Shown: positions 1 to 64,000, counted from the first letter of the stretch. The stretch is 64,000 nt of DNA from an uncultured Nitrososphaeraceae archaeon (GCA_963825865.1 CAWGVG010000008.1:1-64000); one strand, 5' to 3'. Notes: generated by a model not told the origin, from the letters alone. Program-made: numbers and translations.

Positions 1-72
1 AAGTAAAATACTAACAAAAAGTGCATTTCCATATCATATTATCTCGCTGGCGCCTTTACCAATTTTCAGCCA

Positions 73-1175
73 TCACCTGGGCATTAGCGATATCTGTAGG
101 TAAAGCAAAATCATGGCCAACAACAGGGTGGGTACAGAAACCATCGCTCCAGGCTTTATCCATTCTGCCAGCGTTATGTGCCCGACCTTTTGTCTTTCCA
201 GCATACCAAGAGCAACTATGTTCGCAGTGCTCCCTATCAGTGAGATTTCCAAAGATGTACCTCCAAAGAGCAACCCCCACCACAGCGGATAGTTATATAT
301 TCCAAGCTCTGACATACTATTTACAATTGGTATGAATGTTGCAACTGCAAAGTATGTTGTCCATGAGTGCGCCCAGTCCACTAGCTACGATGGTAAACAG
401 AATGAAGACCGTTGATTCATCGCCACCGCTTGGAGCAAAGATGCTATTTGCTATCAGAGAAGTTATGCCCGTGATTTGAAGAGTTCCAACTGATGCAAAT
501 AAAAAGATGGTAAAGAAGCTAACAGTCCACCAGTCTACTCTTCTTTCTACCAGCTCTCTCGCTTTGTCACGATTGACGAAAAGCGTTATGCGAGGAGCGC
601 ACTGTGTAACCAAGAAGCATAGAGTTCTTTTCTAGTCCCAGTAAGGATTCAGCAGGTCCATGAACTACCAGGCCTGCAATTGTGCCTATAAATAATATCC
701 AGGGGAGTCTAAATGATGGTTTTTTGTCTCCCATCTTACCAGTAGTCTCGATGTTGTTTGTATGCACTTGTAGCGCATGCCCTAACTTCTTTATGTCCTT
801 TGAAAAATACTTCAAAGATATTGGAATTGCAACTGCAAGGCCAAGTATTGAAATGGGGGTTGCCCACCGTAGGAAATCAATAAACGTCAGCTTGGCTCTC
901 ATTGCTACCAGTACCCCCATGGGTTACCCACTACTGTGGCGCTGTCTCCCAATATTCGTTGCGAATACTATCATTATTACAAATGGTATGGGATTCACCT
1001 TCAGGCGAGCTGTCAAGTGCAGCACAGTGGCAGTCATGAAGAGTATGGATGTTACCTCGTCCACGAGCGCTGCAAACATTCCAGACATCAGCATCAGAAT
1101 TATAATAAGCTTCTTTGGATTATTGCCTACACTTTTCAGAATTTTTTCAAGTAGATGTTCAAAGAAGTGCCTCCA
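73..1175 (-). pseudogene. ArsB/NhaD (SLC13/CitMHS-like) ion transporter, 5'-truncated and frameshifted
   Basis: Consecutive hydrophobic ORFs (924..1196, 567..920, 317..613, 73..381, 56..283) carry AALVDEVTSIL, FATNIG(SS)ATVVGNP, GALMDNI, GGN..LIGSTANIVALG; N-terminal helices absent. Confidence 0.85.
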
Positions 1176-1886
1176 ATATGGTATACTTGTTAACATACTT
1201 CTTGGTGGCTTTAACCATTTCCACTAGATGTGGGCAGAATCCTAAGGTCAGCTTTAGTTAGATGGAAAAGGGATTATGATCAGTCTACAAAAATTGCTGC
1301 AAAAATTGGAATAGCTATATCATATGGATTCATGGGTTTTGGTTTTATATCTATGCTTTTTGGTTCATCTATTGGCGGAATATGGGTGTTACTTATAGGT
1401 TGGTTCTTGAATAGCGGAGCTCAATCTTACATTACACAACATGAATTAACATCTATTTTATCTGGTATCACATTAGGAAATGTGATGAATAGCAGAATTA
1501 TTTCTGTAAGAAAAGATACACATGTTGATCATCTAATACATGATTACTTTAATACGTATACAAAAGACTCGTTTCCGGTGGTAGACAATTATGGTCGGCT
1601 AGTTGGTCTGGTTACGTTTAAAGATGCGTGGAATATACAAGAACAGAAAAGAAATTCAGTGCAGATAGCAGATATCATGATCGAAAAACCAAATATAATA
1701 ATCATGCAGACAGACAGGACAGCAGATGACGCACTTAAATATATGAGCAGAAGACATATGAGCAGAGTATTTATTTGCGACCAGGAAGGAAAGTTGATTG
1801 GATTGGTAAGTAAAACAGATATTTTGAACGCAGCAAGTGAGCGGAAAGAATATGTGAAGGCAGTAAAGAAATTTAACGTTAGTTAG
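1176..1886 (+). pseudogene. Site-2 protease (M50) C-terminal half fused to CBS pair; HExxH half missing
   Basis: VNILLGGFN..FPLD(G)GRILRS (NPDG-type motif with small deletion), TM helices, then two CBS domains (GRLVGLVTFKD, GKLIGLVSKTDI). Confidence 0.8.
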
Positions 1887-2005
1887 ACACAAAGAAGGAA
1901 ACAAGTCTGTTCTTGAATGACTAATCTCATAGCGATCAGTTTGTCCCAGCTTTTTTCATCTGTTACATGCGGTTTTATAGTCTTTGAACAACAGCCAATA
2001 TCTAT

Positions 2006-2575
2006 CTACATGGAAGATTTGTCTCTTAATCTCATAGTCCAGTTTGTAAGATTTTGAAGTAGTTGTTTTAAAAATTTGCTGGTATTCTCATCAATTAAAT
2101 TGCCATTTGCATCAAATTTGTTCTGTGCGAATGTGACTATTACCTCTGGTCCATTAACTGGATGCATGTTCAAGAATACAAACATCTGACGTAAATGATA
2201 TTGTGCTCTTGCACCACCAAGCATTCCAATGGATGCACTCATTATTGCTACTGGTTTGTCATCGAATGGATTATCTCCATATGGTCTTGATGCAAAATCA
2301 ATTGCATTCTTTAAGACACCTGGAACAGAATAGTTATACTCTGGAGTAGCAACCAATATGGCATCTGCTTCTCTTATTTTTGATTTAAACTCCTATACCT
2401 TTGGAGGCATATTCATCTCGAGATCCTGATTAAAGGGAGGAATACCACCAAGGTCAAATATTTCCATGGCAGAATTCTCTGGAAGCAAATTAGTGGCTGC
2501 ACGTAAAAGAGCTTTATTATACGATCCAACCCTAAGACTTCCCGCAAAACCTAGAATTTTTAACTTAGCTTCCAC
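2006..2575 (-). pseudogene. NADPH-dependent FMN reductase with in-frame TAG at 2393-2395
   Basis: GSLRVGSYN, ATPEYNYSVPGVLKNAID, GMLGGARAQYHLR; both ORFs are in one frame separated by a single TAG (PKV*EFKSKIREADA). Confidence 0.9.
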
Positions 2576-2766
2576 TCCTGTCCACTTGCGATTAGTTAAA
2601 ACAAATGAGGATTATGAACCTTTTGTCATCTCTAAATTTGTGCACTGACGAGAGATTATGTGATTATAGCTGTTGCAGAGTTGTCAGTCTTTACAAAATC
2701 TGCTATCAATAATGACAGCAGCACTTTTAGCCCTGTTGTAAGGTTGATGAACCCTTTGCTTAATGT

Positions 2767-3621
2767 TCAATTAATAGTAAATGCTAATGCTTTGACTATG
2801 TCAGTTCTAGTGATTATGCCTGCTAGGTTACTAGCATTATTTGAATACTGTACCACTGGAAGACCACTTATTCTATTTCTTATCATTATTTGTGCAGCTT
2901 GGGCCAAATCGGTATTCTTTGCAATGGTTATGGGATAATATTTCATTATATCTTCTGCTAGGAAAACGGCCTTTATACCGGAGGGTATATTTTGCCTGCG
3001 GGATATCAATTCCTCTTCAGTAGTCCAATATTTTCCAGCTATTCGAGTTCCAAAAAGTACACTGAGAGGTAGCAAGTCATACCCTGTTATGATTCCAACA
3101 GGCTTACGATTTCTTGTTACCACAACCCTTGATAACTCCCTGTCAGCCATAAGCTGGAGGATCGTATGTAGATTTTCATCGGGCGCTACTGTGATGACTT
3201 TTTTAGTCATGTATTCCTCTACTGTGCTCTTTTTTGGATAATATTTTGCATATACATCTACCATATCGCTTTTTGTGAATATGCCTTTTAGTCCGTTATC
3301 AATAATATCGACGACTATTATAGAGCTAATTTTGTTCTCTAACATCAACTTTGCGCAGACTGTCAACTCATCTTCTTCTGTAGATAATATCAGATTTTTG
3401 TTCATTATATCATCTAACCTGAATTCGTGTAGGCGTCTATTCGGCATTTCTCTGAATAAGAATCTCGAAATATCTTTCTCTGTAACGATTCCCAAGGGTT
3501 TGTTATCTTTAGCAACAACAACTCTGCTAATGTTATATCTAAGTAAGACATTACGGGCCTCATAAAGTGTGTTATCTGGCTCTAGTGTGATAGCTAACTA
3601 CATCTTTGCTTTTGGTTGCAT
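2767..3621 (-). CDS. Four-CBS-domain protein (frameshift near 3590)
   Basis: Four CBS motifs (LGIVTEKD, KGIFTKSD, VGIITGYD, AGIITRTD); frame extends upstream to ITLEPDNTL and a likely start MQPKAKDVVS at 3621 in another frame. Confidence 0.8.
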
Positions 3622-4450
3622 GAAGAATCGATACGCTATACGGTTTATTTCTTGTTATTAAATGGTATTAGCATTTATTAGATCTAAAACATTAAAATTA
3701 TATAATAATAAAACAAGATCTAACAGGACCTTAAGCTCTCTACCACCTGTTTTTTGATTTATGACTGACTTTGACAATATCGTTTACTGCAATACCAACT
3801 GGAGCGCCTAGACCATTTAATGAATTTGCCATTGCTGTCAAACCTTTGATACAAAATTCATAGAAAACACGAAACGGTCCAGTCTTTAATTGCCGATGCG
3901 GACAAATATAAAACTCGTAAATATTCTCTAAGAGCTAAAATAATTTTTTTCTCACATGTTATCGGCGCAAAGGCTGTAGGTTATGATCCTTTAAGTGCAG
4001 CCAAGAAGTTAATATCAGTTACTTGAGAGGCGAATGAAAGTATGAGTGTGGCAAAAGAACTCGATCAAGACAACAATTCAATATGAGACATCTATATCAT
4101 AACTCTAATCTAGCGTAATGTACACAGGTTTATGGCAGAACACTAAAACCTGTATTGGCAATTGGTATACTAATACAAAATCACATACTGAAGGTCATGC
4201 TCTCTGAATTAGTATAACACATCAAAGACATTTCAAATAAAATTATTAAAAATGAGATATATCAAATACTACTCAAAAAAAACCGTAACCATTATTGTCA
4301 AACTAGATACTCCTATCCTAATTGTAAAACTTATGATTGAGTCAAAATTGATTGAGGATATATTGGTGAGCTAATCAGCCACAAATAACTCAGATGGAAT
4401 AACTTAACCTGTATTTGAATCTTAATCACTTTGTTGTTAGCATCTGATCT

Positions 4451-4966
4451 TTATATCCTATGCAAAATATCTGAAAACCAATATTGACCAAATTGGTCAT
4501 GTATTGGGCTTTTTTGTCCCACAAGCACCTTATCCTCTAGCAAACTGGGTATGAGAGTTTGATTATTCATTATTACATTGAAGAGATCTTTATTTGTGAT
4601 TATTCCTATTGCTTTTTCGTTTTCAACTATGACAAGCCTGCGAATATTTTTTTGTTGCATGATCTGTATTGCATCTTTAAGAGAGTTCTTTGAAGTAATT
4701 GTAACTAATGGTTTGCTCATTAACTCACGAAGTGGTAGTTTTAATAATGATAGATCAAGGGTGCCTATTATACGTACGACATCTCTTTCTGTGATTATAC
4801 CTGTTGGTTTGTAATTGTCGTTATGATTATCCTTTTTTACAATAACTATACATCCAATGTTATTCTGATGCATATTTCTACAAGCACTTTGAATATTTTG
4901 ATCTTCTGTTTCTGTTTTTACATTTTTTGTCATGAAAGTAGAGACTGATACGGACTCTATACTCAT
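4451..4966 (-). CDS. CBS-pair protein
   Basis: Intact 171 aa ORF with GIITERD and GIITNKD. Confidence 0.9.
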   Translation of the reverse strand: MSIESVSVSTFMTKNVKTETEDQNIQSACRNMHQNNIGCIVIVKKDNHNDNYKPTGIITERDVVRIIGTLDLSLLKLPLRELMSKPLVTITSKNSLKDAIQIMQQKNIRRLVIVENEKAIGIITNKDLFNVIMNNQTLIPSLLEDKVLVGQKSPIHDQFGQYWFSDILHRI

Positions 4967-5139
4967 AGTTGTGTTCTAACTGCTTCCTATGCTGTAAAGT
5001 ATAATAGCATTGTGATGTGACTCAATACATAGTTCATATTTACTGATAACGTAATCAAAATTATACATTTCTCTTCCAAGATTTTTTCATTCTTCTAGTG
5101 GGAAACGGTACAAAACTCTAGATGAAATTTCTCGTTAGT

Positions 5140-5522
5140 GGTTGTAGCTGCAACAAGCTGCATGTTATCAAAAAACCAAATGGATTGACAGTAGTCATCA
5201 TGAACTTGTTCAGGGGTCATAAGAAATGCTATTTCACTATTTTGCCGACATTAATTCTTGAAGAATTCCGAAACGCTCAAACTTTGACAAGGGGGCGTTG
5301 GAAGTTGCTCACAAACTCACCAAAAGAATTGTGGATGTTAAATTTGTTGAATTGAGAAAGATTCACTATAATGTAATGAGTAGAGTTATGGATATGAATG
5401 ACGCTGACATTTTAACAGGCCGCGCAAAATCAGTTTCGGCAAGACATTATGCTCTTTATGAATTAGATAGGCTAACTGACACATATATTCAAGGCTGGCA
5501 AAGATTAGGTATCACATTCTGA
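5140..5522 (+). pseudogene. C-terminal half of SSV1-like archaeal tyrosine integrase
   Basis: NLFRGHKKCYFTILP, then after a frameshift LRKIHY...DILTGRAKSVSARHY, matching the RK...GR...HY catalytic pattern. Confidence 0.7.
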
Positions 5523-5954
5523 AGTGAAACTAAAGAATCAAAGTTGGTATCATTTTCGGCTTTACATGGTGATGGTATAAACGAAAAAAAGGATTCTAAC
5601 ATGGCGATACAATATATCCTACAGATCAATATTCCGCTATTTTGCTAAATAGAATATCAAAGGGAAATTTGAATATAAATAGGCAACTAAGAGATTAGAA
5701 TTATAGTTGCAGCTGTGCACACCACCTCTGCAACCGAAGCCTTTCAAGTATTTGAAATTACCGTATTCAGGGTCAAGGAATTACAAGTTGATGTGGGTAA
5801 CAACAACCATTTGTATTTGTAGAATAGATGAATATCGTTCTACTACTATAAAGCTCTTCGCTATTTGATAAAAAATAACCCTCTTGTCAAGATAGAGCAC
5901 AAAAAAATAAAAAATGGATCTTATAATCCTATTGTTCTTTAGATGATACTTTTG

Positions 5955-7779
5955 CTATGGCAAACCAAATGCAACCAGCGATCCTATCGGTCCGCCTGAC
6001 ACACCAGTAGGTACAAATAGCATTCCATTTCCTATGGATGCACCACCAATACCTATTGCTGATCCTACATTAAATTGCCATAGTATTTTTCCATTATTTT
6101 TATCGAGTGCCATAATTATTCCGGATTGAAGAATTGGGCTTTCCATCGGTAGTCCAAACGTGTTTGCAGTGTAAGGCTTTCCTGACGAGGTTATATACCC
6201 TGAAATTAATATGCCATTAGTAACTAGAGGAGAAACTCGAGTTGGAAATTCTATTGGTGTCTGCCATCTTATTTTGCCTGTTTTTATATCTATTGAAGTT
6301 ATGGTGCCGTTTCCAATGCCACTTTTAGTTGCATTTATTACAGGTTCTGCGAACGCGTTTTCCCCATTTAAAAAGAAATTTTGAGTAGTGCTTGTTGTAG
6401 CAAGGTATAACAAATTATCGTTATCCACTGCGTGATAGGCTTGTACGCCTCCACTTGCTCCTGGAATTACTAGGCCGCTGCCATTTATTTGAGGATCAAC
6501 ATTATTTCCATAAATGACACCAACAACTGTCCACCAAATTGGTTTACCAGTAGCTGCGTCCATTGCTATCACATCACCTCTTTTATCTCCCCCTACCACT
6601 ATTTTCTTTAAAGTCACCATTATCAAACCTTACATTAGTCATAGTGCATCCCCAGCCGGCATCATGATCAAAAGTATCAGGTATTTTGACATTTTTCAAC
6701 ACAGTTCCTTGTGCAATAAATGGCGTTGCCCATACCAGCTTACCATTTGTTATATTGATTGCTAACATATGATTAGCATACAGTTGCTGTCCTTGTCTAG
6801 TCGTTGCATTAAAGTCTGGGGTAGCATTTCCTGCTGGCAAATATAGTAACCCCGTCTGAGGATCGAATGAACCTCCTGACCACGTTGTGGCACCACCACT
6901 AGGAGGAGATTTGCCAGGACCTACCCAACTGCCAACTGTAGTTTTAAAGTTCCACAAAATATGACCGTCAGTTCGACTTAGAGACGTTACATTTCCCTGT
7001 ACCTCTCCTGTATTTGGCGGATTGTCTCCTCCTGCTGAGCCTACAACAACATAATCTTTCCAGACTATCGGCGGGGAATTTACTCCATAACCTATGCTAG
7101 AAGGACCTAATATTGGAGATTTCCAAATTATCTTACCATTTGTAGCGTTTATTGCTACAACTGTTGAGGCAGTACCAGAATCAGCAAATATAACTCCCTT
7201 ATCGTATGATAATCCATGCATACCACCACCTCCATTACCTGTTTTTGTTTTCCATAGATTCAAACCGGTTTTTGAATCAAATGCGAGCACTATTGCTTTG
7301 TTATCTTGAACATATACTCTATCCCCAATAACTAGTGGAGGTTGTTCTATGCCAGACTGATCATTAAATATCCATTTTACTCGTAGTTTCTCGACATTGT
7401 CCTTCCCAATTATTGTTTGATTACTACTTCTGGTACCAAAGGCCATAATCCAATTGTTTTTATTTTCAGGTTCAGTTCCCAAAGTAGATGTTGTCGACGG
7501 TGGTAATGTTTTGTTCAGAGGAGCATTCATTTGATCTAATATTTTGGTTACTTCTGCATTGTATCTTTTCTGTTCTGGTACTTGTTGTTGAGTAGGCGCT
7601 TGTTCTTGCCCTACATTTTGAGTATTGCCGGCTATTGGAGATGAAGAGTTTGAGCTATTTGATTGGTTTTGCTGTTCTTCTTGTGCAAATACAGTATTAA
7701 AGAGGCCTGAAATCGCACTATTTGTTATTGTCGTGAGGATTAGCGCTGAAACTAAAAAGAATAAAGTTTTAGTTAACAT
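5955..7779 (-). CDS. Secreted PQQ-binding beta-propeller (quinoprotein dehydrogenase-like), one frameshift near 6605
   Basis: Signal peptide, repeated A.D..TG...W motifs, GGATTWSGGSFDPQTGLLYLPAGNATP, DHD; two overlapping ORFs. Confidence 0.85.
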
Positions 7780-8261
7780 TTTCTATGATATATCGAAAAT
7801 ATTATATTTAATCTTTTTTCAAATCTTTGCAAAAAGTGAATAAAATAAGGAAATATCGGTGGTCGGGATCACATCAACGCCTGTAATCGATGCTACTAGG
7901 TATAACATATATGTGGTTGCTAAGAGTCAAGAGAGAAAGAGAGCCATCTAGAGAATACAAAAAAAAGATGCAATGTAAATATCAATACTCTACGAGAATA
8001 CGAGAGAAATAAACCTGTAGCAGACAATTTAACGGCAACGAAAAGGGAACTAGAACATGAAATGGTTTGGAAACGGAAAGAAGAACAATATACATGGTCA
8101 GTTCTTGCAACAGAGTTAGATAAAGCCAACAGAGATCTTTGTTACAGTTGAATTGTTACAGGCACCTAAAGAACCTCCTCCTTGAAGTATTAAGACATTC
8201 TCAATCGTATCAGACATGGCGAAATTTTCTGACCTTTGATATCAACAATTTATGCTCCAAA

Positions 8262-9687
8262 TCACTCGACATGGTGCTCATAAATCAACTGATCGTAGAA
8301 CCTAACAGATTTTATGTTTACAAATTCAAGCATCCCATATCTGGATAATTCTCTACCAAATCCACTATTCTTTACACCTCCAAATGGAACTCGAGGATCT
8401 GAAATTACTACATTGTTTACAGTAACCATTCCTGATTGAACCAATGACGATAATCTTTCTGCCTTATCTAAATCCTGAGTCCATATACTTGCTCCAAGAC
8501 CAAATTTAGAATCATTTGCAATTGTGATAGCTTCTTTTTCGTCATCAGCTGTAATTATTGGAGCAACAGGACCAAATACTTCTTCCTGTGCTATTTCCAT
8601 ATGAGGAAATACATTCTTAAGGATAGTTGGACGGAAGAAGTAGCCTTTGTTTTTTATTCTTTCTCCTCCTGTAAGAAGTTCTGCTCCTTCCTTCACAGTT
8701 CTATTTACTATACCTTCCATATTTTCAAGGCTTTTAGCATTAACAACAGGTCCAATATCTGTATCATCTGATAGAGGATCTCCTACTTTGAGTCTTTCAG
8801 TCTTTTGTACAAATTTTTCGGTAAATTCGTTTGCTACTTTTTTACTAACAATAAATCTCTTTGATGCTATACAGCTCTGTCCACAATTAATAAATCGTAC
8901 CTTTGACAGCACCAGTAGATGCTTTTTCAATATCTGCATCTTCACATACTATAAAAGGATCACTTCCACCTAATTCCAAAACTGTCTTCTTTATTTGCGA
9001 AGTAGCTCTCTGTGCTACTTTAGCACCTACTGGAACACTTCCAGTGAAAGTTACTGCGTTAATGCCATCTGAATCTATAAGTGTCTCTGCGGCGCTAGAA
9101 TCTCCAACAAGTGTTTGAAAAACTCCTTGTGGCACTCCAGCTTTATCAAAGGTTTTTTCAATTTCTATTCCACATTGCATTGTAGCGCTTGCAGGTTTCA
9201 ATACAATAGTGTTACCAACCATTAATGAAGGAGCAGCAAACCTTAGTCCCTGCCAGTAAGGAAAATTCCATGGCATTATACTTCCTATTACACCAAGCGG
9301 TTCAAATGTTATGATACTTTTTCTTGCATCTGTATTAACAACTTCGCCAGTAGCAAATATTTTTCCATGATCTGCAAAATATTCTATTGCCCATGCACAT
9401 TTCTCTACCTCAGATCTGGATTCTTTTATTGCTTTTCCCATCTCCAATGTAGCAGTTTTGGCTAGATTTTCTTTGTTCTTTCTAAGTTCTTTAGCAAATG
9501 CATAGAGGAAATCTGCACGCTTATCAATATCCTTTTTCCATTCTAAGAATGCATTTTTTGATTTCTTTACTGTATCATTTAGTTGTTCTTTGCTAATTAT
9601 TGTATACTCATTAAGAACCTCTTCTGTGGCTGGGTTGATTGTCTTTAATTTTTTATCATTATTAGTTGCTATTGTTGCTGTTGACAA
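8262..9687 (-). CDS. NAD(P)-dependent aldehyde dehydrogenase (succinate-semialdehyde dehydrogenase-like), frameshift near 8900
   Basis: MPWNFP, FTGS, LELGGSDP, NCGQSC, EEVFGP, PFGGVKNSGFGRE. Confidence 0.9.
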
Positions 9688-9975
9688 TGAGTCTTTTACA
9701 GCATCATCCTTTATGGACTTATCACTCCTCTCCTGATGATTTATTGTAATTCTTGAATATGTTACGTAGAATTATCTTGTTGTTATGTCTAGTAATTTTT
9801 TAAATACTGCATTCATTCATGTTACATATATTGTTACATATACTATATGATAAAAGGTAAATGGCCGGCTCAATGATCTTCATTTTGCTTTAGCATAGTC
9901 GTGCTTTTGTTAGCATAATAAGTCAATGAAGATAAAAAGTGATAAATAAAATAACTTACTGGTCTTTTTTAGCAT

Positions 9976-11012
9976 ATGAGAGGAGCTATTTCGAAAAACC
10001 CGGTTTGGAGAATCTAAAGGTTATAGATAACGCGGAACAGCCAAAAATAAGCGATCATGATATACTGATAAAAGTTAAAATGGCTGGTGTAAATCCGATA
10101 GACAGTTTTGTAGTTTCTGGCGCATTGCCAAAATTAAATCCTCTTCCACATATACCAGGAGCAGAGTCAACTGGCATAGTAGAAGAGTTTGGTAGTCATG
10201 TAAATAGTAATAATGATAGTAGTACTAACATCAAGAAAGGGGATAGAGTAGTAGTTCACAACAAAGTATTTGATGGAACTTGTGATATGTGCATAAATGG
10301 TCTTGATATGATTTGCAGAAACGGTGGATTGATTGGCGCAATTACCAATGGTGGATTTGCAGAATATATTGCAGTACCGGAAAGGAACGTGTTTAAAATA
10401 CCTGATGATATGGATTGGGACTTGGCTGCAAGCTTACCGGTGACCTCTTTAACACCCTATCATGCTTTAAATGAAGCTTCACTGAAATTAAATGAAAATC
10501 TACTTGTCTTTGGTGCCTCTGGAAATACTGGAATGGTAGCGGTACAACTAGGCAAGAAAATGGGAGCAAAGGTTATTGCAGTTTCCAAAGACAACTGGAT
10601 AAAGACTGATTTTGGAGCAGATTACATTATAAGTGATTATAACAAAGTAGTTGAGAACGTAAAAGATATTACTCAAGGAAAGATGGCAGATGTAGTAGTT
10701 AATTCTTTAGGTATTGGTACATGGGATAGTAGCTTTGCATCTGTTGGTATTAATGGAAGGTGGGTAGCGTTTGGAGGTTTGACTGGTGCAGATGTTAAAC
10801 TAAATGTCCCGGCTCTCTATTCTAAACAAATAAAACTAATAGGTTCTACCGGCGGTACAAGAAAAGAACTACAAGAACTCATAGATATATCGTCATCCAA
10901 GCAACTAAAAGTTAGAATATGGAAAAAGTTTAAGCTTGAAGATGCTAAAGAAGCACTACAGTCATTATTTGCAAAAGAAAGAGATGGCAGAATTCTTTTG
11001 GATGTAGCTTAA
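9976..11012 (+). CDS. Zn-dependent alcohol dehydrogenase (MDR family)
   Basis: PHIPGAE, DGTCDMC...MIC structural Zn site, GASGNTG; likely start MRGAIFEKPG at 9976 with a 1-nt slip. Confidence 0.9.
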
Positions 11013-11017
11013 TAAAT

Positions 11018-11200
11018 CTTATCGGAGCTACTCAAGGAACACGTGCAGGATTAGAAAAGGTAATCAAGTGTACAAGTAAAGGAAAAATAAAAGCAATAAT
11101 AGATACGGTTTATCCTTTCGAAGATATGGTATTGGGTCACATAAAAATGATGGAGTCACAATTGTTCGGAAAGCTGATTACCAATCCACAAAAGTTATGA
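11018..11200 (+). pseudogene. C-terminal fragment of a second MDR oxidoreductase
   Basis: Hand translation LIGATQGTRAGLEKVIKCTSKGKIKAIIDTVYPFEDMVLGHIKMMESQLFGKLITNPQKL*; no start. Confidence 0.75.
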
Positions 11201-11636
11201 TTCAATGGGTTTGAATTTTCTCATTAACCAATGATCTTGCGTTGGTGTGGAGGCCGAAACTATTTCGGTTGTTGCCATTGATAAGCCCATATTATACGAA
11301 GAATCATCTAGTAAGCATTTGTGTACATTGATAAATCTATACACATAATCAGTTACCTACATTAGCGTACAGTTACTGTGCATGTCTTGGCATCGCCTTC
11401 ATTTACGGTGCCAGCACAATCAGGGGATACTGGATGTGTACTGATGTCTAGTATTTGTCGTAATTGTTTTAGTTTCAGTACCGCCATATGAATTTGCGGC
11501 CAATTGAACATCAACTCCTGATTCGTAAGGGTCTGTTGGAGATATGTCGCTTTCCGTTCACATGCATAGTATAGCATGGTGCTTCAAAACTAGATCAAGT
11601 AACAACAAAATAGGGATTTTAGCAAACAGTAATTCT

Positions 11637-11785
11637 TCATTTTTCTAACCCTGTCGAATTGTCAAGGAATAACTTTGGTGCATGATGGTTTGTGGTAGAA
11701 TTAAACATGTTTAGAATTGATCCAGCTTTAACATCAAAGGACTGATTTCCTATACGTCCTAGATTCCAATTATCTTGTTTACTAC
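11637..11785 (-). pseudogene. C-terminal fragment of phosphoesterase/phospholipase C-like protein
   Basis: Hand translation DNWNLGRIGNQSFDVKAGSILNMFNSTTNHHAPKLFLDNSTGLEK*. Confidence 0.55.
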
Positions 11786-12204
11786 AGACCAAAGACTTTA
11801 TAGAACATTTGCACAATTTCCCTACATATCTTCTGGTTCAACTGGCGTTGTTGAATTTGATTACAATTTTCCTACCGGCATCCCATTAGGGATGTATGTG
11901 GGGAAATGGATTATTTTCAATCGCGACCATCATGGCCTCAACTCATAAATCGATAGAATGAGTACAGATGTAGAAATAGTTTGATTTGTTATGCAGATGC
12001 TCTTGATTTTCGACATCTGCGATTACATTTAGCAGATACCATTTTTATATATAATATTGCCTGAAGTGGTAGTAGCGTCCCATTCGGTATACGATAATGC
12101 GGCAGACCAGGTTAATGCTCATAGAACTTCACAAATCTTATCTATATTTCCTATGATTCTACTACAGGAAAATACACCCTTCTACCAGAGCAAGCTCTTG
12201 TTAT

Positions 12205-12285
12205 CAACCTTTTGCTCCTTAATTCAAATACCTGGTTTCTACGCCACTCAACTTGTATGTTTGTGCTTCTGTTTAACCCCTATTC
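12205..12285 (-). pseudogene. N-terminal remnant of HTH/small-terminase-like protein
   Basis: Hand translation ..VEWRRNQVFELRSK.., resembling the WRR-HTH family of Nitrososphaeraceae elements. Confidence 0.45.
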
Positions 12286-12289
12286 AATA

Positions 12290-12660
12290 TTATTTCCCAA
12301 GAAGCAGACAAGCACATACACGACTATGAAAATATGGAGGAATTCCTTTTGTATTGGATATTTTGTCTGCAATTGACTGCTTTCTGCATTTTTTCCACTT
12401 GCCATTATCATATTGATAAAACTCTTTTCTGATTACAGAAAAAATCCGTGTTAAGTTGTCAAGGCTCAATTCATTGTAAATTCTATGCTCTTGTTTTTTT
12501 ATTTTGTTACCGTATGGCAATGTTGCAATAAGAAGACCATCTTTCTTTAACACGCGATAAATCTCTGAAATAGCCAGCATATCTCCTAGCTCATCACTTT
12601 GCCTAATATTGTAATAATCGGAAGGAATTCCAATATGTTCAATAGTGCTTATACAAAATA
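12290..12660 (-). pseudogene. Class I SAM methyltransferase, C-terminal fragment
   Basis: CISTIEHIGI...GDMLAISEIYRVLKKDGLLIATLPYG; SAM-binding motif I absent. Confidence 0.7.
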
Positions 12661-12982
12661 TCGTTTACTTCAGACAGTCTTTCATGTGGAATAATGATTT
12701 CTATCTGCTTCATGTTGTTAATCTCTTATAATCTCAGTTATAAGGTTCTATAAGCGACCTTGCTCATTTATCATAAGCACAAGAAAGAAAAAGTCCTAGC
12801 AAATTTAGATGAGTCTAAATGCACTTCACATAATAATCCTGAGATGGAAAACAATATCGATCCGAACATATAGAGATTGATGATATGATGATAACTATTC
12901 AGAAGTAACACTAACCAAATGGAAAAATGTTTGGTTTTTTGTTACTCAAGATTCTTAATGCTATTAACCAATAAACTCTAGT

Positions 12983-13555
12983 TTAATGTGTTATATCTAA
13001 CTCTGCCGATAATCTTTTAGCCAAATAATCTATTGTAACTGGCTTTTTGATAAAACATCCTATACTTAATGTAGGATAGATCTCTCTTAAAGCTTCTATA
13101 TTTGTGTCACCTGCAGTAATAAAGCAAATCCTCACATTAATGTCTATTTTTAATATCCTGTTGCATAATTCAAAGCCATTCATTTTTGGCATATTTATAT
13201 CCACCAATAACAAATCGTAAAAATGGGGCTTGAATGCAAATAAGGCTTCTAATGGATCAGTATATGCATACACGTCAAATGATTTATCTTCTAAACCTAT
13301 TTTGAAGGCTAAAGTAATATCAGGATCATCATCTACAATAAGAATCCTTTTGAGAAATGGTAATGGTTCTTCTCTTCTTCCTCTTCCTCTTTCTATAGGA
13401 GCGGCATTTGAATTTGATTCTTGATTTTGTAAATGGCGGGAAGAAGATTCATAATGATAATGCTCCTGATGATCATTGTTATCATTATTCGAATAAGAAC
13501 TCTCTTTACCTAAAATGGCATAAGAATAATAGTTTTTAGCTTGTGTGGTTATCAT
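12983..13555 (-). CDS. Single-domain response regulator with low-complexity N-terminal extension
   Basis: ILIVDDD, DINMPKMNGFE, FITA, FIKKP. Confidence 0.9.
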   Translation of the reverse strand: MITTQAKNYYSYAILGKESSYSNNDNNDHQEHYHYESSSRHLQNQESNSNAAPIERGRGRREEPLPFLKRILIVDDDPDITLAFKIGLEDKSFDVYAYTDPLEALFAFKPHFYDLLLVDINMPKMNGFELCNRILKIDINVRICFITAGDTNIEALREIYPTLSIGCFIKKPVTIDYLAKRLSAELDITH

Positions 13556-13845
13556 GTTTGTTCACATCTCAGCTGATAATTACATTTCATATTATTGTCT
13601 ATATTTTTGGTACTATATACCGATATATATCAACTTATGAAAAGTTATAATAATAAATCAGCAATAATAATTACATTTGCTAATATATTTTGACAAAATA
13701 TGGGACATGCTGTTGGCAAATTAATGGAGTCAATAGGTTAAACGCCTAGAATACAATTGTGAAGACATTAATTAGTATAAAATATGCAGTAGTTACCTAT
13801 ATCATCACCATTTGTTCTTGGCTCTTGTTTTAAACTATATCTCAT

Positions 13846-14190
13846 TTAACTTGATATGCTGCTTTTTTGCAAACTTCTGATAAACTGTCTTAATGCTTGT
13901 GCTTCTTCTCCTATGCCTTTGATAGATTTCTTTTCTCTTTGATATGATATGAGGATGACTTCTAAACTGTTCATTTTTGCAGCGTTATTAAATTCTGAAG
14001 GTCTTATTTTCTCAATCTTATATCCATCGTCAAGCAGTTTCTCAAATTCAGAAAGAATTATACATACAGAGTCTTTTACTCTTGCTATATAGTGGCATTT
14101 ATTACATTGCTTACTTTTACCATTGTATCTTTTTTTACTTATTGCTTCATTATATCGCTTAATTACGAAGACCAACTTTCGTTTCTTCAT
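13846..14190 (-). CDS. Hypothetical protein
   Basis: 114 aa ATG-started ORF, no recognisable motif. Confidence 0.5.
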   Translation of the reverse strand: MKKRKLVFVIKRYNEAISKKRYNGKSKQCNKCHYIARVKDSVCIILSEFEKLLDDGYKIEKIRPSEFNNAAKMNSLEVILISYQREKKSIKGIGEEAQALRQFIRSLQKSSISS

Positions 14191-15057
14191 TAACTATATA
14201 ATATTTATTAACATTAACATATAGAACATTTGCATTCCGTTTCTAATCTTGTTTCTCTACCTGTCTGATTACCTGTCTATCTGACGGAGGAATATCAATT
14301 CCCTTATCGCAGTTCTCTCTGCCTAGATTAGTAAGCCTCACGTTATTACTTTTACTGCACTATATGCTGGAGCGTCAAACGCTCTTAACTTATCCGCAAG
14401 CTCTGTCATATCATGCCAACTAGGTTCTCTACTCGCCATTCTAACCATTTCCAGCTAACCCAAAACCTGACTCAGTTATCTAGAGAGATCTAATCGTATC
14501 TTTTCTTTGTGAGATTAAAAGGACCAGTAGCCTTAAAATCAATAAAGAATCAAAGCCGTCTTTTGCAACATGAATGATATTGTCTTTTGTAGCACCATCC
14601 TTACAATCACCTGTTTGTGGCAGTCTAGATTCCTTCTGTGACAACGTGCCAAGATTCACTAAGAACATATCCATTCAATCAAGATGAGCAATTTTTCATT
14701 TCCCCGATAAGAGTAACTCCAAAATAATATCATTATTGCCATTGATATCGTAGAAACGAGCGATTACCTGCACGTTACCTAGTGTATTTCCTGCTGGCTT
14801 GGCAACATTCTGGACTGCTTACACAAGCTATTCTTCCTTTGGCATCTTTTTTACGTTGAGCAAAGGTGTGTTCTTTGGCTCTACTAAAGAGAAGCAAAAT
14901 CTTAAATAATTATAGCTTGAATCACCCATTAATGTCTGATGATATACTTCAAATACAAGCACAACAAGATGAATTAAACCGTAAACTTAATGAAAAATAT
15001 CTGATGACTTGAGCAAATTTCAAAAAGCGATCGTTATCTGCATAGATTTGAAGACAA

Positions 15058-15342
15058 TTATTTTACCACCAATACAGGACAATGTGCATAAGTTACAACA
15101 TGTGATGCAACACTTCCAAGTAATAGTTTCTTAAATCCTGATCTTCCTCTTGTTCCAATTACAATTAGGTCAATATTATTTTCTTTAGCATAATCTACTA
15201 TGCATCCTGCTATATTTGTAGAAGAAATAATTTCTGTTTTTATCTGAATGTTTTTTTCATTTGCATTACGTTTAACTTTATTCAAATATTTTTCTCCTTC
15301 ATTCCTCATTGTTGTTATAAACTCTGATGTTTCATGTAACAT
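15058..15342 (-). pseudogene. Universal stress protein (Usp), N-terminally truncated
   Basis: DLIVIGTRGRSGFKKLLLGSVASHVVTYAHCPVLVVK; first strand (ILVxxD) missing. Confidence 0.85.
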
Positions 15343-15468
15343 TCCGGATCTAATATTATTCTTCGTAAATTGTTAATATCAGCTATTGCATTGGAAATTG
15401 CCCAAAATATCCTTCTTTTGCGCCTTGTAATATTATGGAACGATATATTTTATTTCTTCGTAATTTGC

Positions 15469-15765
15469 TCAGTAGCATTGGGCAGCAATCGTTTCGTCTA
15501 CTTTTATTGTAGCTTTGTACCATTTGCCATTGTGTTTGAATATATGAGTAGATGTTTTATTATTGCTTGCAGAACCATATCCACTTATTCTTTCACTTAA
15601 TCTATGTCTTAGCTTATCAACTTGGAATTGGGCAACCATCAAATTTCCAACGATGTTTTCAAATTCTAGATCTCCTTCTTCTTCTTCAATATTTGGAACC
15701 TGATGGTTGTTGCTATTGTTTAAATTATTTCTGTTGTTATTATTATTAATAATATTTATTCTCAA
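15469..15765 (-). CDS. Small hypothetical protein (paralog remnant at ~20425-20500)
   Basis: EFENIVGNLMVAQFQ matches ELETLLGKLMMVAQFQ on the + strand near 20450. Confidence 0.55.
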   Translation of the reverse strand: MRINIINNNNNRNNLNNSNNHQVPNIEEEEGDLEFENIVGNLMVAQFQVDKLRHRLSERISGYGSASNNKTSTHIFKHNGKWYKATIKVDETIAAQCY

Positions 15766-17327
15766 TTTGCTAGATAGTATCCTGTCTTATGTTCTTTTAT
15801 GAAAATGATGGCTTTTTGGTTTACATACGTATACTCTACTATTTCGTGTTCTTGGTTTAGAATAATAGTACTACTCATTACTATTTTATTCTCTACATTG
15901 CCAGATTCGTATTTTTGGCAATGTTTTTGGAAACTTTACTTCCGAGAATGAACGCAACAGCCTTCTAAGAAGTGCTGTAAAAGATGGAATTCAAGAGTCT
16001 GTAAGGGTTTTCACACGTACAGGACTCTAACTATGGAGCGTCAAAAAATGTTAAGGGTTTTGTAGATGACTTTGGTGAAAATATTAGAAGTAGATTTTCA
16101 TTAATTAATGGCAGATTGGAAGATAATCGTACAAATATGAATGTGGGGATACCAAACGTCTACATAGGAGCATGGAATACTATTGCAGGCTTAAGGGACG
16201 CATTTAGCACTACTATAACAGTCCCATGTAGGGATTATTATGATCGTTCGGCATAACAAGTATACTTGGACTTTTCTATAATCCTACCATTGGAAATGAC
16301 TGCATCAATTCTTCCGATATACTCGATATCTTCTATACGATTGGCAGACAGGTTCAGTATATCTTTTTGTTTGTCTGGTTCAATAGTGCCTGTCTGATTA
16401 AATATCCTGAGTACCTTAGCACCATTGTTAGTAGCGTTCTCTAAGAATTTCTGTAGTTGATCAGGATAGATAACAGTAAGGCCATCTGGCCTCAAAGTCA
16501 GAAGCTATCTTGGCAGTGGATCCTACTCCAATGCATGACAAAAGCCCCCCACATTGCTGTTTGATTGCATTTTTTACGATATTATTTATGCCCTTGAGCT
16601 GAGTATTATTATTATTATAGGCATTAGCATAGTTTGATATTCATCTTTTGGTTTCAATGCTCGAATCTGGCAATTTGCAACAATAACTCGATCTTATTAT
16701 TATTATTATTATGATGAAGGTCTGATTCTGCCGTCATTATTTCTTACTGTCGCCATGTTTCTCATAAAATGCTTACTGTGCGATGTTAGTACAAAAAATG
16801 ATTAACTCTTTTAAATTGACAAAATAATTATTTTTTCAGATACAATTTTTTACTTCTCTAGCTCATTCTGGACAATGGAAATGGTGAAGGTAATAATACG
16901 GCCTTAGTTAGTCGTAGTTGTAGGTGTAATAAAGAGGCATCTAATATTCATCTGGTATTTACTCTTTCACTTCCCATTCTTCTTGAATTGTCAAGAAACA
17001 TACTGGCCAATGTCTCAACTTTAGGTTTTAGGTGTTCTTCACCTTTCCATACTTCGAGTATTTCTTGCTTTGGCAAGACCCAAATTCGCATTCTATCAAC
17101 AATTACAACAAATGCAACAGCTGCTGCTACGACAGTTGAAGGAGAAGAAGAGTGATCTCCGTCTATTAGCAATAATACAGGCAGCTGCTATCTTACCAAT
17201 AACTGGTAGCAATGGTAACAGAAGGGGTAGTTTTATGATTCCATTTTATTCTATATATTAGAAAAATAAGGTGTATATGATATTAACAAAACAAGAAAGA
17301 AAGAGCATAGCACAAAAAAAATATAAA

Positions 17328-17513
17328 CTAATCAACTCCCAAATTACCACCACAAGCACAATAACCAAATTCATCGATTCGTGAATTACAGAAGGGACAT
17401 ACTCCATTGTAGTCATCGGCATTTCCTGTACCTCCATAAATGACCTCTTCGGCATTTTTCCCCCAAGTTTTCTTATGGATATTTATGTCGTCAGGAATCT
17501 CATTATTATTCAT
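17328..17513 (-). CDS. Small Cys-rich (Zn-finger-like) protein
   Basis: CPFC...CACGG in a 61 aa ORF. Confidence 0.65.
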   Translation of the reverse strand: MNNNEIPDDINIHKKTWGKNAEEVIYGGTGNADDYNGVCPFCNSRIDEFGYCACGGNLGVD

Positions 17514-17674
17514 CTAATATTCCTTAATCGCCTACTACAGTATAAGTATTTTATCTTGTAGGAGACAAATTCATAATTTTTTATGTAAATCAAATATAAA
17601 ATATAATATTTATAAAATAATAATAAGAACTTGTATTATTTATCAATGCACGGTAACAAGAGGTAATAGTTTCT

Positions 17675-18310
17675 ATTGATGCCTACAGAGCGTTGGATAA
17701 TCCCAAATTCATACTAATCGATGAAGGCGACTTTTTTAGAAAAGGAGAGCAAGAAGATGTAAGACATGTATCAGAAAGATACATTGCAAAATCAGACCCT
17801 TACATTGTGATGATATCAACACCTAATGGTCCTGGAGGCCTATTTGAAAGCATAGAAAAAGAACCAGAAGAGACATGCATTTACAAGCGTTTATTGTTGG
17901 ATTATACTTATGGTATTGACAAAATATACACTAGACAAGAAATAGAAAAAGCAAAGGCATCTCCAAGTTTTGAGCGGGAATATAACCTAAAATATTTGGG
18001 AGGTATTGGCAATGTGTTTAGTCCTGCTGATATTGACGATGCTATTAAAGAATATCATATAGCACAAAATCCTACTCTTATTCAAGGAGTAATGGGATTA
18101 GATCCTGGATGGGGTACAAGTGCATTTGGTATAGTTATAACCCATTTCGTAGATGGCCTTATTCAGAGTAGTACATGCCGATGAACATAGTAGATCTGGT
18201 CATAGTGAGATGTTAGAGGTTGTCTGGGATCTTATCATAAAATATAATGTCACCAAAGTGTTAGTCGATTCTTCTGCGCCTTCATTTATCAGAGCACTCA
18301 AAATACAACT
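17675..18310 (+). pseudogene. Terminase large subunit, internal fragment (Walker B to RNase H-like nuclease)
   Basis: FILIDEGDF (Walker B), ISTPNG (motif III), FEREY, MGLDPGWGTSAFGIV (nuclease Asp), VLVDSSAP; truncated at both ends. Confidence 0.85.
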
Positions 18311-18913
18311 TAGAGCTGTATGCTCTTATTGGTATAATAACAAAATGTTTTGAGGATTTTTAAAGTTGCCAAGGAAAGCTCAATACCGAAGAAGATTAAT
18401 TTCGGTTAAAGGTAATTCAAGACGACGACGATTAAGAGGAAGAATAAACGTAATAGTATTATAATTGAATGCGCGTATAATATATAATATCATATAATAT
18501 GCACGTAGTTACCGATAACGATCTTCATTTGTATAATTCAACAACTCATCATCATAATAGTGGAAAGTTTAGATGCCCCTATTGCAATCGCGGAAGACGA
18601 GCGTCAAAGTCACATCAGCAGAGAGCATAAAGGTGATATTATCTTAAAGCAATATGACAATCTCAGTAACTAGAGATAAGAACAACAGCGGTTCTTAGAC
18701 CGTTTCAAAGATAATTAAATAAAAATAAAAAAGAATAAGCATCACTCAAATAAGAAGAAGGAGGTTGAAGATCAAACCGTATATTTTGATAATCGTGACT
18801 ACGATTGTAATCACGAACACTCATAATTGATGCGTCTGGTCTAACAGTGTCAAAGAAGGTTCTTTAACTGATGTATCGATCCATAGTTAATTTCTATGTA
18901 TATGTATTAATAA

Positions 18914-19333
18914 TTATCTAAATTTGACAGATTCCATTTTTCCATTATTTGCTTTTACTATTACCTTGTCGAAATTCATGTCCTGGGATTCAGGAGTAAT
19001 CATAACTGATGAAAATGGACCCATATCCCCTATATGTTGAATTCCTCCTTTCTCACCAAACTGCACAGTTACATCGTTTATTGTTTCAAAGTTGTTATTT
19101 GATACCTTTATGCTTATGGTCTGTATTGTTCCTACTCCTTCGCTTCGTTGTATGATTTCTATGTTTAATCCATATCTTGGTATGAATACAGATAAGAATA
19201 CTATAGCAACTATTACAAAGCCTATTCTTATTGCAAATTTAGCAATTCTGATACGATTCCATTTTCTGGGAATTTTTCCTGCACTATCATTACCACCACC
19301 AAATCCACTAGACCGATCATCCCATCTACCCAT
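18914..19333 (-). CDS. Membrane-anchored hypothetical protein
   Basis: 139 aa, one TM helix followed by a beta-rich domain. Confidence 0.7.
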   Translation of the reverse strand: MGRWDDRSSGFGGGNDSAGKIPRKWNRIRIAKFAIRIGFVIVAIVFLSVFIPRYGLNIEIIQRSEGVGTIQTISIKVSNNNFETINDVTVQFGEKGGIQHIGDMGPFSSVMITPESQDMNFDKVIVKANNGKMESVKFR

Positions 19334-19871
19334 CGGTTAAAATTCCCTTAATTATACATTATTGAGGCAGATAATATAACAATTGTGTGGATTTTTAATA
19401 TACATCTTAGAGAATTACAATAATCACTGTATTTGATCAATTAAGCAAGAACAAAGATATTATAGACTATATGTCTACGGTTATACAACTAGGGAGGTTA
19501 CAGAAATATTGTATGGTAACTGTTCCATTGCACTGCATCGTAAATTGATAAAGGCAAAAAAGATGTTTGGTGCAAATTGACATAGGATTTGAGGATGTGC
19601 ACACATAATTGTCAACGATTATAGAAACTCGTCAATTAGGTTTGTTTGGAATATTACCACCAACAGGACTGCTTATAGCAATATGCCAAGTCAGATTTGC
19701 TAAATTGCAAACGGCATTTTCGCATTTGTGGAGAATAATCGAAGGCCAATGGAACTTGGTAGTGCGGACACGCAGAGCCTAATAAAGCTCACTATGAACT
19801 TGCAATAGCAATATTTGTGCATTCGTTATAACTAAATATTAAATCGTTCTTATTGATGGAATGTTTCAACC

Positions 19872-20417
19872 GGCCTTATTACTCAGCTTTCTATAGATAA
19901 CATGTGTTCACACTGTCCAAATTTCTCCCTGATGAGGGATGGTGTGTGCTAAGGTACTTACTTAGATATATTAGATGGAGAGATTTCTGTGTGGTTAGTC
20001 CATACTGTCGTAGTAGGAATGTAAAGAAAGACGGTCATTATCGTTCATATCAAAAGTACTTTTGCAAACAGTGTAAAAAGTCGTTCAACGATAAAACAGG
20101 TACAATATTTCACTATTCACATACACCATTGAAATTATGGTTCTTGGCATTATACCTATTCTTTGTACTGTGGCCTGGGTGTTCTATACACGAAACATCA
20201 CTAGAAGTAGGTGTATCATATTACAGATGTTACAAATTTATCAGAATCTGTCATGGAGAGACTAATATCATCATCTTCTACGTTAGGTGGTGTTAAACTT
20301 AGGCTGCCTGGAAGACCACCACGACGTAGAGGATTGAAACCTTGGAGAGGAAGAGGTACCTATGAAAAGGAATATCCAATGATAACATGTATACATCAGG
20401 GAGGAGGAATGACATAC
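19872..20417 (+). mobile_element. IS1595-family element, left part only
   Basis: RW...PYC...YFCKQCKKSFNDKTGTIFHYSHTPLKLWF (IS1595 Zn ribbon/HTH) and GRGT motif; candidate left end GGCCTTATTACTC at 19872; catalytic part lost. Confidence 0.8.
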
Positions 20418-20551
20418 TGAATGAAATCAAAGAAAGAAGAGAGACAGAACTAGAAACACTTCTAGGTAAATTGATGATGGTTGCTCAATTTCAGAATAAG
20501 ATTTCCTCAAAAAATAAGAGGTGTTTGAATTATGTCTGATTCTACAGATGG

Positions 20552-21035
20552 CTAATTGATAATTCTAGCTTGCTTTTTAAATCCTTGAATCTGTTCCTGA
20601 GAGTCATTTCTGTTACTCCTGCTGCCTTGTGCAATATCATTTTGAGTCTTATTTTTTTCGCCAGTCTTAAGACATGATAAGTAAAGAATAGTAGCTGCTA
20701 ATCCCATTGGACTTTTTCCAGCAGATAATAACAATATTTCATCTTTTTTTCTGACTTCATTCATTATACTTATTGCTTGACGTTTCGTTTTTTCGCTTAG
20801 ATTAGCTATATTTGCAACTTTGGCAATACACTTCATTTGATCGACTAATGGAACTTTCAAGTCAAGTTCGACAAGTAATAATCTGTACGCTTTTGCTAAA
20901 TGTTTGCGTTTGATGTAGATTTATTTGGAGTGTATCGAAGGCGGCAGTAGCACACCATTCTGGTCTGGTTATATCTTGAGTATTGTCTGAAATTATCATA
21001 CCACATTTCTTACAAATAATCTCTCCTCTCTTAGA
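20552..21035 (-). pseudogene. tfb: Transcription initiation factor IIB paralog with large internal deletion
   Basis: Zn-ribbon remnant GEIICKKCGMIISD...RPEW (~20945-21035) joined to the second cyclin repeat AGKSPMGLAATILY...TQNDIAQ/AAGVTEMTLRNRF. Confidence 0.8.
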
Positions 21036-21118
21036 GATGACCTAATATGCGCCATCGTATCATAGGCTAGTTTTACATATCAGCAACCGACAGCTAACGG
21101 CTTCTAGTGTCGCCTGTC

Positions 21119-21132
21119 AAGTTAACAGAACC
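21119..21132 (-). mobile_element. Solo IS6-like terminal inverted repeat
   Basis: AAGTTAACAGAACC (rc GGTTCTGTTAACTT) resembles the GGTGCTGTTAAG ends of the IS6 at 41206. Confidence 0.45.
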
Positions 21133-21208
21133 ATTTAGATAACTTAATTTATTAAAAAGACCAGCAGGAGGTGTGTGGCATCGATTAAGAACGATAATAA
21201 TAATAATA

Positions 21209-21939
21209 ATGAGCATATTTGTCCTCACTCAGACTCGAGCGAGCGAGTGGTCATCAGCAGAATATGCTTTAGAATACTTGGAAATTGCAGAGAAAATTCC
21301 ACACAAGAATGAAGGAGAAAAAGTTCTTCTTGAATATATTCCAGCAGGTGCTAAAAGAATACTTGACTTGGGAACAGGTGACGGTAGGCTAATCAAACTA
21401 ATAAAGTCGAAGAAACAACAACAGCAATTGTCTGCTTCCCCATCCACATCATTGTCACCATTAACCCCTGAAATCACGGTAGTTGATGTTTCACCTACTA
21501 TGCTAGAAAAAGTGAGAAATTATTTTAAACATGATAGTAATGATCTAAGAATAATAGAACATGATCTTTCATATCCTATTTCAAGCAAATTAATGGCAGA
21601 AGATAAAGATGGACAACGAGAAGCACAATTTGATGCCATAGTTTCTGGACTTGCAATACATCACCTCACTCATGATCGCAAGTATTCGCTTTACAGGGAG
21701 ATTTATGGCTTATTGAGGCCTGGAGGGGTATTTTGTAACTTTGACCATGTTGCTTCGCCGACGCCAAGCCTGCATAGACAATTCTTGGCAAAAACCGCAT
21801 GCAAAAAAGAAGACAAGTCTAATAAACTATTAGACATACAAACACGCTCAAATGGTTGCAGGAAATTGGTTTTATCGATGTGGATTGTTATTGGAAGTGG
21901 CTTGAACTGGCACTTTTAGTAGGTGTTAAACCAATTTGA
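21209..21939 (+). CDS. Class I SAM-dependent methyltransferase (frameshift near 3' end)
   Basis: [35 protein letters not shown]; C-terminus [24 protein letters not shown] in a shifted frame. Confidence 0.85.
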
Positions 21940-21947
21940 GTTCATGA

Positions 21948-22320
21948 CTAACTAGATGATCTCAGCCTGCACCTGCTGCAGCTGCTGCCTCCTGCTGCTG
22001 AGCCTGTTGTTGAACCTTCTGCTCCTGCGTCACCTATACTAGTAGAAGGAGTGATACCCTTAGCTGTATCAAGACAGTTTGTAACTACTTTGTGGGTGAG
22101 GCCCTGTGATTTGTTTGCTGTGGTTATACAACTTATGAATGAATTTAACTCCTTTTTAGGCTGAGCCTTGGGATTGGTAGTGGTCCTAGCAGCTGCAGAA
22201 GAAGCAAAGAACTCCACTGTTGCTGCCTACCTGTACTTGTCTTTGAAGCTGCCAACGCTAAGTAATAGTGGTTAAAGCTAGCTCCGTTGCAAGCGTTAAA
22301 GCTATTACTGATATCGCTAC
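21948..22320 (-). CDS. Small secreted Ala/Ser/Gly-rich protein, frameshifted
   Basis: Hydrophobic leader and helical Cys pair ELNSFISCITTANKSQGLTHKVVTNCLDTAKG. Confidence 0.45.
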
Positions 22321-22506
22321 CAAAATAGCATAAGAACTCGAGTTTTTGTATGACATGAAATCGCTTCACCATAATACATCTTTTAATATTCCTTAACTTA
22401 GTTACCTACTAACTAACTTAAGATTGCCTACGCTCTTCTAACAAATCCTTTTTCTTTGAAAGTATCAAAAGTACATATATTGATGATGGATTTAATTCAT
22501 CTTTGA

Positions 22507-22734
22507 CTATACTTCAGGGCATGTTAGTTCCTGCCAGCATTCTAAACAGTAATCACCACTATCTTGATAAATCTCTGATACTTTGTTTTTACAATGGTCA
22601 CAGTATGGAGGAGAAAAGTAGTTCTTCTTACCGCTACTATTATTATTTTTGTTGTTGTCTTTGTTCATTGCAATCGCATATCCTAGCTCAAAAGAAAAGC
22701 TCAAAAGCGTTCCGTTGTCATGTATGTTGACCAA
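22507..22734 (-). CDS. Small Zn-finger protein
   Basis: CDHC...YCLECWQE; true start likely internal. Confidence 0.55.
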   Translation of the reverse strand: MVNIHDNGTLLSFSFELGYAIAMNKDNNKNNNSSGKKNYFSPPYCDHCKNKVSEIYQDSGDYCLECWQELTCPEV

Positions 22735-23741
22735 TTGTAGTTATTGGTTGACCAATCTTTCTTTATCTCCTCTTTGCCAATTATTGATAATTATATTGCG
22801 AAACGTCAGATCAAAAATCGAGCATCGAAGATCGCAGGTCAGCAGTCGGCTACATGGCAACTGTAATCAATACATTGCTTTCTTTTTAGGGAAAAGGTAT
22901 TGGTAGATGGAAAGGTGTGGAATCTTTTGCAGGATGATGAGTCTTTTTACTATGTGTGCAGGTAACAATATCACCTCCACTACATTTGTTGTGGTTAGCA
23001 ACACCAGTAGTAGCAGCACTTGATTGTTGCTGCAACAATATTGCTACTGAAAAGGCTCCTCCTCCTATTACTACTATTAGCGCTGCCATTGTTAGCAGTA
23101 TTGTTATGATGATAATAGGTAGTCTTCCTCCTCAAATTTCCTATCCTTTTTCATCAAATATATTGACTTTGGCAATTATTGCTGTATTCTTTCTTAAGGA
23201 AGTTATTTCTAAATTACCTGTAGTACATTGGTCTGGCAAGGATATTACGTATACCATTAGCTCAGTACTTATTCTCTATAATATCATGCTGCCTCTCTGT
23301 GGAAATTGTAATTTTAATTAAGTAATCTGCTGCTGCTAGATCATTAGAGTGGTACTTCTTAGAAACCAAGTAACGGATTGTTATTGTTATCTTGAAGGCC
23401 TATTTTCTAGGAATTTCATTAACTTGACTATATATGGAATATCTCTATAAAACTTGCTTTCTTAATATGAATATCAAACAACATTTTTTGTGTATAGGCT
23501 TTAAGGTGAGGATCTTGTGTAGCTTCTGATAATTTGCCCATTTCTCTGATATTCTTTTCTTGTTCTTCTTCTTATTTTGAAAGGCACTTGCTATTTGTCG
23601 TCTCCTCCACCACACACTTCATCCTCTTCACACACTCTCACTATTAACAAAAATTGCAGTAAATAAAATAATACTGGAACCATAGCATTAAGATTAACCA
23701 TGGGGGACGTGGTTACATAAGACGCACAATCTCTTTATTAT

Positions 23742-23918
23742 TCAAAGACGGATACCTGAAGCATACCAATTGCCATGAGATGATTCTTGAAATACAATTA
23801 TCACATCTTTTTTCGGTATGTTCAATATTTTTACTACATCATCAGTAATTGCCTCTGCCAATCGGTCTTTTTCCCTTTGAGTTCTCCCACCATACATCGC
23901 CACCGTGATTATAGGCAT
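23742..23918 (-). CDS. 4-oxalocrotonate tautomerase family protein
   Basis: MPIITVAMYGGRTQREKDRL...: catalytic Pro1, GRT motif, NWYASG; ~58 aa. Confidence 0.85.
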   Translation of the reverse strand: MPIITVAMYGGRTQREKDRLAEAITDDVVKILNIPKKDVIIVFQESSHGNWYASGIRL

Positions 23919-24308
23919 ATTAATAATAATTGCCAAAATTAATACAAAAGGTTATCGTAAGCTACCATCTAGACAGGAGGATGGTATAATGCTTATTGTT
24001 ATTTTAAAAGCAAGAAGCATATATACGACAATCAAAAATATTAGATGACATACTCACTATTTGTCAGCTATAAGACATGTTCTCGAAGAAGATAAGAGTA
24101 ATAATAAAATGCATAAAGATAGAAAGCAAGAAGGTTTTTGACGATTTTCCTGCAATAAGATCATTAAAAGGAACCTATAATAATATACCCTCCTATACTC
24201 AATCTATAATTTTTTGAAATTTGGAAGAATATAATCGGAATGTTTGTATATTCAATACCAGTTGTATAGGTTTTCTATATTCGTACAATATTTGATGAAA
24301 TGTCGATC

Positions 24309-24593
24309 TCAGGTCAACATATTAGAAATTACGATCCCCAGTTTTTCCCACGCGTGATGATAAGCATCTGTTAACCGATCCAGTTCATACAAAGCATAAT
24401 GTCTAGCTGAAACGGATTTTGCACGACCTGCTAAAATGTCAGCCTCATTCATATCCATAACTCATCACATTATAGTGAATCTTTCTCAATTCAACAAATT
24501 TAACATTCGTAATTCTTTTAGTGAGTTTGTGAGCAACGTCCAGGGCTCCTTTGTCAAAGTTCGGAGCTTTTCAGAATTGTTCAAAAATTAAAG
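24309..24593 (-). pseudogene. Second SSV1-like integrase C-terminal fragment
   Basis: Reverse complement aligns by eye with 5250-5522 (VAHKLTKRITNVKFVELRKIHYNVM...DILAGRAKSVSARHYALYELDRL), with internal stop/indel. Confidence 0.75.
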
Positions 24594-24875
24594 TTGTGCA
24601 AGAAAAATAAGAACTGAAAAAGAGTTTTACAAACTACTCAATAGCAGCGGGTTTGATATTGCTAATATAATACGATCGCCAGACTATGCAAACTTTTTGA
24701 GTATTATCGAAGCAACACCATCTTCATAATAGTAGGTTATAGAGCGTGTTGTCTGCACCACTAATTCTAAGCACTGAGAAGGAATAATCCATTGAGCATA
24801 TGCATCATCATTTGCTTTTGTAACTATTACTAATAGCAACTCACAAACAATAATGGTTAATGACAACTCCATGCT

Positions 24876-25133
24876 TTGCAAACGGCATACAATGACAGTT
24901 TGCAAAATGAAATAGATACCATAGAATGGTTTTTAAAATATATAGTACAAAAAAAGATTCAAACTGATAAACTAGAAGTTATCGTTCAAGACAAAATTGC
25001 TGACCTGAAGATTAGGATGGATAATGCCATACACAGAGAAGTTACAGACTTTTTATTTACAAAGATCGAAACTCTGAGATGGGTTTTGTATGTTATTCAC
25101 AGTATTAACAAAGGATCGCTAATAGTAGTATGA
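24876..25133 (+). CDS. Small helical hypothetical protein
   Basis: Internal repeat EIDTIEWFL / KIETLRWVL. Confidence 0.55.
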   Translation: MQTAYNDSLQNEIDTIEWFLKYIVQKKIQTDKLEVIVQDKIADLKIRMDNAIHREVTDFLFTKIETLRWVLYVIHSINKGSLIVV

Positions 25134-25245
25134 TAGAAAAAGGAGGAAAAGACAGTTTTATGTCTAGCGCCTGTCAGCATGAATGCAAATTGATGGATCT
25201 GTATTTTCTTTGCCCATTTGAAAACCTCCTTTTGAACGACTCGAA

Positions 25246-25710
25246 CTATTTTGTCAAAGAGTAACTTGCAGTAAGGATATCACGACATTTTAAGACTCCG
25301 CCTTGAATAATAATGCAGTTGTCTGGAACCATCCTACTATCTAATGCTACTCCTCCACCTTGCACGTCACACATTTCATAGCTTGTGCGCACACATTTCA
25401 TAGCTTGTGTTTGATTTAATGTACCCATATCTTTCATTCCTAGCATTGACAATTGCAGATAAGCTAGGTTCATCTGATTAAATGCTTCTGTAGTATTACC
25501 TTTCTTCAGTGCTTGGTCGGCTATCATAAGGTGTAACTTTGCCAATTCTTCCATAGCAAAATTCATACTCGTGCTGTTAGTATTATTACTGTTATTAACC
25601 TGTGCTGATACAGAATAAACTGAGTCATTCTGAGGTATGGTTGTTACTAGTATCGATATCAATACTACACTAACAACTATTGCTAATGTTGTTGATGTTT
25701 TTGTAAACAT
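25246..25710 (-). CDS. Secreted hypothetical protein
   Basis: Signal peptide, helical AKLHLMIADQALKKGN..AFNQMNLA domain; contains a 20-bp duplication. Confidence 0.6.
   Translation of the reverse strand: MFTKTSTTLAIVVSVVLISILVTTIPQNDSVYSVSAQVNNSNNTNSTSMNFAMEELAKLHLMIADQALKKGNTTEAFNQMNLAYLQLSMLGMKDMGTLNQTQAMKCVRTSYEMCDVQGGGVALDSRMVPDNCIIIQGGVLKCRDILTASYSLTK
25368..25409. repeat. 20-bp direct repeat, period 22
   Basis: CACACATTTCATAGCTTGTG at 25368-25387 and 25390-25409. Confidence 0.85.
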
Positions 25711-26002
25711 ACAGCCTTAACAATAACTAATATTGTATATATTTGTAAAGCAAGTCTATGCTGTATATGTTATGCACACAATGTGAGAGAAAGCTATGTA
25801 ATTAGAAGATGTAGTTAAAAGAAGTCTAAAGACGTCAAATTTCAGAGGACAAGAGAAGATTCAGTAACCAAAACCTGTAGGCTGCATGATCCAGATTGAT
25901 GATTATTATGGTGGATTATGAAAGTGCCTGTATAGTAAAGGTTATCATTAAGTTCGTTCAGATGACATCCATGACGAATCCAAAGAAGGGGATTCAATCT
26001 CA

Positions 26003-26025
26003 GGGTTCAAATCCCACCCAGTCCA
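26003..26025 (+). other. tRNA 3' fragment (T-arm plus acceptor strand), probable att site
   Basis: GGGTTCAAATCCCACCCAGTCCA = T-loop TTCAAAT + CCAGTCC-A; no matching 5' half upstream; ~75 bp before the integrase start. Confidence 0.7.
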
Positions 26026-26098
26026 CCTACATAATGGGTTCATATACTAGTTGAAGAAATTACAAACCAAGAATAAAGGAGGAGGATTTAGTTAATAG

Positions 26099-27282
26099 AT
26101 GCCAGTCAAGTTATCTACAACAGTTAACAAAATCTCTTTGATAGGTAATTCTACTAATGTATCTCTAATCCAAGACTTCTATGAATATTTGAAAAATACT
26201 GGTGCCTCTGAAAAACACATAAATAATAATCTTAAAGCTATCATGAACTTTGCAAATCATATTGACCCTGATGCTACTTTTTTTGATATCAAAAGGACAG
26301 AGCAAATTATCAAATTTCTAGATACGAAAATTAAAACCATCGAAGAAGATCCTGATGCGAGATGGATTACTACTTGGAACCATTACTTAAGCCATATAAA
26401 ATATTTTTTTAGGTGGCTCTATAACGCCTATCACAAGAAAAATTCCGAAAGTTTTTCTGCTGTTAACGAGAGTTGTTATGATTGTCCTTCATCTTTCTAT
26501 GATTGGCAAACACCTTCGTTTATCCAAATTAGAAAAAAGAAGACAAAACGAACCAGTCCTTATTTAGAGACAGAATTGTGGGAACGTGACGAACTTTTAT
26601 GTATTCTAAAATACGAGCCATCAAAACGTAATAAAGCTGCTTTGACATTATTTTGGGATTTGGATGCAAGAAATCATGAGGTCACTTTATTAAAAATTAA
26701 ACACATAAGATTGAAAGAGCGTTATGGTGAGGGAGAAATTCCTCATGAAGCAAAGACTGGAACTGGCCCTATATTACTGACATGTTCAAAACTAAAAAAT
26801 GGAATCCATATTGCATAAGACATTCTGCTATCACTTCCGATTCTGATTACTTACCTGAATATGCTCTAAAGAAAAAAGTAAGATGGTCTATGAATTCAAA
26901 GCAAAGCGCTAGGTACATCAAGAGAAGGATGGGTAATGATTTAAAGCAGAAAATACTTGTTCAAAATGGCATTATTTCAGAACAAGAGTTAGAGAAGAAA
27001 CCATCAATTCTTAATTGTCCGAGATGCAGTTTGGTTAATGCAATAGAAAACAAGTACTGTTCTAAATGCAGTTATCCATTAGTTCCGTCTGCATTTGACG
27101 AAATCAAGGATGCTGAAAATAAAAAGATTCAACAAATACAAGACAAATACGAACAAGATATGCAAAAAATGCGTGAAGAGATGCATCAGAACTTTAGTCA
27201 GATCATATCATTGATAAATCAAAATCCACAATTGGCAAACATTAAACCAGAAGTTTTATCAAAGAAAGTGATGATAGAATAG
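26099..27282 (+). pseudogene. Tyrosine recombinase/integrase with C-terminal Zn ribbon, broken at ~26787
   Basis: SAM-like N-domain, DARNHE, AKTG, CIRHSAIT, ARY, CPRC...CSKC; LLTCS jumps out of frame directly to KTKKWNPY. Confidence 0.9.
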
Positions 27283-27629
27283 AAATAAAAATAAGGCTCA
27301 AACATTGTCATCATATGTAATTTGTTCGGTTTTGGGTTTGTAGTTTGATTCTGGCATATTTTCCAATACTATCCTCCAATCTTTTAGGTCTTTGTTATAA
27401 TAAGTAGGATATATCAGCGGCAGTATAGGATAACTTATCTTCCAAAGTAGATCTAGAACTGGCTCTGCATAACGACTTAACCCATATTCTTCAAACGTTT
27501 CTAGCATAGAACGGATGTGAACGTCAAGAAATTGATCTAGAGAAGCAAAAAGCTGGCCGATTAAGCCAAAAGGAGGCTAATTCTGCTCCAGTCTCTGCAG
27601 CACCAGAGAAGAAAGAAGAAGAAGAAATT

Positions 27630-27935
27630 ATGATTGATACTCAAGGAAAACCTATTGGGAAAGCTACTACACAACCACTAACTACAACGAAGGCAACTGT
27701 TGCTCATTCTTCCCAAACATCTGATAATAGCGAAGATCAATTACAAAATGACGACAATCTATTGCACTTTGAATTTTTCATTCCGTCAAAAGATGTTCAA
27801 TATTATATATTTACACCTCTTGATGAAGGCGGAGATGTAGAAGACAAAGATCAGTTCTGGATCAATGGTATACTTGACAAACATACCGGTGAAGTCATTT
27901 CTGCCACTATAGGAAGAAGATCACGACCGGAGTAG
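27630..27935 (+). CDS. Hypothetical protein
   Basis: 101 aa ORF downstream of the integrase; may be a 3' fragment. Confidence 0.4.
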   Translation: MIDTQGKPIGKATTQPLTTTKATVAHSSQTSDNSEDQLQNDDNLLHFEFFIPSKDVQYYIFTPLDEGGDVEDKDQFWINGILDKHTGEVISATIGRRSRPE

Positions 27936-27944
27936 AAGTACGAG

Positions 27945-28250
27945 ATGAGTCTCTTTTATTTTTACCATAATAAGGTGTTTCGAAGCCCAGAGTCAGCAGT
28001 AGTCCATTGGAGTTCAATAGGTTGTGATAGTTCACAAATGAACTCTAGATTGTCATTATATCAATCAGACAAATTTAAAGGCTGTAACAGAAGAGGCTGT
28101 AACCAGAAACCAATCAAGTATTTGAGAATAAAATACGTTAACAAAATTGGGAGTTTCTGCGATAGATGTGTTAATGATTTGTTGGAGTCTGAACTTGCAG
28201 AGGATATAGGAGAAAGTACCAGCTTCCGTCCTTCGGTGGAGGTCATCTAA
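27945..28250 (+). CDS. Small Cys-containing hypothetical protein
   Basis: CNRRGC...FCDRC; stop abuts the next ATG. Confidence 0.5.
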   Translation: MSLFYFYHNKVFRSPESAVVHWSSIGCDSSQMNSRLSLYQSDKFKGCNRRGCNQKPIKYLRIKYVNKIGSFCDRCVNDLLESELAEDIGESTSFRPSVEVI

Positions 28251-28755
28251 ATGGAATCTTTCCCGACATCCAGTAAATCTGAAAGGGCTAAAGATTCCGA
28301 CAATACACTACAAGTGGACAACAAATTTACACCACTAGTGTTAGTGCCACAACAACTTTTTGGCCGGAATTATATCTCAGCAAATGGGATGAACGAGCTA
28401 GCAATTAGGACCAAGAAAGGAAAAGGAATAACATTGCAGTATTTAATCGAAAAGGGTCTTGTACAGCATAAAAGACAAGCCCAAGATACACTGAAGTACC
28501 ATCTCAGAAAAGGAACAGTATTTACATTAGGGGACAAAAGACCTCAGCAGTACTATCCTACTGCTATTAAATCTGAAATAATTCAAAATCAACAAAGGAA
28601 TACACCAATACATCCCACAGGGGTAGGCATGCTATCACTGTCTCCTCTCTCGCAATCTTTCGAGTATATGACAATTCATACCTTGGAAGGATATGTTCTT
28701 CCACTACTTCCAAAAGCACTTCTGTTTATCCATAACATGCATTTCAAAACAAAGC
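28251..28755 (+). pseudogene. Putative winged-helix protein of an integrated element, 3'-truncated
   Basis: GITLQYLI...AQDTLKY...RPQQYYP...IHNMHFK, then sequence character changes abruptly. Confidence 0.5.
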
Positions 28756-28914
28756 GCATCAGCATTCACGATAGGAGCAACAGGATAGCACATAGTATAT
28801 GCATACACCTTGACTACAAGTCACCTAAAGAGGCAGATAAAGATCTAAATATCCAGAATTGGCTAAAAAAGGTTATTTGATAGATTATGTAATAATATAC
28901 TTATCTATTGATAA

Positions 28915-29358
28915 ATGAAGACATTAGATGTCAGATCTGCAACTGATGAATACATGTCTACTCATTCACTTACATTTTCTACACCGGATTTGATATTAAA
29001 AGAATTTGTGATATGGCTGTGTGAGCAAGTAAGCACTAGAGACGAAAAAGAACAGATTCCAAGGATAATGCTTTATCTTAAAGATAAGGATGATAGACAT
29101 GGTAAAGGGGAAAAAGAGTCACTATATCAAAAAGATACAATAATTAATCAACGTAACACAGTTACAGAGGTTTATGGTGGATTATCAACACCACCACCAT
29201 CCTCATCTAACCTTAGCGGCAACGTAATTTCCTCAAAACCAAGTCCATCGAATAGGGAACCACACAATAAGCCAGAATCCAAATTTTGCATTGAATGTGG
29301 GTCAAAGCTTAAGACAAGATCCAAATTCTGTATAAAATGCGGAACCAAACAAGAATGA
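28915..29358 (+). CDS. Double zinc-ribbon domain protein
   Basis: C-terminal FCIECG...FCIKCGTKQ. Confidence 0.7.
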   Translation: MKTLDVRSATDEYMSTHSLTFSTPDLILKEFVIWLCEQVSTRDEKEQIPRIMLYLKDKDDRHGKGEKESLYQKDTIINQRNTVTEVYGGLSTPPPSSSNLSGNVISSKPSPSNREPHNKPESKFCIECGSKLKTRSKFCIKCGTKQE

Positions 29359-29566
29359 GAAGATTAAACGAATGTAATTGCGGCTCGTTGAAGTAACTTA
29401 CTATAAATATATATGATGATATTTTTATCCGTGTTGAAGCTCAAACAGAGTAATATCAGAGTTTACTAAAATTCTACTTACCTGATCCTCCAATTCAAGT
29501 GATGGGTCCCAATTTGTTGTGGCATATTGGTGGTGGGGAAGGAGGGATACCACAGATTATTTTATA

Positions 29567-29790
29567 CTAAAGCATCGTTTCTGTAGATAACTCTGATTGC
29601 TTCCAAAGTCCTTCAAGTATAGAAACATATGATAGAACATCGTATGAGTTCTCAGCAAAGTCATCCTTTGTTTCTATAATTAAACAATCTTTTTTGTCGA
29701 TTAACATAATTGTAATTCTAAAACGTAAACTCTCATCGGCAATTAGAAATGTACATGCAATAGAGGCTTTAGATATGACGGCTAAAGTAG
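29567..29790 (-). pseudogene. Sensor histidine kinase, internal fragment
   Basis: ITIMLIDKKDCLIIETKDD...SYVSILEGLWKQSEL parallels SYVAIFENLWVQSDL of the kinase at 34228. Confidence 0.6.
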
Positions 29791-30079
29791 ATCCAAATTC
29801 GGGAAATATCAAAGAATATAGAATAGGAATAAAATTAGCGTTTGGTGTTGAAAGGTAATAATAACAATATGGTGCGCGAAAGTATCTACTAATCAAAAAC
29901 AATGAATCTTTCTGCTGCATATGGGGATAGTCTCAATGTCTCATCCAGGTGACAGTCGCGACTGATCCAACTGGGACCAGCGTGACAAAGTCCTGGGGTC
30001 AGGTGTAATTTTTGGAATTGAACGGCTCACCTGCGCTTTTTGTGTCGTGACTACCATGCAGTATCGTTAGTGCCATAGG

Positions 30080-30230
30080 TAAGTAAGTATGACTACGTTG
30101 TGCCCCTAGAGTATACTGAGAATAATCTGTAACAAACGGAACAGGGAATTAATATTATCCTTGAAATCTTCAAACACCCAGATTGGTCTTCCCGCTCCCG
30201 CAGCAACCCCTGCTTCAAAAACGTTATGAG
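30080..30230 (-). pseudogene. C-terminal half of TIR-domain gene (N-half at 52422)
   Basis: Hand translation from the IS end: THNVFEAGVAAGAGRPIWVFEDFKDNIN/FPVPFVTDYSQYTL, including the TIR catalytic Glu region. Confidence 0.7.
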
Positions 30231-30232
30231 TA

Positions 30233-31276
30233 GATCTCTTGCGTAATTAGCAGCTATAGTCTAACACCCTACTTGTTTTAGCCGTCTTCTTAGATTGAAA
30301 TGCTGTCAGACTGTATAACTCTGAAGTTCAGGAGACCGGATATTATATCAGATACGTTATTGTACTTCCTTAATCTGTTTCTAAATTTAGTACCCATTAT
30401 TCCAAACTTTTTGATCTTACATATGGTATGTTCTACTATGATCCTTAGCCTAGAATGATTCTTGTTGTAAGTTCTTTCATCACATGAAAGCAATGTACCC
30501 TTTTTCTTTTTGATACGAAGTACAGACTTTACAGTGGGAAAGTCCTTTTCAATGCCAAGATAACCAAGATCAACTATGTTTTCAACTTGTGATGGAGTTA
30601 TAGAATGATTGTGTTTGTAAATGTCATAATCATGTTTTCTTCCACTTCTGTGACCTGTCTTATGCAGTATCAATCCTTCACTGTTTACCATCAATTGTGT
30701 CTTGACAGTATGTTTCTTCTTTCTACCTGAATAGTAACTCTTCCTTCTTCTTTTGTTCTTAGGTCTTGGAATTTCTTGTTCTGTAGAGTCTATGAAAGCC
30801 TTGAATCCAGGAAAGTACTCTTCTACTTCATCTATAGTTCTTAATCTCCTAGTACGTTTGTATATCTTCTTTGGCAATGGAATACACTCCTTGATAAGTG
30901 GTTCCATCATTGATATATCTCTACAAACATTGCTTTGATCAAGGTCAAACAGAAATCCTGATAATGTATATGTAATGTATAATCTGTAGTATACTAGAAG
31001 CATAACGAATCTTTCTTTAACTTTAAGCTTAAATGGTCTACCAGCACCTATATCCCGTATTCTCGTCCTTGATAGAAGACGTCTTCTTTCGTGCTCTTCG
31101 TAGTTATGTTCAATTTCGTTACAAATGGATTCAAATTCAGATACAGTTACTCCGGTAAATGACCTGAATATCAAAGGTTTCTTACATAATTTGCTATAGG
31201 ACATCAAAGAGCTTGTCAGATAGATATCCTATGTGAAGAGGAATATAGCTCTAAGCTTCTAATTACACAAGAGATC
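30233..31276 (-). mobile_element. IS5-family (ISL2/IS112-like) insertion sequence, copy 1, 1044 bp
   Basis: 18-bp terminal IR GATCTCTTG(C/T)GTAATTAG, TA on both flanks, intact transposase. Confidence 0.95.
30290..31207 (-). CDS. DDE transposase (HTH_Tnp_4 + DDE_Tnp_4 type)
   Basis: FIDSTEQ, YYSGRKKKHTVK, HD, VDLGYLG, RIIVEHTI. Confidence 0.95.
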   Translation of the reverse strand: MMSYSKLCKKPLIFRSFTGVTVSEFESICNEIEHNYEEHERRRLLSRTRIRDIGAGRPFKLKVKERFVMLLVYYRLYITYTLSGFLFDLDQSNVCRDISMMEPLIKECIPLPKKIYKRTRRLRTIDEVEEYFPGFKAFIDSTEQEIPRPKNKRRRKSYYSGRKKKHTVKTQLMVNSEGLILHKTGHRSGRKHDYDIYKHNHSITPSQVENIVDLGYLGIEKDFPTVKSVLRIKKKKGTLLSCDERTYNKNHSRLRIIVEHTICKIKKFGIMGTKFRNRLRKYNNVSDIISGLLNFRVIQSDSISI

Positions 31277-31278
31277 TA

Positions 31279-31475
31279 ATATACTCAGTTGGTGATACTT
31301 GTATCTGTAATTGTGTACAGAATTGCTCCAAAGTAGGTATACCCTGTAATAGTTGTCTTATTTGTTCAGCGTTAAGGAACTTAGTGTAACATTGTTCGCA
31401 AGTTAGTTTTACTGGGTGTGCTTGTGCTGCCGCTGCTCCTTCCTGTGTACAAGTTGCATTTTCACCTGGATGAGC
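31279..31475 (-). pseudogene. Middle part of modular secreted protein (C-terminus at 53701)
   Basis: HPGENATCTQEG identical to the motif in the 54122 gene, then TCEQCYTKFL...LEQFC...PTEYI cut by the IS. Confidence 0.75.
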
Positions 31476-31832
31476 TTCCACAACTTCATTTTTTACCACT
31501 CTTTCTTAACATAGTCTTTTAGTCCTGTAAAGTCAATCATGACACAAAGCTCATCTACAACAACTCATGCATTATGTCCTGGATGAATACAGCGATATCT
31601 ACAGGTCAGTCTTCATCTTCTCTTTTATCATCCACTACAACTTTAATTCTCCTGAGATTATTACTCTGATGTATGAGGAGCCTTACAGTCATACGTTAAA
31701 TCATGACGCTATCTTCGACATATTCCAGATACCTGATAAGATAAACCAGATCTATAGACTTTTTTTATAAGTACTCATATGTTGTAGATTTCTCTTGCTC
31801 CACTATTACGTAATAGTGCTGATTGTCAATCT

Positions 31833-33050
31833 TTAATTATCCTGCTCCTCGTTATCAATTTCTGGTTGAATAAATGTATTTTCTTTTCTACATGTGCGAG
31901 TCTGATTAACGGCTGCTGCTCCTGCTATTGGACGTGATCCCATATGACTTTGTTGTTGTTCATTAGATGGTGGCAGCATTGGGAATGATGATGGTAATGG
32001 TGATTTGCTAAAAGTGCAATCAGTGATAACTTTGTTTATGCTATCTTTTACTAATTTATTGAAAAGTTTTTGAGCTTCGTCTACTATCAGAGCCATATTA
32101 GCTTCCGTATTATAGTCTGGTGATGAGTCTGTTGTGATTGTTGTTGTATTCGTCCTCCATACATATAGGAGGCAGTGTAATCCTGGCCATCACTGTTGTA
32201 ACAATCTATTATTGAAGGAAGCATATTGTAAAAAAGTGACGTAAATCTTTCTGGGTTATTTGTTATGGACTCAGTTATTGACAAAAGCGCATATCTTAGC
32301 AACACTTTTACGTTTGAAATAACACCAAGTACTTCTTCTCCAACAGATTTTATGACTTTGAAATATTCTTCGTTATTGTCCTGAAAGTCATTTACAAGTG
32401 CTTCTAGATTCATCTTTTTTTGGTGTAGCTCAGCCATGTGTCTCTTTTCTTGTTCACAGGATAAACTACAAGAGTCCAATGTATTCTGTAAATCTGATAT
32501 ATGGTCGCTCAACTCCTGAAGAGTTCTGGCTGAATTCTGATTACCTGGCTTGTAAGGATGCTTCTTCTCTTTTGAGCTTTTCACACCTATATTCCACTGA
32601 TGATAGATCATCATTAGCAATTGTAAGAAGTCTGACCACCTGTTGTGCATCCATACGTGCCACCTTAGACAAAATGTACAAATTTACAAAAGGGTCAATG
32701 TCATCTTTAATTTTATCATAAATCCGACAAAGACTGTCAAGCTGAGTTAAGCTTGCAGTACTCCATATAGTATTTGTTTACTTCAGGCTCTCTTAGGTTC
32801 AATGCAATAGCTACTTGTGCCAGAGATTCTACGTTCAGAAAATAGCTTGTAAGCTTGAGAGGATATAGACATCTTTTCTGTATTGCTCTCCCTGGGCTTT
32901 ATTCTCTTTCTCTGCTTTTTTCAGAATGGCTCCTATCGCGCTAAATGACATCCTGGCTTCTTCAGCTATCTCACGTGTGTTTTTACCTTGATTGTATAAT
33001 CTAGAACAAGTCTTTCCCTTTGCTGTCTTGTTAATACCATCTAACTTGTT
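31833..33050 (-). pseudogene. HTH plus coiled-coil protein, multiple frameshifts
   Basis: LYNQGKNTREIAEEARMSFSAIGAILKK (HTH), second HTH-like segment and coiled coil across ORFs 32835, 32087, 31833. Confidence 0.6.
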
Positions 33051-33374
33051 TAATATATACACAATAAAAATAAAACAAAGAGCTGCTACCACCTGCTACC
33101 AATGTTGTTTCTCCTGCTCCCTCCTTATTACTGCCTGTTTTCATCTGTTTCCACCTGCTACCAGTTATTTCTAGTTTGAACTTAATATGCTAGCGATGTG
33201 TGTTGATCAGATAGACTAATCTTCATTATGACATACTCACAGAAAACACTAACTCCATTTGTGTCACTTATTTTTCACAATAAGAATCTTGTCAGTCCTG
33301 ATGATTTATGCAAGCAAATCAAATGTGAAAAATGTATATACACATGATCTGTATTGACTAACTTAAGATAGAAA

Positions 33375-34230
33375 TCCTCGGAGATTCTCCACAAACAAGA
33401 GGAAAAACCTTTGAAAGACTGATGGTAATAATACTTGATAAATTAGGTTACATTGACTTTATGCCTAATGTACGAACTACTGGCATGGAGCTTGATATAC
33501 TTGCAAAACACAAGGTTACTAAAGAGCAAATTTTATGTGAATGCAAGGCGCATGATCATGAAATAGGGCCACAAGATCTCAACGACTTCTTTGGAAAACT
33601 TAATCATCAGCGTTCTAATAATCCATCTCTTAATGGTCTATTCTTCTCAGTTTCGGGCTTCTCAGGCAGTGCTATAAAATATCACAGAGAACTAAGTGAT
33701 ACTGACAAAGAGAATTTTAGAATATATGGAAATAGTGAAATAATAGATATTCTGAGAAACGCCAACCTATTTGCTTCGGATGAAAAACTCGACAACAAAA
33801 TCAAAGATAATGCAGCAGATTATTCCATCGGGGAAAGATATATTGTGTACTCTTGAATCAGGAATTTATGTAATTCAGTTATTACTAATTGGTGGAAAGC
33901 CCCATAGTTACATTATTCTTACAAGAGAAGGAGATCTGGTCGATAAAACTATACAAGATGAAATTGCAAGACTAGACAGTACTATAAACTCTCTAACTAT
34001 AATTGACTTACCAATTTTGGAAAAGATAATACTCAACCTACTTGATTTCAACAAAAAGACATCAAGCCAAGTTTCACAGGAAATTGTACAAACAAGGCAA
34101 GATGTTGAAGTTGCTCTGCAAGAACTAATACATCAGAAAATAGTTTGTGAAGAATCACTATCTAACTCAGAGAGACTAATTGGTATTAATAGAGATCTAG
34201 AGACGCTTACAAAACTAGTGAAAAAATTCT
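33375..34230 (+). pseudogene. Mrr-like PD-(D/E)xK restriction endonuclease fusion, frameshifted and 3'-truncated
   Basis: RGKTFE, GMELDILA, LCECKAH, SVSGFS; second ORF with wHTH-like segment ends at the junction with a kinase. Confidence 0.75.
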
Positions 34231-34996
34231 AATAGCAAAGCAGGAGTTTCATCTTATGTAGCCATATTTGAGAATCTTTGGGTACAATCTGATTTGTATG
34301 AGCAGCTAAAAATCAATGATAAGATGCAAAAGGAGTTTATCAATATAGCAGCCCATGAATTACGAACTCCCATTCAACCAATACTTGGCTTAACACAAGT
34401 TCTTTAATAAAATAAAAGATAGTGAACATCTTGAATTACTAGAAGTCGTCATTAAGAATGCAAGAAGGTTGCAGAGACTTACTGAAGATATTTTAGATGT
34501 TACAAAAATAGAAAGCCAATCACTAAATCTTAGGAAAGAAAAACTAAACCTAAATGATATGGTGGCAGTGGCTCTAGATGACTATAAGGATGAAATTGGA
34601 AAAACTAATGGTAAGTTGAAATTAGTGTACGAAGATAAAGAAAATGATAATACTCTTATTGTGGAAGCAGACAAAAATAGACTTTTCCAGGTTTTGGGTA
34701 ATCTGTTAGCTAATGCAGTTAAATTCACCAAAGAAGGAGATATATCTGTGTCGATAGAAAAAAAAGACACTCAGGCTATAGTTAGTATAAAGGATACAGG
34801 TACAGGAATAGATCCTGAAATATATTCGAGGTTATTTACAAAGTTTACATCAAAATCCGTTACAGGTACCGGCTTAGGGTTGTATGTATCAAAGGGTATT
34901 GTAGAAGCTCATGGTGGTAGAATATGGGCTGAGAACAATGCTGATGGCAGAAAAGGTGCTACATTTTACTTTAGCCTACCGTTAAGGAAACAGTAG
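34228..34996 (+). pseudogene. Histidine kinase HisKA + HATPase_c, 5'-truncated
   Basis: AAHELRTPIQPI, NLLANAVKFT, DTGTGI, GTGLGL; frameshift near 34405; no start or sensor region. Confidence 0.9.
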
Positions 34997-35867
34997 ATAT
35001 GATTTATTAATTTTAATAACATAGTGATTAATACTATAGTGATAAGGAAGCCTTTTTACAACTCTTCTGCCAGATATCCTAGACTACGATTACTCCATTT
35101 CCGAAGGTATCGTAATGGTCGGAAGCTTAACTGACGATATTATCGATATCCAACTGGCCGTCTTAACGAATGGACGAGTGACTACGGACAAAGTAGGCCC
35201 CCATCAAGACCTGCTTGCAACGTCCCCTTATTTAGGCTCTCCACATCCAAATGCCAGCTAACTGCACTCCACTTCCTTCCAGAGAGGATATTGCAATGCT
35301 GAAGTTTTTTTTGCCAATGCAAAATACCAAATGAAGTTTCAACGTTACTTACCCAGGGAAAATCAGGACTATCAAATTTTTTACAACTATATTCTAGATT
35401 TCTGATAACATTCAACGTATGAGGCAAAGCATGATACTTTAATCCAAGCGCCATACTTGATAGATTGAGCTTGGAAATGTGACCAGATCTAGAAAGAATA
35501 TATAGTTTGTTGACCGGGAGGCCAACAATACTTTCATCCTTAAGAGCCTCTACAATCCTATTTTGCTTGTCTATTATCTTATCAATTTCTTGTGAATAAT
35601 AGGAGAACTTTTGATTAAGCATTTTCATATACATATACTCGGTGCTAAATAACACAAATATTGCTACTTAGATTTTCTATTGCTTTAATTTTGTATCCTG
35701 ATACTGCGTTAGTGAAAGGTTTTTTTACATTACTGTAGCTATTCTTATTATTGGTAATAGTATAGAACTTTTATTATATCAAAATGATCCTTTTTTACAA
35801 CCAAATCAAATAGTCGATTGCTGCGACGATGGTTATACCCAAATGGATAAAGAACTCAATATTACCA

Positions 35868-36025
35868 ACATTGCATAACATTCTTTTGCTAAGGCTAAAG
35901 CTTTGATCTTGTCACTCATTATACTGTTGTCTGTCTGGGACAAAGTCCACGCTTCTTTTAGAATACTGTTTAACCTACCAAGACATCTCATACTCTTCTG
36001 GCAGCCTTTCATCAATGTATCTCTT
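35868..36025 (-). pseudogene. Internal fragment of HTH/small-terminase-like protein
   Basis: YIDERLPEEYE/..LNSILKEAW...KIKALALAKECYAM. Confidence 0.55.
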
Positions 36026-36336
36026 CTCTTCTCATCCTTTTCTTTGATTATTTAAGAGCGTGGCACTTAATCTCTAGCGTTATGCCAGAGGTTGTACTAT
36101 AGGGGATTAAAATCAGACATCATCTAAAAGAGAACTTCTACTATTAGATTTGTATATCATATATCAAGAAGTTACTTACAGTGGCTGTAACTAGTCAGTG
36201 ATAATTTACAATACTAGTAGTACTATCATCTAAATCTAAGTATATCTGTCTACAAGTTCTACACTTCAGCTAGCTACTTTACCGGCTCTATTTAGGTAGT
36301 TTTTGCAACAATCATCTGAGCAGAAGAATAGAACTC

Positions 36337-36381
36337 CCTTACTGGAGCTTGAGTACCTTACTGGAGCTTGAGGACCTTACT
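36337..36381. repeat. Direct repeat, period 19
   Basis: CCTTACTGGAGCTTGAG at 36337 and 36356, partial CCTTACT at 36375. Confidence 0.8.
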
Positions 36382-36501
36382 CCTTCAACTAGATCATTAA
36401 ACTCTTTTCCGCATGAATTACAAAGTATGTACATATTTTATCTTGTGTATACTCTAAGAGTATCTATAAAGCCACCTATATACAGTTGTATCACCATTTA
36501 A

Positions 36502-36759
<258 letters not shown>

Positions 36760-36883
36760 GTGATTCTTTTGAGCTAGTTCGTGTATTCCATACAGTGCGT
36801 AGTTAATAGTAACATTACCTTCCCCCAGCATGGGAAATACATACGCCACTGAGTTAATATATTTTAGATTGGTTCACACTTAC

Positions 36884-37250
36884 ATGAAGTTTGGCTTACA
36901 ACACCCAATTTTTAGTTTCGATTATAGTAACCATAATAATACTTCTCAGATTGTTGATTCCTTAAAGAATCTTGTTACAAGAGCAGAAAATATAGGTTTT
37001 GATTCGTTTTGGGTAATGGATCATTTCCATCAGATTCCGTTTATAGGAAAACCAGAAGAACCTATGCTTGAAGGTTGGACAACTCTATCTGTACTTGCAG
37101 GCATAACCTCAAAAATAAAGCTGGGAACGCTTGTTACAGGTGTAATATACAGATATCCATCAGTTTTAGCAAAAATTGCTGCCACACTAGACGTGCTAAG
37201 TAAAGGAAGACTGTTTATGGGAATAGGTGCTTCTTATTTTGAAGGGGAGA
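36884..37250 (+). pseudogene. LLM-class (probably F420-dependent) oxidoreductase, N-terminal fragment
   Basis: MKFGLQHP, GFDSFWVMDHFHQI, YRYPSVLAKIAATLDVLSKGRLFMGIGA; stops abruptly. Confidence 0.9.
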
Positions 37251-38018
37251 TCAGCTAAAGAAAATGTGGAGATAATATTTTCTGCAGCCAATGCATTCCA
37301 TATTCTATTCATATTTGAAAATGCTAGATCAATGGCTTGATACATACAAGAAATTCCGTAAGAGGTAATTAGGGTCTTTGTAAACGAGGAGTTGTTTCTT
37401 ACTAAATAATCAGAACGTTATTCATCATTATATGTTTTCTAATTTATGCAATTTACTGTAAATGCTTTGGGAACAACAATCGAAAAGCATATAGCTAAAA
37501 ATATAAAATAAATATGGTATTACTAATGAATAACGTTAAGAAAACATTGTCTTCCAAATCAGAATCAGAAATCTCATACCTGTAGCAATAAAAAAGATGA
37601 TTTTGTTACAATAACAGAAAAAATAAAACTAAAAAAGGATCAATACGAAATCCTAAAAATTATTTGTAATACATATCAGACTTCCCTTTCAGAATACATG
37701 CAAGAAGCATTAATTGAAGCAATGAAATTTGATATAGAAGAAGGTAACTTTTGCGATATTCTACTAGAGAAGATAGACGACGGTGACAAAAGTAAGAATA
37801 ATTCTGTTCCTTCTTCCCCTGTTCCCGGGGTTAGGTCCCTGCATATAGAGGGGTTCAATAGTCTAACGTATTAAGATTATTTTTCTTTTTCTGGAATAGA
37901 TCAAATCATTTGATCCTGTTGAATCTTTAGGTGTTATTTCAGTTGATTAAAAACAGTTGGTAAATCTAGTTCTGTCAAAAACTAAACTAAAAACTACTGA
38001 GCTAAAAAAACAAACATG

Positions 38019-38026
38019 TTTAAATA
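38019..38026 (+). promoter_or_regulatory. Archaeal TATA box
   Basis: TTTAAATA with A-rich upstream sequence, ~23 nt before the ATG at 38049 (leaderless spacing). Confidence 0.45.
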
Positions 38027-38048
38027 ATAATCTCAGGATGTTAAGGCT

Positions 38049-38285
38049 ATGCCAAAGTTCCTTGATGCTCATCCTCTGAAAGGTGTTGATGAAGAAACTT
38101 TAAGAAAAGCACAAAACTCTCCTAAAGATGAATTTGGAATCACACACGAGAACATGCTTTATAACAAAGAAGAAGACAAATGGTTTTGTCTCCTAGATGC
38201 TCCAAGTAAAGAAGCAGTTGAAAAGCATCACCAGAAAGCTGGTATCACCCCCGAATGGATTACAGAGGTAAAAACAACGACTTAA
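38049..38285 (+). CDS. DUF4242/SCO4226-like metal-binding protein
   Basis: MPKFLDAH...FCLLDAPSKEAVEKHH..AG..PEWITEV. Confidence 0.8.
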   Translation: MPKFLDAHPLKGVDEETLRKAQNSPKDEFGITHENMLYNKEEDKWFCLLDAPSKEAVEKHHQKAGITPEWITEVKTTT

Positions 38286-38558
38286 AGAAAGATACTATAA
38301 GCATATATCAGAAAAATAACAAAAGCTATTGCTGGATATAACATGTGATATATTTTTTAGTTTTCAGCATCCTTTATTTTAGCCAATGACAAGGCTTGTA
38401 TTCTTTCTCTGGCATCTTACTGCGTATTAGATTTATCATAGTGCATCAATCAATAACTTCTGTGTGTAATGTTACTTCATAAAAGTTACTTTATGCATTT
38501 CAGGATTATATTAAAAAAGAGTTAACTGTTAAAGTAAAGGCAGAAGCTGTTTAACAGT

Positions 38559-38871
38559 ATGAACAAATCGACAATTATAGAAGAAATGCAGCAAATCAGA
38601 CGGTTAAGAATAATGGGTACACCACATGATCAAATCAAAAAGAGATTAAAGCTATCTAATCCTCAATATGCAAAACGAGTTGCAAACATAAACAAAATAG
38701 ACAAAGAGTATATAGAAAACGAATTCCATGAAGAACTAGGCTCTGAAATACTAAACACGAAAGGCAGAATAGAATCTGTAATCCGAATGTGTGACCGTAT
38801 GATGTCAGATGACAATAGCGATCCCTTTGCAAGACTAGACGCAGGTAGATTAACTATACATTGTTCAATTG
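38559..38871 (+). pseudogene. HTH/small-terminase-like protein truncated by an IS6 end
   Basis: HTH (GTPHDQIKKRLKLS) plus helical region, same layout as the 40330 gene. Confidence 0.5.
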
Positions 38872-38985
38872 AGCTCTGTTCAATTGACCATACTTTCAAC
38901 AATCATTTTGTTATGCATATAGACACAAACAAATTCAGCCAATTCATTACATGCTCTAATTTGCAGTTATATTTTCTTCTTTCAT
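38872..38985 (-). mobile_element. IS6 right-end remnant
   Basis: rc encodes NCKLEHVMNWLNLFV (cf. CNLIHVYQWLILFI at 41213) and ends in TGAACAGAGCT. Confidence 0.65.
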
Positions 38986-39046
38986 TATTAATCATACTTA
39001 CTGCTATCTTCAAAACGATAAAACTTCAAACCATAAGTGTTAAAAA

Positions 39047-39595
39047 TTAAGAGCACTTGTAATCAGACAATATCATGCCAAAAGTGCATTTTATTTCCAC
39101 ATGTTTTTCAGTATGACTAGTAAAAGATGCAGCTGCTGCTGTAATAGCGTCTTGGATTTCATTTGTAATCTTTTGATTTATTAAATCCTTGCTCACAAAG
39201 GGATTGGGAAGGCTTGGTTGAGCAGCAGAAGGAGAAGTTGTACTGAGTGTTTGGCTGCTACTGCTGTTTACTATGTATCCTATGTTAGGATTCTTGTTAA
39301 AATCATCTACTATTGTTGAAGTTATCAAGTTCTTCGAATCACTCAAAGAAGAGATTTTACCAGCTATACTATAGTTAGCACTGAATCTGTCAAGTTGAAC
39401 AGATGTTGAGGGGATTGAATATACACTGCTTAAATTAGTTGTTATTGTTATATTGGGTAGTTTGTTTGGAGATTGTATAGACTGAGGTGCAGGCTTTGTA
39501 TTATTATTCAAAGCGTAGACGTTATCTACCCAAAGTAACCCTAAAAATAGAGCCGACATTGTCAAGGCTATAATCGCCGGGTGCCTCAATATCAT
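39047..39595 (-). CDS. Secreted hypothetical protein
   Basis: Signal peptide (VYA), Ser/Pro-rich, C-terminal IKCTFG...YKCS. Confidence 0.7.
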   Translation of the reverse strand: MILRHPAIIALTMSALFLGLLWVDNVYALNNNTKPAPQSIQSPNKLPNITITTNLSSVYSIPSTSVQLDRFSANYSIAGKISSLSDSKNLITSTIVDDFNKNPNIGYIVNSSSSQTLSTTSPSAAQPSLPNPFVSKDLINQKITNEIQDAITAAAASFTSHTEKHVEIKCTFGMILSDYKCS

Positions 39596-39797
39596 ATATC
39601 ATGTTACCTATAAGTCTTATACTTAAGTTATCAGTAAGTTGGTTCTGAATATTGTTATAAGTGCATTTTATTTTGTTTACCAATTGCTGTGTGGCCTATC
39701 ATATCGAAATAATTTGAGGAGTACTCTGTATTCAGTACTGGACTGGCTAGTGTATTAGCTGCACTGGTGTAATTTGGTACTCGCCTTTCAACAGTGT

Positions 39798-40204
39798 AGT
39801 AACAATGCACATATGGCTATTTCTGTAATCGTCATTTCTCAAGCACAGCCATGCCATCAGCCTAAGAAAAAATTCTGTAACTCCAAGTCCAGTACTCTTC
39901 TTTACCCATAAATGCTTGTGTTTGAAGTTATGATTTAGAATGTTAGAATGCCCGTTACCTAAAATGGAGTCGTATAACAGTTTTTCGTAGTCAAATAATG
40001 GCTTTTCTATTCTTCCCTTGGTAGGTAACCCAATAATATGATTAAAGCAGCAGTCTCCTTTTGTATTGACATCTTCTTGCTTGTGCTCTTCTACATTCCA
40101 GATCCAAAAAGGCTTATCTCTAGTATTTCGAATAGATCATTGTTTGAATTTCGTTGTTGCTCTTGCTGTGATTGTTGAACTAGCTTTTGTAAATCTTTGA
40201 ACAT
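39798..40204 (-). pseudogene. Terminase large subunit, N-terminal fragment (absent from ORF track)
   Basis: Hand translation MFKDLQKLV...L/RDKPFWIWNVEEHK...CCFNHIIGLP...LFDYEK...HLWVKKSTGLGVTEFFLRLMAWLC...MCIVT; Walker-A-like KSTGLGVT. Confidence 0.7.
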
Positions 40205-40329
40205 CGCTTGAACATTATTACTAGGTCAGAGTTAGCTTTAGATTTTACTAAGAATTTTAAAAAATACGTACTCAAACCACAGTGGTATTGAAATACACCA
40301 TAAGATGGTCGTAGTGGTATTAAAGTTCC

Positions 40330-40743
40330 TTAAACATATCTAACGGCTTTCTGTTCAGCTTGTTTTAACTCACTTCTTGTTTTTCTTGCCCTAAATCCCT
40401 CAACCTCAAGTCTAAAGATATTTGTTGCAATCATCGCCGCTACCTCTGTAGCGTTGGCTACATCGTGAAGCTTTGTGTTCCGATTAGTTGCTCTTTGCTC
40501 AAGGTTTCTAAAGAGTCGAGTGTATCTATCTTTGAGGATCTCCGCTTCAAATTCTAACACTTGCTCTGTCTTTTTCTCGGCAATATTCCCAAACATACTG
40601 CAGACTTTGGTTTTATAATAGTAGAACGTCCTTCGCTTGAGATTTAAATCCTGCATTATCTGTTTATCCGTATATCCTGCTGCCAGTTTCTTGGCTAGCT
40701 CTTCAAGATCATGATGTATTTGCGCTGCTGGTTTTTTGGCCAT
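40330..40743 (-). CDS. HTH protein, putative terminase small subunit
   Basis: GYTDKQIMQDLNLKRRTFYYY HTH plus helices, directly upstream of and co-oriented with the TerL fragment. Confidence 0.6.
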   Translation of the reverse strand: MAKKPAAQIHHDLEELAKKLAAGYTDKQIMQDLNLKRRTFYYYKTKVCSMFGNIAEKKTEQVLEFEAEILKDRYTRLFRNLEQRATNRNTKLHDVANATEVAAMIATNIFRLEVEGFRARKTRSELKQAEQKAVRYV

Positions 40744-40879
40744 ATCCTTCTCTATATCTAACTATATACCTCTCTAATAAGTGCAAATAAAGTGCAAATA
40801 AAAAATATATGGATATTCTTGTCTGTAGCCATATACATTTTTGCTCTAATACCGATATGTTATCGACAATCCTATAAAT

Positions 40880-42445
40880 ATGAACTCACATAATTTTATT
40901 ATGTTGGTATTCTTTAGGAAAGGTGCATTGATCTTTTCTAGACTAATGCTTGCTGTCGTTATGGTATCGTTCCTAATGTTTTTCTTATCATCTACTATAG
41001 TGTTAGCCCAGCAACAGCAGCAAATACAACAACAGGAGCAGAGACCTTGGATTGGAATAGCAGGGATTGATATGACACCTAAAATTGCCGTTGCCATGGG
41101 AACAAACCAAACAAAAGGCTCTCTTGTAGCGCAGGTGACATATGGAAGTCCAGCTCAGGGTGCAGGAATAAGAGGTGGATATATCAATGCTATCGTTGAC
41201 GGAGCGGTGCTGTTAAGGCTCCTTTCCACCTTTTATCAAGAACTTAATAATGTTTATTTTAGATTGTGATTTTGATAAATTATATAAGAATATGAACAAT
41301 ATCAGCCATTGGTAAACATGAATTAGATTACAATCGACTACTTTCTTCCTACACGGGTAATAATCATCAAAACCTTCGGTTCTATCCTTGACATATTCCA
41401 TAGCTCTCTAAATTATGCTTTTTTCAAATGGTGAATGGAGTATGTGTTTTAGTCCTAAAGAATTGCAAGATTCAGGATACCATGATCCGCCATCAGAATA
41501 GATAGACAACATGTTTTCCATAAAGCTTAATCAATGATTTCAGAAATGATTCAGCTACTAGCATATTCCTGTGTCTTGAAATATAAACTCAAGGATTCTA
41601 TGTCGAATTGGTTCTATTATTGCAACCCAAAGCCATGCGCCAGTATAGCCGATCTGAACCATTGTTTCGTCTATGATATATGCAGTTATCCTACTCTTCT
41701 TTTTATTTGGAAAAACATCCTTTGGATTGAATTCCTGTATCCAATACCATATTGCAACATAACTTCTATCTACAAATGGTTCTAATGCCTTTGAGGTATT
41801 TCTTGGACTTAATCCAAGAAAGTACAGGTACAAGGCATATCGGATAAGAAATGGTCTAGTTCTATTACGTTCAAACATTACCACATTATTCTTAATCTGA
41901 TTAAGCTTTAGCAGTTACCTTTGCTTAACTTAACAGCACCGACGGAGCACAAATACCGGTAGGCGGGGATATAATATTAAGAATAGATAACACAACAATT
42001 AACACAATAAATGACGTCAATTCGTATTTGAATACCAAAAAGGTCGGAGATACGGTGCAAGTAACTGTAGCCAGAGATAATGTCATCAAAAATATTGCTT
42101 TGACTCTTGCTGCCAATGCCTGGCCTTATCTCTCAGCCCCCTAAACCGCAACTACAACTACTTGGAATGAGTACATTTTATGATAATAACCAGTTCAGTC
42201 CTGGACTTCATATAGTCGGTGAAGTTCTGAATAATGGCACACAAACGGCTACATATGTTCAGGTATCAGCAACATTATATGACATTAACAGTCAGGTCGT
42301 TGGAATCGGTTCTGGCTCTACTATGCCATCAAGTATAGAACCAGGCAAGAAGGTACCGTTTGAAATAGTGGTATCTCGGGACAATGTCAAAGGAGGAGAT
42401 TTTAACAATGTTTATCATGTCAGTGTCCGAGTGCAACATAGCTAA
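40880..42445 (+). pseudogene. Secreted PDZ + FxLYD-domain protein interrupted by IS6
   Basis: RPWIGIAG...GSPAQGAGIRGG | VGGDIILRID...KVGDTVQVTV (PDZ), then GEVLNNG...ATLYD...IEPGKKVPF; halves rejoin in frame after removing the IS and one TSD. Confidence 0.85.
41206..41940 (-). mobile_element. IS6-family insertion sequence, 735 bp, frameshifted transposase
   Basis: IRs GGTGCTGTTAAG / CTTAACAGCACC; 8-bp TSD GACGGAGC at 41198-41205 and 41941-41948; IIDET, WLWVA, SDGG.WY, KDRTEGFDDYYPC. Confidence 0.95.
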
Positions 42446-42449
42446 CTAA

Positions 42450-42667
42450 AGAAATAGAGTCATGGAAAGGTTTTGCAGATAGTTTGAATTCTCAAGAATA
42501 CAAGGAACTATTCAATAAAATGCTAAATGATTGCTACAAATATGCTGCCACTATTAATACTAAAATACAGCCATTCCCAACAGAACCATTAATCATGGCT
42601 TTACTACTGTAGCAGCATAAAATGATTGACTGGTTGACTTATCAAATCAAGCTCCGTCAAAAATGAG
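42450..42667 (+). pseudogene. Fragment of small archaeal hypothetical protein
   Basis: IESWKGFADSL...LFNKMLNDCYKYA...PFPTEPLIMALLL*QHKMIDWL with internal stop and no start. Confidence 0.5.
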
Positions 42668-42943
42668 GGATTTTCGTTATGAGTCAAGGGCAATAACAAA
42701 ACCAAATTAAAGATAATAATAGCATAGAAATTATTCAAAATCCTACAGGTTCGATAAAACGAGCTTATGATTTTTCAGCTTCACCTACTATGTTAGCTTC
42801 AGTATTATAATCCGGTAATAGGTTCCTGTTGTTGTTCTAGTCCATACGTATAGGAAGCAGTATAATCCTGACTGCTATTGCTGCCTGTTTTTCTGGATGC
42901 TTTACCTGACGAGGCCAAGGATCTAAAGAAACAAAAAGCTGTA

Positions 42944-43282
42944 TCAGATATCATTGCTGGTGTCTCCTTCTCCACATTGCGTTAAATACGATAGAAAAAT
43001 TGTTTTTATATTTTCATGCATTAAATCTAAATTTTTCTTGATAGATTTTCTAATACACTCAAGTGACTTTACGTCTTGTCGGCCAACAAGATTAGTATTT
43101 GAATTGTTGCCGTAATCAATATTAAACTTAATCTTTTCTTCTAAAGCATATTTAGCATGATATATTTCTGTTGCATAGTTTTCAATCTTCTGGAGTAACC
43201 GTATCAATTCTTGATTTGAAATACCCTTGTTATCATTATCTAACAAAGCTTTCAAAATGTCATTCAAACCACCAGTTCGCAT
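42944..43282 (-). CDS. Hypothetical protein
   Basis: 112 aa ORF, no motif. Confidence 0.4.
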   Translation of the reverse strand: MRTGGLNDILKALLDNDNKGISNQELIRLLQKIENYATEIYHAKYALEEKIKFNIDYGNNSNTNLVGRQDVKSLECIRKSIKKNLDLMHENIKTIFLSYLTQCGEGDTSNDI

Positions 43283-43904
43283 AAACTCATATTTAATAAT
43301 CTATACCTTAAATGTAGTTGTACCAGCAAGCTCTAATTCTTGTCGGGTCCTAAGAATACTGCAATTCAAGCTCATAATAATGGTTTAGCTTTAAGAATTG
43401 TGCTACAATCTATTATCTATTTTGTAATGGATTTCATCAACATAGTATGCTTTATCTATAAATGAGTATAATAGGTCTTTATCAGAGGAAGTTGTATCAT
43501 TCTTGAACACTTTTTTCTCATTCAAACCCTTTTTTTCGACATAATATATAAGAGATATTCCTCTCGCAAATATTATTTTAGATAGCAATTCTGAAGTGTG
43601 ATTATAAATGCTTCCAAATGTAGGTTAACTTTGTTAACTAATCTTTTAATTATGTAATTATCCACGTGATTTACAATTAGGACAGCAGAAGTAGGATGGC
43701 ACCTCTGTGAGTTGATCAACTCCAAACTGAACCAACGTTACTATGGAATATTACTAATTTGTGTTATTAATTTTTGATTTAACTATGTTAAGTCAGATTT
43801 TTTTTAGGTGATAATAATAGTAGGTTATGGAAAATGGCGCGCCGAATTAATGAAAGGCTTTCTGCTTCAAGAATAGATATATTGCATTGTGATAACATAT
43901 AGAC

Positions 43905-44435
43905 ATGGCTCAAACCCTTTGTATTAAATGTGGTTCAGATCTCAAAGTATCTTCTTATTGTCACCTTTGCCAAGAACCTTTAATTTTTGCATGTACTTCT
44001 TGTGGATATATTACTGAAGAAAAAGTTCATACTGATTGTAGAAATGCGGAAGTATTAGCAAAAAAAAAACAGAAACAACAACAGCACAAGAAGATGCGGC
44101 CGGCTGCTACTACAACACCCACACCTACAACTGGGAATCAAGATAAAAGTATTGTTGATAAACCAAAAGAAGAAGAAACGGTTAAAGCAGAGCCACGTTC
44201 TGCACCATCTTATATGACAAGGGAGCAAGATAATAAAAATAATAATGTTAATCCGTTTGTTGCAGGCGCAGCAGTTTGGCAGAGCTTGATGACCTATTGG
44301 TTTAATGCTTATGGAGAATTCCTTAAAAATGCGCCAAAAATTACCGAATATTGGTATGACACATATTGGAAGCCTTGGTTAAATTGGTCACGGCAGCAAC
44401 AAGGACAAGATAAAGACAGAGTGAAGATAGAATAA
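43905..44435 (+). CDS. Zn-ribbon protein with Trp-rich C-terminus
   Basis: CIKC, CHLC, CTSC, HTDC; C-terminal WQSLMTYW...YWYDTYWKPW. Confidence 0.7.
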   Translation: MAQTLCIKCGSDLKVSSYCHLCQEPLIFACTSCGYITEEKVHTDCRNAEVLAKKKQKQQQHKKMRPAATTTPTPTTGNQDKSIVDKPKEEETVKAEPRSAPSYMTREQDNKNNNVNPFVAGAAVWQSLMTYWFNAYGEFLKNAPKITEYWYDTYWKPWLNWSRQQQGQDKDRVKIE

Positions 44436-45095
44436 TAATAATAAATGTAATAGAATAAATCCAATTAAGTCACAAAAAGCTTGAAGATAAAGCAAAAGTT
44501 CATTTATGATTATAAAGTCTGCTATAGTGAATAATACATACCACATAAATTCAAATTATTAACGTGGGTAACTTACCTAACTTTAATGGTTCGATATTAT
44601 GCTAACTAAAATCACTTAATTGAATATTGCTTTTTTATATCAATAGAACCAAGAATTAAAATAAAAAGATCTTCTTTGAAAGTATGTAGCGGAGAACCAT
44701 AGCAGAGCTCGATGGCTTTTAATATCTTTAAAGTATTTTAACAAGTATGTGAAATTCTTCTGTGCAAAATACTAGATTTTAGTTCTATATAATATAATAA
44801 ATTGATTCTATTAGCATTTTATAAACACTACTAATTGTAATGGACAAAATTGTTTATAATTATAAGAAACAGAATTTATAGTATATTGGTTTGCCATCAT
44901 CAACTGAAGAGAATCTAAATGTCCTCTGCAAAGAAATACAACAATTAGATATTCTATTAGATTTGTAGGCATGCAAAAATTAGTCCATTTCAAGCATCGA
45001 TATCACTTCAAATCCTCTTGGCTTGACAAGAGAAGATCCTGTTGATCGCTAATCATAAATTACTAATAACTATCAAAGTAAAGGATGAAAAATAA

Positions 45096-45626
45096 GTGTA
45101 TAAAATTCTCGACAATCTTGCCACTCATGGCATAGCATACAATCATGATAACAACTACTATCTTATCTCCAAAGATTCGGTTTCAGAGGAAGAGATTCTT
45201 ACCTTCTCTGAAGCAACTGATGAGGACGGAAGCAAGTGGTTGATTATAGATGCGAGGATTCTAAGTGATTATAAAGTAAATGATATACAAGATTATTTAG
45301 CTTTGATAGATACTTGTTCGCTTGCCTTAAATCAAAATCATCGTATACTGAGGATTCTAAGTGATTATAAAGTAAATGATATACAAGATTATTTAGCTTT
45401 GATAGATACTTGTTCGCTTGCCTTAAATCAAAATCATCGTATACTTGTTTGTTGTGGCGCGGGCATATCAAGAAGTAATGCTGTAGCATTAGGAGTACGA
45501 GTAAAACATTTTAAAATGGATTTTTATGACGCATGGGAATTAATAAAAGAAAAAGTTCCTATAAGCAATATTGACCCATTACATATTGTAGCATTAAAGA
45601 AGATATTTAATGTAACCTTGCCTTAA
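45096..45626 (+). CDS. Dual-specificity protein phosphatase-like protein
   Basis: CX5R loop VCCGAGISRS; carries an in-frame 32-aa duplication. Confidence 0.8.
   Translation: MYKILDNLATHGIAYNHDNNYYLISKDSVSEEEILTFSEATDEDGSKWLIIDARILSDYKVNDIQDYLALIDTCSLALNQNHRILRILSDYKVNDIQDYLALIDTCSLALNQNHRILVCCGAGISRSNAVALGVRVKHFKMDFYDAWELIKEKVPISNIDPLHIVALKKIFNVTLP
45254..45445. repeat. Perfect 96-bp tandem duplication
   Basis: 45254-45349 equals 45350-45445 (RILSDYKVNDIQDYLALIDTCSLALNQNHRIL x2). Confidence 0.95.
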
Positions 45627-46634
45627 TGTTTCCATATAATACACGGCCCCATCATCAACTAAGTTTTTAAATTCAGACATTGGAAAACTTGGATTGCAAA
45701 AAAAGGTTAAAGGTAGTCTGCTCAATATCTAATACAATAATTTAGACCTATTTTTTCGTTTTTTTATAAATTCAAATTCTAACATGGATGACAAAAACGA
45801 GTCAAATTTGTTCTGAATCCCCCTAAATACACCTGATATAGATGTGTTTAATTAGCTATACTGGTTCAATATAAAACGAACAGGTCATATCCGCTTTGAC
45901 TCTTCATGTAGGAATCCTCTTGGTTTCAAAGTAGGCAGCATCATTCTTATTTTGTATTAAATAAATCAATCCATTAAATGATCATTCCTTTTCATCAAAC
46001 TTGAAATCCTCAAGATGTTCATAGATATTCAATAAATTGAATAAGCTTTGTCCCATAAGTAGAATCACCTTCCGTTAAGTATAATGTTATTATTAGAAAT
46101 CTAGTAATTGATTGACTTATTTTCTGTGTAGGCTTTGGCAGTTTGATTTCCGCATTATAGATGAAGGTAAAGGTCAAGAATTCAATGAAAGGCGCTCTGA
46201 ATCTACAATGTTTGACCTTGATTTTCAGGTACTGACCTCTCAAATGCTAAACTATATTCTTAGAAGTTTAGAGTTTAGATGTAGAATTATTATCCCAAGA
46301 TCTCAGTCACAAAATGGAAGAAGTGGACTGTAGCATTGTTACTATGTATTATTATTTGATGTAGTCAATATATTTAGTGATGAGTCTATTACTGATAGAA
46401 AATGAAGAAGAGTTACAGACAGAAGGAGGAATACCAGTATGTGGCGCAAACCTAACATCTCCTGTGGTGGATACAGCATGCTATATCGAAGAAATCCATT
46501 ACAAAATAGGAAATAGGCTTTATATTGAAAATGCGGACTAGCAAACAACAATAGCAGACCCAAGAAACACAGCAAAAAGAGAAATCAAAGAATAGATGCA
46601 CAACCTGAAAGGCTTCTAGTTAGCCTCAGTTAAA

Positions 46635-47078
46635 TTGATGACTTCTTTGAATCTAAAACCAATTATCCTCCAGAAAGAAAATGATCCAAGTCTGATTGCA
46701 TATAGTCTGGCAGTTACAATGGGTGGACACATGTGGTTAGGAGGTGATCTAGACTTTGCAGGCCTGAAGTTCATCCAGACATACAAAAGAAAGCAATTTG
46801 CATCCTTCTTTGAACACACATTAGATCCAATAGAAATTTTGAAATTAGTGAAATCTAAAGGTCAATTTAATCCTTCAGAAATAGATGCGGATAATGTATC
46901 GCTATACGGCTGCATATTCAACGTAAAATCGACAATATCTTCAGAGGCTGTCACAAGAGAAGTTATTACTGGATGGGATCTAATTAGCAAGAACTTGTCT
47001 GTAAACGGAATTGAAATTGAAAAACTATTTAGGCCAACTTTCTTCTATATGATCTTTGGATTACAATACATTATTTAG
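46635..47078 (+). CDS. Hypothetical protein (possibly truncated)
   Basis: 147 aa ORF, no motif. Confidence 0.4.
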   Translation: MMTSLNLKPIILQKENDPSLIAYSLAVTMGGHMWLGGDLDFAGLKFIQTYKRKQFASFFEHTLDPIEILKLVKSKGQFNPSEIDADNVSLYGCIFNVKSTISSEAVTREVITGWDLISKNLSVNGIEIEKLFRPTFFYMIFGLQYII

Positions 47079-47236
47079 AGGCTCTACTATTTCTATTGAT
47101 CTAGATATACAGATATTACTAAGGCTATGTTATTGGTATTACAAAAGCTCACAAATTCAAACATTCACTATTAAATAAAATGAAGTAGGGCAAAAATTAC
47201 AGGGTTTGGTTGAAATGATTCAAAAAGTTACCATAC

Positions 47237-47698
47237 ATGCACAGATACTTACTTAAATCAAAGCATCAACATATAATGATAGTAGATAGTTTTATGAATT
47301 CCAATTCGCTAGCTTCTTCTTCCTCATCGTCATATCCTTCAATGGATCTAAAAGGTTTGTGCAACACAATAATGAATACGGATGCACGAGTTCGATTTGT
47401 AGGTATACTTGATAATAAGAATGCAAAGCTTGTTGAAGGAGGTATGAGGAAAAATGTACCTTCTTTATTAGATTCAGGCAAAGACGAATTATTTTTCTTG
47501 AGAATAGTTTCTCAATTAAATCAGTTAAATAAGTTTAGACAAACTTTGGGAGATATAAATTATGTATTTGTCAAAATGAATAGGTTATCTTTTGTGATTA
47601 TGAGTTTAAAGAAGAATATGACTTTGCTAGTAAGTCTGGAACCAGATACAGATCCATCGTTTATTATTCCAACAATAAGGAATTCATTAATAGAATGA
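47237..47698 (+). CDS. Roadblock/DUF6659-like thaumarchaeal protein
   Basis: LCNTIMNTDARVRFVGILD...GGMRKNVPSLL...LLVSLEPD. Confidence 0.65.
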   Translation: MHRYLLKSKHQHIMIVDSFMNSNSLASSSSSSYPSMDLKGLCNTIMNTDARVRFVGILDNKNAKLVEGGMRKNVPSLLDSGKDELFFLRIVSQLNQLNKFRQTLGDINYVFVKMNRLSFVIMSLKKNMTLLVSLEPDTDPSFIIPTIRNSLIE

Positions 47699-47782
47699 GC
47701 TTCTACTATAGTTGGTACAACCTAACTACTGCAATTTCTAATCCACATGTGTGCCTTCCAATGATCTTTTGCCAATAAATTC

Positions 47783-48277
47783 TGTATACTGGGTGCATGC
47801 ATGGGACCAAATGACACCAGTTGAAGAGATGATGCGTGCTTTAGATGATATGGTAAGGTCAGGGAAAATTCTCTACGCTGGTATCTCTGATGCTCCAGCT
47901 TGATTAGTTTCACAAGCTAATACTCTTGCAAATCTTAGAGGATGGACAGAATTTACTGGTTTACAGATTGAATATAGCCTAATTGAAAGAACTCCAGAAC
48001 GAGAATTGCTGCCTATGGCTAGTGCATTGGATATTGGAGTGACAGCGTGGTCACCATTAGGCGGCGGTGTACTCACAGGTAAATATAACAAAAACAATAA
48101 AGATCAACTGCAACAAGGACAACAAAGACAGCAACAAAATAGATCATTATGAACTATGATTCTAACAGAAGGGAATAGTAGACTAAATGTTCAAAATGAT
48201 TTAGCAAACAGGTTCCTAAATGATAGAAATATCTTAATTGCTCAAGAAGTTAGCAAGATGGCTAAAGAGATAGGAAG
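47783..48277 (+). pseudogene. Aldo/keto reductase, internal fragment
   Basis: WVHAWDQMTPVEEMMRALDDMVRSGKILYAGISD...LQIEYSLIERTPERELLP...WSPLGGGVLTGKY with stops. Confidence 0.85.
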
Positions 48278-48739
48278 CTTGAATCTTCACATGGTACTAC
48301 TTATGGCTTATCTATTAAAATAAAGATGCAATAGATGTTACCTTCATTCACACGTTTGGCAACGATCGATTTGAGATCTCTATTGTGTGACTGTCTATAT
48401 GAATCAACAACAAGCTAGGAGCGCATAACACTGATCGAACTGGATTGAATTACAAGACATAATACGAATTAGTCACATCTGTTGTACTGCAAATGCGCAT
48501 TAGGAAGGGGTAATAATGACAGCAAGGTTAGTAGTAATAATAGATCCTCCTGTTCAGGATTATCTCCCCTAAAATACAATACATTTAGAGGAAGAGACAG
48601 CGCATCGACCTAGATAAGAAACCCTATGAAAGAAATACCTCGAATAGTTATACATATACAGACTAATTGATAAAAGCAGGGCTTAAGGCCGTATTACTAG
48701 ATGTTTGTAGAGTTCTTCTCAGATTACTGATGGTAAATG

Positions 48740-48958
48740 CTACTTTTTTTCTGCTGCTTCTTGGTCAATGTATTCTTTAAGACATGTATCACAAACCTTG
48801 AATTGTTCTTGGTCATTGGAAGTACTACTCACAATATGAAGGAGTGCTATTCTAACTCCACACAACTCGCAGTTGTAAATGTTGTCATCCATTAGAGGAA
48901 TGAAACGACGATGATGCTCTTCGATAGGTGGATTCTTTTGTTCTATTTCTGCTACCAT
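48740..48958 (-). CDS. Small Zn-finger protein
   Basis: CELC...VCDTC. Confidence 0.55.
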   Translation of the reverse strand: MVAEIEQKNPPIEEHHRRFIPLMDDNIYNCELCGVRIALLHIVSSTSNDQEQFKVCDTCLKEYIDQEAAEKK

Positions 48959-49755
48959 ATATCTCTCTATTCACCTCCCTTACCTATCCAAAGGATGGAT
49001 CGTTAGATTATTACGACCCAAAAGCATATTATTATTTACAGCCAATGCATACTTTTCTCTATCTGAAACAATACTGTATCAATATAATCATCAGTAATTA
49101 ATGAGGGTATATTAATACGACACGTTTTAGGAACTAATGAATTTATTTTGAATAGAATCTGAACCTTATTATCTATATCGGATTCATTATAACAGTCTTG
49201 TACTAATTTTGTGATTATACTGCTCGCTGTGATGTATTGTTCTAGTAGTAGTCAATTTATTCATGTGCCGGTTCCCTTCCTTTGCTTTTCTATTTTAATA
49301 TGCCAATTTGTTTGTACAAACAAGGCTTTATTGATTTGTCTTTAATTTTGTAGGCTGTAAAATGCCATGCTGCTTCAAGTGCTAGAAAGACAGTTGCAAA
49401 CCCAATACCCACATATGCTATATTTTCTAACATACCCTGTATACTTTATTGATAGATATAATGTTATCTACAATTTGGGTAAATATTTGACATAGTATTT
49501 TGATTTGATCTTTACATATGATAATAAATTGTTCTAGATAGTGTATGTGTTATTACAGATGTAAACGCATAACAACAGATACAAGTTCATAGAAAAAGAG
49601 AACTAGGCAATAAACTTGACAAGCTTCTTACTAGTTAGATGGCATGTTTCTATATGGAAGTGGGTTCAAAAGAATGTAAATGTTGCTGATAACTTTAGTA
49701 TATACAAACAACTGGTTAAGCAAATATTTGTAGATGAAACGCATTTTCATTAAGC

Positions 49756-50958
49756 TCAAGAAATCTTGTTCCATGAACTATACTCTATATCGGATTCAAA
49801 ATCAAATACTTTGTTTTCATATTCTTTAGGAGGATTATCTTTATCATTCTTCCTTTTGGTAATTGCTTCTCTTCTGTCATCTTCTGATTTTTCTGCATAT
49901 TTTTTAACTTGGTCTTTGAATTTTTCATCAGTACTCTTATGTATGAGCCATCTTATCTTCAGTGCTTGAACTAATAATAGCTCTTCTGCTTTTATTCCTT
50001 CGTTTCCCGAAAATATTTCACGAGCTATAATGAAATTATTGATAAATCGTTTGACTTCCCTTGGATTAAGTTCTACTGCTTTTGCTATTACCCCCTTATT
50101 TTCATCAACTAGCTTTGAATATATTTCATCTAATCGTTTTGATAAATTCTGAACCAACTTTTTTATGACGTCAGTATCATTCCATTCAGGAATTGTTATT
50201 GGAATCTGAATTATTTTGCGTATATAATGCTCTCCTTTTACTAGACTATCTTTATATGCTACATTGATAAGTTTGGAAATTGTATCTATGCTTAATCCTA
50301 CAATATAGATAAAGCCTTCCATTCCTAAAAATACCTTTATAGATTCGAATACTTCAAGTGCAGTTTTAGGCGAACATCTATCTAAATCATCAATAAAAAC
50401 TACTATTCTGTTCTTCCCATTTTCACTAGACATCTTTTTCATCTCTTCTTCAATTTTATACAAACCATCAAAGTAAATTGTATCTTTGTCTACCTGAGAT
50501 AATAGTTCCATCTTAGGAAAAAGATTTTTTTCTAATTCGTCAAAGCTTTCTTTAGGCACTAACGGTATCCATTTTTCAACTAGGCTTCTTAAAACACCTT
50601 TACCAACTATAACAGCTCCTCTAAGCAATATCTTTTTTATTTCTCTATACTGTGGCAGGTCGCCCATTGCATAAGCTATTGTCTTCATTAAAGCAATTAG
50701 CGCAAACTGTTCCTCTCTTTCATAACGCCACGCATTAAACCAAACAGTGAGAACATTTTCATCACTTTCAAGTTTATTATAAATCATTTTCATTAGTGTA
50801 GTCTTACCCGTTCCCCATTCACCATATATTCCGATAGAAAATTTTGGTTTAGATCCCCTTACCATTTTAACAATGGCATCACAATATTTATCAAATTCAA
50901 GAATAGGTTTATCTTCTTCTATGTCATCAGTCAGTATGCTAACATGATTTGCTGACAG
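49756..50958 (-). CDS. KAP-family P-loop NTPase (C-terminus probably truncated)
   Basis: GEWGTGKT, WFNAWRY, VFIDDLDRC, YIRKIIQIP, NPREVKRFIN; frame open upstream to ILTDDIEED. Confidence 0.9.
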   Translation of the reverse strand: MSANHVSILTDDIEEDKPILEFDKYCDAIVKMVRGSKPKFSIGIYGEWGTGKTTLMKMIYNKLESDENVLTVWFNAWRYEREEQFALIALMKTIAYAMGDLPQYREIKKILLRGAVIVGKGVLRSLVEKWIPLVPKESFDELEKNLFPKMELLSQVDKDTIYFDGLYKIEEEMKKMSSENGKNRIVVFIDDLDRCSPKTALEVFESIKVFLGMEGFIYIVGLSIDTISKLINVAYKDSLVKGEHYIRKIIQIPITIPEWNDTDVIKKLVQNLSKRLDEIYSKLVDENKGVIAKAVELNPREVKRFINNFIIAREIFSGNEGIKAEELLLVQALKIRWLIHKSTDEKFKDQVKKYAEKSEDDRREAITKRKNDKDNPPKEYENKVFDFESDIEYSSWNKIS

Positions 50959-51551
50959 GGGATCTGTAGTAATATGACATCACCAATGAAGGAAAGAATT
51001 TGACATAGTTAAGTTTTCTCTGAATATATGTCAAAATATTAAACTCAATTTAGTTAGATTATGGTGACAAGGTTAAGACCATAAACGGGGCGCAAGTAAT
51101 AACGAAAGTTACTGTTTATCCATCCATTCAATAAGCCAATTATATTTTGATAACTCATTACCCTCTTTACCAAATTTCTTCAATGTTGCAGCACATTCAG
51201 ATTTTATTTCTCGTCGTTCCACAGTTATTCCAATAGAAGAAAAACTTTTGTTGAAATTGTCGATATGGCAATTCAATACTCCTTCATCGTTAATTGAAAT
51301 TATTCCGGGGTTTATATTAGGCAGGGGACAGACAGATAGACTTAACGATACGGCATAAAAAAACAATTCCTAATTTCTTTTTTTGAATAACAATTTTGGA
51401 TTTGGTGTATTATTATTGTGTCAGAGAATTACCAATTTGTGAGGAATTGCGGTAAGAGAGTATCTATATGCTTATACAGGAATTCTAAAGATACCACCAG
51501 CGCAGTATAAATGATAATAATCAGTGTGGTCAAAATAGCATCTATCACCAT

Positions 51552-52010
51552 ATGCCATATACTCTCTTGTTCGGCAATAATTTTATCTATGAGAGTCCAC
51601 AATCAGTTAGAATTTACGACAAAATTCTCTTTTACCTGAGTGAAGATGATTATGGTCCATATTTGACTACAGAGATATTCGACTCGGGTGGTGAAAATGT
51701 AATAGTCAAAGTAGAAAAAAATACATGTACTTATCTGAATGGAAAAGGATTGATTCAAAAATACAATCAGAGGAATTATATTTTAATAAACAATAAGGAA
51801 GGCGAAAATATAATACAATCGAGAATTTTGGATAAAAAGACCATTCTAGTAAGCGGTATATTTCACTTCAAGGAATTTAAATTAATTGCAACTCAAAATT
51901 ATATCATTTTACCAGATGGAAAAAGAATGATGTACAACAAGGTCAACTCAAAAAATGGTCATGTGATGATAACGGCTGAAAGCATAAGAGCAGAGACAAA
52001 TAGTAGTTAA
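51552..52010 (+). CDS. Hypothetical beta-rich protein
   Basis: Intact-looking 152 aa ORF. Confidence 0.6.
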   Translation: MPYTLLFGNNFIYESPQSVRIYDKILFYLSEDDYGPYLTTEIFDSGGENVIVKVEKNTCTYLNGKGLIQKYNQRNYILINNKEGENIIQSRILDKKTILVSGIFHFKEFKLIATQNYIILPDGKRMMYNKVNSKNGHVMITAESIRAETNSS

Positions 52011-52421
52011 GTCACTGCCAAAGCTCGCCAATACAAACGGCATGTTTTGACGATTCGAAACCAAGACACCTTTCATTTCGTAATAATTATACTTGCCTCT
52101 GAGATTCTGTTGAGATTATGAAAATTTTTGCTCATTATGTAAAAATGGACTATTATCTGGCCTGTCATACTCACCATACCGCCAGAACAACTTCCCTATC
52201 GAAGCTCAGCATTAATCCCCGAGCAGCCTGCAGATGCCGTTGACAATTACAGTTCTTGGTTTGCGTTGAATTAGGATAACAACTCTATCTTTTTGTCCTT
52301 CAACTATACTTGGTAAAGGAAAGTTTTATTCATTTCGTGGCTGGTTTTTTAACCTACCTGTATAGAGTAGTGATCGATAGAATTAAAATCAGACTCACTT
52401 TCACAAGAACTAGGGAAATGC

Positions 52422-52654
52422 ATGGTTCGAGTATTTGTCTCCCATAGTCAGCACGACCACAACATAAAAAATTTCTTTTCCAATATCTTTACACACATTG
52501 GATTACAAGCAAAATACATGGGGTGGGAAGATTTAGACACAAACTACGCCGGAGTTGAGATAACGAGGTACATCCGTGATATAGAGACGGTTGCAGTTTT
52601 TCTATTGTTAGGGAGGAATTTACAATTTCCACCGCCATCGGCTCGTGTATATAC
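52422..52654 (+). pseudogene. TIR-domain gene, N-terminal half, cut by IS
   Basis: MVRVFVSHSQHD...AVFLLLG...VYT followed by the IS left end. Confidence 0.8.
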
Positions 52655-52656
52655 TA

Positions 52657-53699
52657 GATCTCTTGTGTAATTAGAAGCTTAGAGCTATATTCCTCTTCAC
52701 ATAGGATATCTATCTGACAAGCTCTTTGATGTCCTATAGCAAATTATGTAAGAAACCTTTGATATTCAGGTCATTTACCGGAGTAACTGTATCTGAATTT
52801 GAATCCATTTGTAACGAAATTGAACATAACTACGAAGAGCACGAAAGAAGACGTCTTCTATCAAGGACGAGAATACGGGATATAGGTGCTGGTAGACCAT
52901 TTAAGCTTAAAGTTAAAGAAAGATTCGTTATGCTTCTAGTATACTACAGATTATACATTACATATACATTATCAGGATTTCTGTTTGACCTTGATCAAAG
53001 CAATGTTTGTAGAGATATATCAATGATGGAACCACTTATCAAGGAGTGTATTCCATTGCCAAAGAAGATATACAAACGTACTAGGAGATTAAGAACTATA
53101 GATGAAGTAGAAGAGTACTTTCCTGGATTCAAGGCTTTCATAGACTCTACAGAACAAGAAATTCCAAGACCTAAGAACAAAAGAAGAAGGAAGAGTTACT
53201 ATTCAGGTAGAAAGAAGAAACATACTGTCAAGACACAATTGATGGTAAACATGAAGGATTGATACTGCATAAGACAGGTCACAGAAGTGGAAGAAAACAT
53301 GATTATGACATTTACAAACACAATCATTCTATAACTCCATCACAAGTTGAAAACATAGTTGATCTTGGTTATCTTGGCATTGAAAAGGACTTTCCCACTG
53401 TAAAGTCTGTACTTGGTATCAAAAAGAAAAAGGGTACATTGCTTTCATGTGATGAAAGAACTTACAACAAGAATCATTCTAGGCTAAGGATCATAGTAGA
53501 ACATACCATATGTAGGATCAAAAAGTTTGGAATAATGGGTACTAAATTTAGAAACAGATTAAGGAAGTACAATAACGTATCTGATATAATATCCGGTCTC
53601 CTGAACTTCAGAGTTATACAGTCTGACAGCATTTCAATCTAAGAAGACGGCTAAAACAAGTAGGGTGTTAGACTATAGCTCCTAATTACGCAAGAGATC
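52657..53699 (+). mobile_element. IS5-family insertion sequence, copy 2, 1043 bp, inverted relative to copy 1
   Basis: Near-identical to the reverse complement of 30233-31276; 1-nt deletion near 53251 splits the transposase; same IRs. Confidence 0.95.
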
Positions 53700-53700
53700 T

Positions 53701-53800
53701 ATACTAGAACTGCAGACAAGCAGGAGTTTCCGAATCGGCAGCAATTCAGCTAGTTCAATGTCTGCTAGACGCTGGAGTAGTGTTTGTAGATATTGTATAG
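53701..53800 (+). pseudogene. C-terminus of the secreted protein broken at 31279
   Basis: ILELQ/QAGVSESAAIQLVQCLLDAGVVFVDIV*. Confidence 0.7.
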
Positions 53801-54121
53801 ATAAGAACAAGGTAGGATAACCACACAGCAGCAAAAAACAACAATAACCTTCCCTATTTTTTATATTACAGCTATTTCATTCTGTTGCGATTCTGATTGG
53901 CAATGCAATAGGTATCGTATACTTTCCTAAGCTATAGACTAGCAATAGTAGAATCTAGTTATAATTGAATGCTACCAATAATAGGTAAATAAGTAAGAAT
54001 AGTTCATTTCATATTTTTGATAGTTATACTAGATAAGTCTGTAGCAAATTATATGTAATAAATCAGCAGTAAGTTCGCCAAGTCAAATATAGAGATGATA
54101 CTGTAAGTTGTAATATAATAT

Positions 54122-54667
54122 ATGAACAACACAACTACAACTAAACGAAATCTAGCGTTAATAGCTGTATTTCTTGCAGCAACACTAGTAGTAGGAACAC
54201 TAGCAGCAACAACCACAATAGCAACAACACAATCAGCATTGGCTTATCCTCAACAAAAGAAAGACAACAGGAAAGATGGTGGTAATGGAAATGGCAACAC
54301 GATTACCATTCAGAAATGTAAACAAGCGAGCAACACAGAGTGGATGGGATAACGACCAACAGCAAGAATGTGAAAATCTGATATGTCACTCATCCAGGTG
54401 AAAATGCAACCTGTACACAAGAAGGAGCAGGCAGCACAAACACAAACACCAACACCAACAGTAACTCCAACACCATGCAATCCTTCTACCGTTGGCGGAC
54501 AGATAGCAACACGTTCTGACGGCACATGTGCAGCATCAATACCCCGTAGCGCAGACCCAGAGGCAATCCGTATTTTTGAGGATCAATGCTTAAGTATACC
54601 AGGAGCTACCATCGTTGTGAGAGACGCTGCTGTGACGTGTTTATTCGAATCAACACCACCAGCATAA
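54122..54667 (+). CDS. Modular secreted protein (three +1 slips, net in frame)
   Basis: Signal peptide ...SALA-Y; GNGNGNTITIQKCKQA/ATQSGWDNDQQQECENLIC/THPGENATCTQEGA; PT linker; small four-Cys domain. Confidence 0.75.
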
Positions 54668-54879
54668 GCATAAATCCAATAGCTGAAAATACACACAACT
54701 CAGCCTTTCTTATTTTTTGCTAATCTCTTTACTTACATATCTATGCTAGTACTACTACATTTATCATCGGTTGGTGTTTTAAAATCGAACTGCTGCATTT
54801 CATGATGATTGATCGAGATTCGTTTACACGCTATTAATCCAGCATCCACGAGGATGCACAACTGAAAGCGCACGGTCAG

Positions 54880-55715
54880 CTATCACCAGATTATCAGAGC
54901 AAGATGACCGGCGATAGCAGTAAACAGCATCTCATGACAATAATAATCAGCCTACTAGTAGCAGTAGTAGTAGTAAGAGTCATGGTACTGAAGCAGGCGG
55001 CAATTCTGCTGGTAATAACCAGCTTACCGGTGGTACCAACGATAAAAACGGTCCTAGTACCTGATATAGGAAGTAACATAAACAATCCATTTACTGGTGG
55101 TATTAGCAATGGTCCTAGTCCTGATGTAGGCGGCAGTACGAACAATCTTGCACAAGCTGGTGGCAGCAGCGATAACAAACCATTTACCGGTGGCAACGAC
55201 AACAATCCTAGTACTAACGTAGGCAGACGGCACAAACAGTCCCAATCTTGGATTGGCCGGTAGTAACAATCCTGGTACTGATGTAGGCGGCAGTACGAAC
55301 AATCCAGCAGGTACTGGTACAAGTTCTGATGTAGGCGGCAGTTCCAAAGATGGTGGTATCTCTTGGAGGATTCAGTGCTCAACGTAGCACTAGTTCTGAC
55401 ATAGGTACCAGCGAGCGATAGCAATCTATTCTCCGGTAGTAGTGAGGTCGGCGAGCACCAAGAAAAAGAGCGGTGGCAGCGATGATTCTTCATCTTTAAC
55501 TGGTCGTGGAGATAACAACCTGTTTAGTACCTACTAGGTACTGAAGGCCATAGTAAGAAAAAGAGCGGTGGCTAACAGCAGTCATAGCAGTAAAGGCGAG
55601 CAGTGACAGCGGTGGAGATGAAAGCAGTCATAGCAGTAAAGGCGAGCAGTGACAGCGGTGGAGATGAAAGCAGTCATAGCAGTAAAGGCAGCAGGCCACA
55701 GCAGTGACGACTGAG
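54880..55715 (+). pseudogene. Ser/Gly/Asn-rich low-complexity repeat protein, heavily frameshifted, no visible start
   Basis: Repeated PDVGGSTNN / NPFTGG units; GATGTAGGCGGCAGT occurs three times. Confidence 0.55.
55577..55689. repeat. 46-bp tandem repeat, ~2.5 copies
   Basis: AGCAGTCATAGCAGTAAAGGCGAGCAGTGACAGCGGTGGAGATGAA starting at 55577, 55623 and (partial) 55669. Confidence 0.9.
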
Positions 55716-55818
55716 TGAATTAGAACTCTATCATAAATTTATCTGAACTTATCATCCGACAGTTATATGAAATAAGTCAGCATTAACTTACTCACTTCAA
55801 GCCAGGCTACTGTAGCTG

Positions 55819-56297
55819 TTATTGAATCCTTTGTCTTTGTCTTGTACGCTCAATTAGATTCATCAACTGATAGCCATACTCAAGGTTATGCTTAACATGA
55901 TTAATACCATGTGAAGCATCAGGTATGAATTTATTGTCAAGAATATTTTCAATATAGGTTCGAGCTCTTATTATAGAGTTAGCAGCCCGTGTAAGTTGAT
56001 GAGATTTAAGCTTTCTTCCTAGCTCTATTTGTATTTCTTTTTTAAATTGTTCTTGTGAGCCTTCTTCTTTTTTTGTTATTAGTTTGCTATAGTGCTGTAA
56101 TCTACTATAGTTGCGGCATAATCACTTATCTTCCTTAGGTCTAAATCTTGCAATTTCGCAAGTGATTCTTGTATCTCTTTTCTTTCTCTATTTGTTATTT
56201 GGGAAAGACTTTCAACAAGGTCATTCTTTGATAGTAGGATTTTCTCCTTATGTATAGCGGCGCCTGTAGTTGCTGTTGCTGATGGTTCTTCGGCCAT
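55819..56297 (-). pseudogene. Hypothetical protein with HD-domain-like N-terminal His motif, frameshifted
   Basis: After the 72 aa ORF a shifted frame gives ...FIPDASHGINHVKHNLEYGYQLM... Confidence 0.45.
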
Positions 56298-56359
56298 TGT
56301 TGTTTGCTGTTGCTTCTTTCTTGATTGATAGTATCTCTCAATATCAATAAGATTTACTT

Positions 56360-56755
56360 TTATACCTTTAGTCGGTTAATAATAGACATAATATCTACGA
56401 TAATCCCTGGATAATTTAGCTTTAAAATATCACTAACGCTTTCATAGTTTTCCATAATATCTCTATAAATCTTGAAAATTAAATTGTCTATTATTCCTGA
56501 ACTCATTCTTTTGTCTTCTATACCTTTTGCAGATAACGTCAGAAAGTCAGACAATTGTGATTGAGTAAAGACATAGGAAGTTAGTGAGGAATATGCATTT
56601 GCTATAATCCTCATAGCACTAATCCATTCATTACTGACATTTGTAGAATCCAATCGATCTTTTTGTACAAGTTCCAATGCATTCCTATAAATTTCGTTAT
56701 CTTTTTCTATCTTTAATATATTAAGACAATAAAGTAGCGTTTCCATGAGTGACAT
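56360..56755 (-). CDS. Hypothetical helical protein
   Basis: 131 aa intact-looking ORF. Confidence 0.55.
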   Translation of the reverse strand: MSLMETLLYCLNILKIEKDNEIYRNALELVQKDRLDSTNVSNEWISAMRIIANAYSSLTSYVFTQSQLSDFLTLSAKGIEDKRMSSGIIDNLIFKIYRDIMENYESVSDILKLNYPGIIVDIMSIINRLKV

Positions 56756-56831
56756 ACCTCAATAATATATGATATTCAGACCTTTATCCTTCGAATACAA
56801 ATGTCTTTGATTATAGTAGTATGCTACTTTT

Positions 56832-57270
56832 CTAATCATATGTCCTAGAACTACCTTCTTTCTTAGTTAATGGTGAAATTGACACTCCTGTAGCATAATT
56901 GAGGGGGTGATGGCACTTACAGTTATGATTACCATAACCATGTACTGAAAATTTATGATGGCATGTACCGATAGCTGCAGATTGGTTCGGTTTGTTGACC
57001 ATATACATCAATAACTTTTGTTTGCTGGTGTTGCAATGATGATGGTGATGATTGTTCTACTATTTTTGTAACAGTCTGTGGATATTTCTCTAAAAATCCA
57101 GAGTGAGCAGTAGTTGATAAGGGCTGTGATTCAACTTTCTCCAATTCCTCTTTCTGCCAGTGGCAGCTGTAACAATACCCGCACTTGACGCATGTAAATT
57201 GTGTTCTAATTTTACAAGAAATGCATTCTTTGTAAGTTGCTACAAGAGTATCTCTTAGATAATTATGCAA
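56832..57270 (-). CDS. Cys/His-rich Zn-finger protein (frameshift near 56970)
   Basis: CISC, CVKCGYCYSCH, ICSYR/TCHHKFSVHG...CKCHHP. Confidence 0.65.
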
Positions 57271-58115
57271 AATATGACTATGCTCCTGATTACTTATTTT
57301 GCATCACCATCCACTACTAAACTTACAATCCGCGCTCCTACAGATTTTGGTTGATTCGAAGCTCTGCTGTATAACCACTTTCTGGTCTTACTTTGACTGC
57401 ATAAACTCTTACTGGAATATTGACCAGTACAACTACCAATACAATTATACTTCTTTTCCACGTATATAGAAAAGTAAGAGGCTCAGCCATTGCCGTCCTC
57501 CTGCTCGCTATCTACCTTTCTTAGCCCTTCAGGTCGATATGATAGACTTAAAATAATATACAAAGAAGTAAAAAAATAAAAGAATATACAATTGGAATAT
57601 CGATGAGATATGATCTCTATATATCGCGTTGTGATCTATACTTTTCATGTTGTAACCAATATTTGTAAAATCTAACAGCTCTGTCAATTCATTAAAAGCG
57701 ACAAGTTACATTCTTGACAAAAGTAGCACAGACTATCAAAATTAGAGGATAACACCATTATATCATAACAGCGAGGACATTCGATTTCCTGCTCTAGATC
57801 TTGGAGGATTTTCTTTTCTCCCTTGTCATCCTCAGTTTCTTTCTCATATTGCAAAAGGTTAGAATCGACTTGTTGCTGTTGTTGTTGTGGATGCTGCCAA
57901 TAGCAATTTCTTGCTCCTCATTTTTTTGACTAGCATAGATCAGGTCGAGTTGCTATTATATCCTGAAACACCGTAAGGGGAGGGAGTCTCTATTTGTATT
58001 ATACCCAATCTACGATGTATATTACGATTCAAGTACCTCTCTCTCCCTGTCCCAAAGTCGACTTCCTCGGTTATATGCAAGACAAAGATAATGGATCAAG
58101 AGGTCAACAGTAGTC

Positions 58116-58378
58116 ATGTCTCATGTCAGTGATTTGCGGCTAGAGGACCTACCGGGTGTTGAACCATATTTGATAAATAAACTAAAAAGAGCTGGCATAC
58201 AATCAGTTTTAGACCTTGCTGTATCAATCCCCCATGAGCTTTCAGAAGGAGGAGGAGGCGGCTATATCGATGACAATAACATCGCTATTACATCTGACAT
58301 AGAGACAATATCACAACTTGTAAACAAGGCCAAAAAAGCCCTTATAGATTCTGGAGTCCTTAACAAGGAATTCTGCAC
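58116..58378 (+). pseudogene. RadA paralog, N-terminal HhH domain only
   Basis: LEDLPGVEPYLINKLKRAGIQSVLDLAVSIPHEL...AKKALIDSGVLNKEFCT; ATPase domain absent. Confidence 0.75.
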
Positions 58379-58531
58379 GCGCTGAAGAGTTCCTTCAGTT
58401 CCTTTTATTGGTGAAAACATATGCGCCATCTTCTGAGACGAAGCGCTGTGCCGTGGCAAGGCCTATGCCAGTGCTTCCTCCTGTGATGACTGCAACTTTT
58501 CCGTCAAGTCGTTTTGTAATTAATTCAGTTT
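58379..58531 (-). pseudogene. SDR oxidoreductase, N-terminal fragment
   Basis: Hand translation [34 protein letters not shown]. Confidence 0.85.
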
Positions 58532-58535
58532 GCGC

Positions 58536-60793
58536 TTATTCAGTTCTTATATTAGGTACGTATTTGCCAGTATGCTTCCAAATAAAGGAATCATGAGTAC
58601 TCTCACTATTTCTTACAGCCCAAAAATCATAATCTCCATACTTCCTATCTCCAAACTGGTTTAAAGTTGTATTGCCTGTGATTCCTTGATACGATTGAGC
58701 TATCTTCACAATTGTATTTTTCAAGTAATTAATATCATGTGTAGCTTTGGTATCATTCTCGGCTAGCGCTGCTACCCATAATGTATCATAGGCAACACTA
58801 GCATAAGATCTAGGTGTTCTTTCTATCTGTTCATGGATCTGAGCTTCTACATGTTTGAGCCTTTCGTCGTTATCATCTTCAACTGCGAAAATTGCAGTTG
58901 TAAAATTCGTCTTTACTGCAAATGCTGCAGCTTCGGAATTTCTTATAAGTTTGTTATTTAGTGATTCCTTGTCACTACCAAACCATTTTACTTTTGAAAG
59001 CGTAGGATGGTTTTGCGCTTGGATAAAAATAGGCGCAATTTCATCAAATGCTACAGAGTATACTCCAACCTTGTCTATACCATACTGAGATATAGCTTGG
59101 TTTACCTTCGAGTCCAAAGCCTTCAAATCTTGGTCCCAAACTATAAAGTTTATTCTATTAAGACTAGCAGCAAAATCACCCGTATTTGGTATATATCCAA
59201 CTCCATCAGCAACTTTGCCACCTAGCTCTTGAAGACTATGTTTTGTTGCTTTAACTAAATCATTTCCATAAACATCAGTCCTCCAAAACGGTATTACTAC
59301 TCTTATTCCATCAGCCATCATCAGCTTTGATATTGCTTGAGCTTGATGAGTGTCATCTGGCACAAATCTGAACACATTGTTTCCTTTTATAGCTAAAGAG
59401 GAAGCAGTACTTGATGGACTAATTAACACTATTCCATTTTTATCAGCATAGTCTTGAGTAGCTTTTAGATCTTCGCTTGTTGCAGGGCCGATAACTATGT
59501 TTATACCTTTTGCTGCTAAATGCTTTAGCTTTTCTAAGCTAACTGATGGATTTGTTTGTGTGTCTTCTATAATCAGCTCAATACCAATATTTGAATGGGT
59601 CTTGAAAAGATATTCATTGATATCTTTAGTTGCAATCTTTAGTGCCGCCCCCTCTGATTCACCCAAAGATGAAGATACACCCGTTAAGGGAAGAAGAGCA
59701 CCTATTTTCACTGTTTGCTGCTTTCAAAGCACCAGCCGGAGCTGGTAGTATTATCTCAGAATTTGGGTTAGAAAACAGGAAAAATGGTGAGGATGAATAT
59801 AAAGAGAAATAAACTCCAATTGCTACAGCAACAACTACTATAGTGGCTATAGCCATAAGCGCTATGTGGCTAATTTTCTTATGGGTTTTTTCTTCTGATT
59901 TATGCTTGTCAGTGTAGCCACCTCTCGGGGCAATAATTGATGTCTCTATTTGTTCTGACCTACGGCGTTCATCAATGCTTGGTTGACCGTGTGTTAGCAG
60001 AAATTTCACATACCATAATAATCCTGCAGCTATAACCAAATAATGGGCTGCAAAAAATATGGAAGATAACCAAAACTGCTCTACTATTGACGTGAGAACA
60101 ACGACTGCAAACCAACTATCAGATATAGCAATTAAAAATAAACCTAAGGATTCACATATCCAAGGTGTGAACCACAATGGCTCCTTTCTAAAGTTTAACA
60201 AAATTACTATTGCAGGAACCATTAATACTGCATCCATAATTGGGTAGGCGATTATGACTGCAAACATAGCAATACCCCTTGCAGAGGATAAAACAGATAG
60301 ACCTATGGTAAGAGCAATAATATATGTAAGAAATATTCCACAACCAATTATACTTGCGACTAGAATTTTACTGCTAAATTTGAATTTCTTATGGAATTCA
60401 ATGTATGTGGCATACAGATAATACGCAAGGAATCCATAAGCAGACAACCAGACAAAATCTGCTGGAGATGGAACAGGCGGGACTATTTCTAAGACAATCT
60501 CATATGTTGCCCATATAATGTCAGCACAAAGCCAAAGTGACAATCCTATTGCAAGAGCTAAATGACTTTTGTTATGATGGTCTTGTGGATGATGGCTGCG
60601 TTGCTCGCATATGTCTGTATACTACAAATATAGCGAGCGCGGCTGCAGTGGACGCATTAATGCCTATTATCCAACTTGAATAGAAAGCTTTTGTTTTTAT
60701 CTCAGCAAAATAAATGAACGAATCTGAAATAATAATGGCCAAAACTAACCCAAGGAAGAGGCTTTTTCTGGTAAGTTTTATATCACAATTCAC
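58536..60793 (-). CDS. Multi-TM membrane domain fused to type I periplasmic-binding (LivJ-like) domain; two frameshifts
   Basis: 7-8 TM helices (PSPADFVWL, AYPIMD, ISDSWF) then KIGALLPLTG, IGPATS, ISPSSTA, FRFVPDD, AYDTLW, GITG. Confidence 0.8.
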
Positions 60794-61159
60794 TACTCCA
60801 GCGGTCTACCAATGCTCATGCATGTCAATGTTGCAGGTAAAAGATATAAAATTTGTTATTTATGGAGTAAGCTTTGAACAATCGGACGTGAATACTCTTA
60901 TCACACAATATGAAACATTTGAAAAGAAAGAAATTTGTATTTAGTGTTGACATACGGCTGTATATCGAAATACAGCTTTGATACGGTAAATATTTTAATC
61001 TAACATCATTTTATGCTTTGTGTTGTATTATTCCATGTTGAGCTAACGTCATTTTTTGTATGGCTCCAAAAAAAGCCGTAACAATAGACTCCTACTGTTT
61101 CTTTTGCTCTCAATTGTGTGCGCATTTTCATTTGTTAGTATATAAAATGTTAAAATACT

Positions 61160-61225
61160 TTCTTTTGAACATAAAGGGAGTTAGTATATTGAAAGCTATA
61201 GGTTTAACCTTAAGTGAACAGAGCC
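61160..61225 (-). mobile_element. IS6 left-end remnant
   Basis: rc GGCTCTGTTCACTTAAG... followed by ATGTTCAAAAGA (MFKR, cf. MFERNR of the IS6 transposase). Confidence 0.5.
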
Positions 61226-61292
61226 AAAATAGCCGCTGAAGAAGTGCTTAAGTCAATAGCTGAAGGTATCAATACCAGGCTCCTTTTGTATC

Positions 61293-61895
61293 TTGGACAT
61301 GACATCAAATTCTGACGTTTTTCTTGCAGATAAAGTAGGATTCTTCTTTGGTGCTGGAGCTTCTAAGGAATTCAGCATTCCTCAGATGACGAAACTAACT
61401 CTAGAGTTTTCTGAGCATATAAAGAAAGGACCTTCTGATCAGAGGAAACTATTTCTTGAGATTTATAATATGTTAGAAGGCATATATGGAAATAATAATG
61501 TCGACCTTGAGGCTATAATGTCAGTTATTGATGGTTTAAAAGAAAAAGAACACCTAAGAGAAAATGTTGGAGACCTAGGAGTTTTTTTCTCAGTCAGAAG
61601 GGAATTAATGATGCTCGAAAAAAAGTAAAGAAATATTCTGTTAGGGTGTTGAATGCGCTCGAAGATGCATTTAAGATGTTCATAAGAGATAAGGTTGTTT
61701 TACATACTCAAGGGATAGATCGACTTAGAGAAGTATATCATGATTTTTTTAGGCAATTATCCAACGTGACATACCCTAGCATAACAAAACCGGAATCCAA
61801 TCCACAGCTTTATGTTAATGAGAAGCGCGTCTTTTTTACAACGAACTATGATAACGCTATTGAAGATTATTGGGTAAACTTCAGAAAATACAATT
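61293..61895 (+). pseudogene. SIR2-like (SIR2_2) protein, N-terminal part
   Basis: GFFFGAGAS..IP and FFTTNYDNAIE; the LHG motif half is missing. Confidence 0.8.
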
Positions 61896-62126
61896 TGGAC
61901 CAGGGCAGCTAAAGACAGAATTGAAGCAGAACGACTAAAGATTGAAGCAAGCATTGCTATCGCAAAATTGGAAGTGGAGGGCACCACAATCACACAGGTT
62001 AACCAATATGGACATGAAGACAAAGATACAGCTGCAACAATCTTAACTTAATTGAAAACTAGTTTAAGAAGCTCTGGAAAAGACAACATTAGAAGTAATT
62101 TTATCTGGTATTAAAATCATGAGTAT

Positions 62127-62429
62127 GAATGGATTGAAGAATCACATCTTGAATCAAAAAACGTAGTAATAAACGTTAAATGTGGCATTCACACCGGTGA
62201 TTCATTATTTGGTATACTGGAAACGGATTATAGAAACCAAATAACTGTGATAGGACAGACGGTAAATTTCGCAAGTAGATTAGAAGGTAAGGCGGAAAAC
62301 GATCAAATTCTGATCTCTGGTCAAACCAAAGAAAAGGTTGAAGGTATATTCACTTTCAATGAAAAAGTAGTTGAGATCCAATCATGGGGAAAAGTTAAAG
62401 TCTATTTTGTAACTGGTAAGAAAAAGTAG
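62127..62429 (+). pseudogene. Class III nucleotide cyclase, C-terminal fragment
   Basis: KCGIHTGD...QITVIGQTVNFASRLEGKA..QILIS. Confidence 0.85.
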
Positions 62430-62918
62430 CTGACAGTCTTAGAACTTCACTTGGTGTTTTGTAATATCAAATTTATCGCTCCTCTGATCCCTATGACTTA
62501 CAAATGAACAGTTCATACGATTATTTCTAAATCTATCTATTTTGCGTTTTTGATAGAGATATGCTATTATAATGTCTTACAAAGGTTTGAATTCATTACA
62601 GTCTTTTTCTTATTTTTACCTTAATACTATTGCCTTCAACTTTAGTTTCATATGCTGGTTGATCATATGTCTTTATTGAGATATCGAGCTGACCTACCAC
62701 ATTCTTATAGCTATAAAGAGGAAATGCATAAAGCTTTCTTTTACATATAGGATTTTAGAGGGCAAAGGAACTATAGTGGATTTGCAACATACGTTGTGCG
62801 TGAAAATTGAAAGCTTCTACGAAGAAATTGATTATTACTATACAGCAAGGAGTTCCAAAAGAAGACTAAACAGATGAAAAAGAAGAATAATGAGCCAAAA
62901 ATGTTTTCTACTAAGAGC

Positions 62919-63583
62919 CTAAGACGAGACGCAATTTACATTGCCAGTAAATGTTGCTGTCTGACCATTAGCAGCTCTGAAATTTATTGTTACTCCTGTT
63001 CCACATTGTCCATTTATGGTAATAGCAGTAGGAAGAGTGGTGCTGACAAAACATAGGTTGTCAACTGTTTCTGTGCCTTGAACGGTGTAGCTGCCGGATT
63101 GAATATTTCCACTAGTAATAGAGCCTGACTTCAATAATGTACTATTTATGATGATTGTAAATGTTCCAGAGAATATGCCATTTTGTCGAGTGGCACTAAA
63201 TGTGATATCTCCAAGTCCACCGGTGGCACCCTGAGGACAGAAAACATTTTGTTGTAGGCCGTTACCAGTTCCCTGACCTGAAATTTCTATTGTTGTTTGC
63301 GCCTGTAGACCTTGTTCACAGATCGCGCTTGGATGAGTACATATCTTGTTTAATCTTGTTGTTCTACTAAATTATCAAATCCACTTTCTCTAGCATTTTG
63401 TCTGGCTGTCTGGTCGGTAACTGTATTTCCATTTCCATTATCTTGTGCTCCTTTCTTTATGTAAGCAAATGCTCCTGATGGTAGTGTCAAAATTGAGGAT
63501 GATGATACTACTAATGTTGATGCCGTTAACATAAGAACTACTACTGCTGATAAAGTAGTTCTCGTTGTAGTCATGTTGTTCAT
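62919..63583 (-). CDS. Modular secreted protein (frameshift near 63350)
   Basis: Signal peptide ...GAFA-Y; DNGNGNTVTDQTARQNARESGFDNLVEQQD/NKICTHPSAICEQG; then a beta-rich Cys domain ending TFTGNVNCVSS. Confidence 0.75.
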
Positions 63584-64000
63584 ATTTATCAATATGATAT
63601 CATCTGTATATTTGACGGTTTTATCGATGTTGAAGATAAGAGAAAAGAGATTAGTAAGCGGCTTGGGGAAATTATAGAGAATGATCCTCATCTAAAAGAA
63701 ATAGCTTCAAAGCTCGAAGAGATGGCCAAGAAGGAGGTTTACGATAATTCTGCTAGTACTGCAATAAATGATGATGAGGAGTGAGTGCCTAGATTTTAAT
63801 GCAAAAGAGAAAATAACATTTGCAAGATTTCATGAGATTTTTAGCAACAGGAAAAATGATGATGATGACGAGGACGAAAGAGCTGTTCCAATAATGAAAA
63901 TAACTGAAAAAACAGAAAGTCCAGTTATAGCAACGAAAGCGAGATTACTGGACCAGGCTTTTCCCGTTCTGGTTGATTTATTAAATTCTGAGCTAGTAAT

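Follow-up and report, generated by a model that had tools for sequence, protein, structure and literature searches.

Exchanged flanks at two inverted insertion sequence copies point to a probable 21.4-kb inversion in a Nitrososphaeraceae genome

Within the 64,000-nucleotide stretch of DNA from an uncultured Nitrososphaeraceae archaeon examined in this study (hereafter the window), two near-identical copies of an insertion sequence (IS) lie in inverted orientation, copy 1 at 30232-31277 on the minus strand and copy 2 at 52656-53700 on the plus strand. The flanks of these copies have been exchanged: the halves of a TIR-like gene, and likewise those of a second gene (gene B), are found on different copies in the window and are contiguous in homologues. 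It is probable that recombination between the inverted copies inverted 31278-52655 in the cell, with one of the re-paired target duplications remaining imperfect (ATT versus ATA). What we infer from the sequence is that the exchange took place by recombination, and in what order the events occurred. The IS (~1,046 bp, with a 3-bp ANT duplication) would have inserted into the TIR-like gene and into gene B in opposite orientation, homologous recombination would then have occurred within the copies, most plausibly in an identical tract of ~600 nt, and the 21.4 kb between them would have flipped, with the result that each copy now joins half of the TIR-like gene to half of gene B. The mechanism is ordinary and well known, and no new mechanism is revealed here.

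Copy 1 is 1,046 bp long, has the termini AGATCTC...GAGATCT, and points its 3' (right) end toward the left of the window. It contains an intact transposase open reading frame of 305 aa (30290-31207, minus strand) with HTH_Tnp_4 and DDE_Tnp_4 domains. Copy 2 is 1,045 bp long and carries a 1-bp deletion at 53251/53252, which leaves the transposase in two parts of 178 and 127 aa. The ends of the element were placed by aligning it with 69 related copies; the locations given in an earlier note on this DNA (30233-31276 and 52657-53699) hold, with each end moved one base further out. In pairwise alignment the two copies differ at four positions over 1,046 bp, by a 1-bp indel and by three substitutions; every difference falls within the 450 nt closest to the 3' end of the transposase, while the remaining ~597 nt are identical. 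Of the inverted repeat arms spanning both copies, one measures 602 nt (100% identity) and the other 450 nt (99%), with the 450 nt that bear the differences pointing to the outer flanks and the identical ~597 nt pointing to the middle segment. A 19-nt terminal repeat, AGATCTCTTGYGTAATTAG, occurs four times in the window compared to 0.06 expected (four occurrences were reached in 0 of 100 shuffles), and the same IS ends are present in 77 of 79 related loci. These differences and repeat arms, together with the gene halves on different copies, bear out the earlier note's claim of two near-identical inverted copies with exchanged flanks.

The transposase scores well above the Pfam cut-offs for DDE_Tnp_4 (86.5 bits, cut-off 24.8) and HTH_Tnp_4 (39.9 bits, cut-off 27), but misses the NCBIfam IS5 equivalog cut-off (transpos_IS5_4, 59.6 versus 140 bits); the IS is an IS5-family/DDE_Tnp_4 element, though a distant member at best. 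A pattern search of genome contigs returned 157 matches, 117 of which encode a relative; relatives match residues 1-305 of the transposase ORF. Approximately 50 of the 79 IS loci that were retained lie on contigs of a single metagenome-assembled genome (MAG), which indicates that the element is multi-copy. The best match to the window IS among the 79 loci has 83% nucleotide identity, and even the nearest relatives on plasmids share only about 32% identity. The 79 loci include neither the genome of the window itself nor orthologous flanks, and the non-IS matches were to other repeats only (~34.2-35.0, 38.1 and 41.3-41.8 kb).

The TIR-like gene is divided between the two copies. Its N-terminal piece (52422-52655, plus strand) covers residues 1-78 of a ~200-aa family, and its last codon, ACT (T78), abuts copy 2 on the left, where ...ARVYT runs into the IS; the continuation, THNVFEAGVAAG..., runs out of copy 1. 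This continuation (30151-30231, minus strand) starts with a second ACT (T78), covers family residues 78-106, and is missing two residues, including the invariant W81. The next 14 residues, FPVPFVTDYSQYTL (30107-30148, minus strand), can be read only across a -1 frameshift at ~30149, and homology stops after them. The N-terminal piece corresponds to residues 1-78 (79% identity) and the continuation to residues 78-106 of P0041, an intact homologue of 200 aa. The homologues P0003 and P0040, each on a contig of its own, likewise run across the junction.

The second gene is divided the opposite way round. The middle piece of gene B (31278-31474, minus strand; HPGENATC...SPTEYI) covers family residues ~88-157, and its ...SPTEYI enters copy 1. 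The tail (53701-53800, plus strand) exits copy 2 as ILELQ, in frame with the middle piece, followed by a frameshift and QAGVSESAAIQLVQCLLDAGVVFVDIV to a stop, the sequence QAGVSE...CLLDAGVVF lying in the +1 frame. It covers family residues ~165-186, with its homologous part at 53720-53785. All four junction peptides are as the earlier note gave them. That note had a secreted gene entering copy 1; the gene is indeed split there, but the piece has no signal peptide: it starts at family residue ~88, and no N-terminal signal-peptide part lies upstream. The gene B family consists of ~190-aa secreted proteins. Of 35 gene B homologues, 23 match both pieces and 16 match the tail at E <= 0.001; these 16 are all collinear, and the gap in the homologue approximates the number of unaligned query residues. 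The earlier note's reading would have been refuted had the rejoined proteins failed to align contiguously to single homologues; they do align in this way, the TIR-like protein to P0041 and the gene B protein to 16 of its 35 homologues. Searched alone against Pfam and NCBIfam, the four gene pieces gave nothing at E <= 0.01 and, under relaxed settings, only matches at E > 0.07.

It could be argued that no flanks were exchanged, and that the pieces are unrelated fragments or remnants of paralogues that fit by appearance, or that a composite transposon was inserted as a unit. The region is full of gene fragments, and the family of gene B is multi-copy, with two other members in the window. A neighbouring paralogue, B2 (54122-54435, plus strand), covers family residues 1-103 with two frameshifts before an unrelated C-terminal part, and a 42-nt stretch is common to B2 (54389-54430) and gene B (31433-31474). 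However, TIR-like homologues span the junction, the T78 codon is common to both halves, and the gene B pieces are consecutive and correctly spaced. A composite transposon is further rejected by outer 3-mers that differ (AGT versus ATA in window orientation) and by gene halves that lie both inside and outside the IS pair. Taken together, an origin of this kind is very improbable.

Among 69 related copies, an identical 3-bp repeat with the consensus ANT is present on both sides of the IS in 41, compared to 16.0 expected when partners are shuffled, and none of these related copies have matching flanks in a 4- or 5-bp register. As placed in the window, neither copy has matching flanks (ATT/ACT for copy 1, ACT/ATA for copy 2). 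Since 28 of the 69 related copies also lack matching 3-mers, this mismatch alone is weak evidence. When the flanks are re-paired across copies, one pair is perfect: the ACT at the right end of copy 1 (30229-30231, minus strand, read on the gene strand) pairs with the ACT that adjoins copy 2 on its left (52653-52655, plus strand), a placement based on comparison with the related copies. The other pair, ATT at the left end of copy 1 (31278-31280, minus strand, IS orientation) and ATA at 53701-53703, agrees at two of three bases. The T78 codon ACT is carried by both TIR-like halves. In the homologues, by contrast, HNW is preceded by a single T in 33 of 36 and by TT in none (the motif is missing in three); this is the pattern that a 3-bp ACT duplication would leave. 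Because homologues read a single T at this position, the sequence before insertion would have been VYTHN, replacing the VYTTHN that the earlier note obtained by rejoining the halves. The TA duplication proposed in that note is likewise ruled out, both by the ANT 3-mers of the related copies and by the single T in the TIR-like homologues.

The earlier note had also proposed two independent insertions followed by recombination, and although the structure fits this sequence of events, it is not specific to it. The starting point could have been one IS copy, in either gene, that underwent replicative (copy-in) intramolecular transposition into the other, generating the second inverted copy and the inversion in one event, an outcome known for Tn3/IS26-type elements. 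Such an event predicts the exact structure seen: at each copy, one half of the original site faces one half of the newly hit target, and re-pairing the flanks recovers both 3-bp duplications. The copies are, in addition, nearly identical, with four differences in 1,046 bp. However, the transposase belongs to the DDE_Tnp_4/IS5/PIF-Harbinger group, whose members are mainly cut-and-paste, and ordinary matching duplications flank 41 of the 69 related copies, as for simple insertions. A one-step origin is considered improbable, and two insertions followed by recombination between the copies are retained as the probable history.

It is also important to consider whether the orientation of the middle segment reflects the assembly. 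The cell may contain two simple insertions (TIR-N/IS/TIR-C and B-mid/IS/B-tail) with the 21.4-kb middle misoriented in the contig, or the population may hold both orientations. An assembly graph admits either orientation for an inverted repeat pair, and the sequence itself fixes neither one. Because the ~597 nt facing the middle on both sides are identical, short reads or read pairs of less than ~650 bp would be unable to fix the orientation. In addition, the closest relatives are all MAGs. However, contigs assembled from short metagenomic reads usually end at repeats of this kind. In the short-read MAGs L001-L003 the contigs that carry the related IS measure 1.4-5.9 kb, and the IS is internal to long contigs in MAGs with largest contigs of 0.3-2.2 Mb, whereas the window runs through two copies. 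These two internal copies hint at assembly from long reads spanning the 1-kb element and its flanks; the homopolymer context of the frameshifts was uninformative on sequencing technology. An artefact or a mixed population is judged rather unlikely, although it carries more weight than the alternatives above, and inversion in the cell by recombination between the copies remains the probable reading.

The middle segment (31278-52655; 21,378 bp), which runs opposite to the direction that the gene halves would imply, contains gene fragments: Mrr_cat, a HATPase_c fragment, a luciferase-like fragment, a DSPc-like ORF, and a KAP/QatA-like NTPase. When five neighbour genes were examined with PADLOC, only the KAP NTPase gave clear matches (PDC-S20, QatA and PifA models); the Mrr_cat ORF had weak PDC-S02 matches only (E 0.0025-0.0047), and four of the five neighbours had no match. 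A tRNA scan of the window identified none, and the composition and skew profile had no informative change at the junctions. Judging by the further lesions in both, the TIR-like gene and gene B are pseudogenes, having become so before or since the insertion, and the earlier suggestion that the inversion made both knock-outs irreversible is therefore moot. Neutral scrambling of the genome, and not a switch, is the best view of the event. A programmed invertible switch was rejected on the grounds that there is no separate recombinase, that the IS lies inside both genes in either orientation, and that both genes have further lesions.

Related Nitrososphaeraceae MAGs contain up to dozens of copies of this IS, and matching target duplications are missing from 28 of 69 copies. 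It is possible, if only as a tentative proposal, that IS-IS recombination is a pervasive scrambling force in soil ammonia-oxidising archaea and that the window is one clean reciprocal example of many; if so, the inversion also removes a member of the TIR-like/zinc-ribbon family. The window would provide a junction-level record of an expanding IS family reshaping a Nitrososphaeraceae genome, for an IS defined by its ends, its 3-bp ANT duplication, and an AT-rich target. The locus is also flagged as one whose orientation should be checked ahead of synteny or pangenome analysis.

A small by-product of this study, of possible interest to the archaeal defence field, is the TIR-like/zinc-ribbon family itself. 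Its ~200-aa members number 60 database matches (including the query, P0040), have no Pfam assignment, and contain a 4-Cys zinc-ribbon/RING-like C-terminal part. The motif HNWxxxE is present in 33 of 36 members; the window copy has kept the E and lost the W. The motif resembles the WxxxE region that surrounds the catalytic Glu of TIR NADases. No Pfam TIR-type gathering score was reached, the best for P0041 being CAP12-PCTIR_TIR (20.1 versus 24.7 bits). Under relaxed settings the window halves matched Pfam TIR-type models at E 0.18 and 0.12, and at E <= 0.1 TIR_2 matched 5 and CAP12-PCTIR_TIR 8 of the 36 members. An AF2 model of P0041 (pLDDT 88.1) had TIR domains as its top PDB matches in Foldseek, though at E 1.1e-3 or weaker and target-normalised TM 0.44-0.63, and the named Atlas neighbours are TIR_2 clusters at 0.84-0.87, which serve as a lead only. 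A profile of the first six TIR-like sequences had no matches to PDB sequences at E <= 10, and PADLOC had no match to an intact homologue. The family may represent an undescribed, widely conserved thaumarchaeal candidate defence effector.

Compared to known TIR proteins (SARM1, plant NLR TIRs, AbTir, SpbK, TIR-APAZ), this family is similar in HNWxxxE and in the best fold matches of the P0041 model, but differs in its sub-threshold Pfam scores, its Foldseek E-values of 1.1e-3 or weaker, its lack of a PADLOC match, and its 4-Cys C-terminal part. The locus resembles the products of Tn3/IS26-type replicative inversion in its inverted IS pair, inverted segment, and split target duplications; however, such inversion requires a copy-in transposase, which is not known for the IS5/DDE_Tnp_4 family. 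The duplication consensus of IS1031 and Harbinger is TNA/TWA. The element shares a DDE_Tnp_4 + HTH_Tnp_4 transposase, short terminal inverted repeats, and a 3-bp duplication with IS5/PIF-Harbinger-ISL2EU (PHIS) elements, but scores far under the IS5 equivalog cut-off and has the duplication consensus ANT. Canonical Harbinger elements are described in PMC12730594 as having 3-bp duplications, and their relatives as having 0, 2 or 3 bp. A structural parallel may also be drawn with chromosomal inversions through homologous recombination of inverted IS copies, such as those of IS481 in Bordetella pertussis; PMC4888882 and PMC6161684 describe IS-mediated rearrangement of the B. pertussis genome. There, as in the window, an inverted segment lies between near-identical, oppositely oriented copies, with flanks and target duplications exchanged; here, however, the host is an archaeon of the Nitrososphaeraceae type, the IS belongs to another family, and the event is deduced from split genes as opposed to strain comparison.

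The window carries an element of ~1 kb twice, in opposite orientations, as copy 1 (30232-31277, minus strand) and copy 2 (52656-53700, plus strand). A repeat search of the window recovered two adjoining pairs of inverted arms, one of 602 nt and 100% identity (30682-31283 with 52650-53251) and one of 450 nt and 99% identity (30231-30680 with 53252-53701). Pairwise alignment of the copies gave four differences, three substitutions and a 1-bp indel outside any homopolymer (G at 30681, missing after 53251), all confined to the 450 nt adjoining the 3' end of the transposase gene, with the remaining ~597 nt identical. Each end of each copy carries the 19-nt terminal repeat AGATCTCTTGYGTAATTAG, which gives four occurrences in the window compared to 0.06 expected, and a count of four was reached in 0 of 100 shuffles. 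Copy 1 encodes an intact transposase of 305 aa (30290-31207, minus strand), and in copy 2 (plus strand) a 1-bp deletion splits the gene into 178 + 127 aa. The copy 1 protein contains HTH_Tnp_4 and DDE_Tnp_4 domains, both well over the Pfam cut-offs, and falls far under the cut-off of the NCBIfam IS5 equivalog models (59.6 bits against 140).

A search for relatives of the transposase, with one genome per species, narrowed 157 pattern matches to 117 relatives and then to 79 retained loci, nearly all from MAGs of the Nitrososphaeraceae or the Nitrososphaerales, two of them under the name Candidatus Nitrosocosmicus, which points to a soil ammonia-oxidising archaeon of this family as the host. Relatives borne on plasmids, a separate comparison, reached identities of about 32% at most. 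The best nucleotide identity to the window element among the 79 loci was 83%; none of them came from the genome of the window, and none had flanks orthologous to those of the window copies. About 50 of the 79 lie on contigs of one MAG (largest contig 2.2 Mb), which holds about 50 copies of a related 1,042-bp IS (L006-L053, L059, L066, L067, L076, L078); two of these, L042 and L043, lie in opposite orientation 9.5 kb apart, with an identical 8-nt left flank. Window segments 41295-41840 and 34226-34984, the latter overlapping an HATPase_c fragment, resemble, at 67-77% identity, sequences found close to IS copies at several loci of other Nitrososphaeraceae MAGs; they probably represent further dispersed repeats or gene families.

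For 69 of the 79 loci, the two ends of the element were assigned, 950-1250 bp from each other. The 3-mers outside AGATCT...AGATCT were identical on both sides in 41 of these 69 copies, compared to 16.0 expected when partners were shuffled, and 4- or 5-bp registers matched in none of the 69; the element therefore makes a 3-bp target duplication, with the consensus A-N-T in AT-rich surroundings, and not the TA duplication proposed in the earlier note. The 3-bp flanks of the other 28 copies, across all genomes, did not match. Read in IS orientation, copy 1 of the window has the flanks ATT…ACT and copy 2 has ACT…ATA, with neither pair matched as found; after exchange of partners they become ACT/ACT and ATT/ATA. 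The mismatch in the second pair may be a later substitution, and ATT/ATA flank pairs were also seen among the related copies (L006, L026, L042).

The same exchange is seen in the interrupted genes. The N-terminal piece of a TIR-like gene (52422-52655, plus strand) ends ...PPPSARVYT at the left end of copy 2, while its C-terminal piece reads THNVFEAGVAAGAGRPIWVFEDFKDNI... on the minus strand from the right end of copy 1 (30231 downward). Among homologues taken from public protein sets, P0003 spans the junction on its own contig (N piece at its residues 9-44, C piece at 44-73), as does P0040, and in the intact 200-aa P0041 the pieces correspond to residues 1-78 (79% identity) and 78-106. The T78 codon, ACT, is present in both window pieces, and in the alignment a single T precedes HNW in 33 of 36 homologues, TT in none, and the motif is absent from three. 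The doubled ACT is thus what a single insertion with a 3-bp target duplication would leave, and its two copies now lie at two different IS copies.

The earlier note called this a TIR gene, which is right in part: "TIR-like" is a fair name, and membership of the TIR family is putative. None of the 36 members matched a Pfam TIR-type model at gathering score; at E <= 0.1, matches were found to CAP12-PCTIR_TIR (8/36), TIR_2 (5/36) and Nuc_deoxyrib_tr (10/36). The best PDB matches of a confident AlphaFold model of P0041 (pLDDT 88.1) were TIR domains (RPP1, SARM1, AbTir, SpbK, TIR-APAZ), at E >= 1.1e-3 and with modest TM-scores. Archaeal TIR_2 clusters were the language-model neighbours bearing a family name (0.84-0.87), which serves as a lead only. 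HNWxxxE occurs in 33 of the 36 members and is similar to the WxxxE stretch in which the catalytic glutamate of TIR NADases lies. Four cysteines are conserved in the C-terminal part, which gave weak zinc-ribbon/RING matches. The family, of about 200 aa, comprised 60 database matches including the query P0040, none with an assigned Pfam domain; named records read "hypothetical protein", with Nitrosotalea in two.

The second interrupted gene, gene B, belongs to a secreted-protein family. The frame that holds its middle piece (31278-31499, minus strand) reads …HPGENATCTQEGA…CEQCYTKFL…SPTEYI up to copy 1 and retrieved 36 proteins at E <= 0.001 from a representative library, including the window's own. 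Full-length members of about 185-192 aa have a signal-peptide-like start (MNNTT…), an HPGENATC block and a C-terminal …VSE…QCL.DAG.VF block. When the tail in the +1 frame (53708-53797, plus strand) and the middle piece were each compared with 35 homologues, both matched in 23 and the middle piece alone in 12. The tail reached E <= 0.001 in 16 homologues and followed the middle piece in all 16, across gaps of 7-38 residues, close to the 4-32 unaligned query residues. This collinear order and the fitting gaps indicate that the pieces follow each other within a single family member, at residues ~88-157 and ~165-186. The earlier note's account of near-identical inverted copies, with the TIR gene entering copy 2 and continuing from copy 1 and the secreted gene entering copy 1 with its tail leaving copy 2, is confirmed. 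Its interpretation is largely right, amended in that the target duplication spans 3 bp and is not TA, that the secreted-family gene was truncated beforehand, and that the inversion is a probable one.

Judged from their remains, both genes would be dead irrespective of any inversion. The TIR-like gene is dead because two residues are missing from its C-terminal piece, one of them the W81 that is invariant across the 36 aligned sequences, because a -1 frameshift is required at about 30149 to read on as FPVPFVTDYSQYTL, and because homology stops about 80 residues short of the family end. Gene B is dead because its N-terminal part is missing and because, although ILELQ follows the IS and duplication in frame, a frameshift about 15 nt on is required for the conserved tail. 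The claim that the inversion made both knock-outs irreversible is formally right but without consequence, since both genes carry further lesions. Gene B is truncated already: its family similarity starts exactly at HPGENATC (31472), the start of a 42-nt repeat common to the neighbouring paralogue B2. This inverted repeat (31433-31474 / 54389-54430, 95%) encodes HPGENATCTQEGA in both genes, the family similarity of B2 stops just past it, and the non-inverted arrangement would make it a direct repeat about 2 kb apart, a hint that tandem paralogues had rearranged with each other at an earlier time. B2 (54122-54667, plus strand) requires two frameshifts within about 300 nt before an unrelated Thr/Pro-rich C-terminal part, and a further family member (63356-63583, minus strand) matches family residues 1-80 only.

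Other parts of the window also show irregularities. In an aldehyde dehydrogenase (8262-9687) and in a PQQ beta-propeller dehydrogenase (5955-7779), both on the minus strand, a single frameshift leaves two overlapping ORFs; in the former, read by eye, TATTAAT seems to contain one T too many. The two genes are either genuine pseudogenes or the result of indel errors in the consensus, and they bear on trust in the assembly. A dual-specificity-phosphatase-like ORF (45096-45626) contains an exact, in-frame tandem duplication of 96 nt, or 32 codons (45254-45445). A KAP-family P-loop NTPase (49756-50865, minus strand), matched by the PADLOC models PDC-S20, QatA and PifA, lies 1.6 kb from the N-terminal TIR piece, and together with an Mrr_cat ORF (33422-33856) it gives the segment the appearance of a decayed defence or mobile island.

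The present order is TIR C piece (-), copy 1 (-), gene B middle (-), 21,378 bp, TIR N piece (+), copy 2 (+), gene B tail (+). Turning 31278-52655 round places the TIR pieces about one IS on the minus strand and those of gene B about the other on the plus strand, which would be two ordinary insertions. Homologous recombination between the inverted copies would invert exactly this segment, and we consider a real inversion of this kind moderately probable. Intramolecular replicative transposition would yield exactly the same product in one step; it is improbable, since the transposase belongs to a mainly cut-and-paste group and the related copies, for the most part, have the form of simple insertions. 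An assembly artefact or mixed population is a serious rival, albeit a rather unlikely one. Either orientation between inverted repeats is a valid path in an assembly graph, and here the middle segment is bordered at each end by the identical ~600-nt tract, which leaves its orientation unfixed by sequence; however, short-read MAGs break at related IS (contigs of 1.4-5.9 kb), while the window runs through two copies, a hint at reads long enough to span them. Other explanations are very improbable.

The mechanism favoured here, recombinational inversion, is an ordinary one, and inverted IS copies that undergo homologous recombination yield this structure in textbook fashion. In its 3-bp target duplication the element is like Harbinger-type relatives, for which this length is usual (PMC12730594). 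The rearrangement is of the kind described for IS481 in Bordetella pertussis, among others (PMC4888882, PMC6161684).
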